Shown: positions 1 through 64,000 of the stretch, piece after piece | How positions within the stretch are numbered: the stretch's first letter is position 1 | Layout of the letters: each line of letters begins with the position of its first letter | Source: a virus | Virus record (IMG/VR): IMGVR_UViG_3300014039_000004 | DNA length: 64,000 bases | Direction: 5' to 3' (one strand) | The notes under the pieces: generated by a model | The model's input: the letters and a program-made list of their open reading frames with translations, nothing else | Told to the model about the DNA's origin: nothing | Databases searched by the model: none | Translations under genes and position numbers: made by a program

Positions 1-1376
1 GTATTAAAAATGATACTATTAAACAAATACAACAAACTTCTAATAATACTTCTAAAAAACAAGTTACTACACAACAAGCAAAACAAGATGCTGTGAATAA
101 TAATACTTCTAAAACTTATAAAAATTTTAATGAAGCATTTGATGCAGCTATTGCTAGAGGAGATAAAACTTTTACTTTTGGTGGTTTAGAATATGCTGCT
201 AAAAAAGCTAAAGGTGATGATTCTCGTAATAGACGTTGGGGTGCTCGTAGAACAGAACAAGTAATGTCTAAATATAAGTCTTGGAAAGATTATTTAGAAA
301 GAAGTGATAAACGTAAAATGAAATATGGTGGTAGAGTTAAAGCTAAAAATGGTACATTTTGGAATGATTATGGAGGAGCAGTATATAATGCAGCAGGTTC
401 TGTAGGAGGAGGTCTTGTTAGTACTTTAGGAGGAATATTAGCAAGTAATAAAATAGGAAAAGCTTATGGTAGAGCTTATAATGTGCTGCATAATGCTTAT
501 TCTCAAATGCATGGTATTGATCCTTCTATTATTAATAGAAATGATTTTAATACAGGTCATGCAATTGCTGCTATACAATCTGCAGATACTAATGTAAGTC
601 CTGTATTAGAACGTGCTAGAAGAAATGCTTCTTATGAATCTAATACTGTTAATAGAAGCACTTTAAGTTCTGCTGCTAGACAACAAAGACTTGCTGGAAT
701 TAATGATAGAATGTTACAAAGATTTAGTGAAACTTATGCTAATAAACATAATCAAGATCAACAAATTACACAAGCTAATATGCAACGTATTCAGGAAGCA
801 TCTAATACTAATGCTCAACTTGATGCTCAAGCAATGCAAAATTATAATCAGCTTAGGTCACAAATAGCAATGTATAATAATGATATAGAAAATAATAAAA
901 TTGCAGGTATTGGTCAAGCACAAGCAGATGCTATTACAAATAGTGCAACTATTAAAGGTAATGCTTTACAACAAGGTTTAAGTGCATTAGGTAGTGGACT
1001 TGCTAGTGCAGCAGGAGGTTTTGCAAATGCTTGGCAAAGTAATAGAGAATATAAAAATTATTATAATAATATGATACTTGGCAGTAGTGATGCATCTAAA
1101 GTTCAAGCAGCTATTTATAATAATGATGAACAATTAGGTAGAATATTATGGGAACAATTTAAAAATCAATCTAATCCATTACTTAAAACTTATACTAATC
1201 AATTAGCTGCTAAATTTGGATTTAAAGATGATACAAGAAATAATTATAAAGGTAATGCTTATCTTAAAACTCCTATAGTTATAGCGGCTCATAGTAATAT
1301 TCCTAATGTAGTTAATACAGCACCTGCTCCAGCTGCTTGGTTAACAGGTGATACTCGTAGTATTTATGGTCTTTAA
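1..1376 (+). CDS. virion-module protein, 5'-truncated by window edge (function unknown)
   Basis: The frame of track ORF 93..1376 stays open back to nt 3, so the GTG at 93 is probably internal. The protein is Gly/Ala/Ser- and Gln/Asn-rich. It is the first of five co-oriented, tightly packed genes ending in the giant virion proteins. Confidence 0.6.
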   Translation, partial: IKNDTIKQIQQTSNNTSKKQVTTQQAKQDAVNNNTSKTYKNFNEAFDAAIARGDKTFTFGGLEYAAKKAKGDDSRNRRWGARRTEQVMSKYKSWKDYLERSDKRKMKYGGRVKAKNGTFWNDYGGAVYNAAGSVGGGLVSTLGGILASNKIGKAYGRAYNVLHNAYSQMHGIDPSIINRNDFNTGHAIAAIQSADTNVSPVLERARRNASYESNTVNRSTLSSAARQQRLAGINDRMLQRFSETYANKHNQDQQITQANMQRIQEASNTNAQLDAQAMQNYNQLRSQIAMYNNDIENNKIAGIGQAQADAITNSATIKGNALQQGLSALGSGLASAAGGFANAWQSNREYKNYYNNMILGSSDASKVQAAIYNNDEQLGRILWEQFKNQSNPLLKTYTNQLAAKFGFKDDTRNNYKGNAYLKTPIVIAAHSNIPNVVNTAPAPAAWLTGDTRSIYGL

Positions 1377-1388
1377 AATTATATCATT

Positions 1389-2663
1389 ATGGCTAATGAA
1401 TTTCCTAAAATGAGTCTTAAACAAGCTACTCCTTTACAGAGTAGCTTTACTCCTTTTCAATTTACTCCCAAACCTCTTGATACTACAAGTTTAGAAAGAA
1501 GTCTAGATAAAATTGAAGCTAGAGAAAAAGAAGCTATTACTACTAAAAGTAAAATAGATGCTTCTTTAGGTGAAATACAAAGTAAACTTAATAATAAAGA
1601 ACTTAAATGGTTTACTAATTATAAAGATAATATTAAAAAACAAATTCAAGAACAAATTGATGCTGGTAATTATAGTACTGCTATATTAACTGGAACTCAA
1701 CTTGCAGGTAATATCATGAATGATGCTAAAATTATCGGTAGAGAACAAGCTAATGCTAATTATCAAAAGAAACTTGAAGAAATTCAAAATGATAAAAGTT
1801 TAAGTTCTCTTACTAGAGAACGTTGGGCAGCTCAAAATCCTTATAAATATAATGACGTTTATGATGATTCAGGTAATGTTATTGGAGGTTCTGAATGGAA
1901 ACCTGCTTGGACACCTGTAAATGAACAAAAAATAGCTCAACTTCAAGCTCTTGCTGCACAACTAACTGCTGCTAGAGGTAATTCTTCTCAAACTAGTCAA
2001 GGAGGAGCTTCTTTACTTGATAAATATGGTAATGATACCACAAATTTAACAAATGCAATAGGTATGAAAACTAGTTGGAGTAAAGGAAGTAGTACGTCTA
2101 TTGAAAGTAAAACTTATAAAAGACTTAAAGAAACTTTTAATAATCTAATGAATGACCCAGAAGTCATTTCAGGTCTTAATCAACAATTTGATAGTTTTCT
2201 TTGGGCAATGAATGATAGACAAGTTAAAGCTAAAGATATGTCATTTAGTAAAGAACAAAGAGATGCTTATCAAGCTGAAGCTAATATGTATAAACAACGG
2301 TTAACTGATGAAAACGGTTATACTTATAATGAAGCAGATATTAAAAAATGGATAAATGATAAAGTTGTTCCAGGTCTTGAATCATTATCTTATACTAGAG
2401 TTAGTACTGGGTCTTCTAATAGTTATTCTTATGACCCTAATTTTTTACAAGGTAATAGAATTAGACTTACTAATGCAGATAATGCAAATGATTCAACTCC
2501 AACAGAAATTTTAGGAGTACAAGGTGCAATAATTAATGGACATTTTGAAGCAGATCCTGATCAAAATAATAGTGCTGCTAGTAGCAAAAATTGGTTAACT
2601 TTAGGACATTCTATTAACTTTGATTCTAGTCAAACAAATTATAATAATAAAATAAATCCATAA
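1389..2663 (+). CDS. hypothetical virion-module protein
   Basis: 424-aa ORF starting 12 nt after the preceding stop and co-oriented with it. No catalytic motif recognised. Confidence 0.7.
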   Translation: MANEFPKMSLKQATPLQSSFTPFQFTPKPLDTTSLERSLDKIEAREKEAITTKSKIDASLGEIQSKLNNKELKWFTNYKDNIKKQIQEQIDAGNYSTAILTGTQLAGNIMNDAKIIGREQANANYQKKLEEIQNDKSLSSLTRERWAAQNPYKYNDVYDDSGNVIGGSEWKPAWTPVNEQKIAQLQALAAQLTAARGNSSQTSQGGASLLDKYGNDTTNLTNAIGMKTSWSKGSSTSIESKTYKRLKETFNNLMNDPEVISGLNQQFDSFLWAMNDRQVKAKDMSFSKEQRDAYQAEANMYKQRLTDENGYTYNEADIKKWINDKVVPGLESLSYTRVSTGSSNSYSYDPNFLQGNRIRLTNADNANDSTPTEILGVQGAIINGHFEADPDQNNSAASSKNWLTLGHSINFDSSQTNYNNKINP

Positions 2664-4303
2664 TGAGCAATTTTAATTATGATGAATATGATAATCTTAT
2701 TAATAGTAGAGATTATCTAGGTGCAGCTAATTATATGAGTAAATTTAGAGCTAGTACTCCAGAAGACCAAATAAAAGCAAATAATCTTATTAGACAACTT
2801 AAACGAGAAGGAGAAATTAGAGCTGCACGTTTAAGTAAAATGACTGATGAGCAACGACAAGCTTATGATTTTTTTAGTGCTATGGAAGGTAAAGGTACTA
2901 TTCCTCATACAATATATGATGAAAAAACTGGTCAACCAAAAAATGGTACTAGTAATATGTATGGTGACAAATATACTTCTTATATTAATAATATTAAAAC
3001 ATCTGATGGTAAAGATATAAATACTCTTAAATTTAACATTGCTAATGATGAAACAATGAGTATATTATATAAAACACTAGGTGTTAATGATATTACTGCT
3101 AATCAAAAATATGGAATAGATATTTATAAAGATAATAAAACAGGTAAATATAGTATAGCAATAGATAAGCATAATTCAAACCTTATGACTATACTAAATG
3201 TTTTAGATGATAATCCAATAGCTAGTAATAGTTTTGTTACCGGTTTTTATAAGATAAGTCCTTATACTGTTGAAGGTTTAGATAATAAAGGTAATTCATA
3301 TAAATTATTTGCAGGTCATTTTAGTAATATAGAAAGAGCTAAAAAAATTTATAATGATGCTAAAGATGAACAAGAAGAAGTCTTAAATGCTTTAGAACCT
3401 AAAAATACTCTTTATAAAACTACAGTTAGTCCTTTTCTTGGTGCAGGTCAAGCTAATGCTTATAAACGTTATCAACGTGGTGAAATAAGTTTTAATGATT
3501 ATACTAAAATTGTTAAAGAAAGAACAGAAATTTATAATACTCTTATTAAGCAAGCTGGCTTAACACAATATGATGTATATGCTACTGAAATAGGTAATGA
3601 AGATAAAGGAGAGGTTCTTGAAAAAACTGATAATATAACTAAGAATCAATTAGAAAAAGCACTTCTTGTTGGTATGGATGAAGGTAGAGTCACATATAGT
3701 GCTGCTATTGTAGCAGGTAGAACTGGAACATATATTACTATTGCTCCTAAAGCAGATAATAAAGGAAATTATATGGAAGGAGATGCTGCTAAACCAATGA
3801 GATTATTTATTCCTGGTCTTTTTCAAAGTAGTTGTGATGAAACTTTTGAAAATGATACTAAAACTACTGCTATGAGAGATATGGCAGATATTCAAACTTA
3901 TCAATATGCTAAACAATTACATGATGGTACAGCTGTTGGATATGATGAAAGAGTAGGTTTTTATAAACAAATGGTATCAAATGGTAAACTTAATATAGTT
4001 CCTGTAGATGAAGAAGAGGTTCTTGCAAGTCTTAATAGACAAAATATTATAGATAAATCTGCAGACCAACTTATATCTAGTATAGGAGCAGACGGTAAGC
4101 CTTTAACCCGTAATGTGAATGGTGTTGAAACCCCATATGATATTTCTGCTATGGGTAAACTATTAGCTTCTGCTGGTACTCAAGAACTTTTTGATGGAAT
4201 AGCTATTGATAAAGGTACACAATTACAAGAAGAAAATAATATTTATAATGATATTATGAATATTCTTAATAATTTTTATGCTAATTATAATACTAATAAT
4301 TAA
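2663..4303 (+). CDS. hypothetical virion-module protein
   Basis: 546-aa ORF whose ATG overlaps the preceding TAA (TAATG at 2661-2665), which suggests translational coupling. No motif recognised. Confidence 0.7.
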   Translation: MSNFNYDEYDNLINSRDYLGAANYMSKFRASTPEDQIKANNLIRQLKREGEIRAARLSKMTDEQRQAYDFFSAMEGKGTIPHTIYDEKTGQPKNGTSNMYGDKYTSYINNIKTSDGKDINTLKFNIANDETMSILYKTLGVNDITANQKYGIDIYKDNKTGKYSIAIDKHNSNLMTILNVLDDNPIASNSFVTGFYKISPYTVEGLDNKGNSYKLFAGHFSNIERAKKIYNDAKDEQEEVLNALEPKNTLYKTTVSPFLGAGQANAYKRYQRGEISFNDYTKIVKERTEIYNTLIKQAGLTQYDVYATEIGNEDKGEVLEKTDNITKNQLEKALLVGMDEGRVTYSAAIVAGRTGTYITIAPKADNKGNYMEGDAAKPMRLFIPGLFQSSCDETFENDTKTTAMRDMADIQTYQYAKQLHDGTAVGYDERVGFYKQMVSNGKLNIVPVDEEEVLASLNRQNIIDKSADQLISSIGADGKPLTRNVNGVETPYDISAMGKLLASAGTQELFDGIAIDKGTQLQEENNIYNDIMNILNNFYANYNTNN

Positions 4304-4315
4304 ATAATACAAAAT

Positions 4316-7300
4316 ATGGATGTTACAGGTATATTTAATGCAGGTGGTGTAGTAGTTAAAAATCCTAATTATACTAAATCTAAAAAAAACACTCAACCAA
4401 AATATATTACAGTAACTGATTTTAGTCAACTTCCGTCAGGCAGTACAACAAGTACTGCTTTGACGGATGTCGCATATCAAGGAGCTGAGAAAAATGGAGT
4501 TATTTTAGGAGATTATAATGATTATAAAAAATATATTAATCATGGAATAACACCTAATAGTATTGACCAAGATTTAGATATTCAACTTGCTAATAGTCAA
4601 GGTTTTTGGACTAAAGCATTTAATGGTTTAGCACAAGCAGCTGTATCTGAAATAGGTCTTGGTACACTTAAAGGTTTTAGTGATATATTTGATTTAGCTG
4701 GTCAAATTACAGGTTTAAGTGATGGAGATTATACAAATCCAGTTAGTAAATATCTTGAAGATAAACAAGAAGAATTTAAAGAATTTGCTCCTGTATATGT
4801 TGACCCTAATAAAAATATTTTTAATGATGGTCTTCATGACCCAGGATGGTGGTTTAGTAATATACCTAGTATTGTAAGTACTGTTTCATTATTAGTTCCA
4901 GGTTTAGCTGCTGTTAAAGGAGTATCATTACTTAATGATGCACTTAAAGTAAGTTCTTTTACTAGAAAAGCAGTTAGAACTTTAAGTGGTGCAGAAAAAG
5001 CTATTAAAGCAGGTAAAGAACTTAATGCTGCTCAAATATTTTTGAATAGCGAAAGTACTGCTAAACAAGTAGGTATTTTCTTAGAAAATGGACTTACTGC
5101 TATGATGAGTAGAGCTGCTGAAAATTATCAAGAAGCTAGACAAACTTATAGTGATAACTATCAAGATTTTAGAGATACTATTAATAGCATGAATGATGCA
5201 GAATATAGTAAATTTATTCAAGATAATAAAAAACTTCTTGCTGATAAAGAAGCTAATCCTAATAATAAAGATGAAGTAGCTAAAGCAATAGCTTCAGCTG
5301 CTGCTGATAGAACATTTCAAATGGACTGGGCAAATGTAGTATTTGATGTAGTTCAAATGTATGGTCTTAGAAATGCTTGGAGAGGTCTTAAAAATGCACA
5401 AGATGATCCAATCAAAATAAGAAGAGCAAATAAAGATGCAGCTAAATATTTAGGTAAAAGTAAAGAAGAAATTGCCAAACTTAAAGCAGCTAGACCTACT
5501 TATAAAAAAGCTGGTGAATGGATTGGAGATAACATATATGGTAGTGGTTTAATAGCAGCTAGTGAACTTTCAGAAGGTGTAGAAGAAGCTGTAAACTATA
5601 TTGCACAACAAGAAGGTATTCATTTTGGTAATACTCTTTTAAATAAAGAAGAAGGTTCTAAAGATACTGGTTGGCTTGCTAGTATGAGTAAATATTTTGA
5701 CCCTCGTATGAAACAATATGTTCAAGCTCCTGAACTTTGGGATAGTGCTTTTTGGGGTGTATTAGGTGGTGTAGTATTTCAAAAAATAGGTAGTACATTT
5801 AATAGAATTAAACAAAAACTTAATGATGATAAATCTGAAGCTCAAGAAAAAGCTAAAGAAAAACTTCCTTGGTATAAACTTGATGAACTTCCAGAAACTA
5901 AAAGAAGATTAGCTGATATTGAAGCTCGTACTTTAGATTTTCAAAAGTATCAAAAAAATCTTGCTAAAATTAATCAAGGTATTGATGTTTATAAATCATC
6001 TGAAAATAATGAAGTTAAATTTGATACAAAAGAAGAACAAAAAGCTGCTGCTGATAAACTTAAAAATGAATATATTGCTACTATGACACTTCGTGCAATG
6101 AATAGTGGTAATCTTAATATGCTTAAAGCTTATATTAACAATGATGAATTTAGAAATGCTATTATTGAACAAGGAATTTTTGGAGATACTAAAAATAAAT
6201 CTAAAGAACAATTAAATCAAGAAGCTAAAGCTTATACAGATGATGCTTTAAGTACTATTAATAAAGTAGAACGAGCATACGATGAAGAACTTGTAGCTAT
6301 TAATACTGCTGCTGCTAATATAGGTAAAAATAAAAAAAGTAACACTATGCCTATTGAATATATGCAAATAATGGCAGTAAATAATGTAAAAAGTAGACTT
6401 GAAAAAGAAAATATTGATACTGAACTAGTTCCTGTTAATAAAAGAATTGCTGAACTTAAAACTCAATTTGCAGAACAATTAGACCCTAATATTGATTATG
6501 ACCATATTATTAAAGTTGGTATTCTTACTCATCAATTAGGTGAACTTTATGCTACTAGAAGAGAACTTACTAAAAATGATACTAAATCTTTAAGTAATCA
6601 ATTAGCTGTCAAACGTATTGATAAAAGAATTAAATCTATTGAAAATGATTTAAATGATGAAGAATTGGTATATGGTAATTTTATTGCTTTACAATATAAG
6701 TTTGATAAAGATAATAAATTAGTTCAAAGTAAAGAAGATAAAGATTTACAAGAAGCTTTTGCTTATAGAGATGCTCAAATAGTAAAAGAACTTAATGATG
6801 GTAATACATCAAAAAGTATTAATATTCCTGGTTTAGAATTTCTTAGTGAACGTAGTAGAAAAACTATAAATGAAGAAACTATAGGTAAATATAAAACTCT
6901 TGAATCTGATACTAAAACTGTATTTGATTCTATTCAAGATATAAGTCCTGAACTTAATAATCTTCTTCAAACTAAAGTTCTTCTTGAAAAACGTAAAGAT
7001 TATATTAATACTGAACTTACTAGAACTGTAAAACAAGTAGAAGAAGAAGGTAATATTCTTCATAATACTATGAATGAAGCTAGAGTTGAAGCTATTAATC
7101 AAGCTAATAAAACAATTCAAACTTTGTATAAAAAACATGGTAACGATATTAGAGAAGCTATTTATAATAGAATAAATAATAATATTACTAAACATAAAAA
7201 TTTATCTGATGAAGAAAATAATTCTTTAAATAATGCTCTTGAAGTTCTTGATTTAACTAAAAGTTATAATACCAATCTTATTGATACTATCGAATCACAA

Positions 7301-10300
7301 TTTGATATTCAAGATATGATAAAAGCACAACAAGAAGTTCAAGATGAAAGCAATAATACAGCAGATGAAAAAGGTAATGATACAACAGAAGAAGAATCTA
7401 ATACTTCTCAACCTGAACCTAATCCTAATCCTGCTACTACTCCTCAACCTGAACAAGGTGTAGGTTCTACAATAATTCAAAATCCAATTTCAGAGCCTCA
7501 ACCATCACAGCCTATCAACCAATCAACTCAACAACAAAAAATACCTACAGGTCAAAAAACAGGTCAACAGGGCAATAATCAAATAGAAGAAACCTTACCA
7601 CAAACATCAAGCATAGCAAGTGCTAGTAGAATTGAAATAGATAATAATGGTAAAGTTACATGGAATATAAATGGTAATATAGGTATTGTTACAAAAAAAG
7701 CTGAAAATGGTAATGATGTAATAATTATAAATAATGATGAAAGCAAACTAACTGATACTTTCTTTGATAATGTTGGAGAAGTAGATTTAACTAGACCAAT
7801 AAAAGTTGAAACAAATCCTTATATTGATGAAAATAATATACTTCATAAAGGTCATTTAAGCAATACTGATACTCTTGCAACTCAAACAGAAGAAAGTACT
7901 CCTCAAAATAATTCTACTCCACAAACAGCTCCACAAACTACTCCACAAGCAGCTCCACAAATTTCTTCTACGGGGGAGCCAACTACTAATCAAACAAGTT
8001 CTGCTAAAGCTCAATTACCTCAAACTAAAAATGCAGAACCTGTTCCTAATTTAAATGATTCAGAAGATGCTATTACAAATTCAGCAATACAAAGTACTAT
8101 AGTAGCATTTAAAGCTAATCATGATTTAGACTTTGATACATATACTAAAGAACTTATTGATGATTTTGTAGGTAAAGGATATGATAGAGTTGTAGTAGAA
8201 AAAGCTGTTACTCGTGGTGTTAATATTATAAAACGTACGGCTGAAAAACTTAAATCTAAAGCACCTACTACTATGCGTAGTAGTGTTGATGAATATATTA
8301 TTCAATCTTCTATAGTTGAATTATCTAATACAGAAGATTTTGGAACTGAGTTTATACAAGCTGCTAAAAATTTAATTAATCAATATTCTAAAGAAAATGG
8401 TATTAGAATTATTAATAATAAGAAGTATATTAATCTTGAAAATATGCTTCGTTATATTAATGAAACTACATCTGATAGTAATACTGCTAATTTTATCTAT
8501 TATACACTTAAAGAATATCTTAAAACTAACAAAGCTAAAGAAGAATTTATTACTATTGATGAAGATAGTATAGATAATAATGATTTTCTTAATAATGTTG
8601 CTAAATCTTCTGAAGAAAGATATAAAGAAAAATTAGAAGATATTACTATTCAAAGAGTAGATATTAATACTATTACTAAACAACTCGATGAAAATGGTAA
8701 AAAAGAATTTTATGAAGCATTAAACGAACTTCAAAAAGATGAAGAACTTCAAATCGAAATGTATGATGATAAAATTCTTCTTTATGATAGTAAAAAAAGA
8801 CTTGTAGGTAGATTACCAATTCCTTTTATTAATGCTAGTACAGGAGCTTATGAAGTATATAATGATGGTTGGAAATATGATATACTTAGTAATAATGATA
8901 AAATAGATAGTAAACTTAAAAATTTATTTCTTAAATGGATTGATGGTAAAGATAAAGCAAGTAAAGAATTAAATGATATTATTTATGAATTAGCATTTAG
9001 TAATCCTACTAAAGAACGTAAATTCGAGTTATTAGATAAATTTAGTAGTAATAGTGAAATTATTAAAGCTAAAGGACAAGGTCTTACACATAAATCTATA
9101 ACTGATGCTGAATTAGCTAATGGTTTAGTTAAACTTTGGAAATTTGTAAGTTGTTCTAGTACAAATAATAATCTTTTAAATAATATAGCACGTAAAACTA
9201 GTATTGCTTTATGGTTTAAAAAACTTAATAATAGCTATGATGCTATTACTGCTTTAAAAAATGAAGGAGCTGTAAAAATAATAGTTGCTAATATTTCTGA
9301 TGGAGAACTTATTAAAGTTCAAGATAGAGTTACAGATAGTGCTGTTCTTCCATCAGCTTCTAATGCTATTGCTGGAGGAGTTAATTCTGCTGTTCATAAA
9401 ATTGCTATTGGTGATAAATTTAATTTAGGTACTGTAAAAGTATCAGGTAATACTCCTATTAAATTTAATGGTATAGGTAGAACTAATACTTTTGTAATGT
9501 TAAGTAATAGAAGTAATAGACCTACTTTTGTACAAGCATATCCTGTTAAAGTAACCGATACTAATATGAGTGCTGAGGCTAAAGAAATTATTGCTGCAAT
9601 TAAAGGTCATATTGCAAAACTTCTTCATAATTATAGTAATGAAAGTACTGAAGATAATTATAATGCTCTTAAAGAATTTTTAGTTAATGCTTTTTCTGTT
9701 AGAAATGGTAATAATACTTTATTTAATGGTGTAATTGTTACAGTAAATAGTAAATTAGAAAATGAAAGTATAAGTATTGGTATTCCTAATACAAGTTTTG
9801 TATTTCAATTTTATAAGAATAATAAATTTGGAAATCCTTCTTCTTTAGTTAAAATTAAAAAAGATGGTAATTGGGTAAAAGTTCCTTTTAATAGTGAAGA
9901 TTCTATTAATTATATAAATGATATAATTGACAAACTTGTATTTAAATTTAATTTTGGTTATATAGAAGCAGATAATGTTTCTGATATGACTCTTAAAGGT
10001 ATTGCTAAAAGACATAAAGGTAAATTTGAAATTACTGTTGGTGATAAAACTTGGAGTTATAATAGTTTTAATGAATTCATTCTTAATAATAATCTAGTTA
10101 GACTTAATACTAAACCATCAGAAGATGGTAAAAGTAATTTTAAACCTAGAGGTGAAAATCAAAAAGCTAATCAAGTATTTGAAATTAAAATTGAAAAACA
10201 GACTAGCTCCCCTGTAGAAGAATCTACACAATCTAATTCTACTAAACCTGTTAATCAACCAACACAAGTTACTAAATCTATTAATGAACAAGTTAGTGAT

Positions 10301-12349
10301 ATTCTTAATTCTAATGATAAATCTCTTAATAAAGGAGAAGCTATTATTGGATTAGTTTATAATGGTGATGTCTTAAATATTTTTAAGTCATTAAAGTTAT
10401 TACCTAAAAATATTATATTTGATGAAAATTTTAATAATCAAGAAGGTTATGAAGGAATTAATGCTCAAGTTAATACTAAAACAGGTGTTGTTACTGTAGG
10501 TAATAAATGGCTTGATATGTTTAAAGAACCCAGTACTAGACAAGAAGCTATTCGTAAACTTATTCATGAACAAATACATTATAAATTACATTATAAACTT
10601 TCTAGAAATAGAGGTTATGTTCGTAGTGCTAAAGCTATTTATCAAGAATTTAAAGATAATCTTGATAAAGGAGTTGAAAATGAATGGTATAAAAAATGGA
10701 GAGAAACTAATAATATTAGTAAAGAAGATGCTGATAAACATTTCAGACAATATCTTTTTGAAAATTTAGATGATGAAGTAGCTCTTGAAGAATTTTTTGT
10801 AGAATCTCTTACTAGTAATGAATTAGCTCAAATGCTTAATAGTATTGATACTAATGAAACTACAAGTAGTAAAAGAAAGAATTTATTTCAAAAAATACTT
10901 GAATTTCTTGCAAATGTTTTTGAATGGAATGTAAGAAAAGGTAGTCTTTATGAAAAAGAACTTAATACTCTTCGTAATCTTAAAGATGATGTAAAAGAAA
11001 GTAAAAACAATGTTGAAGATAATAATAGTTCTTTTAACAATGTTCAAAATAATCAGCAACAAACTAATAATGAACAAACTCCTGCAACAATAGAACAAAA
11101 AGAACAAAAAACTGAACCTAAGCCAGAAATTAAACCAGAAGTTAAAGTAGAAAATCCTGGTAATACTAAAACTAATACTAAATTTGGTACTAATAATAGT
11201 CGTAGACTTAGAGGTAAATTTAAAAGTGAAGTTACTGAAATTAGTAATTCTTATAATGAAGAAGAACAAGCTATTATAGATAAGGCTAAACAAGATGGTA
11301 CTTTTATGAAAGCACCTAATGGTAAACAAAGTAATCTTAATGAAAAACAATGGGTTCAAGTTAGAACTAAAGCTTTTAAAGATTGGTTTGGCGATTGGGA
11401 AAAAGGTACTATATTTACTGCTAATAATGTTGATAATGTACAAGCATTAAAAGATAAATATCCATCTACTTTACCTAATAAGTTTTATCATCATTCTACT
11501 AATAAATTTGGAAGACAATCTTTTAATCCTAAAGAAGGTACTAAAGAACGACTTCATATTATTGGTAGACTTACTACAGATAAAGTAGATGTTCTTATTG
11601 TAGAAAATCCTAATAGTGATAATCCTATTTCACATATAACTTTAGCTACTGCTGAAGGTATTAAACCTTTTGAAAGTAATAAAGAACTTCAATTACATAA
11701 AGATAAAATTCAACCTCTTAATGATTACGTAGATACTACATTTAGAAATAATATTAGTAATGATGTTTCAAAAGTAATTGATGAAAATGGTGAGCCATTA
11801 GTTGTTTATCATTATACAAATAATGAAGATTTAACTGAATTTAGTACAGAGTTTGATAATTATTTTTCAAAAGCAGGAGGTACTAAGAAGGCTATATTCT
11901 TTACTACAGATAATGTTGAACCAGGTAGTGAAGATAATTTCTTAACAAGTAGAAAAGCTAAACTGTCATTATTCTTAAATATAAAGAACTTAGAAGTATT
12001 TCATGGTACTAAAGATGATTTACATAAACAAAAAACTTCTTATAGAGAAGTTGTAAATAAATCATCTAAAAGACAAGGTTTTGAAAATGGTATGGTCTTT
12101 ACTGGTTTTGATGATAATAAAAAAGAAAATCAAACTATATATATTATTCATAATTCTAATCAAGTCAAATCTGCTATAGGAAATAATGGTAATTTTTCTA
12201 AAGATGATAATAATATTTATCATAGTAGTGTAACTGAACTTAAACGAACTGCCAATATTCCATCATTTATTGATAGTTTACCAACATCAATAAAAAGCAG
12301 AGTAAGCCAAATGATTAATTCTGCTGACTTGAAAATATCTTGTCGATAA
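4316..12349 (+). CDS. giant virion/ejected polyvalent-type protein with zincin-like metallopeptidase motif and ART-like C-terminal domain
   Basis: Uninterrupted 2677-aa ORF. HEQIH (HExxH) lies at nt 10565-10579. The C-terminal region has FKDWFGDW (11375-11398) and ENGEPLVVYHYT (VVYHYT at 11801-11818), resembling the ART-PolyVal signature of phage polyvalent proteins. Two Pro/Thr/Gln-rich linkers lie at about nt 7380-7620 and 7890-8040. Confidence 0.85.
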   Translation: MDVTGIFNAGGVVVKNPNYTKSKKNTQPKYITVTDFSQLPSGSTTSTALTDVAYQGAEKNGVILGDYNDYKKYINHGITPNSIDQDLDIQLANSQGFWTKAFNGLAQAAVSEIGLGTLKGFSDIFDLAGQITGLSDGDYTNPVSKYLEDKQEEFKEFAPVYVDPNKNIFNDGLHDPGWWFSNIPSIVSTVSLLVPGLAAVKGVSLLNDALKVSSFTRKAVRTLSGAEKAIKAGKELNAAQIFLNSESTAKQVGIFLENGLTAMMSRAAENYQEARQTYSDNYQDFRDTINSMNDAEYSKFIQDNKKLLADKEANPNNKDEVAKAIASAAADRTFQMDWANVVFDVVQMYGLRNAWRGLKNAQDDPIKIRRANKDAAKYLGKSKEEIAKLKAARPTYKKAGEWIGDNIYGSGLIAASELSEGVEEAVNYIAQQEGIHFGNTLLNKEEGSKDTGWLASMSKYFDPRMKQYVQAPELWDSAFWGVLGGVVFQKIGSTFNRIKQKLNDDKSEAQEKAKEKLPWYKLDELPETKRRLADIEARTLDFQKYQKNLAKINQGIDVYKSSENNEVKFDTKEEQKAAADKLKNEYIATMTLRAMNSGNLNMLKAYINNDEFRNAIIEQGIFGDTKNKSKEQLNQEAKAYTDDALSTINKVERAYDEELVAINTAAANIGKNKKSNTMPIEYMQIMAVNNVKSRLEKENIDTELVPVNKRIAELKTQFAEQLDPNIDYDHIIKVGILTHQLGELYATRRELTKNDTKSLSNQLAVKRIDKRIKSIENDLNDEELVYGNFIALQYKFDKDNKLVQSKEDKDLQEAFAYRDAQIVKELNDGNTSKSINIPGLEFLSERSRKTINEETIGKYKTLESDTKTVFDSIQDISPELNNLLQTKVLLEKRKDYINTELTRTVKQVEEEGNILHNTMNEARVEAINQANKTIQTLYKKHGNDIREAIYNRINNNITKHKNLSDEENNSLNNALEVLDLTKSYNTNLIDTIESQFDIQDMIKAQQEVQDESNNTADEKGNDTTEEESNTSQPEPNPNPATTPQPEQGVGSTIIQNPISEPQPSQPINQSTQQQKIPTGQKTGQQGNNQIEETLPQTSSIASASRIEIDNNGKVTWNINGNIGIVTKKAENGNDVIIINNDESKLTDTFFDNVGEVDLTRPIKVETNPYIDENNILHKGHLSNTDTLATQTEESTPQNNSTPQTAPQTTPQAAPQISSTGEPTTNQTSSAKAQLPQTKNAEPVPNLNDSEDAITNSAIQSTIVAFKANHDLDFDTYTKELIDDFVGKGYDRVVVEKAVTRGVNIIKRTAEKLKSKAPTTMRSSVDEYIIQSSIVELSNTEDFGTEFIQAAKNLINQYSKENGIRIINNKKYINLENMLRYINETTSDSNTANFIYYTLKEYLKTNKAKEEFITIDEDSIDNNDFLNNVAKSSEERYKEKLEDITIQRVDINTITKQLDENGKKEFYEALNELQKDEELQIEMYDDKILLYDSKKRLVGRLPIPFINASTGAYEVYNDGWKYDILSNNDKIDSKLKNLFLKWIDGKDKASKELNDIIYELAFSNPTKERKFELLDKFSSNSEIIKAKGQGLTHKSITDAELANGLVKLWKFVSCSSTNNNLLNNIARKTSIALWFKKLNNSYDAITALKNEGAVKIIVANISDGELIKVQDRVTDSAVLPSASNAIAGGVNSAVHKIAIGDKFNLGTVKVSGNTPIKFNGIGRTNTFVMLSNRSNRPTFVQAYPVKVTDTNMSAEAKEIIAAIKGHIAKLLHNYSNESTEDNYNALKEFLVNAFSVRNGNNTLFNGVIVTVNSKLENESISIGIPNTSFVFQFYKNNKFGNPSSLVKIKKDGNWVKVPFNSEDSINYINDIIDKLVFKFNFGYIEADNVSDMTLKGIAKRHKGKFEITVGDKTWSYNSFNEFILNNNLVRLNTKPSEDGKSNFKPRGENQKANQVFEIKIEKQTSSPVEESTQSNSTKPVNQPTQVTKSINEQVSDILNSNDKSLNKGEAIIGLVYNGDVLNIFKSLKLLPKNIIFDENFNNQEGYEGINAQVNTKTGVVTVGNKWLDMFKEPSTRQEAIRKLIHEQIHYKLHYKLSRNRGYVRSAKAIYQEFKDNLDKGVENEWYKKWRETNNISKEDADKHFRQYLFENLDDEVALEEFFVESLTSNELAQMLNSIDTNETTSSKRKNLFQKILEFLANVFEWNVRKGSLYEKELNTLRNLKDDVKESKNNVEDNNSSFNNVQNNQQQTNNEQTPATIEQKEQKTEPKPEIKPEVKVENPGNTKTNTKFGTNNSRRLRGKFKSEVTEISNSYNEEEQAIIDKAKQDGTFMKAPNGKQSNLNEKQWVQVRTKAFKDWFGDWEKGTIFTANNVDNVQALKDKYPSTLPNKFYHHSTNKFGRQSFNPKEGTKERLHIIGRLTTDKVDVLIVENPNSDNPISHITLATAEGIKPFESNKELQLHKDKIQPLNDYVDTTFRNNISNDVSKVIDENGEPLVVYHYTNNEDLTEFSTEFDNYFSKAGGTKKAIFFTTDNVEPGSEDNFLTSRKAKLSLFLNIKNLEVFHGTKDDLHKQKTSYREVVNKSSKRQGFENGMVFTGFDDNKKENQTIYIIHNSNQVKSAIGNNGNFSKDDNNIYHSSVTELKRTANIPSFIDSLPTSIKSRVSQMINSADLKISCR
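7963..7979 (+). repeat. G-run motif copy M1 (forward)
   Basis: ttcttctacgggggagc, inside CDS 4316..12349, where it is read as SSTGE. Confidence 0.9.
10206..10222 (-). repeat. G-run motif copy M2 (reverse)
   Basis: gctcccctgtagaagaa on the + strand, inside CDS 4316..12349, where it is read as SSPVEE. Confidence 0.9.
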
Positions 12350-12415
12350 ATTAATCATCTTATTAAAAAGATAGTCTTAAATAAAAAATTAAAATATTAA
12401 TTAAAATATAATATT

Positions 12416-15400
12416 ATGAGTTGTCCTATTCAAATAAAAGAAAACAGTGTTGTTAATAGTCTTAAATCCATATTTGGAGAAAGTAATGATTTAGTTACTT
12501 TAATAGCTGAGACTACTGATGGTAATAAATTTAATTATGATTTTCAAAAATGGGCTAAAAAACATTATAATCACGAATTAGATTTTAATACTATAGATAA
12601 AGTAGATGAAACAGTTAAAGCTATTCGTGATTATCATAATTATCTTCATCCTGATGTTAATTATACTGCTACTATTCAAAATGATGCTACTAATGTAGCT
12701 CATTTTGGATATACAAGTGTTACAGCCAGAGAAAAAGGTAAACAAATTGTAGTAGATAAACTTTTAAATATTAAACATCAGCTTGAACATGATTATCATG
12801 AAAAACCTGAAGGTAGTAAAAAAGTTTATTTTGCTGATGCTGCTACTTCTGTTATTGAAAATGTAGTTGTTGAAAGAGTTATGAATAGAACTAATATATC
12901 ACAAGATGATGTATATGATATATTAGATGCAGATAATTGCTTTGAACAACTTGATAATATTCTTGGTACTAGTACTGAACAAGATAAAAATGTTCTTGCT
13001 CTTTATAAAGAAATGATTAATAATAGAGAAGAATATTTTGAACAAGTTTTTAATGATAGTCGCCTTGGAGATATTAGATTTGAAAAAAATGATAATTTTG
13101 AAGATGATAATCAAGCTGTTGAAATAGCAGAACAAGAAGCAGATGATGATATTGATTCTGAATCTGTTAATACTGATGAAGATACTAATGGAACAGAAAG
13201 AGATAATTCTATTAATCAGCTTAATAATAAAGATGGTCAATACAATAATTTTATGACTCATGTAGGAATGAGTGTTAGAAGTTATATTGGCAGTCTTAGA
13301 AAATGTAATACTACTAAGATGATTAATAACGATTATGACTTTGATACAAGTAATGAACTTGGCATAGCTGAAGCTATGGATATTAACGAAGTCATGACTG
13401 TTCTTTATAGTAATATTGATTTTACAAATGTTAGTGATATGATTCAAAGTATTGAACTAATTGCTAACAATATTCCTGGTATGGAAGGTCTTATACAAAT
13501 GAGTGATTATCTTAAAACTAATGAAGATTTTGCTTATGAAGTATATCGTACTTTTGCTAAAATAGCTATATCTAAACTTGAAACTATTTCTGATGGTAAT
13601 AATATTAAAAGTATATTAAGTAATCGACGTGCTGATAAACTTACTTCTTTAAGATTTGAATATTTTAATTCTGTTAAATCTACTAGTATTCTTTTAGATG
13701 ATTTAAATAGTAGAGAAATATATAATTCTCTTAAAAGAGAAATAAATGATTATGCTCAAGCTGCTGATATTCTTAATCAAGCTGAAGATAATAAAGATAT
13801 TATTGATGAGGCAGATAAAGAATTATTATATCAACAATCAGGAATTAAACTTGATGAAATAATTAATGAATTAGCTAATCAATTTAAACGTTATTATCCA
13901 ACTATTGAATCTAGTTTTATAGCTAATTATATTAAAAATAATAATGATGGAGATATTGTTGCTAATATGAATAATCTTAGTACAATATTGAAAAATACCA
14001 TTGATGCTAGTTATAAAACTCAACTTAATTATTATAGTCAACAAGCTGAACTAAGAAAGGCTTATGCTCATAATAAAGCACTTGATGCAAGAAAAGCTGA
14101 TGGTGAATTTGTTAAAGCTAGTGATTATATAGATTTAACTCTATATTATAATAATGATTATGTAGATAGTTCTACACAAGCTGCTGCTTTTGGTTTAGCT
14201 AATGAACTTGTTAAATATAGTCCTGTTAAAGTAGAACTTAATTCTCGTAATGTTCATGGTAATCTCTCTTCTGATATTATTAATAATAGTATGATTACTA
14301 ATGTTATTAATACATTAAAATCTACTATTGCTCTTGAAAACTTTGGTAAATACAAAAGTCAATCTAGGCAATATGATTTTAGTAATATTATGATTGAACA
14401 TAAAGATGAAGATGGTAATATTATTAATTATGGTCTTTTTACTTTAGATGAAGAAAGTCAAGATTTTATTCCTACATCTTATGCTAGAGAATTAATTAAA
14501 GCTAGATTATTTAGTGGAGCTAGCGATATGACTAGTTCTAAGAATGTTCTTTATTCTGAAATGAGTAAAGGAGATTATATTGCTACTAGTTTTATTAATT
14601 ATTTTACTACTGAGCGTAATCATAATCTTACTGATAAAGATCCTAATATTGAATTTGCTAATTATTTTATGAGAATTCCTAGTGATGCTCCTAAAAACTT
14701 TATTATAGTAGCTCCTAGATATTCTACTAAAGAAACAACAGTTGGTGCAAATAATGGTTTATTTGTTATTACAAATAAAATTGAAGCTAATCGAGAAATA
14801 AATAAACGAATTAATGAATTACCTACTTTAGATGAAGATTATGTAAGTGATGATAGTCTTTGTATTAAACGTAGTTTAAATCAAGCTATTAGTAATATCA
14901 CAGCTAATAATATAGGAAATATTGTTATTCCTAATAAAGCTTTTATTAATGAAAAAAATTCTAAAAAAGGAGATACTGTTACTATAAATTGTATATATAC
15001 TAATGCTGATGGTATTGAAACTCAATATGTTCTTATAGGTACTTTAGGACAAGATAATGGTAAACTTATTTTAGAACAACCAACATTCCAAGGGTTTGCT
15101 GGAACTACTAAAAGTTCAGAACTTGTACGTGCTCTCGAAAAACATTATCAAAAAGAACTTATAAAAGAAGGAGTTATTAAAAGAGAAATTAATACTAATC
15201 ATCCTGTTTATAAACAATTACATAATGTTTTTGTACAAGAAATTACAGATGCTGCTACTGCTCTTAATCATATTTTTAAATGTGGTCCTGATGGTAGAGT
15301 TCTTGTAGATGATAAAGGTAATCCTATTTTCAGAGAAGGCTTTGGAGATAATCCTGAAACTATTAGAAAAATGTATGATGTTTATCATAGTAATGGTAAA

Positions 15401-18400
15401 CATATAATTGAAAATGGTAAACTTACAGGTAAAGTATTTCATAGTGATAGATTTGTAATAACTAAACTTGATAAAAATGGAAAAGCTATTACTACTAATT
15501 ATGGTGAGAATATAATAAATGAAGTATTTGATTTTCTCTACGGGGGAGCTAAAGATACTTATATTCATTTTATTAATTCTGCTAAAGGACTTAAAATAAG
15601 TCTTACTGATAGTCAAGAAGATGTTATTCAAAAACATCTTACTTCTTTTATTAATGATTATATTGAAGATACTCAAAATAGATTAAATGAATTCAGTGAT
15701 TTTATTGATAAACGTTTAAATAATGATGATAATGTTACAGAGTTTGCTCTTAATTATTATCTTCAATATATTAATTTTAATGATTTATTTGAAGGAGATA
15801 CTAAATTTTATAAGAATACTCAAACTTTTCTTAAACGAGCTAAAGAAGCTCAAGGTAGTGGAGTACCTTATGGTATAGTTAATTATACAGAAGCTTTAGA
15901 TGCTGAAAAAACTCCAATTACTCATAGACTTAATATTACACCTTTTGTTCATATTAAAGCTGATGGTACAAAAGAAAATGTTTTTGTAGGATTATATAAT
16001 AGATTTACTGGTGTTACTATTAAAAATACTATTAGAACTAGTAAAGAAGCTGCTGTTAAAGGATTAAATGGTGCTAAAAAAGATGGTATTCTTGTTGAAC
16101 AATTAAGTAATATATTTAATAAAGAAGGTTTAAATAAAAAAGATGCTTTATCTACTGCTCGTAATATGATGAGTGGTTATCAAAATACTACAGTAAACGA
16201 TGCTCAATCTTATATTACCTTTGAAGAATGGATTCGTCGTATTACTGCTAGAGGACAATTAGGAAAATATAAATCTCTTATTGATGCTATTTATGATGAA
16301 ACTAAACCTGTTGATGCTAAAACTATAAATGAATTTGTTCAAGTTCAAAAAAATTTTTATTATGACCAACATTATTCTAATGAATTTGGAGTAATGAATC
16401 CTAGACAAATTAAAAATGCTGAATTTGTTCTTGTTCCTAGATTTATTAAAGGTACTCAACTTGAACAAGTTTATAATTTAATGAAAAATAATGATATTGA
16501 CCAATTAAATACAGCAGAAACTTCTAAAGCAGGTAAAGCTAATGTTCTTACTATTTGGGATAATGAAGGTAATATTACTCAAGAAAATATAGATGATTTT
16601 AATGCTAATGTAGAAAGAAGTAAAGAACTTTTTAATTATAATTATCTTTATACTCAACAAGAAACTCCTCAACATGTAAATGATAAAAATAAAGCTGCTA
16701 TTCAGATTATGAAAAAAATAGTAGATAATATTCCACCTACAAGTAGTCTTTATGATGTTAAACAACATTTTAATCATCTTTATGTTGCTAATATTAAATC
16801 TAGTTTTCAAGATTTAATGAAAGAATTATGTTTAGAGGTTGATGAAAAAGGTAATCTTAAATTAGATGAACAAGGTAATATTAAAGGTTTAGATTATGAA
16901 CTTTTCTTTGATAAACTTAAAGAAGAAGTAGCTAGATTAGGACTTGATAGTAATATGATGGATTATGTTACTCTTCTTAAAGATCAAGTTACTGATACTA
17001 GTGGCAATTTTAGTTTACCTATTACTATAATGCCTACTTTTATGAGTATAGTTTCTAGTAAATTAGAAAGTATAGCTCAAAGTGTATTTAATAATAGAGT
17101 TACTAGACAAACGCTTCCTGGTTTTCATGCTGCTCAGATTACTAATATTGGTTTTAAAGCAACTAATGCTCCTATAATTTATAAACTTAATAGCAGTGGT
17201 CAAGGACGTAATTTAACTGATAATATAAATGAAGAAGAGTATAATAAACTTTCTATTAAAAATAGAATGTATTATACTAAAACTAAAGGTAATATAGGAA
17301 CTTCTAAAGAACTTCATTATCATCCTGATGGTGAAAAATATATTGAAGTTCTTCTTCCTAAAAGTAATTTTAGTTTTTATAGAGATGAAAATGGTTATAC
17401 TAAATCAGATGAGGAACTTTTAAAAGAACTTCAAGATGCTAAACTTGATAAAATTATAGGTTATCGTATTCCTACTGAAGGTAAACAGTCAATAGCTATT
17501 ATGAAAGTTGTAGGATTTATTGATGACGCTCTTGGTTCTACTATTGTAGTTCCTGATGATTGGGTATCTCAAACAGGTTCTGACTTTGATATTGATTCTA
17601 TATATGGTATACAATTTAATACTAAATTAGATAAAGTAACTCATAAAATTAAAAAAGTAGATTATATTACTAAACATACAGAACAAGCTTATTTTAATTA
17701 TTTAAGAACTAAAATTGGTCATATTCCTACAAAAGTAGGTAAAGAAATTGAAGAACTTAAAACTAATATTGAACAAAGTAGAAGCGAAGCATTTAATGAA
17801 TTAAGAGATAGAGAAACAGAACTTTATCATTCTTTAAATGATAATACTAGAAATAAAATTAAAGAACTTCAAAATATTAATCGTAATAAATCTACAAAAC
17901 GAGAAAATTATACTGAACAAAATAATAATGTAATAAATGGATTAAATGAATATCTTGCTAATAATAATTTAGATAAAGAAGAAGTTAATAAGATTCAAGA
18001 ATTTATAAATTTAAGAAATCAAATTAATGATTTTATTAATAATTCTACTAAAGAAGACCAAGCACAATTTAATAAAGATAAAGCTGAAATTCTTGCTGAA
18101 CGATTAAGAAAAGTTGAAGAACTAGCTACTAAAAATAATCTTCCTAGTTATACACAATTTAAAACATTATCAACAGAAGAAGCTAATACAACAGAAGCTA
18201 GAAATAATGAACTTCTTCAAAGTATGTTAGATATTCTTTCTGATAATGAATCATTAGAAGAAAATCTTTCTCGTTCTAATTTTGATGATATTATTGATGC
18301 CCGTGACGCTGTTATAGATACTAATGTTAAAAAAATAAGAGATGCTCGTAATCCTTATAATTTCTTAGACCAAGCAGATTATCAAGAAGATGTAATGAGT

Positions 18401-21400
18401 GGTGCTAAACTTAAAGCATTTAGTGTTACTCGTGATACTTTTGTATCTGTTTGTAATACAGTTAGACCTGTTATTTCAGAAGATAATACTATTAATATTC
18501 AATATTATAAAAAAGATGGTTATAGTTTAAAAGCTCTTAAACAATCTTTTGATAATATTCAAGTTTATAATAAAGGTGAAGATAATGAATATTATGTAGT
18601 TAAACATAATACTTTTGGTTGGAGTAAAAATAATAAAAATGTTGCAGGTAAAATTCTTACTGCCTATTCTTCTCAAACTACAGCTCATATTCTTGATGCT
18701 GTAAAAGAAGGTGCTATTCCTAATGTTAATGATTTTACTTTTGCAGTATATAAAACTTTTCCTGATATAGGTTCAGATTATAAAACATGTGTTGCTTTTA
18801 TTATGCAACCTGGCATTAAATATTTAGTAGATGCTTATAATTCTACTAAATCTATTTATAGTAATAATTATGCTAAACCTTTTAATTTAGCTTTTAAAAA
18901 TATAGCTGAACGAATTTTTACTATAAATGGTATAGATTTCAATAAGAAAGATAATATAAATACTATTGTTAAAAAACTTCAAATATTTAATAGTAGATTA
19001 GGCCAATTATTTGATGTAAATGATATTGCAAATTATAATATTAGTATTATAGCAAAAGATGCAGAAAGTTTAAATATATCAAGCAGTAAATATAAAGATA
19101 GACTTAACAATGAAGGTATATTTAAAGGTAGCTCCATTGTAGAAGAAACTAATAAACTTCTTTTTGATTTAGGAGTTCTTCTTCAATATAATAGACTTTC
19201 TAGTTTTGCTAATAGTATTGGAGAATATGCTAGAGTTTGTAATCCAGATAAATTTGGTGCTAAACAAACTATTTTTGCTACAAATGATGTATTTGATAAA
19301 ATTCAAGATATTATATCTAGAGAAAAACAAACTTTATTTGTAGAACCTGAAAAAGATAGTAATGATTCTCGTAAATCATTTTTAGAAGTTATTTACCCTA
19401 ATATTGATAAAGGCCTTGATTCTTATATAACAAGTGATAGTTCTAATAGTAAATATCCTTCTTTAAATGCTTTTCTTAAATATGCTACTGCTGTTAGTAT
19501 TAAAATAAATAGACATTTATTTGAAACACAAAGTAAACATTTTAGAAAGCAAGTTTATAGTCTTGAAAAAGCTTTTACTGATAAAAAACAAATGACTGAA
19601 AAAACTTATAAAGATTTTCAAAATTATATTCTTGCTTATCTTTATAATAATACTAATGCAGTAAGTAAACAATTAGTTTGGAGTAAAGATGGCTTTGATT
19701 ATAAAAATGATACTAATGTAGAAGCAGAACGTAGTAGAATTTATGGATATGGTAAAACAGTTGCTTTAAAAGTTCTAGATGAAGATGGAAATTTAGTTGA
19801 TTTTACTGTAAATGATATTACTAATCCTACTGAAGAAGAAATTAATCAATTTCTTACATTAAGTCCTGCTCAAAAAATTACATGGATTCAAAGTAATTTT
19901 GAAAATAGTAGACTGTTTAGTTATATTAGAACTACTTTATTTAATGAACATCAATATCGTAAAACTAAAGCTGGAGCACAAACTATAGAATTTGTTGACA
20001 GTAATGCTAATATTGAGGCCATGTATGATGCTTTTAATAAAGCATTTTTTAATAGTAATCCTTTAGTAGCAGCTGCTGCTTTTGATATAGTTAAATATGC
20101 CTTTGCAGTAGAAGGTTTTAAAATGAAACGTAATGGTGTTACTAAAATAATTAGTAATAGTGTTTTAAAAATTGATGAAAATCAACCTAATACTAATATT
20201 GTTAAAGAATTAATACGTTCTATTGATACTATTAATGGAAGAAATATTAATATCAATAATATTATTAATAATTTTGTAAGAAGTCATTCTAATATTCAAC
20301 AAATTGCTACTAAAAATGTTGAAAAAATTAGTAAAAATAATTTTCAATTACATAGAGAAAGTTATGGAATAATAGCTCTTGATATTAATAATAAAGAAGA
20401 TTTTGAGTTAGCAGATAAATATAAATTTCTTTATGCTGATAAAACAGAAAAACAGCTTTATGCTAATGAATATGTAAATCTTAGATTTGGTAGAAAAACT
20501 GATTTATATAAAATTAGAATGCAAGGTACTAAACTTATAGCTTATCCTTTAAGTAAACTTGAAGAATCTGAAAATAGTAAATGGTCTGTAAATACTCAAA
20601 ATAATAATGGTTATTATGATGAAGATTTTTATAATGCTATAATTGATGATTGGTTTGGTACTACTGATAATAGTATTTCTTTATCTCAAATTATAGGTAA
20701 ATATAAAGAAACTATAAACGAACATAAATTTATAAATAAAAATGCTATTGCTAGGCAATTAACTGCTAAACCTTTTGATATTAATGATAAAAATACTAAT
20801 TATACAGGAGGTTTTGAAGATGTGATAAAGAAAGTTACTAATTATTTTGAAAAAAATCCTAATGGAAAACTTTATTTACGTAGTGGAGCATTAGATAAAT
20901 TTATTACTCATGTTGGTATTGCAAATGGTAGTACTCAAACTATTAATGGTAAAGAATATGATATTCAAAAAATTGATTTTAAAAAATATAATAGAGCTTA
21001 TATTTCAGGTAAAGAAGCATTAAGTAGAGATATTAAAGAAAAAGATGCTCAAATAATTGACATTATTAATCGTGCTAGACAAACAGGTTATACTGTTAAT
21101 GATGTATTTGCAATTACTCCTCATATAGATCAAAATATTGAAATTGATGAAACTAATGAGGATGACAATGTAGATACTAATGAAATTTTAAATTCTAGTG
21201 TAACAGAACTTGGAGTAGGTTCTATGAAAGCTATGCGTCGTAGAGCTTTATCTGAAAATGATATAGAAGCTAATAAAGCTCTTAATAGATTAAGAGATAA
21301 AGCTATTACTGCAACAGAAAATTCTGTTAAACTTAATCTTAATGAAGTAGTACCTGTAACAGCAGAATATGTTAAAGGTACTGTTGATAAGATTCTTAAT

Positions 21401-24400
21401 GATTTACAATATTTTATAATGGATGATGAAAGCAAATATCATTCTATTGCTGAAGAATATACTATAAATCGTATAAGAAATAATAAAGATGAACGTAAAC
21501 GTTTTCTTAAAACTTTACTTGATGCTAGAGCTTTTGTTCGTAATTATAGAATAATTAATGATTTAGATATTAGTTCAGAAGATGAAAGTCTTAGAGCTAA
21601 TCTTAATAAAATTAAACAATCTATAGATAGTTTACAAAATTCTACTATTATTAATCAAGCAGAAGAAATATTTGCTAAAGATTATCTTGCTAAATTAAGT
21701 GATAATCCTCTTATACAAAGTGATATTATTAGTATTCTTGATGGCTATCATAGTGCAGGAGCTTTTGATGCTTGGGTTAATGATTTACAAGAAACTTCTA
21801 ATCCTTTACTTCAAATAATAACTAAAGAAGTTATGGGTGATATTAGAAGTAATGAACTTTTAGCTCATAAACGTGTAGATGATTTTAAATCAGCTTTAAA
21901 TAAAATTAAAGAAGAGGCTAAAAAAGCTGGAGTTAGTATTGATTATAAACATATTATTGATGATTATGGTAAATTTATTCAAGATTATAATCAAGCTTTT
22001 GTAGATAAAATTACAGAACTTAGAACAAATATAGCTAATGCTAAAATAGAATATGGTGATGGAAGTTTAGAACATCTTAAAGCTAAATTTGAATATGATA
22101 AGTTTAAACTTAATCATATCAATCAACGACTTAAAGATGATTATTATCAAACTAAACTTAACTTAGAAAAATATATGATAGACCATTTTGGCTCTATATA
22201 TAGTGAATATAATAAACTTATTAGTAAACGTAATCAAATATTAAGTCATTCGGTTAATGGTATATTAGATGAAAGTTATCAAGATGAACTTCGTAAAATT
22301 AAAAAAGATATAGATAATCTTACTAATAGATTTTTCTATAATGATGTTACTAAAGAATTTGAAGAAAAATATTCTTTTCAAGACCCTGCTAATCCTTATA
22401 AAGATGAAACTCGTATTATCAGAAGTATAGAATCTGCTACTGCTTTAAGAAATTATCTTAGAGATATGAAAGAACTTCGAGATACATATTTTACTAAAGA
22501 TTCTAAATTTGGATTTGATGAAGAACTTGAAAAAAATCTTGATATTATTTCTAATTATGAACAACGAGATAGTAAAGGTAGACCCACAGTTCCTATTTCT
22601 GAATTGATAAAACATGAAGATTATGTTAAAGCTAAATCTTGGATTGAACAAAATGCTCGTTATGTTATAACTCCAGAAGTTCAAAAATATATAAATGATG
22701 CGTTTAAAGTATTTAGAGAAAATAAAAAAGGTGGTACTGTTTTAACAAGTATTGCTAAAATTAGAGAAGCTTATGATAATCAAGGTGTAATAGATGGTAC
22801 TAAGTTTACAATTGAAGATATTGAAAAACTTCGTACTGAAACTTTAGCTCGTTATAATATTAAAGAAGGACAACCTTATAGTGATAGACTGTTAATTTCA
22901 AATGCACCTGTAAATGGAGACATATTCAAATCTGCATTTTATTCAAAAATGAAATCTAATGGTATTCCTAATCAAGAATATCTTAAATATGTGAACGAAA
23001 TTAATAGTATTCTAATTAAATATTATGAACAAGGTACTAAGATTCTTCATACAGAAGAAATTTCAATAGAAGATTTAGATAAACTTGATAAATTATATGA
23101 TACTATTGAAAATTTAAAGAAAACTGTAGATAGTACAAATGGTAAAGCTATAAAAAATTATATTGAGTCTAATGTAGATTTTATAACTAATGATGAATTA
23201 TATAATGAACAAAAAGGTTTAGCAGCTCTTAAAGGAACTCGTTATCTTATAAAATGGCAACAAGTTTTTGAAAGAGTAGAAGAACGTATAAATGGTTACA
23301 AAGTAGTTCCTAATCGTAAAGTGTTTGGTTATGCTGTTCCTAGAGGCTATAAACCTGATGGAACAGGGGATAATTCTATGGTTGATAAGAAAAAAACTGA
23401 TGCTTTTCATGTTATTCAAAATTATACTACTAAAACTAAAACTCAGTATTATTTTGATAAATACAAAGAAATGAAAGCTAAAGGAAAAGAAGAATTTAAT
23501 ACTTGGTTTAATAAAAATCATGTATATAATCCTTATTCTCATAATTATGAACCTCTTGATTGTTGGACTAAACTTGATATTAATCCCATAAGTGATGATG
23601 GTAAATTTGAAACAATAGGTGAGTGGATTCCTAATTTTAATCAAACACAAAGTAGACCTAAAGATGGTAAAGATAATAAAGGTAAACCTGATGGAAGTAT
23701 TGATGTATTAAATCATGATTATAAAGAAAATACTACATTAGAAAATAATTTTAAACCTAATGGTCGTAAACTTGATGATTATATATACGATGGTTCAAAA
23801 GATGAATTAAAAGATACTACTAATTATATTAATACTACATCTTTAAATAAATATGAACGTGACGTTAGAGATTTATTTAAAAAAATTCTTTATCAATATG
23901 CTAATACTGCTGCTGCTAAAAATTATCTTAATCAAGGTTTTATGGCTAGTAGACGTAAAGAAGCAGAAGTTAGTAAAGAAATGTTAGCTAAAGAAGCTGC
24001 TAAATTTATAGGATGGGTTAATAATGCTACAGGTAAAGAAGCTTGGTATGAAGATGTTGATTATGCTAAAGATAAAACTATAGATATGCCTTTAATGTAT
24101 CTTCTTAAATCTAAAGATAGTATCAATATTGATTATACTAAGCCTAAACAAGAAGAAAATGAAAGTATAGAAGATTATACAAAACGTTTACAAGAATATA
24201 CAAATAAACGTAAAGCTGATGAAGCTACTAATCTTGAAATTCATAAAAAACTTCTTGATACTAATTGGGAAGATGTAATGGAAGATTATATTACTAAAGC
24301 AATGCACTTTAATGCTATTCAAGATAATAAATATATGTTGTTTTATGCTAAAAATATGCTTGATAAACTTAGAGTGTATGTTAAAAATGAAGGTTTTAAT

Positions 24401-26245
24401 AATCTACAAAGAGATGCTACGATGTCTACAGATGAAGAAAATAAATATGTTACACGAAAAGATACAAGACTTCAAGAACAATATGTTAATTGGCTTCGTA
24501 GATTAGTATATAATCAATGGAAAAAACCAAATAATCATCTTACTCGTGTAGCTAATTTAGCACAAAGTCTTACATCTGCTAAATTTATGATGTTAAATTT
24601 TACAGGTGGAATTGCTAATGTAACTGCTGGTGAAACTCAAATTCTTGGTGAAGCTTTTGCTAAAGAATATTTTGGTAGTAAACTTTGGGCTAAAGGCGTT
24701 GCTATTTGGAACAAAGGTCTTCCTAGTTTTATAGCTGATATGAATAGTGATAAAGCTTCATCTTTACAAAGTGCTTTAGTTAAATTTTTTAATGTTGTTG
24801 AATTTGATGAATATACAGGAGTTGTTCATGTAGATAATTTAAATAAAAAGCTTGAAAAAGCTAGAGACTTTGCATATAGTCCTCAATCTAGTGGTGAACA
24901 TTTCATGCAAAATGGTGCTATGTTTAGTATGATGCTTAGTCATAGATTGTGTATTAATAATAATAATAAAGCAACAGGTAGACTTTCATATACAGTTAAA
25001 AATGAAGCTGAATTTATGAGAGATGCTGAAGAAAAAGCATTACTTAGTATTCTAACTACTGATAAACTTAAAGAACAATATCGTAAATATAAAGAGATTG
25101 AACTTAAAGACCCTAATAGTAAAAAAGAATATGCTTGGTTTAGAAAAAATATAGTTACTGATTTTGTTAATACTCTTGATAATGAATATAAAACTAAATT
25201 TATAGATAAACGTAAAGAATATCAAAAACAAGCTAAAGAAGAATTTAATAATGATGAACTTCATCCTACATTGTATAGTCAATTTGAATTAACATCTGAT
25301 GGTCAATTAGGTTTTAAAAATAATAGTATATTATCACAAATGGATGAAGATGCTTATCAACTTCTTGGTAGATTTAAAGATAGAGTAATATCAGTTAATA
25401 AAAAAATTCATGGTGTGTATGATAGACTTGGTGCTGCTAAATGGGAATCATATTGGTGGGGAGGTCTTGTAATGCAATATCATAAACATATTTATCCTGG
25501 TATTATGAAACGTTATCGTAGACAAGGTTATTTTAATGAAGAAAGAGGTACTATAGAAAAAGGTTGTTATGCAGCTATTAAAGATTTTCTAGCTCTTCCT
25601 CTTAGAAAACAATCTTTTATTAAAAAACTTCAAGCTGAAAACGATATTAATGATGATAATATTCAAGTAGCTCAAGGTATTCAAAATATTATTCAAAATT
25701 ATGTTGATTTTGCTTTAAATATTAGAACTAATTGGAATGTTATACCTGAAACTGATAGAGCTAATATTAAAAGAGCTTTAGGAGATATGTTAGGTGTTGC
25801 ATCAGCTATTTGTTTAGCCATAGGACTTCAAGTTGTTGCAGGAGGTGATGATAAAGAACATAGTATTCTTTATAATCTTTTTATGTATGAAGCTGATAGA
25901 CTTGCTTCTGAATCTGCAATGTATACTATTCCAGGTCTTATGTCTGAAGGTGCTAAACTTTGGTCAAGTCCTGTCGCAGTAGAAAGTGGATTAAGTGACA
26001 TATTTAATAGTATGGGACTTATTGCTCAATATATGATACAAGGTGATGATTTTGACCCTTATTATAAAACAGGTCTTTATGCTGGAGAAAATAAACTTGA
26101 AGTTAAACTTAAACGTCAAATTCCTATGTATCATGGAATAGATATGGTTAATAGACTTCAACGTAGTAATAAATATTATAAACTTGATAAAAATATGCTT
26201 AGTATTATACCTGTTAAAGATATTGCTGATTATATTAGAAATTAG
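12416..26245 (+). CDS. giant virion-associated protein, candidate virion-packaged RNA polymerase (vRNAP) fused with additional domains
   Basis: Uninterrupted 4609-aa ORF. DFDID (a DxDxD metal-binding signature of two-barrel RNAPs) lies at nt 17582-17596. Its position after the cargo-type genes matches crAss-like phages. Several hydrophobic segments occur in the last ~700 aa. Confidence 0.8.
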   Translation: MSCPIQIKENSVVNSLKSIFGESNDLVTLIAETTDGNKFNYDFQKWAKKHYNHELDFNTIDKVDETVKAIRDYHNYLHPDVNYTATIQNDATNVAHFGYTSVTAREKGKQIVVDKLLNIKHQLEHDYHEKPEGSKKVYFADAATSVIENVVVERVMNRTNISQDDVYDILDADNCFEQLDNILGTSTEQDKNVLALYKEMINNREEYFEQVFNDSRLGDIRFEKNDNFEDDNQAVEIAEQEADDDIDSESVNTDEDTNGTERDNSINQLNNKDGQYNNFMTHVGMSVRSYIGSLRKCNTTKMINNDYDFDTSNELGIAEAMDINEVMTVLYSNIDFTNVSDMIQSIELIANNIPGMEGLIQMSDYLKTNEDFAYEVYRTFAKIAISKLETISDGNNIKSILSNRRADKLTSLRFEYFNSVKSTSILLDDLNSREIYNSLKREINDYAQAADILNQAEDNKDIIDEADKELLYQQSGIKLDEIINELANQFKRYYPTIESSFIANYIKNNNDGDIVANMNNLSTILKNTIDASYKTQLNYYSQQAELRKAYAHNKALDARKADGEFVKASDYIDLTLYYNNDYVDSSTQAAAFGLANELVKYSPVKVELNSRNVHGNLSSDIINNSMITNVINTLKSTIALENFGKYKSQSRQYDFSNIMIEHKDEDGNIINYGLFTLDEESQDFIPTSYARELIKARLFSGASDMTSSKNVLYSEMSKGDYIATSFINYFTTERNHNLTDKDPNIEFANYFMRIPSDAPKNFIIVAPRYSTKETTVGANNGLFVITNKIEANREINKRINELPTLDEDYVSDDSLCIKRSLNQAISNITANNIGNIVIPNKAFINEKNSKKGDTVTINCIYTNADGIETQYVLIGTLGQDNGKLILEQPTFQGFAGTTKSSELVRALEKHYQKELIKEGVIKREINTNHPVYKQLHNVFVQEITDAATALNHIFKCGPDGRVLVDDKGNPIFREGFGDNPETIRKMYDVYHSNGKHIIENGKLTGKVFHSDRFVITKLDKNGKAITTNYGENIINEVFDFLYGGAKDTYIHFINSAKGLKISLTDSQEDVIQKHLTSFINDYIEDTQNRLNEFSDFIDKRLNNDDNVTEFALNYYLQYINFNDLFEGDTKFYKNTQTFLKRAKEAQGSGVPYGIVNYTEALDAEKTPITHRLNITPFVHIKADGTKENVFVGLYNRFTGVTIKNTIRTSKEAAVKGLNGAKKDGILVEQLSNIFNKEGLNKKDALSTARNMMSGYQNTTVNDAQSYITFEEWIRRITARGQLGKYKSLIDAIYDETKPVDAKTINEFVQVQKNFYYDQHYSNEFGVMNPRQIKNAEFVLVPRFIKGTQLEQVYNLMKNNDIDQLNTAETSKAGKANVLTIWDNEGNITQENIDDFNANVERSKELFNYNYLYTQQETPQHVNDKNKAAIQIMKKIVDNIPPTSSLYDVKQHFNHLYVANIKSSFQDLMKELCLEVDEKGNLKLDEQGNIKGLDYELFFDKLKEEVARLGLDSNMMDYVTLLKDQVTDTSGNFSLPITIMPTFMSIVSSKLESIAQSVFNNRVTRQTLPGFHAAQITNIGFKATNAPIIYKLNSSGQGRNLTDNINEEEYNKLSIKNRMYYTKTKGNIGTSKELHYHPDGEKYIEVLLPKSNFSFYRDENGYTKSDEELLKELQDAKLDKIIGYRIPTEGKQSIAIMKVVGFIDDALGSTIVVPDDWVSQTGSDFDIDSIYGIQFNTKLDKVTHKIKKVDYITKHTEQAYFNYLRTKIGHIPTKVGKEIEELKTNIEQSRSEAFNELRDRETELYHSLNDNTRNKIKELQNINRNKSTKRENYTEQNNNVINGLNEYLANNNLDKEEVNKIQEFINLRNQINDFINNSTKEDQAQFNKDKAEILAERLRKVEELATKNNLPSYTQFKTLSTEEANTTEARNNELLQSMLDILSDNESLEENLSRSNFDDIIDARDAVIDTNVKKIRDARNPYNFLDQADYQEDVMSGAKLKAFSVTRDTFVSVCNTVRPVISEDNTINIQYYKKDGYSLKALKQSFDNIQVYNKGEDNEYYVVKHNTFGWSKNNKNVAGKILTAYSSQTTAHILDAVKEGAIPNVNDFTFAVYKTFPDIGSDYKTCVAFIMQPGIKYLVDAYNSTKSIYSNNYAKPFNLAFKNIAERIFTINGIDFNKKDNINTIVKKLQIFNSRLGQLFDVNDIANYNISIIAKDAESLNISSSKYKDRLNNEGIFKGSSIVEETNKLLFDLGVLLQYNRLSSFANSIGEYARVCNPDKFGAKQTIFATNDVFDKIQDIISREKQTLFVEPEKDSNDSRKSFLEVIYPNIDKGLDSYITSDSSNSKYPSLNAFLKYATAVSIKINRHLFETQSKHFRKQVYSLEKAFTDKKQMTEKTYKDFQNYILAYLYNNTNAVSKQLVWSKDGFDYKNDTNVEAERSRIYGYGKTVALKVLDEDGNLVDFTVNDITNPTEEEINQFLTLSPAQKITWIQSNFENSRLFSYIRTTLFNEHQYRKTKAGAQTIEFVDSNANIEAMYDAFNKAFFNSNPLVAAAAFDIVKYAFAVEGFKMKRNGVTKIISNSVLKIDENQPNTNIVKELIRSIDTINGRNININNIINNFVRSHSNIQQIATKNVEKISKNNFQLHRESYGIIALDINNKEDFELADKYKFLYADKTEKQLYANEYVNLRFGRKTDLYKIRMQGTKLIAYPLSKLEESENSKWSVNTQNNNGYYDEDFYNAIIDDWFGTTDNSISLSQIIGKYKETINEHKFINKNAIARQLTAKPFDINDKNTNYTGGFEDVIKKVTNYFEKNPNGKLYLRSGALDKFITHVGIANGSTQTINGKEYDIQKIDFKKYNRAYISGKEALSRDIKEKDAQIIDIINRARQTGYTVNDVFAITPHIDQNIEIDETNEDDNVDTNEILNSSVTELGVGSMKAMRRRALSENDIEANKALNRLRDKAITATENSVKLNLNEVVPVTAEYVKGTVDKILNDLQYFIMDDESKYHSIAEEYTINRIRNNKDERKRFLKTLLDARAFVRNYRIINDLDISSEDESLRANLNKIKQSIDSLQNSTIINQAEEIFAKDYLAKLSDNPLIQSDIISILDGYHSAGAFDAWVNDLQETSNPLLQIITKEVMGDIRSNELLAHKRVDDFKSALNKIKEEAKKAGVSIDYKHIIDDYGKFIQDYNQAFVDKITELRTNIANAKIEYGDGSLEHLKAKFEYDKFKLNHINQRLKDDYYQTKLNLEKYMIDHFGSIYSEYNKLISKRNQILSHSVNGILDESYQDELRKIKKDIDNLTNRFFYNDVTKEFEEKYSFQDPANPYKDETRIIRSIESATALRNYLRDMKELRDTYFTKDSKFGFDEELEKNLDIISNYEQRDSKGRPTVPISELIKHEDYVKAKSWIEQNARYVITPEVQKYINDAFKVFRENKKGGTVLTSIAKIREAYDNQGVIDGTKFTIEDIEKLRTETLARYNIKEGQPYSDRLLISNAPVNGDIFKSAFYSKMKSNGIPNQEYLKYVNEINSILIKYYEQGTKILHTEEISIEDLDKLDKLYDTIENLKKTVDSTNGKAIKNYIESNVDFITNDELYNEQKGLAALKGTRYLIKWQQVFERVEERINGYKVVPNRKVFGYAVPRGYKPDGTGDNSMVDKKKTDAFHVIQNYTTKTKTQYYFDKYKEMKAKGKEEFNTWFNKNHVYNPYSHNYEPLDCWTKLDINPISDDGKFETIGEWIPNFNQTQSRPKDGKDNKGKPDGSIDVLNHDYKENTTLENNFKPNGRKLDDYIYDGSKDELKDTTNYINTTSLNKYERDVRDLFKKILYQYANTAAAKNYLNQGFMASRRKEAEVSKEMLAKEAAKFIGWVNNATGKEAWYEDVDYAKDKTIDMPLMYLLKSKDSINIDYTKPKQEENESIEDYTKRLQEYTNKRKADEATNLEIHKKLLDTNWEDVMEDYITKAMHFNAIQDNKYMLFYAKNMLDKLRVYVKNEGFNNLQRDATMSTDEENKYVTRKDTRLQEQYVNWLRRLVYNQWKKPNNHLTRVANLAQSLTSAKFMMLNFTGGIANVTAGETQILGEAFAKEYFGSKLWAKGVAIWNKGLPSFIADMNSDKASSLQSALVKFFNVVEFDEYTGVVHVDNLNKKLEKARDFAYSPQSSGEHFMQNGAMFSMMLSHRLCINNNNKATGRLSYTVKNEAEFMRDAEEKALLSILTTDKLKEQYRKYKEIELKDPNSKKEYAWFRKNIVTDFVNTLDNEYKTKFIDKRKEYQKQAKEEFNNDELHPTLYSQFELTSDGQLGFKNNSILSQMDEDAYQLLGRFKDRVISVNKKIHGVYDRLGAAKWESYWWGGLVMQYHKHIYPGIMKRYRRQGYFNEERGTIEKGCYAAIKDFLALPLRKQSFIKKLQAENDINDDNIQVAQGIQNIIQNYVDFALNIRTNWNVIPETDRANIKRALGDMLGVASAICLAIGLQVVAGGDDKEHSILYNLFMYEADRLASESAMYTIPGLMSEGAKLWSSPVAVESGLSDIFNSMGLIAQYMIQGDDFDPYYKTGLYAGENKLEVKLKRQIPMYHGIDMVNRLQRSNKYYKLDKNMLSIIPVKDIADYIRN
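15534..15549 (+). repeat. G-run motif copy M3 (forward, 1 nt shorter)
   Basis: ttctctacgggggagc followed by taaag, inside CDS 12416..26245, where it is read as LYGGAK. Confidence 0.85.
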
Positions 26246-26261
26246 TTCCCCTGTAGAGAAG
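26245..26261 (-). repeat. G-run motif copy M4 (reverse, variant)
   Basis: gttcccctgtagagaag. It starts at the last base of the stop codon of the 4609-aa ORF. Confidence 0.8.
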
Positions 26262-26296
26262 TTGATGTACTTGTATGTCAACTTCTCTTTATATTT
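26255..26296 (+). terminator. hairpin terminator after the giant ORF
   Basis: Perfect 11-bp stem: agagaagttga (26255-26265) pairs with tcaacttctct (26278-26288). The loop is 12 nt, followed by ttatattt. The 5' arm overlaps motif copy M4. Confidence 0.55.
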
Positions 26297-26570
26297 GCTT
26301 AACTTCTTTTAACGTTCTTATATTTGGTGATAATAATTATAATCTTTATATTTGTGCTCAATAACCTTACTGAATTTTGATAGATTGGAAGATGATAATA
26401 ATAGTAGTAGTCCTATAAATTATCATAATAAAAGTGTTCTCAGACTACTTACTGCTCATAAGTGATAATATGTTAGGTAGATTGTTGTAAGCAGAACTCG
26501 GAGAATGGTTCTTTGATGTGAATCAAATAAAACTACAACTCATTCTCCTTTTTAGGGTTGTAGTTATTTT

Positions 26571-26644
26571 GGGTCAATAGCTCAACAGGTTAGAGCAATA
26601 GACTGTTAATCTATAGGTTGTAGGTTCGATTCCTACTTGTCCCG
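26571..26644 (+). tRNA. tRNA-Asn(GTT)
   Basis: Cloverleaf read by eye. D stem gctc/gagc; anticodon stem ataga/tctat with loop ctGTTaa; T arm gtagg-ttcgatt-cctac. The acceptor gggtcaa/ttgtccc has one T-T mismatch. Confidence 0.8.
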
Positions 26645-26680
26645 CAAATAACTCTGAGAGTAATCAGCCTGAAGCTGGTA

Positions 26681-26762
26681 CTAGTAGTTTAGTTCAATAG
26701 GTTAGAACGTGCTAATTTGTGTTGAGAAGTAAGATATGGGTTCAAGTCCTTGTCGCTACTAG
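26681..26762 (+). pseudogene. degenerate tRNA-like element (anticodon arm not foldable)
   Basis: A terminal helix of up to 9 bp (tactagtag/ctactagta), a D-arm-like ta-gttc-aataggtta-gaac and a T-loop-like gggttcaagtcc are present. No 5-7-5 anticodon arm could be found in any register. Confidence 0.35.
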
Positions 26763-26768
26763 TATTAA

Positions 26769-26840
26769 GGGGTGTTCGTCTAAAGGTTAGGACAACAGGT
26801 TTTCATCCTGTAAATGATGGTTCGATTCCGTCACATCCTA
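26769..26840 (+). tRNA. tRNA-Glu(TTC)
   Basis: Acceptor ggggtgt/acatcct (with G-U pairs); anticodon stem acagg/cctgt with loop ttTTCat; T arm gatgg-ttcgatt-ccgtc. Confidence 0.8.
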
Positions 26841-26852
26841 CAATTAATACTT

Positions 26853-26925
26853 CGCAAGATGGAGCAGATGGTAGCTCGTTAGGTTCATAACCTAAAGGTC
26901 GCAGGTTCGATTCCTACTCTTGCAA
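26853..26925 (+). tRNA. tRNA-Met(CAT) with C1-A72 mismatch (initiator-like feature; Met, fMet or Ile2 not resolvable)
   Basis: Acceptor cgcaaga/tcttgca; D stem gagc/gctc; anticodon stem ttagg/cctaa with loop ttCATaa; T arm gcagg-ttcgatt-cctac. Confidence 0.8.
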
Positions 26926-26978
26926 CAAATGTTTTGAGAATGTTTAGTGCGCTTTAAATTTTTTAATTTTAAAATTTT

Positions 26979-27014
26979 ACTCCTATTACTTGTGAAAGTA
27001 ATAGGAGTTTTTAT
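26979..27014 (+). terminator. rho-independent terminator closing the + strand block
   Basis: Perfect 13-bp stem actcctattactt/aagtaataggagt, loop gtga, followed by ttttat. Confidence 0.8.
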
Positions 27015-27031
27015 GTTCTATTTAATAGTAA

Positions 27032-27052
27032 TTTATTTAATATTTTAATTTT
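27032..27052 (+). repeat. exact 21-mer tttatttaatattttaatttt, copy A
   Basis: Identical 21-mers occur at 27032, 47287 and 54807, all in the same orientation. Confidence 0.8.
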
Positions 27053-27199
27053 AATTCTAACAAGGTCTTTTTATTAGGCTTTATAGTTAATCCACTTTAT
27101 ACCAAAAAGGCCAAAAATAGCTCAAATAGTACCAAATAAGCAAACATTCTATTAGAAGTTAGTATTGCTCAATCAGACTTCGTAATACCTCTAATAGAT

Positions 27200-27235
27200 A
27201 AAAAAAAGGAGCAGCACTCTCACGAGCACTACTCC
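27200..27235 (-). terminator. rho-independent terminator closing the - strand block
   Basis: On the - strand: ggagtagtgctc-gtga-gagtgctgctcc followed by U8. The three non-Watson-Crick positions are G-U on the - strand transcript but C-A on the + strand, so the hairpin is strand-specific. Confidence 0.7.
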
Positions 27236-27274
27236 TACAATCAACTTAAACATTTTAAAAAATGACAACAAGAA

Positions 27275-27550
27275 TTATATAAATTTTATATCTTGTAATA
27301 TATCTTCTAATTTTTTCATAGTAATTGTTCCACTTACATGATATTTAATAACGTTATCATCAACACATACTATTGTTGGAAAATCACTAAGAGGAACATT
27401 TTCTTCTATAAATTTAGGTGTTTTACTAAAATCTATTACAATACTAGTAAACTTATCAAGATGATTATGTTCAACTTTTCTAAGAATACTTCTCATAATA
27501 GAACAAGCTATACAACCTTTAGTAATAATTAAATATATTGTTTTATTCAT
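27275..27550 (-). CDS. thioredoxin-fold (glutaredoxin/NrdH-like) protein
   Basis: 91 aa. An N-terminal CIAC (CxxC) follows a hydrophobic strand, and there is a downstream FPT cis-Pro-like motif. Confidence 0.6.
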   Translation of the reverse strand: MNKTIYLIITKGCIACSIMRSILRKVEHNHLDKFTSIVIDFSKTPKFIEENVPLSDFPTIVCVDDNVIKYHVSGTITMKKLEDILQDIKFI

Positions 27551-27790
27551 TTACTTAATATTAAGTTTTTCAAGATATTCACCATTAGGTGTTATATAAA
27601 TATTATAAATTTTAAGTCTTTGTTCAAGATAAGTAAGATAATTAATCATAGCATTTAATTGAAGTCTCATAAGAGAATATTCTTCTTTGTTTAAACTATT
27701 AAAATTATTATCAACAAAATTACTAAGATTATTAACTTTATTACGAAGTTCTTTATGTTCTTTGATAATTCTTTCTACAAAATCTTTCAT
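27551..27790 (-). CDS. hypothetical protein
   Basis: 79-aa ORF abutting both neighbours with no gap; helical or coiled-coil-like. Confidence 0.6.
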   Translation of the reverse strand: MKDFVERIIKEHKELRNKVNNLSNFVDNNFNSLNKEEYSLMRLQLNAMINYLTYLEQRLKIYNIYITPNGEYLEKLNIK

Positions 27791-27802
27791 ATCTTTAAAA
27801 TT

Positions 27803-28249
27803 TTAATTATTAATATTATTGCCTGTACTTCCAAAACCATTATCAGCTCTAGTAGTATTATTAATTACATCATTGTATTCTACTAATTTTGCTTGTTCTA
27901 CTTTAGATACAACCATTTGTGCTATATAATCTCCATGACTAATAGTAACAGTTGAATTACTAAGATTACAAATAATAACTTTAATTTCACCTGTATAATC
28001 AGAATCAATAGTAGCAGGTTCATTTAGAACAATTATACCAAATTTAGCAGTATTACCTGATTTAGACCTAATTTGAACTTCATATCCTTTAGGTATTCTA
28101 AGATATATACCTGTAGAAATAATTGCTCTTTGTAAAGGATTCAATACAAAAGTCTTTTTATTATTACATTGTAAATCCATACCACTACTACCTTCTGTAG
28201 CATATTTAGGTAATGGAAAATCACTTTTATTAATTATTCCAAGTTCCAT
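27803..28249 (-). CDS. dut: dUTP diphosphatase (trimeric dUTPase)
   Basis: Motifs GSSGMDL, RSKSGN, IDSDYTGEI and C-terminal GFGSTG. Confidence 0.95.
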   Translation of the reverse strand: MELGIINKSDFPLPKYATEGSSGMDLQCNNKKTFVLNPLQRAIISTGIYLRIPKGYEVQIRSKSGNTAKFGIIVLNEPATIDSDYTGEIKVIICNLSNSTVTISHGDYIAQMVVSKVEQAKLVEYNDVINNTTRADNGFGSTGNNINN

Positions 28250-28314
28250 ATTTTTATAACTTTAAGTAATTGCAAATATAATAACAAGTTTACAACTAAC
28301 CAAGTAATTAACAT

Positions 28315-28331
28315 TTCTTCTACAGGGGAGG
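28315..28331 (+). repeat. G-run motif copy M5 (forward)
   Basis: ttcttctacaggggagg, intergenic, 66 nt upstream of the dut ATG as read on the - strand. Confidence 0.9.
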
Positions 28332-28378
28332 TAGTCAAGATAAAGAAAACTTATATCAAGACTACCTATAATATAAAA

Positions 28379-29446
28379 CTAAGCACTAGCTAAAGAATAA
28401 GCATCTATTAATGCTTTATTCATAGCTCTATTAGCTCCCCCGTAAAGAAGTGAATCTACTCGTTTTTCACCACTCATATCTACTACATTAGAATAATAAC
28501 CTGTTATAGCATTATATGCTCCCCAAGCAGTATTTCTAATATCATGTTGACCTATTCCATCATGATAATAAGAAAAAATCTTGTTAATAGTATTTATTTT
28601 ACGAGAACTAATATTAGTTACTTCTTTAATTGTATAGTCATTTAATAATAGTCTTTCATATCCTCGTTTACTATCATAAGCATTTAAATCTTCAATTTCT
28701 TTGTTAGTAAGTTGTGTATTAGCAATATATTTCATTACAGCTTCATCACTCATACCAATACATAAAAGACTATTATATAATTGTTCTGTATTTTTAGCAT
28801 ATTCACAGGCTATTCTTAATATTTGAGCACCACTTTCAAGTTTTTCTTTAGCTCCCACAGTATGCTTAATTCTGATATAAGCATCAGCTCCTTTTAAAGC
28901 ACTATTAAGCATGTTTGTACAAATAACTCTTATAGGAGTAAACAAAATATTAATAGATGTACTTCCATCATGACTACTACCAAATACAAGATAGTTATCT
29001 ATTTTATCTTTACCTACAATAGTTTCTGTTGGAAGTTTAGCACTAATAAATATTTTATGTCCATGACCAAAATATCCAGCAGTATCCCAAACAGCTTTAT
29101 CTTTTCCAATAGCATCATTAAAGAAAGCAAAAGCATCTCTATTTTGAACTACTTCATATTTATCTTTAACAATACCTAAAGGAATATTATAATCTGTTCT
29201 ATATGTAGCATAAGCATTATCACAATCTCGATAAATATTACCTTTATAGGCAAAACTATCTTTATTATTAACATCATTATTACCTTTTATATTAAAAGGC
29301 ATTTTAGCTACAAGATTACACTTTTGAACATTAAAATTAAGACCTGCTGCTTCAATAGCTTCTTGTGCAGTAGTACATTTAGAAACATCTTTTCCTATAC
29401 CACTTCTCCAAGGAAGTCCTTTAACATTATACTCCATATTGTTCAA
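28379..29446 (-). CDS. DUF932-like phage/plasmid protein
   Basis: 355 aa. The segment FGSSHDGSTSINILFTPIRVICTNML matches my memory of the DUF932/TIGR03299 family core. The C-terminus contains motif copy M6. Confidence 0.5.
   Translation of the reverse strand: MNNMEYNVKGLPWRSGIGKDVSKCTTAQEAIEAAGLNFNVQKCNLVAKMPFNIKGNNDVNNKDSFAYKGNIYRDCDNAYATYRTDYNIPLGIVKDKYEVVQNRDAFAFFNDAIGKDKAVWDTAGYFGHGHKIFISAKLPTETIVGKDKIDNYLVFGSSHDGSTSINILFTPIRVICTNMLNSALKGADAYIRIKHTVGAKEKLESGAQILRIACEYAKNTEQLYNSLLCIGMSDEAVMKYIANTQLTNKEIEDLNAYDSKRGYERLLLNDYTIKEVTNISSRKINTINKIFSYYHDGIGQHDIRNTAWGAYNAITGYYSNVVDMSGEKRVDSLLYGGANRAMNKALIDAYSLASA
28434..28450 (-). repeat. G-run motif copy M6 (reverse, variant)
   Basis: gctcccccgtaaagaag, inside CDS 28379..29446, where it is read as LYGGAN. 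Confidence 0.85.
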
Positions 29447-29882
29447 TTTTTATATTATACTTTTTTAAAAGTTTAATACCATCATCTTTACGATATTTAT
29501 CAAGATATACAACTCGTTTAATACCTGCTTGAATAATAAGTTTAGCACAATCAATACAAGGAGAATGAGTTATATAAAGAGTAGTATTTTTTGTAGCAAT
29601 ACCATCTTTTGCACATTTTAAAATAGCATTAGATTCAGCATGTAAAACTTCATCTTTAGTTTTAAAGTATTTACAATTTCTACAAAATTTAACTTCGGTA
29701 CAATTATCAATACCTTTAGTACATGTTTCACATGTATTATTAAAACCACTAGGAGTACCATTATAACCATCAGATATAATATGATTATCTTTAATTATAA
29801 CAGCACCTACTTTAAGTTTAATAGCTGTACTTTGTTTAGCACATTGTACAGCTATATTAAGACAATATTTATCTATATCCAT
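29427..29882 (-). CDS. dCMP (deoxycytidylate) deaminase
   Basis: Zinc-binding motifs HAESNAI and PCIDCAKLI (HAE ... PCxxC). Confidence 0.9.
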   Translation of the reverse strand: MDIDKYCLNIAVQCAKQSTAIKLKVGAVIIKDNHIISDGYNGTPSGFNNTCETCTKGIDNCTEVKFCRNCKYFKTKDEVLHAESNAILKCAKDGIATKNTTLYITHSPCIDCAKLIIQAGIKRVVYLDKYRKDDGIKLLKKYNIKIEQYGV

Positions 29883-30068
29883 TTAAATAAAATCATAAAA
29901 TATAATACTATCATTATCTCCAATAACTGATTTAACAGTAATTTCAGATTCAGGTTCTGATTCAATAAGAACTTGAACAGGAACATTATCATTTTCACTA
30001 TTCATTTGTTCAACTAGATTTTTTAAATCTTTAAAAGTTAAACCATTTTTATTATCAATTCGTACCAT
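29883..30068 (-). CDS. hypothetical small acidic protein
   Basis: 61-aa ORF abutting the deaminase start. Confidence 0.55.
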   Translation of the reverse strand: MVRIDNKNGLTFKDLKNLVEQMNSENDNVPVQVLIESEPESEITVKSVIGDNDSIIFYDFI

Positions 30069-30071
30069 AAT

Positions 30072-30806
30072 TTATTTAATATTAATATTATTTTTAGTAA
30101 CTTTACTAGCATAATTAGGAAGTTTATTTTGTTGTTTTAAAGCAAATTTATCAATATTTGCTTTAGTATTAATTAAACTAGTATAATTAAGAATATCTTT
30201 AATAAGTAATTTTCCTTTATCTGTAGTAAGAATATCTTTAATATTTACATCAAAATTCAAATTACTACTTAAAGACAATAAATCATCTTTAGTAATTTTA
30301 TATTCTTCAGCAGTAAGACCTTGATTAATATAATTTATTATATCATCAATATTAAGTTCTTGTTGATTTTCAGTATTAGTATATCTAAGCCATTCAAAAT
30401 AACTAATTACTTTATTTATAGTATTATTTATTTTATCAGTATCTATATCAATAACTGTAGATTTTCTAATAGAACATTGTCCTGTTCCCCAATCAATATA
30501 TTGAACTCCATTTTTCTTAGTATCTCCAAAATTAATAATAGCTGTTACTAAAATATCTTTAAGTCTATTCATAGTAGACTCTTTACTTTTTTGAAGAGCA
30601 TTAAGTCTATTTTTTTCTTCTTTAATAGCATTAATATCTGTTTCAAATTGTTGAATTACTTTAGTATAATCTCTAACTTTAGTTTTAAAATTATCTTGTG
30701 TAATTTTAAGAGCATTTTCTAATTCAGGAGTTAATTCTCCATCATTATCTTCTATTTGTTCAAAAATAGAAAGAAGATTTTGTTGAATATCATAAATATT
30801 ATTCAT
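30072..30806 (-). CDS. hypothetical coiled-coil protein
   Basis: 244-aa ORF, tightly packed with its neighbours. No motif recognised. Confidence 0.65.
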   Translation of the reverse strand: MNNIYDIQQNLLSIFEQIEDNDGELTPELENALKITQDNFKTKVRDYTKVIQQFETDINAIKEEKNRLNALQKSKESTMNRLKDILVTAIINFGDTKKNGVQYIDWGTGQCSIRKSTVIDIDTDKINNTINKVISYFEWLRYTNTENQQELNIDDIINYINQGLTAEEYKITKDDLLSLSSNLNFDVNIKDILTTDKGKLLIKDILNYTSLINTKANIDKFALKQQNKLPNYASKVTKNNINIK

Positions 30807-30985
30807 ACTTCTACTATAGTTTCTATTTTAGTATCTGTAAACATCCAACTACATTCATCTATATTAAAACCATAAGATTCAAGTAATTGTTCACTTTCAA
30901 GTTTTTTATCTTTATCAGTAAGTTCTATTTGATAAATCATGCCTGTAGCATAATCTAAAATATAACAATATTTATCACCGTTCAT
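30803..30985 (-). CDS. hypothetical protein
   Basis: 60-aa ORF with a 4-nt overlap with the downstream gene. Confidence 0.5.
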   Translation of the reverse strand: MNGDKYCYILDYATGMIYQIELTDKDKKLESEQLLESYGFNIDECSWMFTDTKIETIVEV

Positions 30986-31169
30986 GTCCGTGTTCAGTAA
31001 AGATTCTAGTTTTATTTATTTTACCACAATTACTACATCTATTAATAATAACTTTACCAATAGGATTACCTTTTAAATCAGTAAAAATTTCTTCTTTATA
31101 AACTTCATATTTATGAAGTCCAAGAAGTTTACACCATACATTTTGATTCATATTCTTTAATTTTATCAT
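30975..31169 (-). CDS. hypothetical small protein with CxxC
   Basis: 64 aa, contains RCSNCGK. It overlaps both neighbours, so the start is uncertain. Confidence 0.45.
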   Translation of the reverse strand: MIKLKNMNQNVWCKLLGLHKYEVYKEEIFTDLKGNPIGKVIINRCSNCGKINKTRIFTEHGHER

Positions 31170-31404
31170 TTATAACTTTAGTTGATACAATACCTATAAA
31201 TCTTGTAATTTCTTCATGTTTATCATTAAACAAAATACTAGTAGGAAGACTTTTTATACTCCATTTATCAGCTTCATTAAAAATATCATCATCATCACAA
31301 GATTTAATATAAACATTACAATTAGGTGGATTATTATTTAATTGCTTTTTAAAAGCAGTACACATACCACACCAACTAGCAGTAAATACATCTAAATCAA
31401 GCAT
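31129..31404 (-). CDS. thioredoxin
   Basis: WCGMC active site and LPT cis-Pro motif. I place the start at the internal ATG 31404 (MLDLDVF...), because the track start at 31515 lies inside thyX. Confidence 0.8.
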   Translation of the reverse strand: MLDLDVFTASWCGMCTAFKKQLNNNPPNCNVYIKSCDDDDIFNEADKWSIKSLPTSILFNDKHEEITRFIGIVSTKVINDKIKEYESKCMV

Positions 31405-32281
31405 TTTTACTAAGATTTTTAGGATTGTAAAATTGATAACCACAATTTTCAAGTTCTTCTTTAACTTTAGATATAACATCTTTAGCATCAGGATGTGGTT
31501 TACCTGTAGAACCAAAATAACGAAGATTAATTATATGTCTCCAATCTTTAATAGTATAAGTATAAACTACAGTACTTATAGTATCAAGAAATAAACAAAA
31601 TCTTGCATCTTCTGGTTTAAGATTAAGACCATATTTACTTCTAGCTATTCTATAAAACCATTCATCAAGTTTACACATAATATTATATAGACATTTTCTA
31701 TAAATATTAGTATTAAACATCCAATGACATTTTTTAAATCGAATACCAATTTTCTTTGTAAAATCTACATATCTAGTACTTTGTTCAGCTATAGCATTAG
31801 GAGATTTACGATTAAGTTCACGAGTTATGTCAATACCTGTTTTAATAATAAAAGTATGATAAATTAAATCATGAAGATAAAATTCTTCAGTATTTTTAGC
31901 TGTATCATAATCAACTTCATATTTATTGATTTTATCAAATAACCTAATATAATCATATCTAGTTTGCATATTACAACTAAGATAAAGATTATAATTTGAA
32001 TAATAACTATTAAGATATGTTACAGGAATTTCAAGTATATTACGTCTTAATTCTTCATCATTTTTAATATCTTTAAAAGGTATAACAAAATATAATCCAG
32101 CATGACGAAACATACTTATATGACCTTTATTAAATAGTCTTTTACAAAAGTTGATATTACTTTGTGTATCATTTTTTATTCTATCAAGACTATTATAACA
32201 AACTCTAGCACAATATTCAATATGATTATAAGGATTAGAATTTTGTGGAATATATTCTACACTATTAGTTATTATTTTCAT
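31397..32281 (-). CDS. thyX: flavin-dependent thymidylate synthase (ThyX-like)
   Basis: GHISMFRHAGLYF (ThyX N-terminal block), QSTRY (the SxRY part of the ThyX motif) and a C-terminal LRY... block. Confidence 0.7.
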   Translation of the reverse strand: MKIITNSVEYIPQNSNPYNHIEYCARVCYNSLDRIKNDTQSNINFCKRLFNKGHISMFRHAGLYFVIPFKDIKNDEELRRNILEIPVTYLNSYYSNYNLYLSCNMQTRYDYIRLFDKINKYEVDYDTAKNTEEFYLHDLIYHTFIIKTGIDITRELNRKSPNAIAEQSTRYVDFTKKIGIRFKKCHWMFNTNIYRKCLYNIMCKLDEWFYRIARSKYGLNLKPEDARFCLFLDTISTVVYTYTIKDWRHIINLRYFGSTGKPHPDAKDVISKVKEELENCGYQFYNPKNLSKNA

Positions 32282-32564
32282 CTTGTTCTTTCTTTATTTT
32301 AATTTGACGAAGTTTTTCAGTACAAATATGAATAATCTTTTTATATTTAGTTTCTTCACTTTCACCTTCTTTATGTCTACCAATACGTTTAACTATATCA
32401 GCATCCCAAGGGTCAAGATTCCAATCAAGCCATATAGACCAAGGTTGTATAGTACGTTTACTATAATCACTTGCTCCTACATTATGTTCTCTTGAATTAA
32501 AAGTTTCTTTATTGATAATTCCAAGAGCTATAAGTTTATCAGCTAATTTATCATTAATTTCCAT
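32265..32564 (-). CDS. DUF3310-like protein
   Basis: 99 aa. The pattern SDY..x..IQPW...D..IVKRIGRHK resembles the DUF3310 pattern. Confidence 0.5.
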   Translation of the reverse strand: MEINDKLADKLIALGIINKETFNSREHNVGASDYSKRTIQPWSIWLDWNLDPWDADIVKRIGRHKEGESEETKYKKIIHICTEKLRQIKIKKEQDENNN

Positions 32565-32655
32565 ATTATTAATATTAGTTTTACAAAGTTAATTAAAATA
32601 ATTTAAAATATTACATTTCATATAATATTTTAATTTTTAATTTAAGCTCATAAAA

Positions 32656-32703
32656 TTATGTGGCTTTATAGTTAATCAGATTAAACTATAAAAAGCCACA
32701 TAA
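32656..32703 (-). terminator. long hairpin / internal terminator
   Basis: ttatgtggctttatagtt ... aactataaa(aa)gccacataa, about 18 bp with a 2-nt bulge. On the - strand it is followed by uuuu. It shares the 16-mer ggctttatagttaatc with nt 27077-27092. Confidence 0.55.
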
Positions 32704-32732
32704 CTAAAAAGAAGTATATTCTTATTAATTTA

Positions 32733-33164
32733 TTATTCATCTATAATATTATCGTTAGTCATTTTCTTGAAAATACTTTCAAAAGCATCAACTTCATCAT
32801 CAATAGTAGGTTGAAGAGCACCAAATGTTGTAGGATAACTTTTAAGAAGATTATGAAATTTCCATAGTCTCATATCATTACTATCACATTTAGCTATAAG
32901 TTCAAGTAATAAAAAACTAACAAGTTCTACATTATCATCAAATTGTTTTAATTCATCTTTAGTAAGTTTATCCATAGCACATACTCTAAAGTATTTACTA
33001 GTCCAAACTATACTATTCCATTCACGTTTTTCAGTAAAAGGTATTTTAACTTTAGCATCATTATGTTCATGAATCATTTTTGCAACAAGTTTACCTAAAG
33101 CACAAGCACCTACAATAAGAGTATTAGTGAATTGATTAAGATGTTCTAATTTATTTATACACAT
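32733..33164 (-). CDS. hypothetical protein
   Basis: 143-aa ORF. Its ATG is directly abutted by motif copy M7. Confidence 0.65.
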   Translation of the reverse strand: MCINKLEHLNQFTNTLIVGACALGKLVAKMIHEHNDAKVKIPFTEKREWNSIVWTSKYFRVCAMDKLTKDELKQFDDNVELVSFLLLELIAKCDSNDMRLWKFHNLLKSYPTTFGALQPTIDDEVDAFESIFKKMTNDNIIDE

Positions 33165-33181
33165 TTCTTCTACAGGGGAGC
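33165..33181 (+). repeat. G-run motif copy M7 (forward)
   Basis: ttcttctacaggggagc. It fills most of the 24-nt spacer and abuts the ATG at 33164. Confidence 0.9.
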
Positions 33182-33188
33182 TAATATA

Positions 33189-33542
33189 TTAAACATCTAA
33201 ATAATAAACAGTACTATCTGTATTATCTTCAATTAACTTAATATTGATATTTATAGGTTTAGTAATATTTTTAAGAGTAGTATATTTCCATATACTTCTT
33301 ACATTAATATTAAATCTACCAAAATTATCAATATTAGTAAGTTTACAAGATTTATTGATACATTTATCTGTAAATATTAAATAATAATTTGTAGTATCAT
33401 TATCTTTATTATATCTTTTACCAATATAATAATATTTACGTGTATTAAATTCTCTACTAAATAAACGATATTTACTAGGATAAATCCAAGTTTTAGTTTT
33501 ATCTATTTTTTCATTTACTACATCATATAATATTAGATTCAT
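33189..33542 (-). CDS. hypothetical protein
   Basis: The track ORF runs to 33617 but then overlaps the ligase by 74 nt. The internal ATG at 33542 lies 1 nt after the ligase stop. Confidence 0.55.
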   Translation of the reverse strand: MNLILYDVVNEKIDKTKTWIYPSKYRLFSREFNTRKYYYIGKRYNKDNDTTNYYLIFTDKCINKSCKLTNIDNFGRFNINVRSIWKYTTLKNITKPININIKLIEDNTDSTVYYLDV

Positions 33543-33543
33543 A

Positions 33544-34743
33544 TTAAATTTTAATATTAATTCCTTTAGCATGAAATGGTACTTGTTTAATACCACTTCG
33601 TTCTCTATATTCAACAAACATTAAATGACCAATATAAACTTCTTTATTTTTTAAAATATTTTCTTGATAATCTTGAGGTTTATTAAGAGTACATTCAAAT
33701 GTTTCATCATTAATATCATTTTTTAGAACAAATTTAGGAAGATGACTTCTTTTAATACCTTCAGGAATTATATCAATAATAGTAAAATAACCATCTGCAA
33801 TCTTTTTAAATTTAAGCATTGCATTATTACGTTTTCCACCAAATTGATAAGAAGTATTTTCTTCTCTAATAACAAGTCCTTCAAATCCTAAAGCAATATT
33901 AATGTCTCTTACTTCTATAGCTTTATCAATATTACTAATATAACTTTGAGGTAAAAGAACAAATTGTTTCTTATTATTAAGATGTTCTTCTTTAGTATTA
34001 AATTTACCTAAATAATCACTAAAAGAATATTCAAGTTTAGTATATCTAGCTATAGCAGACATACCTTCAATAACTAAATCATAACACCAAAATTGAAGTT
34101 GATAATGTTGAGGAAGTTCTATATTTTTAATAAAACTATTAATATCATTAATATTATAACCTGGAAGATATAATTCTCCATCAAGAGCTACATTTTCATC
34201 TATCATCATAATAAGTAAATCTCTTGGTATTTTTGGAAGAATATAATTATCAAGATATGAAAGTTTATTAGTCCAATCAATTCCAGTTCTACTACGATAA
34301 TTTAATATTATTTTATTAAATAAATCATTAGTTTTAGTAGCAGTAATTAGACATCGTTCACCATTAATTTTCCATTCTCCAAAATAATTACCTCTAAGAA
34401 AAGGTTTATTATTTTCAAGAGTTTTACAAAGCATTGGTATAAATGCTCCATTATTATCTGTATTATATTTAGGAAGATAAGTATCAAGATAACTTAGTAA
34501 TCCTTTTTCATAATTTAAATAATCAGGAGCATTATCATATAAATCACTTATAGCTTTATATCCTTCTCTTCGTTTAGCAGCTATTAAAGATGTAACTTCA
34601 TCTGTAATAGGTCTATTAGTATAAATAGTTTCTGTATGTCCTACTCTACCAACAAGACCATAAGTAACTTCTATAATCAAACCTGTTGTATTTATTTTCC
34701 AAAAGATAGGTTGTCCTTTAGCATTACGTTTAAATAATTCCAT
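33544..34743 (-). CDS. ATP-dependent DNA ligase
   Basis: Nucleotidyl-transferase motifs: WKINGER (KxDG-type motif I lysine), DGELY (III), EGLVIRE (IV) and AMLKFKK (V). Confidence 0.85.
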   Translation of the reverse strand: MELFKRNAKGQPIFWKINTTGLIIEVTYGLVGRVGHTETIYTNRPITDEVTSLIAAKRREGYKAISDLYDNAPDYLNYEKGLLSYLDTYLPKYNTDNNGAFIPMLCKTLENNKPFLRGNYFGEWKINGERCLITATKTNDLFNKIILNYRSRTGIDWTNKLSYLDNYILPKIPRDLLIMMIDENVALDGELYLPGYNINDINSFIKNIELPQHYQLQFWCYDLVIEGMSAIARYTKLEYSFSDYLGKFNTKEEHLNNKKQFVLLPQSYISNIDKAIEVRDINIALGFEGLVIREENTSYQFGGKRNNAMLKFKKIADGYFTIIDIIPEGIKRSHLPKFVLKNDINDETFECTLNKPQDYQENILKNKEVYIGHLMFVEYRERSGIKQVPFHAKGINIKI

Positions 34744-34744
34744 A

Positions 34745-35242
34745 TTATTTTATAGGTTTTATATTAATACTAAGATTATTTAATTTAGCAACTTTAGCTG
34801 TAAGTTTTCTTTCAGCAACAGATTGTTTTTTAGGTTTATCAAAACCTTCAATAACAGTTTGTGTATGTTTTATATTTTTTCTTTTAGTTTTAGTTTTAGT
34901 TTTATTTTTATCATATATTACAGGAGGATGAAGTTTTTCATATTCAAGATTATTAATATGAATACCTATAATTTTATTATAATAAGCATTTTGTTCTTTT
35001 TCGGTAAGACCATAATTTTCTATTAAATAAATTAATTGACTTATTCTATGTCTATAAAGCCAACTAATAGTTTGAACATAAGTTTTATCATCTTTCCATA
35101 TAATAGTACAATCAATAAGGTCTATTATAAATTTAATAGCATTATGAATACCTTTTTCTTCTACTTCATGTTTTAAAAAATTAATATGTACATTATCTAA
35201 AACATGAGTATATTTACCAATATTTTTACTAATATCAATCAT
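34745..35242 (-). CDS. hypothetical protein
   Basis: 165-aa ORF with a basic C-terminal tail, tightly packed with its neighbours. Confidence 0.65.
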   Translation of the reverse strand: MIDISKNIGKYTHVLDNVHINFLKHEVEEKGIHNAIKFIIDLIDCTIIWKDDKTYVQTISWLYRHRISQLIYLIENYGLTEKEQNAYYNKIIGIHINNLEYEKLHPPVIYDKNKTKTKTKRKNIKHTQTVIEGFDKPKKQSVAERKLTAKVAKLNNLSINIKPIK

Positions 35243-35709
35243 ATTACTTTTCTAAACAATACTATACGTTCAGGTTTACCTAAACATCCATGAGCAAATT
35301 GAGCAACTATAGCAGGATTCCAAGTTTCAGTCCAACCACATCGTCTTTCAGTAGAAGTACATGTATGTTCTTTATAATTATAACCATTACGAATATGTAT
35401 ACCACTAAATCCTGTTAAGTAATCTAAAAAATCAAAATCTTCAATATCATACATATCATCACTTCCAGTATTAAAATCTACTTGTCCATAACAATAAGTA
35501 TTATTAAGATTTATACTAAAATTTTGATTACCTCTTATTACATCAAGTTGTTTATTAGCATCAAGAAGTTTTTCCTCTTCTTTACTAATATAAGTCATAT
35601 ATAATAAAACAGTTTTTCTATTAGGTTCTTTATGACTACTAAGTAAATGGTAATCCTTCATAATAGGCATTGGTATCTGAAATGCCTGTTTTGTATTTAA
35701 GTTCAACAT
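35239..35709 (-). CDS. hypothetical protein (start uncertain)
   Basis: 156-aa ORF. Its 5' end overlaps the upstream gene by 71 nt, and internal ATGs exist. Confidence 0.55.
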   Translation of the reverse strand: MLNLNTKQAFQIPMPIMKDYHLLSSHKEPNRKTVLLYMTYISKEEEKLLDANKQLDVIRGNQNFSINLNNTYCYGQVDFNTGSDDMYDIEDFDFLDYLTGFSGIHIRNGYNYKEHTCTSTERRCGWTETWNPAIVAQFAHGCLGKPERIVLFRKVI

Positions 35710-36853
35710 ATCTTATAGTTTCTTTAATAAATTGATTAATTTCATTAATAGAATACTTATCGTGTAAATCAGCAAAATCTTTACAATCGTAATTATAAAG
35801 ACCTAATTCACCACGAGTAATAAATATGTATGGTATATTATAAGTTTCTTTTAAATATTTAGCACCATTTCTACCTGTATTATCAAAATCAAGTAAACTT
35901 AATATTATACCATTATCTTTAAGTTTATTTTTAAGCCATTGATATTCATTATCTTTAAGTTTATAATTTTCACTAGGAAGATTGATAATACCAATATTTA
36001 GTTTAGTATTAGCTCCCCCGTAGAAGAATATTTGACTTAAATGACTACCAATACTTAGTCTATCTTTTGTACTTTTTGTTATAAGAATATAATCATAATT
36101 ATCAAGTTCTAAATTAAGAAGTCCTTCTAAAACATTTGCATTAGTTACAAATTTAAGTTCAAGACTTCTATTACGTAAAGGAAAATATAGTTTAATAAGA
36201 TAAATACCTGTTCTAGTTTGACCTAACATATAAGCATAACACGGGTCTTTAGCTTTATAATAATATTTTGGTTTACTATTAACACTTCTATCTATATAAT
36301 ATTGGTCTACAGGTATTACAAAATGAGTATTAAGATAATTAAGAGAAATGTTCCATCTGTTCCATATTCTTTTATCATCTTTATTCCAACTACGAGGTAC
36401 TATTTCAATAATAGGCCTACGTTGTTTTGCTATTTTAATAGCACCTTTAATTAGTTCTGTTACATTTTCATCTGTTTCTTTATTATCAATAATATTACTA
36501 AAAGTATGAGCTATATGTTTTAGAATAAAATAAAAATCTTGTTTATTATTAGGTTCTATTTTTCTACCATAAGCTAATGATAATACATAAGCTACAGTAC
36601 CATAAACATCTTCAAAGAAACCAAAACCTCCAAAATCTCTAACTTTTAATCTACCTTTAGCATTATACTGAATACCCATACTTTTATTAGTATCATCATC
36701 CCTAAATACAGAATTAATAAGATGATTATTTTCAATACAATCTTTTACTATTTCAATAGGAATATCAAGATACTTACTTACTATTAATTCTTGTGAAACT
36801 TTAGATTCAATATAATCTTTAGTAAGATTTGTAGTATAAGGATTACGCTTCAT
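35639..36853 (-). CDS. Toprim-domain protein, putative DNA primase
   Basis: LLDFDNTGRNGAKYL (Toprim DxD block) preceded by ILITKSTKD. I prefer the internal ATG at 36853 (MKRNPY...); the track start at 36913 is also possible. It contains motif copy M8. Confidence 0.5.
   Translation of the reverse strand: MKRNPYTTNLTKDYIESKVSQELIVSKYLDIPIEIVKDCIENNHLINSVFRDDDTNKSMGIQYNAKGRLKVRDFGGFGFFEDVYGTVAYVLSLAYGRKIEPNNKQDFYFILKHIAHTFSNIIDNKETDENVTELIKGAIKIAKQRRPIIEIVPRSWNKDDKRIWNRWNISLNYLNTHFVIPVDQYYIDRSVNSKPKYYYKAKDPCYAYMLGQTRTGIYLIKLYFPLRNRSLELKFVTNANVLEGLLNLELDNYDYILITKSTKDRLSIGSHLSQIFFYGGANTKLNIGIINLPSENYKLKDNEYQWLKNKLKDNGIILSLLDFDNTGRNGAKYLKETYNIPYIFITRGELGLYNYDCKDFADLHDKYSINEINQFIKETIRYVELKYKTGISDTNAYYEGLPFT
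36012..36028 (-). repeat. G-run motif copy M8 (reverse)
   Basis: gctcccccgtagaagaa, inside the primase-like CDS, where it is read as FYGGAN. Confidence 0.9.
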
Positions 36854-36943
36854 AAGAAGATAGCATAAAAAAAAGGAGTTAGTATTACAAGTAACACTAA
36901 CTCCACGAAACAAAACAATAATCTATTTTCTACTAATAAAAAT

Positions 36944-37888
36944 TTAGAAAGGTGTATCTACTCCAAAAGGCATTTCTGAACCTGCGGCAGCAAAAGCATC
37001 AGTATTACCAGTGTCACCCATAGACATATTGCTAGCCATAACACCACCCATTCCTATAGGAGAACCTTGTACTCCAATAGTAGGAACTTTCTTAGTTTCT
37101 TTAGGTGTAATAGATTCTTTAGCAAGATCAAGTCGAAGTACTGAAGGAGGACAATCTCTCTTAATAATTTCAACTACACCACTACCAATAAATCCATCAA
37201 AACCTAAATCACCATTAGCGGTAACATTTACCCAATTAGTCTTAACTTTCTTATGTCTAAGTAATTTAAGCCAACAAGGAATCATTTTACCATCAACAGT
37301 CTTATAAACAGGCTTAGCAGTATCTCCATCTTTAAGATTAAAACTACCATTAAGCATAGCAGCAGTATTTTCAAAAATGTATTGATAAGCTGCAATTACA
37401 GTTTCAGGTTCAACTGCAATATATTCTCCAGCATCATTATAATCTTCAAAACTAAGACTAAGAGCCTCTTCTTCTGCTTCTGTTAATTCACGACCTTTAA
37501 GATAAAATACATCAAGAATATGCTTAATCCAATTAAACACATTATTAACTTTCCATTCTTCTTTACCTCCAGGAATAGTAAGAACATTACTTTCTACAGG
37601 AAATAAAGACTGATACACATGACGTCGCTCAGATACATTAGCATGATTAGATTCAAAATGAAATGTAAGACGAGGAACAGACATTCCTGGAAAAGACTTA
37701 GATTCTTCATTTGTAGACCATTGAACAAGAACTTCTTCAAGATGTCCTACAAACAAACCATTTTGAGCTGCATCTTTTTCATGAAATTTAAGTTGAGCAA
37801 CAGCTTGAGTTTTGTTACTTACACCTCTACGATGTTTCTTTGCAGCATTTTGCGCATTAATGGCTGCACCATTTGTGACTTCTGTCAT
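36944..37888 (-). CDS. hypothetical abundant-type protein, possible SSB
   Basis: 314 aa, visibly GC-richer with different codon use from its neighbours. The Gly/Met-rich tail ends in ..MPFGVDTPF, reminiscent of the acidic ..DIPF tip of SSBs. Confidence 0.35.
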   Translation of the reverse strand: MTEVTNGAAINAQNAAKKHRRGVSNKTQAVAQLKFHEKDAAQNGLFVGHLEEVLVQWSTNEESKSFPGMSVPRLTFHFESNHANVSERRHVYQSLFPVESNVLTIPGGKEEWKVNNVFNWIKHILDVFYLKGRELTEAEEEALSLSFEDYNDAGEYIAVEPETVIAAYQYIFENTAAMLNGSFNLKDGDTAKPVYKTVDGKMIPCWLKLLRHKKVKTNWVNVTANGDLGFDGFIGSGVVEIIKRDCPPSVLRLDLAKESITPKETKKVPTIGVQGSPIGMGGVMASNMSMGDTGNTDAFAAAGSEMPFGVDTPF

Positions 37889-37928
37889 AACTTAATTAAG
37901 TTTTATTTGTTTATTATTAGAGAAAATA

Positions 37929-37963
37929 AATGGGAGACCACTATTTATAAGTAATCTCCCATT
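37929..37963 (-). terminator. hairpin after gene 37994..38782
   Basis: 9-bp stem aatgggaga/tctcccatt. On the - strand it is followed by a U-rich stretch. Confidence 0.5.
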
Positions 37964-37993
37964 ATTAAGATTGTATTTAGGACAAGCTAATTA

Positions 37994-38782
37994 TTACTTC
38001 TTAGCAATACGAATAGGGTCAACATCCTTCTCAAACTCAATAGGATAAATCATAATCTTGACATTCTCCTTGCCATTATTATAATCAACCTCCTGAGCTT
38101 CATCAAGAAGAACATTGAAATAACGATTCTTCTTATCAGCATTATCACCAAGGTCAGACTTCAAAGTAGTCCAAATAGCATTATCAGTAAAGTTCAAAGC
38201 ACAACCAACACCTGTAGCATTAGATGTAGTAGCAGTCTTAGAACCACTAGCAGCATGGAACTTAGGTGACTCAACCATATCAATAGTCAACTTCTGAGCC
38301 AACTCCTCATCTGACATCTCACCAAAAGTCTGAATGAGAGCATCACGATTAGCATCAACAATATCCATTGCATGCTCATTAAGATACTTCTCCTTATCAG
38401 CCTTACTATAACGCTCAGATGCCATTACAGGATTACCCTTAGAATCATACTGCTTAACACCCTTAGCAATAAACCACTGACTAAAAGCATCAAGAACAGT
38501 CTGCTGACCATCACGAGAATCAAGGTCAATACCATTCTCTTCTGCATACTTAACAATATCGTCAACACGAGCCTGAATAGCTGCTTCAACACCTTGAATA
38601 TTATTCAAGAACATAATATTCTCACCTACAGCAACACCAAGTGCCTTGCTAACAGGACTTGTAATAGAGAACTTACCCTGTGTAGAATTAGCAATAAGCT
38701 GAGGATTAGCATTTACCACAGACTTCTTCTGACCAGCGACGAGAGCATTAACACCAAACTGAATTTTGTTACCTAACTTCAT
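37994..38782 (-). CDS. hypothetical protein (GC-richer, own terminator)
   Basis: 262-aa ORF with codon usage shifted to C-ending codons. It is flanked by ~100-nt spacers. Confidence 0.7.
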   Translation of the reverse strand: MKLGNKIQFGVNALVAGQKKSVVNANPQLIANSTQGKFSITSPVSKALGVAVGENIMFLNNIQGVEAAIQARVDDIVKYAEENGIDLDSRDGQQTVLDAFSQWFIAKGVKQYDSKGNPVMASERYSKADKEKYLNEHAMDIVDANRDALIQTFGEMSDEELAQKLTIDMVESPKFHAASGSKTATTSNATGVGCALNFTDNAIWTTLKSDLGDNADKKNRYFNVLLDEAQEVDYNNGKENVKIMIYPIEFEKDVDPIRIAKK

Positions 38783-38882
38783 AATTGTAAGTTTTAATAG
38801 GATTAATAAATTAATTAATTAAAGAAATATAGAGTAAAACTCTAAGTTTATTATTTTATGGATTATTTATTTTAATACTACT

Positions 38883-39806
38883 TTAATCTTGAACTTCTTC
38901 ATAAGTAGTATCTATTACATCAGAATCGTTAATATCCATATTATTAACAATTTTGAGTTCTGTAAGCTCTTGACATCCCATAATTGCATCAGCAGCAATA
39001 TCACGAGCACCAAGAGTAAAAGCTCTATGACCAATTAATACACGAGGATACTTTTTATAAGTATCTTTATCAAATAGACCAGCTACTTGTGCTTCACTAA
39101 AACTAAAATGACTAGTACAATTAACTTCATGTTCATGACCATTAATCATTTTATATCTAGTAAATTGATACTCAGTAACATAATCTATAGGTTGAGCAGC
39201 TATACGTATTACAGGAAATTTACCTTCTTTTGCAATACTAACTGCTTGTATTCTATTGATACATTTAACACATTTATCATTTATTTGAAACTCATTATAA
39301 GTATTACCTTTTAAATCAGCATACCATTTAACAGGATAAACTCCTACAGTTTCATCATTTGTTTTTTCCTCAGCTTCTTTAGCAGTACGACATTTAACAC
39401 AATATTGAGGAAGTTGTGTTTCATTATAAATCGTATTACCATCAGTATACTGATACTGAGGAGTATAATCTTTAGTACATTTCCAAACTACTCCTGCCCT
39501 TAGTAATAACGACTTTATAATATGAATATCTACGCCAGTCTTACCATTAATAACATGTATATGTTCAACGCAAGTACTAAATGGTAATCTAAGGTCTTGT
39601 GCTCTAGTAAGAATAGCTAAACCATCAGCTACACTTTTAATACCTCCTTTTTCACTTGCCATATACTTTTTAAGAAAAATCTCAGCACTAGCAAGTTGCT
39701 TTTCATCAAGAAGGTCTAGAACACGAAGATTAGTAGAGGAATCATAATGTCTTGTAGCCAATGTACGACTACTACCACTATTAGTTACTTCATTTTGCTT
39801 GTCCAT
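38883..39806 (-). CDS. RecT-like single-strand annealing protein (tentative)
   Basis: The segment LTRAQDLRLPFSTCVEHIHVINGKTGVDIHIIKSLLLRAGV fits the RecT core pattern as I recall it. Confidence 0.4.
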   Translation of the reverse strand: MDKQNEVTNSGSSRTLATRHYDSSTNLRVLDLLDEKQLASAEIFLKKYMASEKGGIKSVADGLAILTRAQDLRLPFSTCVEHIHVINGKTGVDIHIIKSLLLRAGVVWKCTKDYTPQYQYTDGNTIYNETQLPQYCVKCRTAKEAEEKTNDETVGVYPVKWYADLKGNTYNEFQINDKCVKCINRIQAVSIAKEGKFPVIRIAAQPIDYVTEYQFTRYKMINGHEHEVNCTSHFSFSEAQVAGLFDKDTYKKYPRVLIGHRAFTLGARDIAADAIMGCQELTELKIVNNMDINDSDVIDTTYEEVQD

Positions 39807-39858
39807 TATTTCAAAGAACTTTGTTTCGATTATCTGTTACAAATATAATACTTTCTTT

Positions 39859-41268
39859 TTAATCTGCAACACTAAAATCAAAATTATTTTCACTAAAATT
39901 ATCTTTTTCTACTATTACATGATTTTTATCTATATCTTTATTATCTAACAATTTTTCTTCTGTTGTGCTTTTACAATATATAGTATATAATACTATTTTA
40001 TTATTTAAATACCTTATATTAGATAAACGATACAAATAATTTTTTATATCTCCACATTGAGGAGAAGTTATAATAACAATATCTACATTGCCTCTAAGTT
40101 TTTTATCAGGTGCATTACCTGTACTAAGTACATTAATAACACCTTTATTAAACAATAATTCATTATTAGTTCGTTGAGCTTGTGCTTTTAATATTTTAGG
40201 TTCACCTTTGTGTTCTCCATTTTTATAAGTTAAAAGTTGACCATTAATATCTACAGCATAAGCAGGTTCAATTTTATCATGATAATTACCACATATTATT
40301 TTTCCTTCTTGTTTATTAATATAATCTGTAACATTATTTGCAAAATCACTTCTTTTATTTATAATAAGAATATTTTTATTTTTATTTTCTTTAACTATAT
40401 TATAAATACTTCCAAGTTTAAGTTTATAATCTGATAAAAGAATTGCTCTATTATGAATAATTTCATAAGTTTTAGAAGCTCTTTCTTTTATATTACTAGG
40501 ATTATAAAGATTATCAAGTTGCATATTAAATGAACTAGACATATCAAGATGTTCATTCCATCCATTTTCTTTAGCAAGTTGATTACAAATTTGAATTGCA
40601 CTTATATTAAGTTTTGTATTACCTATTCTGGCTTCATCAATTTTATCAAATCCACCAAAAATAGCAATACTAGTAGAAATATAATTATTATAATATTCAA
40701 GAAGTTTAGCATCTTCAGAATTTGGTTCAATAGTTACACCAATTCTAGTTTCTTCTACGGGGGTGCTCAATCGAACTAACTCTAATTCATTAGCTTTAAA
40801 TTCATCTAAAAGTGGACAAAGTTTATAAAGTTCAATATTATCTTCTTTATTTTTAAGAAATTTATTAAGAATAGTAAGTTTAAATTTACTACTTTCATAA
40901 AAACATCTTAAATGTTTAAAAGGACTAGTAATATGATAAGCAATAAATAAAGTAGGAATACTAACAGGATGTTTAATAATAAAATCTTGTGTTACAATAC
41001 TAATATGTTTACTTTTAAATAAATCTTTAAATTTATTATTAATATCTTCATCTTCTTGATGAGTTAAAAACTCCATAATACTAATTCTTTCATCAAAACT
41101 AAAAGTACATATTAGAGTTTTACAACTATTAGAATTTTGATATATTCTATTTAATATACCAGATATAAGATATTTATCATTAATAGTATTTGGTATAATA
41201 GCACTTCCTACACCTTTATTTTGTCTCCATCGTTCGATAGCTTTATCAAATAAATTATGTAAGTTCAT
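39859..41268 (-). CDS. hypothetical protein, possible SF2 helicase fold with degenerate Walker A
   Basis: 469 aa. The C-terminal part (VINVLSTGNAPDKKLRGNVDIVIITSP) looks like helicase motifs V/VI, but no GKT is seen. It contains motif copy M9. Confidence 0.35.
   Translation of the reverse strand: MNLHNLFDKAIERWRQNKGVGSAIIPNTINDKYLISGILNRIYQNSNSCKTLICTFSFDERISIMEFLTHQEDEDINNKFKDLFKSKHISIVTQDFIIKHPVSIPTLFIAYHITSPFKHLRCFYESSKFKLTILNKFLKNKEDNIELYKLCPLLDEFKANELELVRLSTPVEETRIGVTIEPNSEDAKLLEYYNNYISTSIAIFGGFDKIDEARIGNTKLNISAIQICNQLAKENGWNEHLDMSSSFNMQLDNLYNPSNIKERASKTYEIIHNRAILLSDYKLKLGSIYNIVKENKNKNILIINKRSDFANNVTDYINKQEGKIICGNYHDKIEPAYAVDINGQLLTYKNGEHKGEPKILKAQAQRTNNELLFNKGVINVLSTGNAPDKKLRGNVDIVIITSPQCGDIKNYLYRLSNIRYLNNKIVLYTIYCKSTTEEKLLDNKDIDKNHVIVEKDNFSENNFDFSVAD
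40750..40766 (+). repeat. G-run motif copy M9 (forward, variant)
   Basis: ttcttctacgggggtgc, inside CDS 39859..41268, where it is read as STPVEE. Confidence 0.85.
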
Positions 41269-41274
41269 ATCTTT

Positions 41275-43596
41275 TTATTTAAATGTATCATCATTATCAA
41301 ATAAAGTATTATAACTATGAGAATATTTTTTAATAAGACTCTTACCACTTTTAGTACTTTTAATACTATTAGCTTTAAGATTAGATGAAATACCTAATTT
41401 AATAGGGTCTATAATTTTATAACATTCATCATAGTAATATTTATAATTAATATTTCTTTCTTCTATAGGTTTATCATCTAAAGAATTAAGAATTATAACA
41501 GGTTTTCCACCAGCAAGTTTACTACGTTGTAAAGTAGTTTTTTGTCTTTTAGTTATAATAATTCCTTTAGTAGAAACATAAAATCTTACATGACGTTGTG
41601 ATACAATAGTTTTAAGTTTACCATTTTCTACTTTGTCATAAACAACATCAAATTGTTTACCAACATTTTGAGTTTTACAAAAATCAAGAATATCAGTATG
41701 ATTATGTAAAGTTTCCATTATTGGAGTATTATTTACAAAATATTCAAAAACAGCTTTAGCAACAATAGGCATATCATAACCTTTTTTTAAATCTTTAATA
41801 TATTGTTTAGGGTCTAATGCTCCTTTAAATTCAATACTATTATCTGTTTGAATATCAAAATAATTATTTATGTCTCTACTAACAATTTCTTTATATTCTT
41901 CATAATCAGCTCCCATTTTATTAAATTTATTCCATCTATCTGTAATATCTTTATAAACTTCAAATTTATCTTTAGGAAGTTTAATAACAATACCATCAGT
42001 ATTAGCTGAAATAACATGAATACCATTAAGTTCAAGTTCTTCAATAAGAGTCATTGTCATTAATTGACCATTAATAGTAACTTGCATTTGAGCAAATCTA
42101 TCATAAAGAAAGAAAAGTTCACTTCCAAGTTTACCATATATACTATTAATAACAATTTTAAGAGCTTCTGCACCTATTTTATTAGGTACTCCTTCCATTA
42201 TATAACCTTCACTATCTTTAGTATGTTTACATTTTACACGAGTTTCTTTAAGAAAACTAATCATTTTAACAAATACAGTTTTATTAAGATGTTTAGGTGC
42301 AATATTATAACTAATCATAATACTAGGATAATAACTAGTATAATCATGATGTAAATAAATATATTTATCATCAGACTTACATACTCTAGGTGGGTCTTGA
42401 CTATGTATGCCACCTGTAGCTATTGTATATTTAGTACCATAAAAATCAATAGTACGTTCAAAAGCTGATTTATTAGTATGATATATTACTACATTCTTAA
42501 TATCATCAAGAAAATCTTGAAGTTGTTTAGTTTTAAATTTAATATGTGGGAAAATAATCTTTTTAAAACTAAGTTTAGTTCTATTAGTACGTTCTTTTAT
42601 AAATTGGTCTTTATGCAGACCACTCATATCAGAATAAAATTTAACTGTAAGTTTATCTGCAATATTTGCTCTAGCACTACATAAAACATTAACTCCAAAA
42701 GCATGAGTAATACTATATCTAAGTTTTACTTCATCAGGTTTTTGTCTAACTATTTCACAACAAAGAAAAACATCATTCTTATTATAATATAACATAGGTT
42801 CTATATATTTTGGTAGAACATATCTATCAAAATCATTTGTAATAAGAAGATTAAGTTGTTCAATAGGCATACCACGATAATTATCTTTTTTATACCAATA
42901 AGCATTAGCTTCTTCTTCATCTATAGAAGGAAGTGTAAAATCAAGTAATTCATGCCATTTAAGATTAATAGAAGTTTGTTTAAGAGATTTACCAAATTTG
43001 ATTCGTTCACCTGTATCTTTATCTACATTTACTCCAGCAGAATTAAGACCATAAACTTTTTGTAAATCAATAGTTTGATATGGAAGACGATAATTTTTTA
43101 AAAGTTCTATAGTTTTATCATTATAAAAAGCATCTTTATCATTTTGAAGACTAATAATTTTTTTACTAAGTTCATAAAGATATTTAATTAATTCTTTAGT
43201 AGTATCAAAATGATTAAAATACATCATAAAACCTTTAATCATTAAATCATCATAACTTTGATTATTAAAACCAAATAAATCATATCTAACAGGTACTTGT
43301 ACAATCATACCATCATCAGTAGCTTTAGTTTCATAATGTGCTACCATTTGATTAATATAACTAACAAGTTCTAATAATTGATTATCATCTGTATCACTAA
43401 TATAAAAAATTTTATTTTTAACTTTATCAAGTCTTTGTTTAATATTAGCAACAGATAAACATTCAGTTAATGGTTTAGGTTTACCTTTATTATCTACACA
43501 ATCTTTAAAAGTATTAAGATAATTTTGTAAATCAATAAAAGTAATACTAAATAAATTTGGAAATATTTCTACATCATAAGCTATACTATGTATCAT
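41275..43596 (-). CDS. family B DNA polymerase
   Basis: Exo I YDVEIFPN; motif A HDYTSYYPSIM; motif B KIVINSIYGKLG; motif C ISANTDGIVI. Confidence 0.92.
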   Translation of the reverse strand: MIHSIAYDVEIFPNLFSITFIDLQNYLNTFKDCVDNKGKPKPLTECLSVANIKQRLDKVKNKIFYISDTDDNQLLELVSYINQMVAHYETKATDDGMIVQVPVRYDLFGFNNQSYDDLMIKGFMMYFNHFDTTKELIKYLYELSKKIISLQNDKDAFYNDKTIELLKNYRLPYQTIDLQKVYGLNSAGVNVDKDTGERIKFGKSLKQTSINLKWHELLDFTLPSIDEEEANAYWYKKDNYRGMPIEQLNLLITNDFDRYVLPKYIEPMLYYNKNDVFLCCEIVRQKPDEVKLRYSITHAFGVNVLCSARANIADKLTVKFYSDMSGLHKDQFIKERTNRTKLSFKKIIFPHIKFKTKQLQDFLDDIKNVVIYHTNKSAFERTIDFYGTKYTIATGGIHSQDPPRVCKSDDKYIYLHHDYTSYYPSIMISYNIAPKHLNKTVFVKMISFLKETRVKCKHTKDSEGYIMEGVPNKIGAEALKIVINSIYGKLGSELFFLYDRFAQMQVTINGQLMTMTLIEELELNGIHVISANTDGIVIKLPKDKFEVYKDITDRWNKFNKMGADYEEYKEIVSRDINNYFDIQTDNSIEFKGALDPKQYIKDLKKGYDMPIVAKAVFEYFVNNTPIMETLHNHTDILDFCKTQNVGKQFDVVYDKVENGKLKTIVSQRHVRFYVSTKGIIITKRQKTTLQRSKLAGGKPVIILNSLDDKPIEERNINYKYYYDECYKIIDPIKLGISSNLKANSIKSTKSGKSLIKKYSHSYNTLFDNDDTFK

Positions 43597-44141
43597 AGTC
43601 TAAGAATATTATATTGTGTAAAATCATTATAAGTAATACTATTATACCATTTTCTAAGATAAGTTTTAAATACTTCAAATTTATTATTATCAGTATATTT
43701 AACAAGAGGAGAATAATTAATAGAATAAATTCTACCATTATGGGAAATACAAAGATTATTAAGATTATCTTTTATATCACAATTAAGAAATCTTCTACCT
43801 GCATCACCTAATAATAATATATGTTTAAATTGATATTTATTTATATCATTATTAAAATGATATAAACATCTATTATAAATATCATTATTAAGTTCACAAG
43901 CAATAGTTTCATTACAGCGAATAAAAGGTAAAATATATAAGTCTGTTACCTCCCCCGTAGAAGAAATAACAGACTTAATAATCTCTACTTGATTACTATA
44001 TCCAATATTACCTTTTTTATAAGCATTATAATCTACATTAGGTATTACAATACATTTACCTAAATAAGGATTACCAATACCTTGTAAATTATAATGCTTA
44101 GTATTAAAAAGTCTCATTGGACATTCTTTACAAACATCCAT
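43593..44141 (-). CDS. uracil-DNA glycosylase family 4-like protein (tentative)
   Basis: N-terminal CKECPMRLF ... GIGNPYLGKCIVIPNVD resembles the UDG4 start. There is a 4-nt overlap with polB. It contains motif copy M10. Confidence 0.45.
   Translation of the reverse strand: MDVCKECPMRLFNTKHYNLQGIGNPYLGKCIVIPNVDYNAYKKGNIGYSNQVEIIKSVISSTGEVTDLYILPFIRCNETIACELNNDIYNRCLYHFNNDINKYQFKHILLLGDAGRRFLNCDIKDNLNNLCISHNGRIYSINYSPLVKYTDNNKFEVFKTYLRKWYNSITYNDFTQYNILRL
43949..43965 (-). repeat. G-run motif copy M10 (reverse)
   Basis: cctcccccgtagaagaa, inside CDS 43593..44141, where it is read as SSTGE. It sits in the loop of the 8-bp inverted repeat gtctgtta (43941-43948) / taacagac (43967-43974). Confidence 0.9.
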
Positions 44142-44144
44142 TAA

Positions 44145-44435
44145 TTAAATATCAACATTATCAATAATTACTCTTTTTAATTGTAATTTACCGATATATC
44201 CTCTAGCTCTTAATTCAAGAATTAAATCTCTAGAACTAAAATTAGCAAAACGTTCATCTTTAGAACAATCTTCCCCTAAACAACGTTTACATACTGATCT
44301 TCTTCTAGTTCCATTAGCATATACATGAAACATATAAAGTGGAAGATGTGCACTACATTTAGAACATTTATAAGTTTTAGTGGTATCTAAAGGTTTAGGT
44401 TTTTTATAAGTTTTATGTTTTTTATTAGTTTCCAT
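44145..44435 (-). CDS. hypothetical zinc-ribbon protein
   Basis: 96 aa with CSKCS ... CKRC cysteine pairs. Confidence 0.55.
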   Translation of the reverse strand: METNKKHKTYKKPKPLDTTKTYKCSKCSAHLPLYMFHVYANGTRRRSVCKRCLGEDCSKDERFANFSSRDLILELRARGYIGKLQLKRVIIDNVDI

Positions 44436-45915
44436 AATATAAATAAAGTTTATTTTTACAACGACTACAAGCTACATAAAGTCTACGATTAACTTCTTCT
44501 ACATTAGTATAAGGATTTCCATATTTATCATAAATTATATCATTTACATCTACAAATACTGTATCAAAAGTACTTCCTTGACTTTTATGAGCAGTTAATG
44601 CAAAACCATAATCTAGGTCTCTACTAAATTCAATTTTATTTTGATTATTAATAATATTAGTAAGTAACAAACAAGATTCTTTAAAAGAATAATATTCTTT
44701 CCATCTAGCAGATACAGTTTTACCACTAGCAGTTTTAGCAGCATTAATAAATTCTCTAGATATTTTTACATAAGTTGCAATACTAAATTTATCTTTATGG
44801 TCTACAATAAATAAAGGAGTAGTATTATCACCACCATGAATAGCAGTAAATCTTACCATAAATCCTTTAATATTATATTTAGGATGAATATAGTTTACAA
44901 CATCTTTAAGAATATATTCTTCAGAATTTTTAATAATACAATCATTAAATTTATCAACAAGAGTACTATAACTAAGAATTAAATCATTTTTTGTAATAAT
45001 AGATTTATCTGCGTCTTTAATTATTGCATTTCTAACAATTTTATTCCAATATGAAACTCTGTTATTAGTAAACGCAATAATTCTAGCATAATCGATATTA
45101 CTAGTTATTTGACTATCATTAAAATTATTATAAATTATATTATTAAAAGTTTTTGTATTACAAACAGAATAACCTTTAGTATAATCTTCATTTACTTTAG
45201 ATGGATATTTACATATATAATTTAAAAAAGAATAAGTTTTATGTTTAATATCATATCTTAATAAATCAAGAAGATAACTAACAGGATTATCTTCACCTTG
45301 TCTTACAATTTCAGAAAGTTTAGAAATTTTAATATTAGTAAAAGTACTTGAATAAGTTTCACCTACAGGTGCTAATTGACTATCATCTCCAATATAAATA
45401 ATTTTACATTGTTTTTCTTTACATAATCTTTCTAAAAAAGTATAAAGACCTTTATTAATCATAGAAGATTCATCAACTATATAAAGTTTATATTCTCCTA
45501 TTTTAATATTACCTTTTGGGTCAAAAGGAGGATTATTAATATCAAACTTTTCAACATCAAAATTAAGTCTAAGACCTAAATCAGATTGTAATGTATTAAC
45601 TTTTACATTTCTAATATTAATACTTTCACTAAGAACTCTACAAGCTTTATGTGTAGGAGCAGCTAAACCTATAGTAGAATAACTCATATTACTATTTTGA
45701 ATAAGAGCTTTTACTAAATAAGTCTTACCTGTTCCAGCAGCACCAATTAAGGCTCTTTTATAATCATTTTTATTATAAGGAGCATTAATAAAGCCTATAA
45801 GTTCATTATAGGCTTTACTTTGGTCATTAGTAAAATTTAATGTACTAATTGCTGTTTTACCATTTGCTGTACTGAAAGTAATATTTTCATTTAAACAACG
45901 GTTTTGATTCATCAA
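44425..45915 (-). CDS. SF1 DNA helicase (RecD/Dda/Pif1-like)
   Basis: Walker A GAAGTGKTYLV, Walker B YIVDESSMI and the C-terminal motif TAHKSQGSTFDTVFV. Confidence 0.9.
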   Translation of the reverse strand: MMNQNRCLNENITFSTANGKTAISTLNFTNDQSKAYNELIGFINAPYNKNDYKRALIGAAGTGKTYLVKALIQNSNMSYSTIGLAAPTHKACRVLSESINIRNVKVNTLQSDLGLRLNFDVEKFDINNPPFDPKGNIKIGEYKLYIVDESSMINKGLYTFLERLCKEKQCKIIYIGDDSQLAPVGETYSSTFTNIKISKLSEIVRQGEDNPVSYLLDLLRYDIKHKTYSFLNYICKYPSKVNEDYTKGYSVCNTKTFNNIIYNNFNDSQITSNIDYARIIAFTNNRVSYWNKIVRNAIIKDADKSIITKNDLILSYSTLVDKFNDCIIKNSEEYILKDVVNYIHPKYNIKGFMVRFTAIHGGDNTTPLFIVDHKDKFSIATYVKISREFINAAKTASGKTVSARWKEYYSFKESCLLLTNIINNQNKIEFSRDLDYGFALTAHKSQGSTFDTVFVDVNDIIYDKYGNPYTNVEEVNRRLYVACSRCKNKLYLYYGN

Positions 45916-46357
45916 TATTATAATCTTTAATAGGATTTGATGTTGGACTAAAAGCTAATACATCTTTAAAACAAAAATGTAAACGTTTAGCAGCTCTCAC
46001 AATGTTACCAACAACTACAACATTATTATAAAAAGGAATAAAATGTTCTTTACTTCCTGGAAAACTTCTAGCTTTATATTTATCTCTTATATGACAAATA
46101 TATCTACCTTTATTAGTTCTATTTTTTTCAAAAACTAATTCTCTATTTTCTAGGTCATAACTATCAAAAGTAAAAGGTATAGTTACAAAAGAAGGATTGT
46201 TTGGGTCATCAAGTAGACTAACTCTACATTTAAATTCCCCATCTTCTCTTACAACTATACCTTTACACAATCTACTAACTTTTGTTAGAGCTTGTTCTCT
46301 TTTATATCGTTTACTACTTTTTGCTATATTAATAGTAAACCCATTGTAACTTTTCAT
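45887..46357 (-). CDS. hypothetical protein
   Basis: 156-aa ORF overlapping its neighbours by 29 nt and 1 nt. Confidence 0.6.
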   Translation of the reverse strand: MKSYNGFTINIAKSSKRYKREQALTKVSRLCKGIVVREDGEFKCRVSLLDDPNNPSFVTIPFTFDSYDLENRELVFEKNRTNKGRYICHIRDKYKARSFPGSKEHFIPFYNNVVVVGNIVRAAKRLHFCFKDVLAFSPTSNPIKDYNIDESKPLFK

Positions 46358-46653
46358 TACTTTTTCTTTTTATTAGTTTTATCACTAAGCTTAGGTTGTT
46401 TATTAGCTTTTTTAGCTACTCTTGCTTTAGGCTTATCATTATCATCATTGTTATTACGTCCTGTTGAAATAAATATTGTATTATCCCAAACAAGATGCCA
46501 ACCACAATATTTAGTAAGATAATCAAGTTTACCTAAAAGTCTAATACCTACAATAGAAGACTTATTAATTTTAATAGTTTTATCACCATAATTAATACGT
46601 CCAATACGTGATACACTAATCAAATCTTTGTTTTCATCATGTCTTTTAGCCAT
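46357..46653 (-). CDS. hypothetical protein with Lys-rich C-terminal tail
   Basis: 98-aa ORF. Confidence 0.6.
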   Translation of the reverse strand: MAKRHDENKDLISVSRIGRINYGDKTIKINKSSIVGIRLLGKLDYLTKYCGWHLVWDNTIFISTGRNNNDDNDKPKARVAKKANKQPKLSDKTNKKKK

Positions 46654-46714
46654 TTTACAACAAATTTAAAAATTAATATTAAGTTTATAAATAATAACTC
46701 TAAATAGAGTTTTG

Positions 46715-46787
46715 TCTTCTCTACGAGGCTCGAACTCGTGACCCATACATTAAAAGTGTATTGCTCTACCTACTGAGCTAAGAGAAG
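46715..46787 (-). tRNA. tRNA-Lys(TTT)
   Basis: On the - strand: cttctct-ta-gctc-agtaggta-gagc-a-ataca-ctTTTaa-tgtat-gggtc-acgag-ttcgagc-ctcgt-agagaag-a. All stems are Watson-Crick. Confidence 0.9.
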
Positions 46788-46883
46788 AATTGATATTACT
46801 ATTTTCACAAACCGTAATATCATATACAATAAACCAAATAACAATTAAAGTTTATCAACTATGAAACACATTATTTTAAATAG

Positions 46884-46967
46884 TACCTACAACAGGACTC
46901 GAACCTGCACATCTTATAAGATAATGGATTTTAAGTCCATTGTGTCTACCAATTCCACCATGTAGGC
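46884..46967 (-). tRNA. tRNA-Leu(TAA), class II
   Basis: On the - strand: acceptor gcctaca/tgtaggt, anticodon arm atgga-ctTAAaa-tccat, long variable arm tatcttataagatgt and T arm gcagg-ttcgagt-cctgt. Confidence 0.88.
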
Positions 46968-46978
46968 TTACCATATTA

Positions 46979-47284
46979 TTAATCAGAAATCATATATAAA
47001 ATACCACTTACAAAAACTGTTACAATAGCAAGTACAACAATAGTAAAGGATATAACATTATTTTCTGTAATAATACCATAAATAAATACAGATTGAATTA
47101 TTTGTCCAATAACACCTCCAATACAAGTAGCAGCTATATCAAGCCAATCAAACTTACCACCATATTTTTTATCTTTAAACTCCATTCCAAGAGCTAATCC
47201 TAAAACAAATAATATACTACCTATAAAACCACAAGGTATAGCATATAAAAGATGTTTTGGTCTATCACTTTCTTTTAACCACAT
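46979..47284 (-). CDS. small integral membrane protein
   Basis: 101 aa with three hydrophobic segments. Confidence 0.65.
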   Translation of the reverse strand: MWLKESDRPKHLLYAIPCGFIGSILFVLGLALGMEFKDKKYGGKFDWLDIAATCIGGVIGQIIQSVFIYGIITENNVISFTIVVLAIVTVFVSGILYMISD

Positions 47285-47286
47285 AA

Positions 47287-47307
47287 TTTATTTAATATTT
47301 TAATTTT
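47287..47307 (+). repeat. exact 21-mer, copy B
   Basis: It lies immediately beside the ATG (47284) of a - strand gene. On the + strand it ends in TAATTTTG (a TAnnTTTG match). Confidence 0.8.
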
Positions 47308-47405
47308 GTATATAAGCCTTTCTTATTAAAGAGCTAATTAACTATTCACAAAGTATATTTGAAATGAGTAGAGATTGAAAAATCTATATGTATGCTTATT
47401 TTCTA

Positions 47406-47525
47406 TTAGTCCATATCATAATGATACTCCAATGTACTAAGTAACATATCTGCATCACACTCTTTACCATATTCTTCAATTTCATCATCACTCATATTAT
47501 TAAAATAATCATCAAGTTCATTCAT
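47406..47525 (-). CDS. small acidic protein (39 aa), below the ORF-track cutoff
   Basis: Hand-translated as MNELDDYFNNMSDDEIEEYGKECDADMLLSTLEYHYDMD, with 14 Asp/Glu and 1 Lys. Its N-terminus resembles that of ORF 48142..48279. Confidence 0.4.
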   Translation of the reverse strand: MNELDDYFNNMSDDEIEEYGKECDADMLLSTLEYHYDMD

Positions 47526-47664
47526 AATATTAAGAGTATTAAAAAGAGATAGTATAGTTTCACAACTACTATCTCTAAAATCAATAAAATGAAAAATCTT
47601 AAACCTATTACTAAAAATTTCACAATTATTAGTAATATAACTATTTAAATTGTAAACACATAAG

Positions 47665-48123
47665 TTAGAAGAAAACTATTTTTACCATCGCTATGATAAA
47701 TAAAATTGTTACTATCAAACTATAACATTTATATCTATAAAGATTTTCAACTTTAATTTGTGTTTGAGTTACACAATTATCACAACCTTTTTGATAATCT
47801 TCAATTTCTTTTTCAAAATCATAAATATCTTTATGAGCTTTTCTTAATTCAGATTCTTGTGCATTAAGTCGATTATTTAAATCTTCAATATTTTGTTCAC
47901 AAGATACAATAGTTGCTCCAAGACGTTCATTAGTTATTTTTTTATTATCTAATTCATCTTTAAGTTTATTAATTTTATCTTTAAGTTGAAGAATATCTGT
48001 ATCTTTAGTTTTATCAATACTTATTTGAGATAATAATTCTTTTTCTTTTTCATCTTTTCTAAGTATAATATTAACTAACTCTGTTTTAGTCTTTTTTATA
48101 AGACTATTATTACTTGTACTCAT
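47665..48123 (-). CDS. tail-anchored coiled-coil membrane protein
   Basis: 152 aa, with a long heptad-like region and the C-terminal hydrophobic segment YSLIVTILFIIAMVKIVFF. Confidence 0.65.
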   Translation of the reverse strand: MSTSNNSLIKKTKTELVNIILRKDEKEKELLSQISIDKTKDTDILQLKDKINKLKDELDNKKITNERLGATIVSCEQNIEDLNNRLNAQESELRKAHKDIYDFEKEIEDYQKGCDNCVTQTQIKVENLYRYKCYSLIVTILFIIAMVKIVFF

Positions 48124-48141
48124 AATTATAAAATTTAAAAG

Positions 48142-48315
48142 TTATTCAAATTTAATATTATTACCATAATTATCATCTGATTCTTCAAGTTTTTCACCAT
48201 AAAGGTCATAACTATCAAAATCAGATGATAAACAATCAGTATCAATATTTACAGCAATATCATCAAAATAGTCATTCATATTATTATTTATTAGATAAGT
48301 GCAAATATAATACAT
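48142..48315 (-). CDS. small acidic protein (57 aa, or 45 aa from the internal ATG at 48279)
   Basis: Hand-translated as ..MNDYFDDIAVNIDTDCLSSDFDSYDLYGEKLEESDDNYGNNIKFE. The first ATG (48315) is abutted by motif copy M11. Confidence 0.4.
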   Translation of the reverse strand: MYYICTYLINNNMNDYFDDIAVNIDTDCLSSDFDSYDLYGEKLEESDDNYGNNIKFE

Positions 48316-48332
48316 ATCTTCTACAGGGGAGC
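48316..48332 (+). repeat. G-run motif copy M11 (forward)
   Basis: atcttctacaggggagc, intergenic. It abuts the ATG at 48315 of a small - strand ORF. Confidence 0.9.
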
Positions 48333-48349
48333 TATTTTGAACTATTTAT

Positions 48350-48817
48350 TTATAATACTTTATGTTTAATTAAAAATTTAGAATTATAATTATAATCAAT
48401 ATAACCATTACTTTCTAATGTATCATCTTCTGAAATTACTTTATTTTTATATGTTTCATCTTTATAATATTTATAATCTTTTGTATTTTTATCATCACCA
48501 TCTTTTATATATTTATAAGGATGATATATAACAGTATAATATAAATTATTAAGAATATTATCAACAACTATATTTTTAATCTCTTTAAATACAAAATCAT
48601 TATTATTTTGTATATATTCTTTAATCTTATCAATATCAAAATCTTCAATAGTTAATAAAACATCATCTAACTTATTAGTTAATAGTTTAATTAACTGTTG
48701 TTCGATTTTATCTTGATTATAGGGATTACTATTAATAAAAGAAGTAATAACTAAATCTTTAACTTTACTGGCATTATCACTATGTTCAAAAAGAAAATTA
48801 ATAAGTTGATTATTCAT
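48350..48817 (-). CDS. hypothetical protein bracketed by an inverted motif pair
   Basis: 155-aa ORF. M11 lies 17 nt beyond its stop codon and M12 lies 40 nt upstream of its ATG. Confidence 0.65.
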   Translation of the reverse strand: MNNQLINFLFEHSDNASKVKDLVITSFINSNPYNQDKIEQQLIKLLTNKLDDVLLTIEDFDIDKIKEYIQNNNDFVFKEIKNIVVDNILNNLYYTVIYHPYKYIKDGDDKNTKDYKYYKDETYKNKVISEDDTLESNGYIDYNYNSKFLIKHKVL

Positions 48818-48857
48818 AATATTTTTATTTTTAATAGTTTTATTGTTAGATTGATGA

Positions 48858-48874
48858 ACTCCCCTGTAGAAGAA
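48858..48874 (-). repeat. G-run motif copy M12 (reverse)
   Basis: actcccctgtagaagaa, intergenic, 40 nt upstream of the ATG at 48817. Confidence 0.9.
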
Positions 48875-48885
48875 TATAGATGAGT

Positions 48886-48921
48886 AAGAGTATTAATAAT
48901 ATTACTATTACTAATACTCTT
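48886..48921 (-). terminator. hairpin after the lipoprotein gene
   Basis: 10-bp stem aagagtatta/taatactctt with a 16-nt loop, 7 nt after the stop codon. No clear U-tract. Confidence 0.4.
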
Positions 48922-48928
48922 TTAAATA

Positions 48929-49216
48929 TTACTTAGAATATTTTCTACCCATTTTTATTTGAACTTCTTTAGGAAGATAATTTTTATAAAGTTTACCACT
49001 TTTTTTAGATAGTTTCCAAATATAATAAGCACCATTACGAGATTTATAAACTTTATATACATTATCTGTTGTTCGATAAGTATATGTTGTAGTAGTATCA
49101 GTAAATGTTACTTTATTTTTACTAGGAGCTTTAAATTCTTGTGCATTACAAGCTGCTATTGAAGCAATAAAAATAATGCTACCAATAATAATTTTACCTA
49201 ATGTATTTGCATTCAT
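48929..49216 (-). CDS. putative secreted lipoprotein
   Basis: 95 aa. The N-terminal signal peptide ends in the lipobox-like IAAC (Cys23). Confidence 0.6.
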   Translation of the reverse strand: MNANTLGKIIIGSIIFIASIAACNAQEFKAPSKNKVTFTDTTTTYTYRTTDNVYKVYKSRNGAYYIWKLSKKSGKLYKNYLPKEVQIKMGRKYSK

Positions 49217-49240
49217 ATTATTTATAATTATAAGTTTATA

Positions 49241-49624
49241 TTATTTACATTCAATAAAAAGATTATCATCAAATTGTTCATATTCAGTATTAACTAATTC
49301 ATCTTTACTAATACTATCAAATCTAATATAAAAACTATCATATTGTAATATTACTATAAAAGGATATAAATTATTAACACGAACATTATTTTTATTTTTT
49401 AATGATTTAAGTAATTTATCTTCATCGTTTTCTACTATTTTGATATTAATAACATTAATAGGTAAATAACAAGCATTAAAATTATTAATAAGATTAGCAG
49501 CTCGTCCACTAATAAGATAATCAATATCTTTATTAATGCTATTAAGTACTTTTTTAAGTTTAAAATTAATAAATCTTACAGTAGCACGATTTACAAGTCT
49601 TGATTTGTTACTAATTTGTTCCAT
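49241..49624 (-). CDS. hypothetical protein
   Basis: The track ORF extends to 49684, but those codons overlap the tRNA-like element. I prefer the internal ATG at 49624 (MEQISNKS...). Confidence 0.55.
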   Translation of the reverse strand: MEQISNKSRLVNRATVRFINFKLKKVLNSINKDIDYLISGRAANLINNFNACYLPINVINIKIVENDEDKLLKSLKNKNNVRVNNLYPFIVILQYDSFYIRFDSISKDELVNTEYEQFDDNLFIECK

Positions 49625-49665
49625 AGTTGTATTATTTAAATGTTTATAAAGTTGATTAATTCTAG

Positions 49666-49730
49666 GGAGACATACAGGATTCAAACCTGTATCTACAATA
49701 GTAGGTTTTGCTCTATTAAACTAATGTCCC
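49666..49730 (-). pseudogene. truncated tRNA-like element (65 nt, no canonical D and anticodon arms)
   Basis: On the - strand: a 7-bp acceptor gggacat/atgtctc and a perfect T arm acagg-tttgaat-cctgt. Only 31 nt lie between them, and these fold as taatag-(11 nt)-ctattg. Confidence 0.35.
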
Positions 49731-49738
49731 CATTCAAC

Positions 49739-49861
49739 TTAATGTTGAATACCTATATTAACAGGATTTACAATATCAACAATAATACTCCAAGCAAGTT
49801 CTTGTTGACCTTGAGTTTCTGCTTTAAAAAAAGCATCTAAGTAATAACCTAATTGTTTCAT
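49739..49861 (-). CDS. small hypothetical protein (40 aa), below the ORF-track cutoff
   Basis: Hand-translated as MKQLGYYLDAFFKAETQGQQELAWSIIVDIVNPVNIGIQH. It ends 8 nt before the tRNA-like element. Confidence 0.3.
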   Translation of the reverse strand: MKQLGYYLDAFFKAETQGQQELAWSIIVDIVNPVNIGIQH

Positions 49862-49906
49862 AGTTTTAATATTAATAATAGTTTTATTATTTAAACTATC
49901 AATGTG

Positions 49907-49953
49907 TCCTAGACAATTTCTAACCTTGTTACAATAGTTTTATTTACTAGGAC
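49907..49953. repeat. nested stem-loop element E1 with invariant 17-mer
   Basis: Outer stem gtcctag/ctaggac; inner stem acaa/ttgt with loop tttctaacc; invariant tacaatagttttattta at 49930-49946. It lies 8 nt from the stop of 49962..50183. Confidence 0.7.
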
Positions 49954-49961
49954 TAATAGTA

Positions 49962-50183
49962 TTATTTGAATACTATAAACAAACCATATTCATTAGAATA
50001 TATATCTGTAATATCAGTATCACAAATTGTTACTATATTTTGAATTTTGACAACAGTTACATCAACATTACTTAAAATATTGATGACAGCTTTTCTTGCT
50101 AAAGTATTATTAGCAAATTTAATGTCAAGTGAGCTATTAACCATGCTACAACTTTCAACTCTTCTAAATCTAATTGTTTTCAT
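49962..50183 (-). CDS. small protein, paralog A of a tandem pair
   Basis: 73 aa, roughly 40 percent identical by eye to 50485..50706 (MK.IRF.RVE ... KF...T.AR ... VDVTV ... NE.G.FI.F). Confidence 0.7.
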   Translation of the reverse strand: MKTIRFRRVESCSMVNSSLDIKFANNTLARKAVINILSNVDVTVVKIQNIVTICDTDITDIYSNEYGLFIVFK

Positions 50184-50426
50184 ACTTGTAAATTTTAATT
50201 GTTAAAGAATTGATAATCTATAAACCCATCAAGGATAACTTAATTATCATGAATTGTATCACTTATAATATAAGTTACAATCAAGTTTAAGAGTTTCAAT
50301 TACTATTTCATTTATGCACTCTTTAAGTTAATGAAAAGAATAGTTCTTATATACTCTGAACTATTAATATGAGGAATATTATTATTCTCACGAACCATAA
50401 TATTAAAAACCATAAAAATTCTAAGT

Positions 50427-50474
50427 CTCCACTCTGAGTTCTAACCTCAGTACAATAGTTTTATTTAAGTGGAG
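50427..50474. repeat. nested stem-loop element E2 with invariant 17-mer
   Basis: Outer stem ctccact/agtggag; inner stem ctgag/ctcag with loop ttctaac; invariant 17-mer at 50451-50467. It lies 10 nt from the stop of 50485..50706. Confidence 0.75.
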
Positions 50475-50484
50475 TATTAGGATA

Positions 50485-50706
50485 TTATCTAAAAGTTATA
50501 AAATATCCTTCTTCATTGACTTCAATGTTACAATTAAAGCCAATAGTAATCTGAACTGTAGCATTAATACGATATACAGTAACATCTACTTGCTGTAAAA
50601 TTTTTGCAGCAGTATTTCTAGCTACTGTATCATCATTAAATTTAAAAATAGCTATACCATTCTCAAATCTAAATGCTTCAACTCTTGAAAATCTAATTTG
50701 TTTCAT
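50485..50706 (-). CDS. small protein, paralog B of a tandem pair
   Basis: 73 aa. See the entry for 49962..50183. Confidence 0.7.
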   Translation of the reverse strand: MKQIRFSRVEAFRFENGIAIFKFNDDTVARNTAAKILQQVDVTVYRINATVQITIGFNCNIEVNEEGYFITFR

Positions 50707-51097
50707 ACTTTTGTTATTTACTTATACTTATTTATTTTAATAGTTCACAGATACAGAGCCATTATTAATCATATTAATAGTTTCTCTCTGTATTTCGTCC
50801 AGTCTCATCAGTGTAAATTTTAACGTCTCCTGGATGACGACTATTATTAGACTAAATAATAGTATCTAACTCTTGAATAGTTTCTCTTATAGTCTGTTTA
50901 AGCCATTATTCAAAAGTATAAGCACTAGTTTATACGCTTATTTATGTAAGGTATCTTCTTACAATACTTTTTTCAACATTATTATTATTATAGTTTCTAT
51001 ATGAAGTACCATATCCATTATAATAATAAAAAAGCACACTTGTATTAATAAGCAGTTTATACACTTGCTTAGGTGTTTCTGTTTCTTAGATATTATA

Positions 51098-51505
51098 TTA
51101 AAAATCTATCTTTAAAATCTCTCTAATAACATCTGATAATTTTGATTGAAGCAAAATTGTAAGTTCTCCATCTCTCTCTAAGATAAATTTGAACTCTATT
51201 CCATTTTTTATCCAATGTCCTGAACGATAATATATCTTATACTTGGAAAGTCTATCTTTAGAAAGAGAAGCTGCTAAAGCAAGAAGATTAATATTTTGAC
51301 CTTTTGCTGCTAAAGCATTTCCTTTAGTCTTAATATTATCAATTATGCTTCCTGTATGAAAACTAAATTGCATAATTTCACCCTTACTTTTTTTTAAATA
51401 AGAGTTTGCAATTTCTAGAAATTCTTCATAAGAACTAAACTTTTCTCCAAAGAATCCAGTTCCTTCAAAACTATTTTCTATTTTAATATTTACGTAATAT
51501 TCCAT
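51098..51505 (-). CDS. hypothetical protein
   Basis: 135-aa ORF flanked by long spacers. Confidence 0.6.
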   Translation of the reverse strand: MEYYVNIKIENSFEGTGFFGEKFSSYEEFLEIANSYLKKSKGEIMQFSFHTGSIIDNIKTKGNALAAKGQNINLLALAASLSKDRLSKYKIYYRSGHWIKNGIEFKFILERDGELTILLQSKLSDVIREILKIDF

Positions 51506-51860
51506 AATGTTCTTATTTAATAATGATATTACTATTTATAATAGCTATAATATGTATTATTACTATACTAATTAGTATTATTATTAGTATGATATTTATC
51601 AGTTGTAAAAACAACTTCAATGAGTTTGAGATTATGAGTAGGAGAATTAGAATTAACAGAAAAGTGAGATTGAGAGATAGTACCACTTACACTTCCTCTT
51701 ATTTCTATACTCCTACCATATCTTTCAGGTTCTTCAACACTTATTAGAATATTTATCTAACAAGGTAAATCACTTCCATTATTCCAAAAGTGATTATTGC
51801 TTCTATTACTAAAAGCAAACAAAATTTCAAATCGTCCATATCTTCATCTATTTTATTGTT

Positions 51861-51906
51861 CCCACTATGAGTTCTACTCTCATTACAATAGTTTTATTTA
51901 AGTGGG
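51861..51906. repeat. nested stem-loop element E3 with invariant 17-mer
   Basis: Outer stem cccact/agtggg; inner stem atgag/ctcat with loop ttctact; invariant 17-mer at 51884-51900. It lies 9 nt from the stop of 51916..52167. Confidence 0.75.
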
Positions 51907-51915
51907 AAAATAGTG

Positions 51916-52167
51916 TTATAGTTCAACACTAACACCAATTTCTTCAGGTTTATCAATAACATAACCTAAAGAAACATTTGTTGTATCAGTGATATAAATA
52001 TCACCATCTTTTACAACAAACTTGCCCTCAAGACCTAAATTAATAAGTCTTTCAGACTCGAACTTAGCACGAGCAGCATTACGAAAAATGATACCAAACT
52101 GCTTGTTACTCACTACTGTACCTTGTACGTGGTATAACGTTGTGTGCTTTCTTTCTCGCATAGTCAT
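51916..52167 (-). CDS. hypothetical small protein
   Basis: 83-aa ORF, GC-richer, followed by nested stem-loop element E3. Confidence 0.6.
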   Translation of the reverse strand: MTMRERKHTTLYHVQGTVVSNKQFGIIFRNAARAKFESERLINLGLEGKFVVKDGDIYITDTTNVSLGYVIDKPEEIGVSVEL

Positions 52168-52190
52168 ATCTTATTGTTTTGATTATTGTT

Positions 52191-52234
52191 AGAGTACTTA
52201 GTACAACATTATAAAACATTGTACCAAATACTCT
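52191..52234 (-). terminator. nested hairpin after gene 52249..52740
   Basis: Outer stem agagta/tactct and inner stem gtacaa/ttgtac. It lacks the E-element 17-mer. Confidence 0.4.
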
Positions 52235-52248
52235 AATATTATCTAAAT

Positions 52249-52740
52249 TTAGCCTAGCAACAACTTCATTGCTAATGCTTCAAGCATCTTTAGTCCAATA
52301 GGACTTAAACGTATATTCACGATATGATTAATAATCACATCATGGTCATACGTTTTACCATCACCATCATTATCAGACCATGGATTATGCCAAACTTGAC
52401 CTGCAGCTACAGGTTCTTGAATGACATCAAATGTAGCTCTTGACAAAAGTACTTGAAGAGCTTCTGGATGTTCAACGATATGATTAGCAGCAAAAGCTGT
52501 ATTATCATCATCCTTGAATTGAGAACTAATACTAAAACTACTTACGAATACTAAAGTAGTCTTAGCAGGATTGTAAATTCCATTCTCATCTTGAACATAT
52601 CCATCAACCTCAGTATCGGTACTAAGACCAATACGAGTGTAGTTCTCTTCATGACTAATAGTCACGTTACGAATTTTAATATTGTTCACACGTTTGGCAC
52701 CTTCTTTAAGAAGGGCATCAATTACTTTCTTTGTCTCCAT
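52249..52740 (-). CDS. hypothetical protein, paralog of 53333..53818
   Basis: 163 aa. Shared blocks with its paralog: G(Y/F)V..(E/D)(N/D)G, LL(SR/RG)AT, AG(Q/E)V and HDV.I..I. GC-richer codon use. Confidence 0.7.
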   Translation of the reverse strand: METKKVIDALLKEGAKRVNNIKIRNVTISHEENYTRIGLSTDTEVDGYVQDENGIYNPAKTTLVFVSSFSISSQFKDDDNTAFAANHIVEHPEALQVLLSRATFDVIQEPVAAGQVWHNPWSDNDGDGKTYDHDVIINHIVNIRLSPIGLKMLEALAMKLLLG

Positions 52741-52876
52741 GATTATAATGTTTAAGTTGTTGGAGATTGTTTATAAAACTTTTAATACTAAATATTAGTG
52801 GAAGTCTTATTTGAACACTAATATTAGGACAATATACAAATATCGAACTCTTACTTGGAGTTTGACAAATGTTTGA

Positions 52877-52902
52877 TATTGCCAAAACTTGCATTATTGA
52901 GA
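52877..52902 (-). promoter_or_regulatory. conserved 26-nt upstream block, copy 1
   Basis: tattgccaaaacttgcattattgaga matches 53881-53906 at 25 of 26 positions. It lies upstream of the ATG at 52740. Confidence 0.6.
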
Positions 52903-52954
52903 CGAGCAGGACTTGTATTATTGAGATGAGCACTTGCTCTATTGAGATGAGCAG
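52887..52954 (-). promoter_or_regulatory. three tandem 22-24-bp repeats (operator or UP-like)
   Basis: The units are acttgcattattgagacgagcag, acttgtattattgagatgagcac and cttgctctattgagatgagcag, starting at 52887, 52911 and 52933. Confidence 0.6.
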
Positions 52955-52955
52955 A

Positions 52956-53015
52956 ATTATTTAAGTTGATTGATGCAATACTAATTAAAATATTACATCA
53001 ATCAACTTAAATAAT
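52956..53015 (-). terminator. 20-bp perfect hairpin after gene 53021..53272
   Basis: attatttaagttgattgatg (52956-52975) pairs with catcaatcaacttaaataat (52996-53015), with a 20-nt loop. The U-tract is weak. Confidence 0.55.
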
Positions 53016-53020
53016 CAAGA

Positions 53021-53272
53021 TTAGAGCACAGTATCAAATGGTGGTACATATTCTGCAATAAGCATAATATCTCGATTATCACCATACTCTAAACGAGCAC
53101 TATAATACTGATTACAGCAATAGTGCTTGGTGAGTTTCTCGAATCTGAGATTGTAGTTAGATTCAAGATAACTATAAAGTTCATCTTGATTATCTAATAC
53201 AAAATCTGTACAGATGATTGACACTCCGTGAAAAACATCTGCTCCTTGTAGACTGACAACAAATTTAATCAT
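53021..53272 (-). CDS. hypothetical small protein
   Basis: 83-aa ORF followed by a 20-bp perfect hairpin. Confidence 0.6.
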   Translation of the reverse strand: MIKFVVSLQGADVFHGVSIICTDFVLDNQDELYSYLESNYNLRFEKLTKHYCCNQYYSARLEYGDNRDIMLIAEYVPPFDTVL

Positions 53273-53332
53273 TGTTTCATGTTTTAGTGATGAAAGAGGA
53301 TAGTGAGCACTAAGCCCACTATCCTCCTTGAA

Positions 53333-53818
53333 TCAGTCTTCGAGCATGGCTGCCATGACAACCTTGTCAATCAAGTCCAGACTGCGTTGTGTTAGACTAC
53401 ACTTGATGATGTCTACAATGTAAACATCATGCTCAAGTGCATCCTCAGCACCTTCAAGAACTTCACCTGCACTATGCAGTGTGTAATTGAAGGTGATTGT
53501 AGCACCACGAAGTAGTGTACTCCAACGAGCCTGATTGAAAGCATGAGACTTGATACCACGAAATGTGGCAATGTCATCATTCACTGCACAAAGTTGTGCA
53601 GTAGCAGCTTTAGTGTTGAGGTTAATGAAGTCAACCTCACCATTAGCAAAAGTGCCGTCATCTTTACGAACGAAGCCTTTCAGCTTCTTATCAATGATGA
53701 CATGGAGCTTGCCTCCAAACTCTTCGTCGAAAAGAGTCACTGACTGTACTGTGGCCACGATGGTCTCAGTCACGTTCTTCACTGCATTCACACTCGCATT
53801 GTTTGCTGTTTTTCCCAT
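53333..53818 (-). CDS. hypothetical protein, paralog of 52249..52740
   Basis: The track start at 53914 would translate the conserved upstream regulatory block. I prefer the internal ATG at 53818 (MGKTANN...). This is the GC-richest stretch of the window. Confidence 0.65.
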   Translation of the reverse strand: MGKTANNASVNAVKNVTETIVATVQSVTLFDEEFGGKLHVIIDKKLKGFVRKDDGTFANGEVDFINLNTKAATAQLCAVNDDIATFRGIKSHAFNQARWSTLLRGATITFNYTLHSAGEVLEGAEDALEHDVYIVDIIKCSLTQRSLDLIDKVVMAAMLED

Positions 53819-53880
53819 TGTTGTAGAATTTTTATGGTTATTGGGAACAAGAGTTACATGAACTCTAGCAACAGACTTTC

Positions 53881-53906
53881 TATTGCCAAAACTTGTATTA
53901 TTGAGA
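53881..53906 (-). promoter_or_regulatory. conserved 26-nt upstream block, copy 2
   Basis: tattgccaaaacttgtattattgaga, upstream of the ATG at 53818. A further repeat unit, cttgcactattgagatgagcat, lies at 53931-53952. Confidence 0.6.
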
Positions 53907-54010
53907 ATGAACAATTTGACGAAGTCAAATCTTGCACTATTGAGATGAGCATGACGGGGGTATTGACAATCGTTATCAGACCCAGGGGGTCTCTCGTATA
54001 TAGGCTCACG

Positions 54011-54278
54011 CTTTTACAATTACATCTTTTACTTTTTATCCTTATCCTCATTTTCACCTTCATCTTTACTCTCACTCTCACTCTCACTCTCACGCTTTCA
54101 CTATTACACTTTTTATCCTTATCTTTATCATCATACTTTTTATCTTTATTTTTATCTTTATCTTTATCTTTATCATCCTCATTCTCATCTTTATTCTTAC
54201 TTTACTTTTTACTTTTTACTTTTTTACTTTTACTCTTACTTTCACTCTCTCATAATTATATTATTATATTATTTATAA
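54011..54278. repeat. G-free pyrimidine-rich microsatellite tract
   Basis: Only one G (54094) occurs in 268 nt. The tract contains (CTCACT)x3.8 at 54071-54093, (TTTATC)x4 at 54151-54174 and TTTTAC-type repeats at about 54196-54245. Confidence 0.9.
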
Positions 54279-54487
54279 GTTTATAAAACTTATTATTAGT
54301 ATTTGTTCCATTATTATCAATTTTATTATTTATAAAAGCTCCAAGTTCTATATCTTCAAGTTTATAAAGTTCTACAAATTTTAAAATACTATCAATATGT
54401 CTTAAATTATATCAAATACTACCAATAAGTTTATTAAGTTTATCTTTTCTATTATTTTTAATTCTATTAGTTTGATTAGATTTATTA

Positions 54488-54504
54488 GCTCCCCCGTAGA
54501 AGAA
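54488..54504 (-). repeat. G-run motif copy M13 (reverse)
   Basis: gctcccccgtagaagaa, in the centre of the large non-coding region. Confidence 0.9.
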
Positions 54505-54599
54505 TTGTATGATTATAAATCACTTTACTATTAATACTATTACTTATATTATTACTTGGAGTATTATATTAAAATAAAATATTAAATTAATTATAATGT

Positions 54600-54800
54600 T
54601 TTAAGTAATATTAGAACTGATAATAAAGAAAGTGTAGATTGTATTGTAATTAATGGTAGAAGAGATGTTAATAAACTTGTAGAGTGTGATAAGAATGATA
54701 AGAGAAATAGTGAAAGAAGTGATAGAAGTGATAGTGCAACTAATGTTGATAAAGCTAAAAGTGATAGTGAAAGAAATAGTAAAGCTAATAGTGAATCTTA
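54600..54800. repeat. C-poor purine/T-rich tract with GTGATAG/GTGAAAG-type repeats
   Basis: It has about 8 C against several-fold more G by eye. It is the compositional mirror image of 54011-54278. Confidence 0.8.
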
Positions 54801-54806
54801 TATTAT

Positions 54807-54827
54807 TTTATTTAATATTTTAATTTT
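54807..54827 (+). repeat. exact 21-mer, copy C
   Basis: It lies in the large non-coding region and overlaps the first 4 nt of the 22-bp palindrome. Confidence 0.8.
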
Positions 54828-54845
54828 ATATCTATAGATATAAAA
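54824..54845. promoter_or_regulatory. perfect 22-bp palindrome
   Basis: ttttatatctatagatataaaa; all 11 pairs checked by hand. Confidence 0.9.
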
Positions 54846-54886
54846 TTTATATATTATATAATTAATAATAATCTTCTATTTACGCC

Positions 54887-54920
54887 TATGTGTGTGCGTA
54901 TGTGTGCGTATATGCGCACG
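54887..54920. other. 34-nt perfectly alternating pyrimidine-purine tract (Z-DNA-prone) with tandem tgtgtgcgta x2 and a near-palindrome
   Basis: The tract reads tatgtgtgtgcgtatgtgtgcgtatatgcgcacg. The exact 10-mer occurs at 54891-54900 and 54901-54910. gtgcgtatatgcgcac (54904-54919) is palindromic except for one pair. Confidence 0.85.
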
Positions 54921-55106
54921 AAGATGATATATCATTATATATTCTCCCCTCAGTGAGCAGACATTTCAGCAGCAAGGAATTTGGTGCTCCAAGACATGGT
55001 AGAAGTGATGGTGAAAGAAATGATAAAACTGATACTGCAACTGATGTTATAAGTAAAAGATAATTTATTAATAAATGTTAAAATTTTACATTTATTAGCT
55101 TTTTAC

Positions 55107-55137
55107 TTGGCACTTTATTACTAATACTTTATATTTG
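55107..55137 (+). promoter_or_regulatory. candidate Bacteroidota sigma-A-type promoter for the + strand block
   Basis: TATATTTG (55130-55137) fits the -7 consensus TAnnTTTG. A TTG lies at 55107-55109. The element is 47 nt upstream of the ATG at 55184. Confidence 0.35.
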
Positions 55138-55183
55138 TAGTGATAATAAACATAGTCATAAACTTAATATTAAACATTGTATT

Positions 55184-55696
55184 ATGTTACAGTTTGAAGT
55201 AAATGGTAAAGCAGGTAAACAAGTAGTAAAGTTTCCAACAACATTAACTGAACTTAGTGGAGATTTTCTTACTTCTATTTGTAAAGATATAGAAGTAGCA
55301 GATAATCATGCTATTGTATGTTTATGTTATCGTGAAACTATTGCTAATGTTTTATTTACTGCTAGTAGTAAAAAGAAAAATAGTATTACTACAGCAGTTG
55401 TTCCTAAGTTTGTAAAAGCTGGTAATACTGATAATGATTTTATTAAAGGTATCATGTCTGGAAACACTCTTGTAGTTCCGGCTAGTGATTTAGCTCTTGG
55501 TTATCATGTAACAGGTACTAATAATCCTTATACTATTAATTATCTTTTAAAAGTATCTGATGGTGATACTACTCTTTATCAAAAAGCTTTAAAGTTTGAA
55601 GATGTAGTTTATTTTATTGAATTTAAAATTATTCCTACTTGTAATATTAAAGGTTATTATTCTAGTACTAAAGTATGTGCTAACAGTAACAATTAA
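55184..55696 (+). CDS. hypothetical protein (first gene of the + strand late-type block)
   Basis: 170-aa ORF. Confidence 0.65.
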   Translation: MLQFEVNGKAGKQVVKFPTTLTELSGDFLTSICKDIEVADNHAIVCLCYRETIANVLFTASSKKKNSITTAVVPKFVKAGNTDNDFIKGIMSGNTLVVPASDLALGYHVTGTNNPYTINYLLKVSDGDTTLYQKALKFEDVVYFIEFKIIPTCNIKGYYSSTKVCANSNN

Positions 55697-55711
55697 AATT
55701 GCAATAGTAAT

Positions 55712-55728
55712 ATCTTCTACGGGGGAGC
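55712..55728 (+). repeat. G-run motif copy M14 (forward)
   Basis: atcttctacgggggagc followed by tagtc, in the intergenic spacer 55697-55783. Confidence 0.9.
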
Positions 55729-55753
55729 TAGTCAGTTAAATCTTACTAGTCAT

Positions 55754-55767
55754 CCTCTAGTAGAAGA
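55754..55767 (-). repeat. degenerate partner of M14
   Basis: In cctctagtagaaga, the gtagaaga part (55760-55767) is the exact complement of tcttctac (55713-55720). Confidence 0.4.
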
Positions 55768-55783
55768 TTAACATAATAGTTTT

Positions 55784-56314
55784 ATGGCTGAAATATTTAA
55801 ATTTCCTAATGGTTATAATGTACCTGTTTATCGTAAAAAAGATATTCTAGATTGTATAGATAAAAATATTATTGATAAAGATGTTGCTCTTTTATTAGTA
55901 GAATATTGTGAGAAACAGGCTAATGAAATCATTAAAAATGGAGGTTGGGCTAGTATTCCATTTATGGGTAATATAAGAATTCCTCCTCATATTAAAAAGA
56001 ATAATAGTGAAGAAACTCAACATCTTCTTGCTGATGCTAAAGATGTAATGTCTGAGGAAAGTTATGTAATATTTAGAAAACAAGTATTTAATGCTAATGC
56101 TGCAAAAGTTAAATTTGAAAAGATTTATAGATATATTTTATATTTAGCTGTTGCTCATAATAAAAAGCTATATAAGAAGTTAATTGAAGAAAAAGGTGAA
56201 CTTTATGCTAATATACTTCTTTATACTTGTAAGAATATTACTCAATCTAATCAATATTATGATGAAAATGGTTTTCCTATTGATAGACTAGATTTAAATG
56301 AAAAACAAACTTAA
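55784..56314 (+). CDS. hypothetical protein
   Basis: 176-aa ORF. Confidence 0.65.
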   Translation: MAEIFKFPNGYNVPVYRKKDILDCIDKNIIDKDVALLLVEYCEKQANEIIKNGGWASIPFMGNIRIPPHIKKNNSEETQHLLADAKDVMSEESYVIFRKQVFNANAAKVKFEKIYRYILYLAVAHNKKLYKKLIEEKGELYANILLYTCKNITQSNQYYDENGFPIDRLDLNEKQT

Positions 56315-56912
56315 TATAGATACTCTTATTACTATTGACGATACAGGTATGCCTAAACCTCCTAATACTAGACAACTTTTAGATTTAGATATTAGAGAAC
56401 TTTATCGACGAGATAAAACTCCAGATAAAAAAGGTTATATATCTGATTGTATAGTTATTTATTATTTAGGAGACCCTAAATCTCCTGCTAGACAAGCTGG
56501 TCTTAGCGATGCAGAAGCTCTTAAATTAGCTATTAAACAAGCCGGTCTTAAAGATGATTATATACCTGATGTATTAGTTCTTAGATTAATTAAACGTTAT
56601 TATGAAGAAAATATTACTGAAGCTGGTAGAGTAGTTGAAAATATTCTTAAAGGTATTCATAATATTAATCTTAGTATTGATGCTATTAATAGTCTTCTTA
56701 ATGAAAAACTTAAAACATCTCCAACACTTGAAGATTTGCCTAATATTCTAGCAATGATGAAAAGTGTTAATGACCAAGCTAATGCTCTTCCTAGTATGTT
56801 GAAAAAACTAGAAGAAGCTAAACAAAATCTTATGTATGAAAAAGAAACTGAAATTAGTAGAGGTGGCCAAACAGTACTTAGTAGTATGGATGCCGAAAGT
56901 TATGAAATTTAA
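56298..56912 (+). CDS. hypothetical protein
   Basis: 204-aa ORF with a 17-nt overlap with the upstream gene. Confidence 0.65.
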   Translation: MKNKLNIDTLITIDDTGMPKPPNTRQLLDLDIRELYRRDKTPDKKGYISDCIVIYYLGDPKSPARQAGLSDAEALKLAIKQAGLKDDYIPDVLVLRLIKRYYEENITEAGRVVENILKGIHNINLSIDAINSLLNEKLKTSPTLEDLPNILAMMKSVNDQANALPSMLKKLEEAKQNLMYEKETEISRGGQTVLSSMDAESYEI

Positions 56913-56945
56913 ATTAATACATCTATTAGGTGGTTATACTGCATT

Positions 56946-57122
56946 ATGATAAACATTAAAGGTACTATTATTTTTCATCCAAAAGATTGTTGTCCTATTT
57001 GTACTGAATCTGTCTGGTATAATGAAAATGAAGTAGAAACTATTAACAATGATGGTTTTATAACTTGTCCTTGTTGTGGTAATACTATTAAAATAAATAA
57101 GTATGAGAGATACTCGTTATGA
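56946..57122 (+). CDS. small zinc-ribbon protein (58 aa), below the ORF-track cutoff
   Basis: Hand-translated as MINIKGTIIFHPKDCCPICTESVWYNENEVETINNDGFITCPCCGNTIKINKYERYSL, with two CxxC-type pairs. It overlaps the next ATG. Confidence 0.4.
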   Translation: MINIKGTIIFHPKDCCPICTESVWYNENEVETINNDGFITCPCCGNTIKINKYERYSL

Positions 57123-58101
57123 TAACAACTTTTTATACTTTCAAGAAGAAGGTCATAAATATAATGATACGAATGGTAATAGATATTTATCCGTTACTAC
57201 TCTTATTCATGATAATTATGTTCCTAAGTTTGACAAAAAGTATTGGTTACATAAAAAAAGTCGTGAACTTGGTGTTAGTGAAAAAACACTTGAAAAACAA
57301 TGGCAAGCTATAACAGATGAAGCTTGTTCTAGAGGAACTGCTACTCATAATGGTATTGAAGATGCTATTAAAGATGTTAGTATGTTTAAAAATGCAATTA
57401 AATATTTAACTGATATAAAAAGTGGTAGGGTTGTTACTGTTGCTGATATACCTAATATGTCTATTAAGCCTCTTGATGTTGAGGCATTTAAACAGTCTAC
57501 AGGTAATAAATATTCAGAAATATATAGAGTATTTCAATATTATACAGATTACGGTTATACTATTTATTCTGAAATTGGTGCTTATCTTATTGACTACTTA
57601 ATTAGTGGAACTATCGATATTCTTTGTATTCGTGATACAGATTTTGTAATACTTGATTGGAAAACTAATCGTAATGGTCTTCAATTTGAAAGTGGATATT
57701 TTAAAAAAGATAAAACTACTAAACCTGCACAACTTACTAATGAATATGTTCATAAAGATGAATTTATGCTTCCTCCTTTAAATCATCTTCCTAATTGTAA
57801 TGGTAGTCATTATACAATGCAATTAAGTATGTATGCTAAGATGGTTGAACTTATTCTTGGTATTCCTTGTACAGGTTTAGGTCTTTGTCATATAGGTAGT
57901 CCTTTTGTAAAGAATGCTTATGGTATGCCTTATAGAGATGAAAATAATCAATATCCTATTGACCCTAATGGAAAAGAAACTGTTCATTGGTATAAGATTA
58001 ATTATAAAAAAGCTGAAGCTGAAGCTATTTTAAAAGATAGACTTGTTAAACTTAAAAGTGATAATGTGAAAACTGAACAACAACTTAATTTATTTAATTG
58101 A
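57103..58101 (+). CDS. PD-(D/E)XK family nuclease (RecB/Cas4-like exonuclease)
   Basis: GTATHNGIED, then IDILCIRDTDFVILDWKTN (D ... D/ExK) and MQLSMYAKM (QxxxY). Confidence 0.6.
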   Translation: MRDTRYDNNFLYFQEEGHKYNDTNGNRYLSVTTLIHDNYVPKFDKKYWLHKKSRELGVSEKTLEKQWQAITDEACSRGTATHNGIEDAIKDVSMFKNAIKYLTDIKSGRVVTVADIPNMSIKPLDVEAFKQSTGNKYSEIYRVFQYYTDYGYTIYSEIGAYLIDYLISGTIDILCIRDTDFVILDWKTNRNGLQFESGYFKKDKTTKPAQLTNEYVHKDEFMLPPLNHLPNCNGSHYTMQLSMYAKMVELILGIPCTGLGLCHIGSPFVKNAYGMPYRDENNQYPIDPNGKETVHWYKINYKKAEAEAILKDRLVKLKSDNVKTEQQLNLFN

Positions 58102-58102
58102 T

Positions 58103-58717
58103 ATGAAAGTTAGTTTATATACAAAATGTGCTAGTTATGATTTTAAAAAACTATTTGAATCAAAAGGTTATGCTTGGTTTGATAAAGGTTTTTATAATTT
58201 GAATATTATTGGTGTTCGTAAAAATAATAAGAATAAAGTTACAAACATGTATGATGATATTCTTATTGTAGATTATAATACTGAATGTGGGCATAAACGT
58301 AATATTTATAATATTACTACTGAACCAGGTCTTTATTATATGCAAAATGTTATTAATGATAAAGGCTGTGCTATTCTTGTTCCTGGTCAATATAGAGGAT
58401 GTTTTCATATAGGTCTTCATAAAAATAAATATAAAGCTCTTTGTCAAAATAAACCTGTTAAAGTTTATAGAGATAATAATAAAGATGATATTTATGATTT
58501 AGACCCAACTACCATTCAAAATGGTATGTATGGTATTAATATTCATAGAAGTAATGCTACTTGGACTAGAAACACTATAGATAAATATTCTGCTGGTTGT
58601 CAAGTATTTAATCAACCTACTCAATATAGTGCTTTTATTAGACTTTGTGATAAACAACGTGAACTTTATGGTAATAGTTTTACATATACTCTTTTAAATG
58701 AAGATGAACTGGTATAA
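58103..58717 (+). CDS. YkuD-like (L,D-transpeptidase fold) cell-wall enzyme, candidate endolysin
   Basis: IHRSN-x-YSAGCQV gives H-x14-S-x-G-C, the YkuD catalytic His/Cys spacing. It sits immediately upstream of two membrane-protein genes. Confidence 0.45.
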   Translation: MKVSLYTKCASYDFKKLFESKGYAWFDKGFYNLNIIGVRKNNKNKVTNMYDDILIVDYNTECGHKRNIYNITTEPGLYYMQNVINDKGCAILVPGQYRGCFHIGLHKNKYKALCQNKPVKVYRDNNKDDIYDLDPTTIQNGMYGINIHRSNATWTRNTIDKYSAGCQVFNQPTQYSAFIRLCDKQRELYGNSFTYTLLNEDELV

Positions 58718-58988
58718 ATATTTATTAGTTGTACTATTATTATCAATTATAATATTAGGTATACAAATAATGATTATACTTGATTTAGGAACACATATTA
58801 AATATAATCCTACTATAAATCCTAAAGATTATAATTATACGATTGATAGTTTGAAAAAAGAGAATGTTGATATTGTAATAGATATTAATAAATTAGATAG
58901 TATTAAAGATGAAGAAATGGATAAAGCTACAAAAGTTGATAATGATAGTGCTCTTAGGATGTTCTATAAATTGCTTGGCAAGGAATAA
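58698..58988 (+). CDS. small N-terminally anchored membrane protein (holin or i-spanin-like candidate)
   Basis: 96 aa with a single TM (YLLVVLLLSIIILGIQIMIIL) and a charged C-terminal half. Confidence 0.5.
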   Translation: MKMNWYKYLLVVLLLSIIILGIQIMIILDLGTHIKYNPTINPKDYNYTIDSLKKENVDIVIDINKLDSIKDEEMDKATKVDNDSALRMFYKLLGKE

Positions 58989-59262
58989 TGTAGATTTTTC
59001 TACGGGGGAGCGAGATTCAACTTATATATCTTATAATGATTTACGTATTGTAAATAGTAAACTTATTGAACTTGATTATACTAAACAAATTAATAATAAA
59101 CTTAAAACTATAATTTATAATGATAGTATTGTTATTAATGAATATAAAGTAATGAATAATAGTTTAGTTAAATCAAATAATAAACTTAAACGTAAATCTA
59201 AAATTGGTTTTATTACTGCTCTTGTTGCTATTATTGGACTTAGTATATCATTAATAAAATAG
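58909..59262 (+). CDS. u-spanin-like protein (lipoprotein signal plus C-terminal TM)
   Basis: 117 aa. It has the lipobox LLGC (Cys18) and the C-terminal TM IGFITALVAIIGLSISLI. Its start overlaps the previous ORF by 80 nt in another frame. It contains motif copy M15. Confidence 0.45.
   Translation: MKKWIKLQKLIMIVLLGCSINCLARNNVDFSTGERDSTYISYNDLRIVNSKLIELDYTKQINNKLKTIIYNDSIVINEYKVMNNSLVKSNNKLKRKSKIGFITALVAIIGLSISLIK
58995..59011 (+). repeat. G-run motif copy M15 (forward, variant)
   Basis: tttttctacgggggagc, inside ORF 58909..59262, where it is read as FSTGE. Confidence 0.85.
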
Positions 59263-59263
59263 T

Positions 59264-61546
59264 ATGGCTAAACTTGAAACTAATGTCGAGGATACTATTA
59301 AAAATTATCCTTTTCTTAATTATATAAATGAAGATAAATTTAATTATAAACATGCTAAAGATGCTGGTTATGATGACCCTGATGATTTATTTTTAATAGG
59401 TGATAGTGGAGGTTTTCTTCTTAATATAAATCCTGGTGATAAGTTTATTAATACTCATCTTTTTACAGAGATGGCTGATTTTTATCGTAAGTATAAAACT
59501 TATACTACATTTAGAGAAGATAGTATTCCTTATCGTCAATTAAGAAAAAGAGAAGAGTATAGACGTAAATATGGATTTAGTGCTCCTTGTTTATTAAGAA
59601 ATGGAGTTGTACAAAATATTCGTATTACTGGAAATCATTATAATTTTCTTAATTATACTATGATGGAACAGCTTAATACACGTAGTACTAAAAGTAGTCA
59701 TAAAGCTAGTGTTGGTTCTAAGTTTTATGACTTTTCTAAGTTTATAGATGCTCAATTTTGGACTTGGCATTGTTTAGAGTTTGCTAAACGTAATGGTTTT
59801 CATTTTATTATTGATAAAACTAGACGTGGTGGTTTTAGTTATATGATGGCTGCTAAAACTGCTAATACTTTAAATCTTGAACCTCGTAAAGTTGTTATTC
59901 ATGTAGCTGCTGATAAAAAGTTTCTTACTGCTACAGGTGGTTTAACTGATTTTACTATTAATGATTTAAGATTTTTTGAAACTAAAACTCCTTTTGTTAG
60001 AGGTATTCTTTCAACAGATAAAGAAAACTTTAGATTAGGTTTTAAACTTCCTAATGGTATTGTATCTCCTAAATCTTGGCAGTCTGCATTATTTAGTGTA
60101 TCTGCAATGAATAATCCTGATTGTGCTATTGGTAAAGACGCTATTGAAGTTAATGTAGAGGAGCTTTCTACTATGGAAAACTTTGATGATTTTATGTCTG
60201 TTACTGAACCTGCAATGAGAACTGGTAGTTATGTTACAGGTAATCTTTGTTGTTGGGGTACTGCTACTAGTGGAAATATGCAAGTTTTTGAACAAAACTT
60301 TTATTCTCCTAAAGCATTTAATTTTATGCCTTTTGAAAATGTTTGGGATAAAGATTGCAGAAATGAAATATGTGGTTATTTTAAACCTTATTGTTGGGGA
60401 CTTCAAGGACAAATAGGAGATAGATATGCAATGGACGAAGATGGTAATTCTGATTTAGAATTAGGTATTCAAATTGCATATAAAGAAAGACAAAAGAAAA
60501 AAGATACTGCTAAAACTTTTGCTGATTATATTAATTATCTTGGACAATATGCTTTAATGCCCGCTGAAAGTTTTAGTAGTGCTACTGAAAATTTATTTAG
60601 TAGTGAAGAATTATTAGCTTGGGAAGAAAGACTTAGAACAGATAATAGTTTTAAATTTTATGTTGATGGTTGGTTATTTGATAATCATGGTAAAGTAGAA
60701 TTTAAAACTAATGCTAGAATACAAGCTGAAGGTGGTAAACTTAATCAAGATTATTGGGATTGGATTGAAGGTGTTCCTCGTAAAGGACATGAACATCCTC
60801 ACGGATGCATTCGTAAATGGTTTAATCCAATGAAAGTTCCTTATTTTGATAAAGATGGAAAACAAGTAATTGGAATTCCTCCTGGTTTGTATTCTATTAG
60901 TTATGACCCTGTAGGTGTTAATAAGGAAAATAAAGCTATTACTTTAAAACATTCTCATAATAGTATTAAGGTATGGATGAATCCTTGTTCTTATAACGGT
61001 TTTAAAACAGCTCTTGTTTGTGCTTATTATGGAAGACCTGAAAAACTAGAAGAAGCTGATAAAGTATGTTTACTTCTTGCTAAATATTATAATTGTATTG
61101 GAACTACTGGAGTTGAGATTAACCGTGGTGAAACTGTAAGTAATTTTACTAAATGGAAAGCTCTTAAATATTTAATGCGTGACCCTGTTCAAATTTGGGA
61201 TACTAGTATTAAAGGAGCAGTAGTAGGTAGTTATGGTGTTAACATGGGAGATGGGGCTAAAAAACTTGAAGGTCTTCGACTGCTTAAAGAAATGCTTTAT
61301 AGTGTTATTGGTAAGAATGATTTAGGTGAAGATATTTATTTATTTCAAACTATATATGATTATCAATCTATTCTTGAACTTAAAAAATGGAATAGTTTAG
61401 GTAACTTTGATAGAGTTTCTGAAATGATTATTAGAGCACTTCAATGGAAACTTACTGATATAGAAGCAGCTAAAGAATTAGCTCATCGTAAAAAACTTAA
61501 AGAAGTTAATAATACTAGAGATATTTTACATAGAGATTGGTTTTAA
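59264..61546 (+). CDS. terL: terminase large subunit
   Basis: 760 aa. Walker-A-like IIDKTRRGGFS, Walker-B-like IEVNVEELS, CWGTATSG coupling-like motif and a C-terminal nuclease-like ISYDPVG. It lies directly upstream of the portal-size gene. Confidence 0.7.
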   Translation: MAKLETNVEDTIKNYPFLNYINEDKFNYKHAKDAGYDDPDDLFLIGDSGGFLLNINPGDKFINTHLFTEMADFYRKYKTYTTFREDSIPYRQLRKREEYRRKYGFSAPCLLRNGVVQNIRITGNHYNFLNYTMMEQLNTRSTKSSHKASVGSKFYDFSKFIDAQFWTWHCLEFAKRNGFHFIIDKTRRGGFSYMMAAKTANTLNLEPRKVVIHVAADKKFLTATGGLTDFTINDLRFFETKTPFVRGILSTDKENFRLGFKLPNGIVSPKSWQSALFSVSAMNNPDCAIGKDAIEVNVEELSTMENFDDFMSVTEPAMRTGSYVTGNLCCWGTATSGNMQVFEQNFYSPKAFNFMPFENVWDKDCRNEICGYFKPYCWGLQGQIGDRYAMDEDGNSDLELGIQIAYKERQKKKDTAKTFADYINYLGQYALMPAESFSSATENLFSSEELLAWEERLRTDNSFKFYVDGWLFDNHGKVEFKTNARIQAEGGKLNQDYWDWIEGVPRKGHEHPHGCIRKWFNPMKVPYFDKDGKQVIGIPPGLYSISYDPVGVNKENKAITLKHSHNSIKVWMNPCSYNGFKTALVCAYYGRPEKLEEADKVCLLLAKYYNCIGTTGVEINRGETVSNFTKWKALKYLMRDPVQIWDTSIKGAVVGSYGVNMGDGAKKLEGLRLLKEMLYSVIGKNDLGEDIYLFQTIYDYQSILELKKWNSLGNFDRVSEMIIRALQWKLTDIEAAKELAHRKKLKEVNNTRDILHRDWF

Positions 61547-61564
61547 TTTAAACTTGATAATATA

Positions 61565-63982
61565 ATGCAACCTAATTATAATGCTCAATTTCCTCAACAA
61601 CGAGTAGGTAAATCTGATAAACTTAAAGCAGAATGGTATACTAATTGCATTGATTATGTTATAGATGCTGGTTTAAGTTTTAATGATAGAACTGAAACTG
61701 AAACTAAACTTAGAATTTTAAGAGGTGATATTCCTGATTCTTTTTATAAGAAAACTCTTAATCCTTATAATAGTAATAATGAAAAATATACAAGATTTCC
61801 TGCTACTATGCGTAATCTTGATATTATGTCAGATATTATTAGACGTTATGTTTCAGAATATTTTAAAGGTGTTCATGAATTTATTGTTGGTGCTAATAAT
61901 CCAGATATTGTAGCTAATAAGAATGCTAAACTTAAAGCTAAGATGATGGAACTAGCTGAACAAGCATTTCAACAAGAACTTCAAAAACAACAACAAGCTG
62001 CACAACAACAAGCTGTTCAACAAGGTCAAGACCCTAATACTGTTAATCCACAAGATAATATGCCAGACCCTGAACAGTTCATTAAAGAATTTAATGAAAA
62101 ATATATTGATGATGAAAGTAGACAAGGTCAAGATATGTTAGATTATATTCGAGCTATGACTCAAGATAATCTTATATATCTTACTTCTTTTTTTAATTTT
62201 GTTTCTCTTGGAGAATGTTATTCATATTGTGATATTAGAGGAAGTAAAATAATTAAAGAAGCTATTCCTGTTATTGATGCTTTTCCAATACCTAATGGCA
62301 ATTTTTTTGTTGAAGACCATGATATGTTTGCTAGAAGAATGATGTTGTCTTATCAACAAATTCTTGATATGTTTGATAATAATCTTAGTGAAACAGATAA
62401 AAAGTTTCTTGAAACATATTATAGTCATCATTCTAGTCCTAACGGTATTGTAAGACTTTCTTATAATCAATATTTTGAATCTTATCCAGATGTTTGTAGT
62501 AAGTTTACTAGTGAAGAAAGAAAATTGTTTCAATCTGAACCTGTAAGTGTTTATGAAGGAAATAATAATCTTTATGAAGTATGGCATGTAGTTTGGAGGG
62601 GTGAAGCTAGACGTGGTGTTCTTACTTATGTTAATGAAATAGGAATGACTACTACTAAAATAGTAGATGAAGATTACGAACTTGATAAATCTAAAGGAGA
62701 TATAAGTATTGAATGGGAATATGAACCACAAGTTTATGAAGGTTATAGAATAGGTAATAGATATACTGCTATTTATCCTATTAAAGCAAGACCTATAGCA
62801 TTTAATCGTAACGGTAAACTTCCTTATAATGGTATTATGGAAGTACTTCCTATGATGGGTAAATTTAGTATTATTAAACTTGTTACTCCATATCAGATTA
62901 TGCGAAATATTTTTGCTTATCATAGAGAAATGATTATTGCTAAAAATAAAATGCTTATTCTTCTTCTTCCTGAAAGTCTTATTGCTTCAAATACTGAAGA
63001 TAAGATTTATAAAATGGCAGCAGATGGTGTTCTTCTTGTAGATGATAGTGAGGATGCAAATAGTCAAAAAATGGCTAATATTAGATTACTTAATGCTAAT
63101 ATGGGTCAATATATAACTGAACTTACTAATCTTATAGAAGCTACTAAACAAGAAGCTCGTGAAATGGTAGATATGAATATGCAACGATATGGTGAAATTA
63201 CACAATCTGCTGGAGCTGCTACTACACAAGAAGCTATTGCTCGTTCCAGTATGGGTATGGTTATTCTAGTTCAAATGTTTGATGAATTTAGAAAAGCTGA
63301 TTATAATCGAGATTTAGATTATTGTAAACTCGCTTATATTGATGGACTTGATACTTCTTATTGGGATGAACTTGGTAAACGTAGATTTATAAGTCTTGAT
63401 GTTAATAGTTTTGTTAATTCAGATTATTCTACTACAGTTCGTAACGATTCTAAAGAACTTGATAAAATTCAACAACTTCGTCAATGGGCATTTAGTGCTG
63501 CTCAAAATGGTGATTTAGATATGGCACTTGCAGCTATTACAGGTGATAATGTTTCTCAAATTAAAGCTACTGTTACTAAATTTAATGCTATTAAACAACA
63601 GCATGAAGAACAAATGAAACAGATGGAGCAGATGATTAAACAAGAAGAAATTGAGAATAAACTTAAAGAAATAGCTGCTAAAGGTGAACAAGATAGACTT
63701 ACTGAACAACTTAAATATCAATATGAACTTCAACTTAAATATGTTGATGTTGATATGGGCATATTAAATAATACTGCTAGTGATAATAATGCTGCTAAAA
63801 ATAGACTTACAGAATTAGCTGAACAAAATAAAGCTAATATTGAACAACAAAAAATTCAACTTGCTCGTGAACAAATGATGGCTGATAGTTATTCAAAAGC
63901 AGCTGATAGACAAGTTAAACGAGAAGATATGAAATCTAAAGAAAAAATTGCTAAAACTAATAAGAATAAATATGATAAATAA
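61565..63982 (+). CDS. portal protein (tentative)
   Basis: 805-aa ORF immediately after terL, with a Gln-rich insert and a long C-terminal coiled coil. The assignment rests on position and size. Confidence 0.55.
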   Translation: MQPNYNAQFPQQRVGKSDKLKAEWYTNCIDYVIDAGLSFNDRTETETKLRILRGDIPDSFYKKTLNPYNSNNEKYTRFPATMRNLDIMSDIIRRYVSEYFKGVHEFIVGANNPDIVANKNAKLKAKMMELAEQAFQQELQKQQQAAQQQAVQQGQDPNTVNPQDNMPDPEQFIKEFNEKYIDDESRQGQDMLDYIRAMTQDNLIYLTSFFNFVSLGECYSYCDIRGSKIIKEAIPVIDAFPIPNGNFFVEDHDMFARRMMLSYQQILDMFDNNLSETDKKFLETYYSHHSSPNGIVRLSYNQYFESYPDVCSKFTSEERKLFQSEPVSVYEGNNNLYEVWHVVWRGEARRGVLTYVNEIGMTTTKIVDEDYELDKSKGDISIEWEYEPQVYEGYRIGNRYTAIYPIKARPIAFNRNGKLPYNGIMEVLPMMGKFSIIKLVTPYQIMRNIFAYHREMIIAKNKMLILLLPESLIASNTEDKIYKMAADGVLLVDDSEDANSQKMANIRLLNANMGQYITELTNLIEATKQEAREMVDMNMQRYGEITQSAGAATTQEAIARSSMGMVILVQMFDEFRKADYNRDLDYCKLAYIDGLDTSYWDELGKRRFISLDVNSFVNSDYSTTVRNDSKELDKIQQLRQWAFSAAQNGDLDMALAAITGDNVSQIKATVTKFNAIKQQHEEQMKQMEQMIKQEEIENKLKEIAAKGEQDRLTEQLKYQYELQLKYVDVDMGILNNTASDNNAAKNRLTELAEQNKANIEQQKIQLAREQMMADSYSKAADRQVKREDMKSKEKIAKTNKNKYDK

Positions 63983-64000
63983 TATATTATGCCTAGAAAT

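Follow-up and report, generated by a model that had tools for sequence, protein, structure and literature searches.

The promoters of the T7 group are phage-specific, asymmetric sequences of 23 nt (TAATACGACTCACTATA/GGGAGA) which number tens per genome, some of them overlapping coding sequence, and which combine a shared centre, where a pyrimidine/purine junction is followed by a G-rich run, with lineage-specific flanks. The same properties are found in a motif of about 23 nt that recurs on both strands of a 64,000-nt stretch of viral DNA (IMG/VR record IMGVR_UViG_3300014039_000004, here called the window) and in other crAss-like phages. However, in T7 every promoter is oriented with the genes and the promoters cluster according to gene need, whereas 40% of the crAss copies are antisense, most are intragenic and they are evenly spaced; moreover, the crAss polymerase is a two-barrel enzyme and not T7-like.

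Chi, KOPS and other architecture-imparting oligomers of bacterial chromosomes are, like the crAss motif, G-rich and polar and are dispersed every few kilobases in coding and non-coding DNA. Chi and KOPS are read by a translocating enzyme, which is also proposed for the crAss motif, but they are 5-8 nt long, host-specific and strongly skewed by replichore, whereas the crAss motif is 20-24 nt long, specific to the phage family and arranged in two interleaved series with a weak replichore skew. The ssiA and ssiB sites of RSF1010, used by the RepB' primase, and the G4-type origins are long, strand-specific signals with an element-encoded reader; they occupy opposite strands, as an inverted pair at the origin, as some pairs of the crAss motif may do. 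Such signals occur once or twice per replicon and form DNA hairpins, whereas the crAss motif has 10-35 copies and forms no DNA hairpin; for a priming signal of this type, only the layout appears to fit.

The uptake sequences USS and DUS of Haemophilus and Neisseria share with the motif a non-palindromic sequence, an occurrence on both strands, in several gene frames and in spacers, and inverted pairs just after stop codons, but they are bacterial, number thousands of copies of about 10-12 nt and are read by the competence machinery. The Ter sites of the Tus-Ter and RTP-Ter systems are also asymmetric, about 23 bp long and found in tight inverted pairs, and their action depends on orientation; they form two opposed groups that act as a trap, whereas the crAss copies form interleaved series and no cognate protein was found. 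REP/BIME elements resemble the motif in their alternating orientation and their location at the 3' ends of genes, but each REP unit is a palindrome and lies strictly outside genes, and neither holds for the crAss motif.

The motif and its copies in the window

A sequence-only reading of the window had noticed a recurrent G-run motif on both strands. The analysis bore this out: the window contains 15 strong copies of TTCTTCTACRGGGGAGCTAAT, against none expected, and one decayed copy. A search with the 21-mer allowing up to three mismatches gave 12 matches in the window and none in 100 shuffles, and the core TCTACRGGGGA, with at most one mismatch, recovered all 15 copies. In a weight-matrix scan of the window the 15 copies scored 26.8-41.3 and the next best matches 15.9 and 12.9; no additional strong copy that would break the pattern of orientations was found. 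Chance recurrence was ruled out by shuffling, both for the window and for prototypical crAssphage (33 copies against 0). The statement that runs of G or C are otherwise nearly absent was exaggerated: of the 33 runs of at least four in the window, 15 fall within the motif, as do 9 of the 11 runs of five.

The window copies show no conservation beyond about 23 nt. The shared heart is YTAYGGGG (Y-T-A-Y-GGGG), at the point where a pyrimidine run meets a purine run, and conservation reaches equally far upstream and downstream of this junction. No Rfam family matched at any copy, and a search of the literature, both for the exact sequence and by topic, turned up no description of the motif.

The copies are listed below. 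Plus-strand starts agree with those given by the sequence-only reading; its minus-strand starts were 4 nt too high. Copies of the L series point sense-ward for the late and RNA polymerase genes, and copies of the E series point sense-ward for the early replication genes.

7963..7983, + strand: copy TTCTTCTACGGGGGAGCCAAC, sense in the giant ORF 4316-12349, frame STGE; L series; cr271_1 orthologue at 47769
10202..10222, - strand: copy TTCTTCTACAGGGGAGCTAGT, antisense in the giant ORF 4316-12349, frame SSPVEE; E series; cr271_1 orthologue at 50247
15533..15553, + strand: copy, sense in the giant RNA polymerase ORF 12416-26245, frame LYGGAK; L series; cr271_1 orthologue at 55546
19127..19147, - strand: decayed copy TTCTTCTACAATGGAGCTA, G-run broken, weight-matrix score 15.9
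26241..26261, - strand: copy overlapping the RNA polymerase ORF at its stop codon; E series; orthologues in the same place in cr271_1 (66208) and ctcc615 (12759)
28315..28335, + strand: intergenic copy, 43 nt beyond the stop of the DUF932 gene (28379-29446, minus)
28430..28450, - strand: copy CTTCTTTACGGGGGAGCTAAT, 3' end of the DUF932 gene, frame LYGGAN
33165..33185, + strand: perfect copy filling the 24-nt spacer between genes 33189-33617 and 32733-33164 (both minus); orthologues at cr271_1 74325 and ctcc615 22561
36008..36028, - strand: perfect copy, sense in the primase gene, frame FYGGAN
40750..40770, + strand: copy, antisense in the SNF2 ATPase gene, frame STPVEE
43945..43965, - strand: copy, sense in the uracil-DNA glycosylase gene, frame SSTGE
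48316..48336, + strand: intergenic copy, 13 nt beyond the stop of gene 48350-48817
48854..48874, - strand: intergenic copy, 36 nt upstream of gene 48350-48817
54484..54504, - strand: perfect copy in the long non-coding region where two divergent gene blocks meet
55712..55732, + strand: intergenic copy between ORF 55184-55696, whose stop lies 15 nt before it, and the next ATG, 51 nt after it; cr271_1 orthologue at 3524
55760: 9-nt inverted remnant GTAGAAGAT, near the 55712 copy
58995..59015, + strand: copy TTTTTCTACGGGGGAGCGAGA, in ORF 58909-59262 (frame STGE), 6 nt downstream of the stop that ends ORF 58698-58988; cr271_1 orthologue at 7009

The copies at 28315 and 28430 form a tight inverted pair, 115 nt apart, and the same pair is present in ctcc615 (16525/16624). 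The decayed copy at 19127 lies 6708 nt into the RNA polymerase ORF; a strong cr271_1 copy, 59052(-), lies 6711 nt into the orthologous ORF. Decay is also seen in the other direction, the cr271_1 orthologue of the 48316 copy being degenerate (at 90829), and gene 48350-48817 together with the copy at 48854 is an insertion relative to cr271_1. The copy in the uracil-DNA glycosylase gene is kept in three Obtuvirinae genomes and is absent from this position in prototypical crAssphage.

At 26241, the pyrimidine arm of the copy is the left arm of an intrinsic-terminator-like hairpin (26255-26288). This overlap, and the tendency of the intergenic copies to hug the upstream stop codon, hint at a link with transcription.

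Conservation and the level of selection

The motif was found in all three subfamilies of the Intestiviridae, with 18 copies in cr271_1, 22 in ctcc615, 32-33 in prototypical crAssphage, about 35 in crAss002 and 10-26 in the Bacteroides cellulosilyticus phage jaberico, and also in about 130 IMG/VR loci. The heart is shared among lineages and the flanks are lineage-specific. In phi14:2, another crAss-like phage, no comparable motif was found, and an apparent one, ACCTTCTTC, was traced to a codon effect.

Absence from close relatives had been considered the strongest possible argument against the motif. That argument fails: positional orthologues in cr271_1 exist for 12 copies, with 84% identity in the core and 62% in the flanks. 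The SNF2 gene carries the motif in 50 of 52 loci, at orthologous codons even in prototypical crAssphage, where amino-acid identity is 32%; the primase gene carries the sense core in 42 of 48 IMG/VR loci, at orthologous codons in four genomes. At these orthologous SNF2 and primase codons synonymous sites are frozen and the rare codons CCC, GGG and ACG are retained.

Half or more of the copies lie in ORFs, including the middle of 14-kb genes, and about 40% are antisense to genes (11 of the 25 coding copies in prototypical crAssphage). The three registers distinguished by the sequence-only reading were found as described, with YGGA at 15533, 28430 and 36008, STGE at 7963, 43945 and 58995, and SPVEE at 10202 and 40750; altogether the copies occupy all five stop-free frames as well as spacers. 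A protein motif is rejected because five frames and spacers are used, and codon bias fails on the same grounds; in the primase of ctcc615, the amino acid changes from G to R and the nucleotide motif is unchanged. The proposal that conservation acts at the nucleotide level is therefore well founded, and the motif is, as judged from these sequence comparisons, maintained throughout the Intestiviridae by selection on the nucleotides themselves. A polar signal of about 23 bases under such selection points to an undescribed cis-acting signal.

Matches to the exact 19-mer were confined to phage-sized contigs that had been binned into metagenome-assembled genomes, with no copy on a bacterial chromosome. 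Two phages that infect one host species, Bacteroides cellulosilyticus, differ in their motifs, each having that of its own family, so that motif type tracks the phage family and not the host. A host-derived motif, such as a host Chi, was discarded on these grounds. Because the 19-mer is restricted to phage, the motif differs by family on the same host and the flanks are lineage-specific, we infer that the reader of the motif is encoded by the phage rather than being a host factor.

Orientation and spacing of the copies

The order of orientations along the window, + - + - + - + - + - + - - + +, was correctly given in the earlier reading and contains 12 switches in 14 steps (permutation p = 0.012). 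Alternation was also found in ctcc615 (p = 0.003) and crAss002 (p = 0.0006). The best explanation is that two evenly spaced series, opposite in polarity, interleave, which fits the data better than a property of pairs; alternation is then a by-product of the interleaving.

Each series places one copy every 5-8 kb per strand, regardless of the local gene orientation, and neighbours less than 2 kb apart are always inverted. Tight inverted pairs of 20-540 nt occur in every genome. One evenly spaced series circles the whole genome in prototypical crAssphage (n = 18, CV 0.31) and in ctcc615 (n = 13, CV 0.25), both with p < 2e-5. A minimum distance between copies, as expected from repeat instability, is insufficient by itself to explain the even spacing, which survives correction for it (p = 0.002 in each of the two genomes). 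In crAss002 the even spacing holds for both series (p = 0.0002 and 0.005).

In cr271_1, ctcc615 and prototypical crAssphage one series is sparser in the structural genes, a thinning that a pure replication role does not predict.

Two other sources of polarity were tried and rejected, each on a simple tally: a replichore-type polarity from the block junction gave a weak skew (20 copies pointing away against 12), and a link of orientation with the R position or with crAssphage subtypes was weak, confined to the window and absent in relatives.

Possible roles of the motif

The best explanation, which we hold tentatively, is a polar DNA signal for a phage-encoded replication or recombination enzyme, probably a strand-specific start or loading site. 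The enzyme would read the signal on DNA while moving directionally along the genome in replication or recombination, and each copy would prime or re-start synthesis in the direction of its arrow, so that either strand could be started every few kilobases, the interiors of long genes included. A pyrimidine-to-purine junction followed by a G-run is typical of template-directed RNA starts, for example TATA/GGGAGA of T7. Known primases mostly use 3-nt sites and a priming signal of 23 nt would be unusual; the RSF1010 ssi sites are the nearest precedent, although the crAss motif, unlike these, contains no DNA hairpin.

A connection with replication is suggested by the divergent pairs that flank AT-rich spacers beside both RepL genes of prototypical crAssphage and, in jaberico, where the gene blocks meet. 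The pair around the AT-rich spacer at the block junction of these two phages may represent a bidirectional-origin version of the signal. An origin predicted by OriFinder has been placed directly upstream of a repL gene (PMC10983915). A RepL binding site was discarded as the identity of the motif, no RepL being encoded near the copies among the scanned ORFs of the window, and the comparison of 20 window ORFs with Pfam, ten of them also with PHROGs, identified no reader protein.

A role as promoter or start site of the giant virion RNA polymerase, with transcription starting at the G-run, is unlikely but deserves to be weighed. Sense copies would drive or reinforce expression, and antisense copies would produce shut-off antisense RNA or pull DNA into the cell. 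The conserved, asymmetric, phage-specific sequence of about 20-23 nt (20-24 nt among lineages), with its shared centre and lineage-specific flanks, is of the kind found in T7-group promoters, and a pyrimidine at -1 with a G-run at +1 resembles the T7 start. In the late region 125 copies are sense and 57 antisense, and the intergenic sense copies are followed by start codons 36-145 nt downstream. In addition, the promoters of crAss virion RNA polymerases are undescribed, and early transcripts of phi14:2 yielded no motif. However, the copies do not consistently point with, or lie upstream of, genes that they could drive: about 40% are antisense and most are intragenic, even in the middle of ORFs in 14-kb genes. 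Expression promoters are not spaced evenly without regard to gene orientation, and those of T7 cluster; nor would a promoter account for conservation that is equal on both sides of the junction. A promoter of the early block was rejected, as no copy marks the beginning of this block in cr271_1 or ctcc615 and another repeat, CTCATCTCAATARTRCAAG, sits where early promoters are expected. Of the promoter or terminator function put forward in the sequence-only reading, the version serving ordinary mRNAs is poorly supported, given the antisense and intragenic copies; a start of the phage RNA polymerase on both strands would still be conceivable.

More doubtful still is a polar control or barrier site for a DNA-translocating enzyme. 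In a Chi-like version the motif would signal a helicase-nuclease or a phage exonuclease to stop degrading; in a Ter-like version a bound protein would halt forks or polymerases arriving from one side. Polar sites required in both orientations would naturally give two interleaved, even series, and the phages encode RecT, a PD-(D/E)XK exonuclease, an SF1 helicase and a Gam-like inhibitor. AddAB of Bacteroides fragilis, an enzyme whose Chi sequence is not known, has a measured processivity of about 14 kb (PMC2887965), more than the 5-8 kb between successive copies of a series. The motif is polar and over-represented, as Chi is, but Chi is a short sequence of 5-8 nt set by the host and shared by host DNA, whereas here at least 20 nt are conserved, the type goes with the phage family and the exact 19-mer is absent from bacterial chromosomes. 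As to Ter, sites in R6K and Bacillus subtilis are paired in a way that the tight inverted pairs resemble, but the series interleave around the genome instead of forming two opposed groups, barriers so arranged would stop every fork, and no Tus- or RTP-like protein was found.

The motif is very unlikely to act as RNA, either through pairing of sense and antisense copies into local or long-range stems that would process or stabilise 3' ends, or through folding of the sense copy into a c(UACG)g hairpin. The tight inverted pairs in every genome and the intergenic copies just after stop codons would agree with such a role, and intergenic regions of phage T4 contain CUUCGG hairpins. Self-structure was nevertheless rejected: there is no DNA structure, the G.U-rich hairpin of the sense RNA is weak (-4.5 to -7.1 kcal/mol) and has no counterpart in the antisense RNA, and no covariation was detected at informative stem positions, where pairing equals the chance expectation, C.A mismatches being as frequent as expected. 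There is no Rfam match either. The hairpin loop is not conserved, because crAss002 has T as often as C in TAYG. Pairing of transcript ends, as suggested earlier, is further weakened by the location of most partners 2-10 kb apart within essential ORFs, and it would leave the conservation of the sequence itself across genera unexplained.

Recombination sites, module boundaries or mobile-element ends (invertible segments, cassettes or MITE-like elements), also suggested earlier, are already largely refuted and scarcely credible: although inverted pairs flank segments, and the small gene 48350-48817 with one copy was inserted next to another copy, the window is colinear with cr271_1 and free of inversions, a copy persists in cr271_1 at the "empty" site lacking the extra gene, single copies occupy orthologous codons of the essential SNF2 and primase genes in about 50 genomes, where inversion or deletion between copies would wreck the ORFs, and no recombinase was found in the 20 scanned window ORFs (Pfam; ten also PHROGs). 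The arrangement thus matches neither site-specific inversion systems (inverton, hix/gix) nor the terminal inverted repeats of MITEs and transposons, and the lack of DNA structure and the location of half or more of the copies in ORFs likewise separate it from REP/BIME elements.

The favoured reading, a strand-specific start or loading site, has a wider form that we consider possible, if slightly less secure: a "milestone code", in which a long, dedicated polar signal repeated genome-wide, in genes and spacers alike, every 5-8 kb per strand would mark where a phage polymerase, the primase or the giant RNA polymerase, starts synthesis. If true, replication or genome-wide transcription would be organised by sequence-specific starts, and not by one origin with non-specific priming. 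A motif of different sequence and the same layout in the Steigviridae, CTTCTGGAG (crAss001, "tikkala"), would make the milestone code order-wide.

No viruses of the human gut are more abundant than the crAss-like phages. The motif provides a handle on their replication and on how the giant polymerase finds its targets: it can be used as bait for the reader protein, it defines positions at which to seek nascent RNA or DNA ends, and it offers synonymous sites for recoding, with crAss002, grown on Bacteroides xylanisolvens, as a cultured model. The constraint on synonymous sites matters for analyses of evolutionary rate, and the motif is a compact signature for spotting contigs of the Intestiviridae.

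Motif copies in the window and in Intestiviridae

The window derives from a crAss-like phage that belongs to Obtuvirinae, a subfamily of the family Intestiviridae. Its closest annotated relative is the uncultured phage cr271_1, to which it is colinear with 65-78% nucleotide identity. The following features were annotated:

1-26245, + strand: end of the structural block; two giant ORFs related to RNA polymerase
19127-19147, - strand: decayed motif copy, TTCTTCTACAATGGAGCTA, whose offset within the RNA polymerase ORF equals that of a strong cr271_1 copy
26571-26926, + strand: tRNA genes Asn, Thr, Glu and Met, at the convergent junction
27.3-54 kb, - strand: replication genes (early block): SF1 helicase, UDG, PolB, SNF2 ATPase, RecT, SSB, primase, ligase
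46714-46967, - strand: tRNA genes Lys and Leu, within the early block
48337-48937: insertion relative to cr271_1 (counterpart of 94 nt only), with gene 48350-48817 (155-aa product, no family match), one motif copy and a hairpin
49666-49730, - strand: weaker tRNA-like match
50355-50450: weak, sub-threshold match to Prevotella-2 RNA
50745-50840, - strand: RAGATH-1 hammerhead ribozyme (63.4 bits; gathering score 56.3), in a non-coding stretch of the leftward early block
52000-54000: G+C-rich island (0.36; about 0.25 elsewhere), containing gene 53333-53816 and then a hairpin
54050-54250: low-complexity repeats (GAGAGT, AAAGTAAAA) in the non-coding junction upstream of gene 53333-53816
55-64 kb, + strand: start of the late block (exonuclease, terminase, portal)

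All 15 motif copies listed by the sequence-only reading were recovered with the core TCTACRGGGGA at no more than one mismatch; its plus-strand coordinates agreed with ours, and the true starts on the minus strand lie 4 nt lower. When as many as three mismatches were allowed, the 21-mer TTCTTCTACRGGGGAGCTAAT gave 12 matches in the window and none in 100 dinucleotide-preserving shuffles. With a weight matrix built from the copies, the 15 sites scored 26.8-41.3 and the next best 15.9 and 12.9; thus no extra strong copies disrupt the pattern in the window. Copies lying in unconstrained spacers show the full form, ACATTTCTTCTACGGGGGAGCTA, and conservation ends within about 23 nt. That G or C runs are nearly absent elsewhere was overstated: 15 of the 33 runs of at least four lie in the motif.

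Motif copies were found in the other Intestiviridae genomes compared:

Motif copies in Intestiviridae genomes
cr271_1 (Obtuvirinae): 18 strong copies
ctcc615 (Obtuvirinae, different genus): about 22 copies
Carjivirus communis, the prototypical crAssphage (Crudevirinae): 32-33 copies of TCCATCCTCYACGGGGRGTMWAMC, 0 expected
'Rudgehvirus jaberico' (Crudevirinae, cultured): 10 strict copies, 26 broad
crAss002 (Churivirinae, cultured): about 35 copies of CTCCTYTAYGGGGGAA

The heart common to the lineages is Y-T-A-Y-GGGG, where a pyrimidine run meets a purine run, and the flanks vary by lineage. Where the SNF2 gene served as anchor, 50 of 52 IMG/VR loci carry an antisense copy within SNF2, and a sense copy lies within primase in 42 of 48; the copies flanking these two are conserved to a similar degree. 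The same motif occurs in the late region of about 80 portal-anchored loci.

A DNA-level signal under purifying selection

The proposal that conservation acts on nucleotides and not on protein was borne out, as spacers and all five stop-free frames are used across five genomes. The sense frames read STGE/STGG, LYGG and LLRG/PLRG, and the antisense frames PVEE/PVED and PRRG/PRGG. In codon alignments the motif occupies orthologous SNF2 ATPase codons in four genomes, reaching the prototypical crAssphage despite 32% amino-acid identity, and orthologous codons of primase too. Synonymous positions vary outside the motif and not within it, where the rare codons CCC, GGG and ACG are kept; in ctcc615 primase YGG is changed to YRG with the nucleotide motif unaltered. 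Over the 12 positionally orthologous copies of the window and cr271_1, identity is 84% in the 18-nt core and 62% in the flanks. In 'jaberico' a GIY-YIG endonuclease gene interrupts the SNF2 helicase gene in an intron-like manner (69903-72242; 19903-22242 of its piece L097), and the SNF2 copy persists solely as a TTTAC variant at 71722.

When one genome per bacterial or archaeal species was scanned for an exact 19-mer, matches fell only on three contigs of 79-97 kb, which were binned into metagenome-assembled genomes and are evidently phage genomes. These findings show that the motif is a polar signal specific to the phages, on which strong purifying selection acts at the DNA level.

Orientation and spacing of the copies

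The alternation of orientation noticed in the window (12 switches in 14 steps) is real (permutation p = 0.012) and is found in other genomes. Late-sense copies, which point with the late and RNA polymerase genes, circle the entire genome at very even spacing, including the oppositely oriented replication block.

Orientation switches (permutation p) and late-sense spacing
Prototypical crAssphage: 22/32 switches (p = 0.04); n = 18, mean spacing 5.4 kb, CV 0.31, p < 2e-5
ctcc615: 18/22 switches (p = 0.003); n = 13, mean spacing 6.9 kb, CV 0.25, p < 2e-5
cr271_1: n = 12, mean spacing 7.7 kb, CV 0.41, p = 0.001
crAss002: 28/35 switches (p = 0.0006)

Evenness holds after the minimum distance seen in the data is conditioned on (p = 0.002 each for the prototypical crAssphage and ctcc615), so that gap length has an upper bound, beyond mere repeat avoidance. 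The opposite series, pointing with the early genes, is likewise more even than chance; it is dense across the replication block and polymerase genes, and sparser in the structural genes of some genomes. Both crAss002 series are complete and evenly spaced (p = 0.0002 and 0.005). The alternation arises because two evenly spaced series of similar period interleave, which also explains why copies on one strand of the window lie about 7.6 kb apart. The layout covers each strand every 5-8 kb, irrespective of gene orientation.

Four same-strand gaps in the window are near-identical (7570, 7585, 7566 and 7578 nt; 7963/15533 and 33165/40750/48316 on +, 28430/36008 on -). The orthologous gaps in cr271_1 differ (7777, 8481 and 8030), and the window values reflect either coincidence or a lineage-specific constraint.

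In four genomes, neighbours less than 1 kb apart were inverted in 15 of 15 cases, and the nearest neighbours of the same orientation lie 2.08 kb apart. At the IMG/VR loci, gaps below 2 kb made up 3/97 of the same-orientation and 109/246 of the opposite-orientation gaps. By hand tally, convergent partners in Obtuvirinae are 20-950 nt or 2.2-3.9 kb apart, two gaps being longer. Where the two gene blocks meet, the prototypical crAssphage and 'jaberico' have a divergent pair around a roughly 100-bp AT-rich spacer, and the former has a second pair of this kind near its other RepL gene.

Near the two RepL genes of the prototypical crAssphage are two near-duplicate modules (28050-28220 of piece L030; 95720-95910, or 45720-45910 of piece L031). 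In each, a GC-rich tail precedes a motif (-), an AT-rich stretch of about 100 bp and a motif (+), and a second GC-rich tail, with AGCGNAGCG repeats, follows. Both modules resemble replication origins; a published OriFinder prediction puts an origin immediately upstream of a repL gene (PMC10983915).

Possible functions and the reader of the motif

Since spacing is even and independent of gene orientation, we infer a process that moves along DNA, be it replication, recombination or translocation; ordinary mRNA promoters or terminators fit less well. Tentatively, each copy may be a site where a phage enzyme starts or loads strand-specifically, and the divergent pairs at junctions would be the bidirectional-origin form of this site.

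That the giant RNA polymerase starts at the motif on both strands seems unlikely. T7-type promoters have a pyrimidine/G-run junction, a similar length and lineage-specific flanks, which the motif resembles; antisense, intragenic and evenly spaced copies are unlike them. Intergenic copies of both orientations, compared by eye, lie nearer the upstream stop than the downstream start in roughly 10 of 12 cases, and one copy overlaps a terminator hairpin; these observations pull towards a link with transcription. A promoter heading the early block was ruled out, as cr271_1 and ctcc615 have no copy at the block head, which is instead occupied by a separate repeat, CTCATCTCAATARTRCAAG...TTTTGGCAATA. 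This second family, a candidate early promoter or operator, is conserved in cr271_1 near 2040-2100 and has four copies in two clusters upstream of the block's first genes, the final copy of each lengthened to CTCAATAATRCAAGTTTTGGCAATA:

52877-52951, - strand: CTCATCTCAATARTRCAAG cluster
53881-53949, - strand: CTCATCTCAATARTRCAAG cluster

In another crAss-like phage, phi14:2, early transcripts were reported to lack a common upstream motif and middle promoters to be sigma-70-like; no motif comparable to that of Intestiviridae was found there.

That the motif is a polar barrier or Chi-like control site is rather doubtful. The Chi site of Bacteroides AddAB is not yet known (PMC2887965). 'Jaberico' and 'tikkala' (Steigviridae) are both recorded on Bacteroides cellulosilyticus and differ in motif: 'Kehishuvirus tikkala' (L177) has 12 copies of CTTCTGGAG in its first 50 kb and no YACGGGG, and 'jaberico' has 27 broad-core copies of the Intestiviridae motif and no excess of the Steigviridae one. 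A shared host factor such as AddAB Chi recognition is thus unlikely, and the reader is most likely phage-encoded.

RNA pairing or hairpins are improbable. The sense RNA could form a weak G.U-rich hairpin, and in a set of 480 distinct copies the informative stem positions pair at chance level; half of the crAss002 copies have T in place of the loop C. Rfam gave no family match at any copy, and no DNA self-structure was found in the motif. Recombination or mobile-element sites are very improbable, no inversions or cassette-like presence/absence patterns having been found. The anatomy of the motif fits no known dispersed signal (T7 promoters, Chi/KOPS, USS/DUS, REP, Ter, ssi), and no account of it turned up in the literature searched in full text by exact sequence and by topic.

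In crAss001 (pieces L032 and L033) the 9-mer CTTCTGGAG, CTTCT|GGAG, occurs 27 times against 0.36 expected. It is polar and on both strands; plus-strand copies never occur twice in succession, and those on the minus strand form an evenly spaced series (CV 0.46, p = 0.0007). It differs in sequence from the Intestiviridae motif and is alike in its pyrimidine-run/GGAG theme and layout, so the phenomenon may extend beyond one family. The function of the Intestiviridae motif is directly testable in cultured phages.

Follow-up and report, generated by a model that had tools for sequence, protein, structure and literature searches.

The 64,000-nt stretch of viral DNA that we analyzed (IMG/VR record IMGVR_UViG_3300014039_000004; hereafter, the window) contains three copies of a structured element. 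These copies belong to what is, with good support, a previously uncatalogued RNA family, about 50 nt long, from crAss-like gut phages. With 48 distinct copies and three covarying helices, the new family is ready for annotation. Few viruses of the human gut are as abundant as the crAss-like phages, yet to our knowledge, next to nothing has been learned about the expression of their early and accessory operons.

We refer to the copies in the window as E1, E2, and E3. All three are on the minus strand, and all three are matched by a covariance model of the family. In the reference copy, E2 (50425..50475; stems at 50427-50474), the outer helix (P1) pairs 50474-50468 with 50433-50427. P1 encloses a connector (50467-50451) and then the inner helix (P2; 50450-50446 with 50438-50434), which is capped by the loop GUUAGAA (50445-50439). 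An unpaired A (50426) and a conserved C (50425) follow. E1 (49904..49954; stems at 49906-49953; model matches of 67 and 65 bits) has its preceding base (N-1) at 49954, the two strands of P1 at 49953-49947 and 49912-49906, the 17-nt connector UAAAUAAAACUAUUGUA at 49946-49930, and a P2 hairpin at 49929-49913, with 4 bp in this copy. Its tail is an unpaired A (49905) and the conserved C (49904). E3 (51858..51908; stems at 51860-51907) pairs 51907-51901 with 51866-51860 in P1 and 51883-51879 with 51871-51867 in P2. Its connector is at 51900-51884, its loop, AGUAGAA, is at 51878-51872, and its tail is A (51859) and C (51858). The bases after the outer stems of E1, E2, and E3 are ACAUUG, ACUUAG, and ACAAUA.

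The original prediction had described three repeats of nested stems around a common 17-nt core, and this description holds. The core, TACAATAGTTTTATTTA, has exactly three matches in the window (starting at 49930, 50451, and 51884 on the plus strand), and allowing three mismatches gave further matches at the chance level only. Read on the plus strand, the outer stems of E1, E2, and E3 are gtcctag/ctaggac, ctccact/agtggag, and tcccact/agtggga; the inner stems are acaa/ttgt, ctgag/ctcag, and atgag/ctcat; and the hairpin loops are TTTCTAACC, TTCTAAC, and TTCTACT. The predicted layout of the stems was right, but their start was off by one base, and the outer stem of E3 has 7 bp, not 6.

The prediction had also claimed compensatory covariation, and a search with a covariance model bears this out in a larger alignment. 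We found 48 distinct homologs, all on contigs of the Crassvirales type. To quantify covariation, we used the 42 distinct copies on the gene strand, which align without gaps; we also scored a separate plus-strand set. Across the three helices, all of which covary, 96.4% of the cells in the 42 gene-strand copies are paired (94.6% for the outer helix and 98.6% for the inner helix), and 14 of the 16 pairs show changes on both sides. None of 500 shuffles matched the observed covariation, and control alignments that were slid out of register were 29-38% paired. The folding energies of the elements, taken alone, stand out only to a moderate degree (z between -0.7 and -3.6; thermodynamic folding of E2 on the minus strand gives a minimum free energy of -16.1 kcal/mol, z = -2.9). 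It is the covariation in 42-48 homologs, rather than the folding energy, that strongly supports a selected structure.

The third helix is a 3-bp pseudoknot between the hairpin loop and the connector. In E2, CUA at 50456..50458 pairs with UAG in the loop (50441-50443); the corresponding pairings are 49935-49937 with 49920-49922 in E1 and 51889-51891 with 51874-51876 in E3. Across the family, the pseudoknot occurs in four Watson-Crick combinations and a G-U form: pair 25-42 is GU in 19 copies, CG in 13, AU in 8, and GC in 1; pair 26-41 is CG in 20 and UA in 20; and pair 27-40 is AU in all 42. Because 2-3 of its bases pair with the loop, the connector is not simply unpaired. Nor is the 17-nt core invariant, as had been thought from the window: the family includes variants beginning with TACAATGC and TACAGTAT, and two copies have a 14-nt connector. 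The connector begins with an invariant U and then A or G. The inner loop is closed by a G-C pair in 41 of the 42 copies, and its variants are GUUAGAA, GUUGUAA, AUUAUAA, and AGUAGAA.

The original prediction described the element on the plus strand. Our evidence favors an RNA read from the minus (gene) strand instead. First, hammerhead ribozymes of the RAGATH-1 family (Rfam RF03152) lie on the same strand as the element's genes and one gene away (0.3-0.6 kb) in at least 10 loci (the window, L008, L073, L095, L124, L101, L110, L102, L380, and L384). Second, wobble pairs are asymmetric, with 15 G-U pairs if the gene strand is the RNA and 5 if the other strand is. In the stems alone the counts are 6 and 4, which is not decisive. 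Third, the commonest form of the pseudoknot has a U-G pair on the gene strand and an A-C mismatch on the other. A pistol-like reading of the plus strand introduces these A-C mismatches into the pseudoknot and puts the hammerheads on the opposite strand, so we rejected it.

The element is always within arrays of genes on the same strand, never at a strand switch, and the next gene is always on the same strand. In the window, each copy follows the stop codon of a small minus-strand ORF by the 8-10 nt that had been reported: 8 nt for E1 (after ORF 49962-50183), 10 nt for E2 (after ORF 50485-50706), and 8 nt for E3 (after ORF 51916-52167). This spacing does not extend to the family. The upstream stop is 1-22 nt away in about half of the homologs and 76-390 nt away in the other half. 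The start codon downstream, which is 19-41 nt from the element in about 70% of copies, is the steadier neighbor. After E2 and E3, there are only ORFs of 33 and 28 amino acids and about 250-350 nt with no convincing gene.

More than 30 unrelated clusters are represented among the neighboring genes, and members of one family may flank the element on either side. In view of this diversity, we rejected a regulator tied to one gene family; it indicates a generic signal. Identical elements join different flanking genes in four loci (L047, L081, L082, and L073), so the elements sit at mosaic junctions. The element is also dispensable, as it is absent from the closest annotated relative, Wotdevirus murinus (MH552500; the large terminase subunits are 83% identical). 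We also looked for gene pairs that have a hammerhead in some genomes where others have the element. Among relatives of the 173-amino-acid upstream gene, all of the close ones are accompanied by the element, while the distant ones have neither the element nor the hammerhead.

Two other structured RNAs are near the elements in the window, on the same strand; the original prediction mentioned neither of these, nor the element's tRNA-like anatomy. A RAGATH-1 hammerhead (50745..50840; 63.4 bits, versus a gathering score of 56.3) occupies an intergenic slot, with E3 on one side and E2 on the other, and its end is 38 nt from the ATG at 50706. The distance from hammerhead to start codon is 38-39 nt in the window and in L110 and L386, which compares with 19-41 nt from the element to the next start. 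The hammerhead and the elements are intercistronic RNA signals of one set. A 65-nt tRNA-like gene (49666..49730; 37.3 bits with Rfam's tRNA model, but no call by ARAGORN) has acceptor, D, and T arms, a shortened anticodon arm, and a 3' tail of C-C-U-A. It is 8 nt past the stop of ORF 49739-49861, which is a slot like those of E1-E3, but its sequence is only marginally similar to the element's (p ~ 0.03). Also, on the gene strand of two other element-bearing loci (L096 at 13353 and L234 at reverse-strand offset 859), there are armless minihelices with canonical T-loops and the element's A-C-U tail.

The element does not match any known family. That it was not recognizable had been noted before, and indeed cmscan with Rfam 15 gave no match to the elements at the gathering score or at E ≤ 10, whether we used a 2.5-kb region or a 91-nt slice. 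There were two weak overlaps, which we take to be chance: Prevotella-2 (35.9 bits, versus a gathering score of 72.1), which covers the inner hairpin of E2 and a hairpin downstream, and PGK (18 bits). Searching annotated phages with megablast (4 kb) or blastn (the 50-nt consensus) gave no match. We found no earlier description in the literature on crAss promoters, tRNA-like elements of crAss-like phages, or phage minihelices.

The shape of the element is that of a tRNA's acceptor/T-arm minihelix. In the 42 copies, helices of 7 bp and 5 bp share a contiguous 3' strand and end in a 7-nt loop, and this coaxial 7+5 layout is constant. Like the acceptor/T-arm of a tRNA, the element has a loop that is closed by G-C, a 5' strand to which U and a purine are joined, and a 3' end with a single unpaired base and then C; it is also intercistronic. 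tRNAs punctuate mitochondrial transcripts in this way, separating the cistrons, and the tRNA-like substrates of RNase P include the precursors of C4 RNA from phages P1 and P7 and of CI RNA from phage P4, as well as mammalian mascRNA. Unlike a tRNA, the element has no D arm, no anticodon arm, no UUCRANY T-loop, and no encoded CCA, and there are just 17 nt between its two helices. In place of the elbow, it has the 3-bp pseudoknot between loop and connector. E1-E3 are not members of the tRNA family (RF00005) by the gathering score, at E ≤ 10, or according to ARAGORN.

The 3' tail of the element resembles the 3' ends of the tRNA genes in the same genomes. The tail is N-C-W-A: of 48 copies, 47 have the C, all 48 have T or A next, and 39 have the final A. 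Among the tRNA genes that these phages carry in the same loci, position 74 is C in 93 of 98, position 75 is T or A in 86 of 98, and position 76 is A in 62 of 98; the background frequency of C is 15%. Because all of the copies are from one family, this match amounts to about one observation, with a probability of about 0.04 by chance given the base composition. Other features count against tRNA mimicry. The T-loop consensus U54-U55-C56-R57-A58 is absent, as U-U...A is conserved only in a register that is shifted by one base; the loops GUUAGAA and GUUGUAA likewise resemble UUCRANY only when one base out of register. In about 60% of copies, the 7-bp stem is preceded by A and followed by U, so that it could be extended by an eighth pair; the phages' tRNA genes mostly have U before and A after. 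Finally, the connector is more conserved than a processing signal that is recognized by its shape would need, which suggests an extra or different function.

With these reservations, we tentatively propose that the element mimics a tRNA and so punctuates long transcripts, marking where RNase P and the 3'-end processing machinery would cut them; this seems to us a serious possibility, if somewhat short of probable. From the structure, strand, family, context, and tRNA-like end described above, we infer the following cleavage and enzymes. Each element would be carried by a leftward (minus-strand) polycistronic RNA from the region of small genes of a Crassvirales phage. The element folds into a compact, pseudoknotted structure of 48 nt (a 7-bp outer helix, a 17-nt connector, a 5-bp inner helix, and a 7-nt loop). 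Its inner helix continues without a break into the outer helix on the 3' side, and one unpaired base and the conserved C come next. The loop-connector pairing would replace the elbow that the T-loop and D-loop form in tRNA, so that the host's tRNA-processing enzymes might mistake the element for a tRNA. RNase P would cut at its 5' edge, and the tRNA 3'-end machinery would cut after the unpaired base or the C. The operon's transcript would thus be cut at the element, separating the adjoining cistrons and releasing an RNA of about 50 nt.

We also speculate, with less confidence, that the Crassvirales use a family of armless tRNA mimics with a pseudoknot elbow, along with hammerheads and tRNA-like genes, to punctuate early and accessory operons, and that the excised RNA of about 50 nt, possibly completed with CCA, has its own function, such as a decoy or a cofactor. 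A function for the excised RNA would explain the strong conservation of the connector.

We think it unlikely, but not far-fetched, that the element is an operator or stabilizer in the 5' leader, with a phage or host protein binding the connector and loop and controlling translation or decay of the downstream gene. Strong conservation of unpaired bases is expected for sequence-specific binding, and in about 70% of copies, a same-strand ORF starts within the narrow downstream range, regardless of how far away the upstream stop is. But the downstream genes are from many unrelated families, and the same family can be on either side; E2 and E3 lack a convincing gene just downstream; and we found no candidate for a binding protein that accompanies the element. 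The A-rich connector and the downstream leader show no conserved pairing (in the type A copies, the leaders are CAAACAAAAC). It seems quite unlikely that the element represents an undescribed class of small ribozyme, one that cuts polycistronic RNA by itself as the neighboring hammerheads do. At about 48 nt, with covarying helices around highly conserved unpaired bases and a pseudoknot, it does have the look of a small ribozyme. It shares its genomes, strand, intergenic slot, and size range with RAGATH-1 and other small ribozymes, including operons in at least 10 loci, and new ribozyme classes have been discovered by their association with known ones (the search strategy is described in PMC5737381). 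However, no known class (hammerhead, twister, twister-sister, pistol, hatchet, HDV-like, hairpin, or hovlinc) was matched by cmscan with Rfam 15, even at E ≤ 10, and when compared by hand, the HDV-like, pistol, and hammerhead layouts do not fit. The element lacks the hammerhead core CUGAUGA...GAAA; if the outer helix were stem III, there would be no GAAA upstream. If the fold were that of an HDV-like or theta ribozyme, the outer helix would be P1 and the inner helix P3, but there is no conserved P2 or P4 downstream. Self-cleavage would also leave the tRNA-like tail without an explanation, and the conserved connector can evidently lose 3 nt, as it has in two copies.

A role in the DNA is improbable, whether as a hairpin promoter that is extruded from single-stranded DNA and used by the virion RNA polymerase or as a recombination hotspot for shuffling cassettes. 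Denatured DNA is a template for the virion polymerase of crAss-like phages, whose early promoters have no known motif (bioRxiv 10.1101/2020.03.07.982082). In L024 and L089, hairpins that resemble terminators and have T-runs directly precede the element, and the mosaic junctions could be sites of shuffling. On the other hand, any shared repeat of 48 nt could give rise to mosaic junctions as a by-product, the commonest pseudoknot has its A-C mismatch on the template (plus) strand, a promoter would have no use for a pseudoknot or a conserved tRNA-like tail, and the element is never at a strand switch. As for host sigma-type promoters, matches to sigma-70-like sequences are at the level expected by chance (27 found versus 21.5 expected), and by eye, no -7/-33 pair of the Bacteroidota type (TAnnTTTG/TTTG) is conserved in or after the element. 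We are similarly skeptical that the element acts at the 3' end of the upstream gene, as a factor-dependent terminator or a block to exonucleases. The short distances to the stops in the window and in about half of the homologs fit this idea, but the stop is 76 nt or more upstream in the others, a same-strand gene always comes next, and the conserved connector and tail would not be explained. Also, no terminator-like site was scored at E1, E2, or E3 and there is no U-run, so the elements are not ordinary intrinsic terminators, as was originally argued. A stimulator of read-through or frameshifting (an 8-nt spacer and a pseudoknot) can be rejected, as the connector contains in-frame UAA codons and the spacing is not conserved.

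The element also has similarities to some other known systems. Both the element (AAAUAAAACUA and GAGGUUAG) and the preQ1-I riboswitch (RF00522; AUAAAAAACUA and GAGGUUCUAG in the aptamer from B. subtilis) have an A-rich run and then a CUA whose pairing partner is a UAG in a hairpin loop. But the A-rich strand is 5' of the hairpin in the element instead of 3', so the topology of the pseudoknot is different; the loop has no ligand-binding C, with only AA past the pairing bases; the pairing bases covary to GCA/UGU, AUA/UAU, and GUA/UAC; the element is found among phage genes of many kinds; and Rfam's preQ1-I model does not match the elements. RNase III sites in T7 and the promoter-early stem-loop cassettes of T4-type phages are intercistronic cassettes for processing or shuffling. 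The element resembles them in being a repeated structure between small early or accessory genes, at mosaic junctions. However, its duplex is too short for an RNase III site (12-13 bp, with a 17-nt bulge), and unlike the cassettes, it has no recognizable host promoter and has a pseudoknot and a tRNA-like tail. In phage N4, hairpin promoters serve the virion RNA polymerase. As in N4, there are three copies of a conserved hairpin sequence in the early region of a phage with a virion RNA polymerase, but the element's nested stems are much larger, and its wobble asymmetry and pseudoknot point to an RNA from the non-template strand.

If the element is a processing signal that mimics tRNA, then these phages have three interchangeable devices for punctuation (a ribozyme, tRNA-like genes, and a minihelix), and the minihelix would be a new and minimal example of what RNase P and the 3'-end enzymes accept as a substrate. 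At 50 nt, it would be a compact insulator for engineering the Bacteroidales and their phages, too. If it is self-cleaving, then it would be a new class of ribozyme.

Finally, we scanned 185,579 species genomes with a strict pattern for the element. There was no tandem array, which led us to reject a mimic of CRISPR repeats (an RNA anti-CRISPR), although the strict pattern would miss distant repeats. The element was found on a few contigs from MAG bins only, with 1-2 copies each. One of the MAG-bin contigs (L268; 111,025 nt) is equal in size to a viral contig that we had already found.

Three exact copies of the 17-mer TACAATAGTTTTATTTA lie on the + strand of the window, at 49930, 50451, and 51884; near-matches that differ at 3 positions are no more frequent than expected by chance. 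Each occurrence lies within a 48-nt unit (E1, 49906-49953; E2, 50427-50474; E3, 51860-51907) with a 7-bp outer stem (P1) and an inner hairpin (P2) of 4-5 bp, whose loop reads TTCTAAC or TTCTACT on the + strand (in E1, a 9-nt version). The three nested stem-loops with a shared core are therefore present, as originally predicted. The surrounding genes are on the minus strand, and ORFs 49962-50183, 50485-50706, and 51916-52167 stop 8, 10, and 8 nt ahead of E1, E2, and E3. By folding energy, E1 does not stand out, and E2 and E3 do so moderately (z from -0.7 to -3.6), so the case for a structure depends on comparison with other copies.

A partial copy of the core, AATAATAGTTTTATTATTTAAAC, which lacks the stems, lies at 49870-49895 (+), between E1 and an ATG at 49861, and possibly represents a decayed element. 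Directly downstream of E2 is a long hairpin with a GUGA loop (50355-50450, minus strand), which overlaps a doubtful 33-aa ORF (50312-50413). Together with the inner hairpin of E2, it gives a weak match to the Prevotella-2 RNA (35.9 bits, versus a gathering score of 72.1). A possible hydrophobic 28-aa ORF begins 20 nt past E3 (51839 downward).

We searched IMG/VR using the core plus two degenerate patterns, ran one metagenome scan and one species-genome scan, and vetted the candidates with covariance models of the element (R1 and R2) or with a stem filter. In this way, we obtained 48 distinct copies, either single or with 2-3 inside 0.4-2 kb. The host contigs are 40-240 kb and rich in tRNA genes, often including amber suppressors, and many come from a single IMG/VR dataset or human-gut assemblies. 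A few matches were to "bacterial" genomes; these are contigs from metagenome-assembled genome bins, and one of the contigs equals in length a viral contig already in the set. The large terminase encoded in the window shares 83% identity with its counterpart in Wotdevirus murinus (Crassvirales, Intestiviridae), so the window is from a crAss-like phage; the element is absent from the genome of this relative. tRNAs with a CTA anticodon (labeled "Pyl" by ARAGORN) are common in related contigs (L064, L073, L084, L095, L096, L110, L124, and L127), so amber stop codons are likely to be reassigned in these phages. In the window, reading TAG or TGA as sense codons gives little gain in total ORF length.

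No family in Rfam 15 matches the element, even at E<=10 on a 91-nt slice, and we found no earlier description in Rfam 15 or the searchable literature, although it might be an unnamed candidate of the 2017 RAGATH-defining motif survey. The element is a new RNA family.

The compensatory covariation proposed from three copies was upheld in the family. In a gapless alignment of 42 distinct copies, read on the gene strand (a smaller plus-strand set was also examined), 96.4% of pair cells hold standard pairs, and 14 of the 16 pairs have changes on both sides. None of 500 shuffles matched the observed pairing or covariation, and sliding the partners by 1-3 columns lowers pairing to 29-38%. In addition to the two stems, there is a 3-bp pseudoknot between the hairpin loop and the core. 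One pair of this pseudoknot is an invariant A-U, and the other two covary as CUA/UAG, GCA/UGU, ACA/UGU, AUA/UAU, or GUA/UAC; three singleton copies each break one pair. Thus, the core is not simply unpaired, and neither is it invariant: on the + strand, the family also has the forms TACAATGC..., TACAATGT..., and TACAGTAT... The connector that it forms is 14 nt in two copies, and one copy lacks the outer stem's 5' strand. The gene-strand consensus is 5'-P1 - U R A A U A A A A N N A Y U G U A - P2 - R U U N N A A - P2' - P1' - N - C - W - A.

The element was originally read on the + strand, but the minus strand is favored. A RAGATH-1 hammerhead ribozyme (RF03152; 63.4 bits) lies at 50745-50840 on the minus strand of the window; its end is 38 nt before the start codon (ATG) of gene 50485-50706, which encodes 73 aa. 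RAGATH-1 is also found on the gene strand, one ORF from the element, in at least nine other loci (L008, L073, L095, L124, L101, L110, L102, L380, and L384), and the hammerheads are invariably on the strand opposite the "TACAATAG" reading. (L107 has a sub-threshold variant at 3560-3650, with GAUGAAA in place of GACGAAA.) G-U pairs number 15 on the gene strand versus 5 on the other, although the counts for the stems alone, 6 versus 4, are not decisive. The commonest pseudoknot form has U-G on the gene strand and A-C on the other. These observations lead us to conclude that the RNA of the minus strand is the functional form.

The element is constantly inside same-strand arrays of small ORFs and never at a strand switch. 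The spacing of 8-10 nt from a small gene's stop holds for E1-E3 but not for the family: in about half of the copies, 1-22 nt separate the element from the preceding stop codon, and in the others the distance is 76-390 nt. A downstream ORF with an ATG begins 19-41 nt away in ~70% of copies. The flanking proteins belong to many unrelated clusters, with one family upstream in one genome and downstream in another, and those tested had no PHROG function. Identical elements join different upstream or downstream genes in L047, L081, L082, and L073, so the element marks recombination junctions of an accessory-gene mosaic. Taken together, this context makes the element a generic intercistronic signal rather than a 3' UTR feature tied to one type of gene. 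In the window, the genes 49962-50183 and 50485-50706 (both minus strand) encode two 73-aa paralogs (~40% identical by eye), and the elements after them have identical loops and connectors and fully diverged stems.

The element resembles the acceptor/T-arm half of a tRNA. Its 7-bp and 5-bp helices are contiguous along the 3' strand, the 7-nt loop is closed by G-C in 41/42 copies, an invariant U and then a purine follow the 5' strand (as with U8 and R9), and the loop-connector pairing takes the place of the T-loop/D-loop elbow. At the 3' end, one unpaired base is followed by a conserved C. In tRNA numbering, position 74 is C in 47/48 elements and in 93/98 tRNA genes of the same loci (the background frequency of C is 15%), position 75 is T or A in 48/48 and 86/98, and position 76 is A in 39/48 and 62/98. 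Nearly all of the phage tRNA genes, which are found in the window at 26571-26926 (+) and 46714-46967 (-) and number about 100 in related loci, have a discriminator base, a single C, and then A or T; C75 is present in just 7/98. Of the CCA end, these phages template just the first C, a tail that the element reproduces.

Other tRNA-like RNAs are nearby. A 65-nt tRNA-like gene at 49666-49730 (minus strand) occupies a slot like those of E1-E3, 8 nt past a stop codon. It has good acceptor, D, and T arms, with a 12-nt mini-hairpin replacing the anticodon arm, and shares the 9-mer ACUAUUGUA with the element's connector. Its CTACTATTGTAGAT is identical (14/14) to the 3' hairpin of the Cas12a direct repeat TAATTTCTACTATTGTAGAT (as printed in PMC11055879). 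The gene could be a tRNA-scaffolded mimic of a CRISPR repeat, that is, an RNA anti-CRISPR against type V-A. In loci that carry the element, a geometric search also picked out two unrelated armless minihelices, both on the gene strand: one at 13353-13394 (+) in L096 and one at ~11012-11058 (minus strand, in + coordinates; reverse-strand offset 859) in L234. They are 42-46 nt long, and each has a stem of 7 bp, a connector of 11 or 15 nt, a T-arm with a canonical T-loop (UUCGAUU or UUCGAAG), and an A-C-U tail; tRNA calling reported neither. The L096 minihelix directly precedes a match to the Rfam abiF RNA (13403-13440).

The best-supported reading, which we hold tentatively, is that the element is a tRNA mimic. 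RNase P would take it for a tRNA and cut at its 5' edge, and the tRNA 3'-end machinery would act at its 3' side. Cleavage would thereby separate the cistrons of the operon RNA, as at the neighboring hammerheads and tRNA-like genes, and liberate an RNA of ~50 nt. Bacterial RNase P RNA pairs with C74 through its L15 loop, and this pairing may be relevant to the element. If the tRNA-mimic reading is right, the element would be a new form of tRNA-like processing signal. On the other hand, the element's loop is not a canonical T-loop, and the connector is more conserved than a shape signal needs. Also, since the copies all belong to one family, the agreement of their tails with those of tRNA genes amounts to about one observation, with a chance of about 0.04.

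The main rival is a self-cleaving ribozyme, which would be a new class. The association with hammerheads and the conserved unpaired bases fit this idea, but it leaves the tail unexplained, and we consider it quite unlikely. The 19-41 nt spacing to start codons would suit a leader operator or stabilizer; this is unlikely as well, given that the downstream genes are diverse and that E2 and E3 precede tiny ORFs only. Alternatively, the element might act as DNA, either as a recombination site or as a hairpin promoter read by the virion polymerase. In phage phi14:2, this polymerase uses denatured DNA as a template, and no early motif is known (bioRxiv 10.1101/2020.03.07.982082). The wobble asymmetry and the pseudoknot point to RNA instead, and we consider action as DNA very improbable. 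We give similarly little credence to a terminator or 3' stabilizer, as a same-strand gene lies downstream in every case and no U-run follows the elements; the original view that they are not ordinary intrinsic terminators was right.

The spacer at 52168-52248, between genes for 163-aa and 83-aa proteins, contains a different nested inverted repeat (tagagta...gtacaa...ttgtac...tactcta), without the core or a U-run. In L061, a G+C-richer non-coding stretch upstream of the small-ORF array (4640-4900, read on the minus strand) has a repeated motif, ggaaagacRagcRttttt, and could be a further RNA or two terminators.
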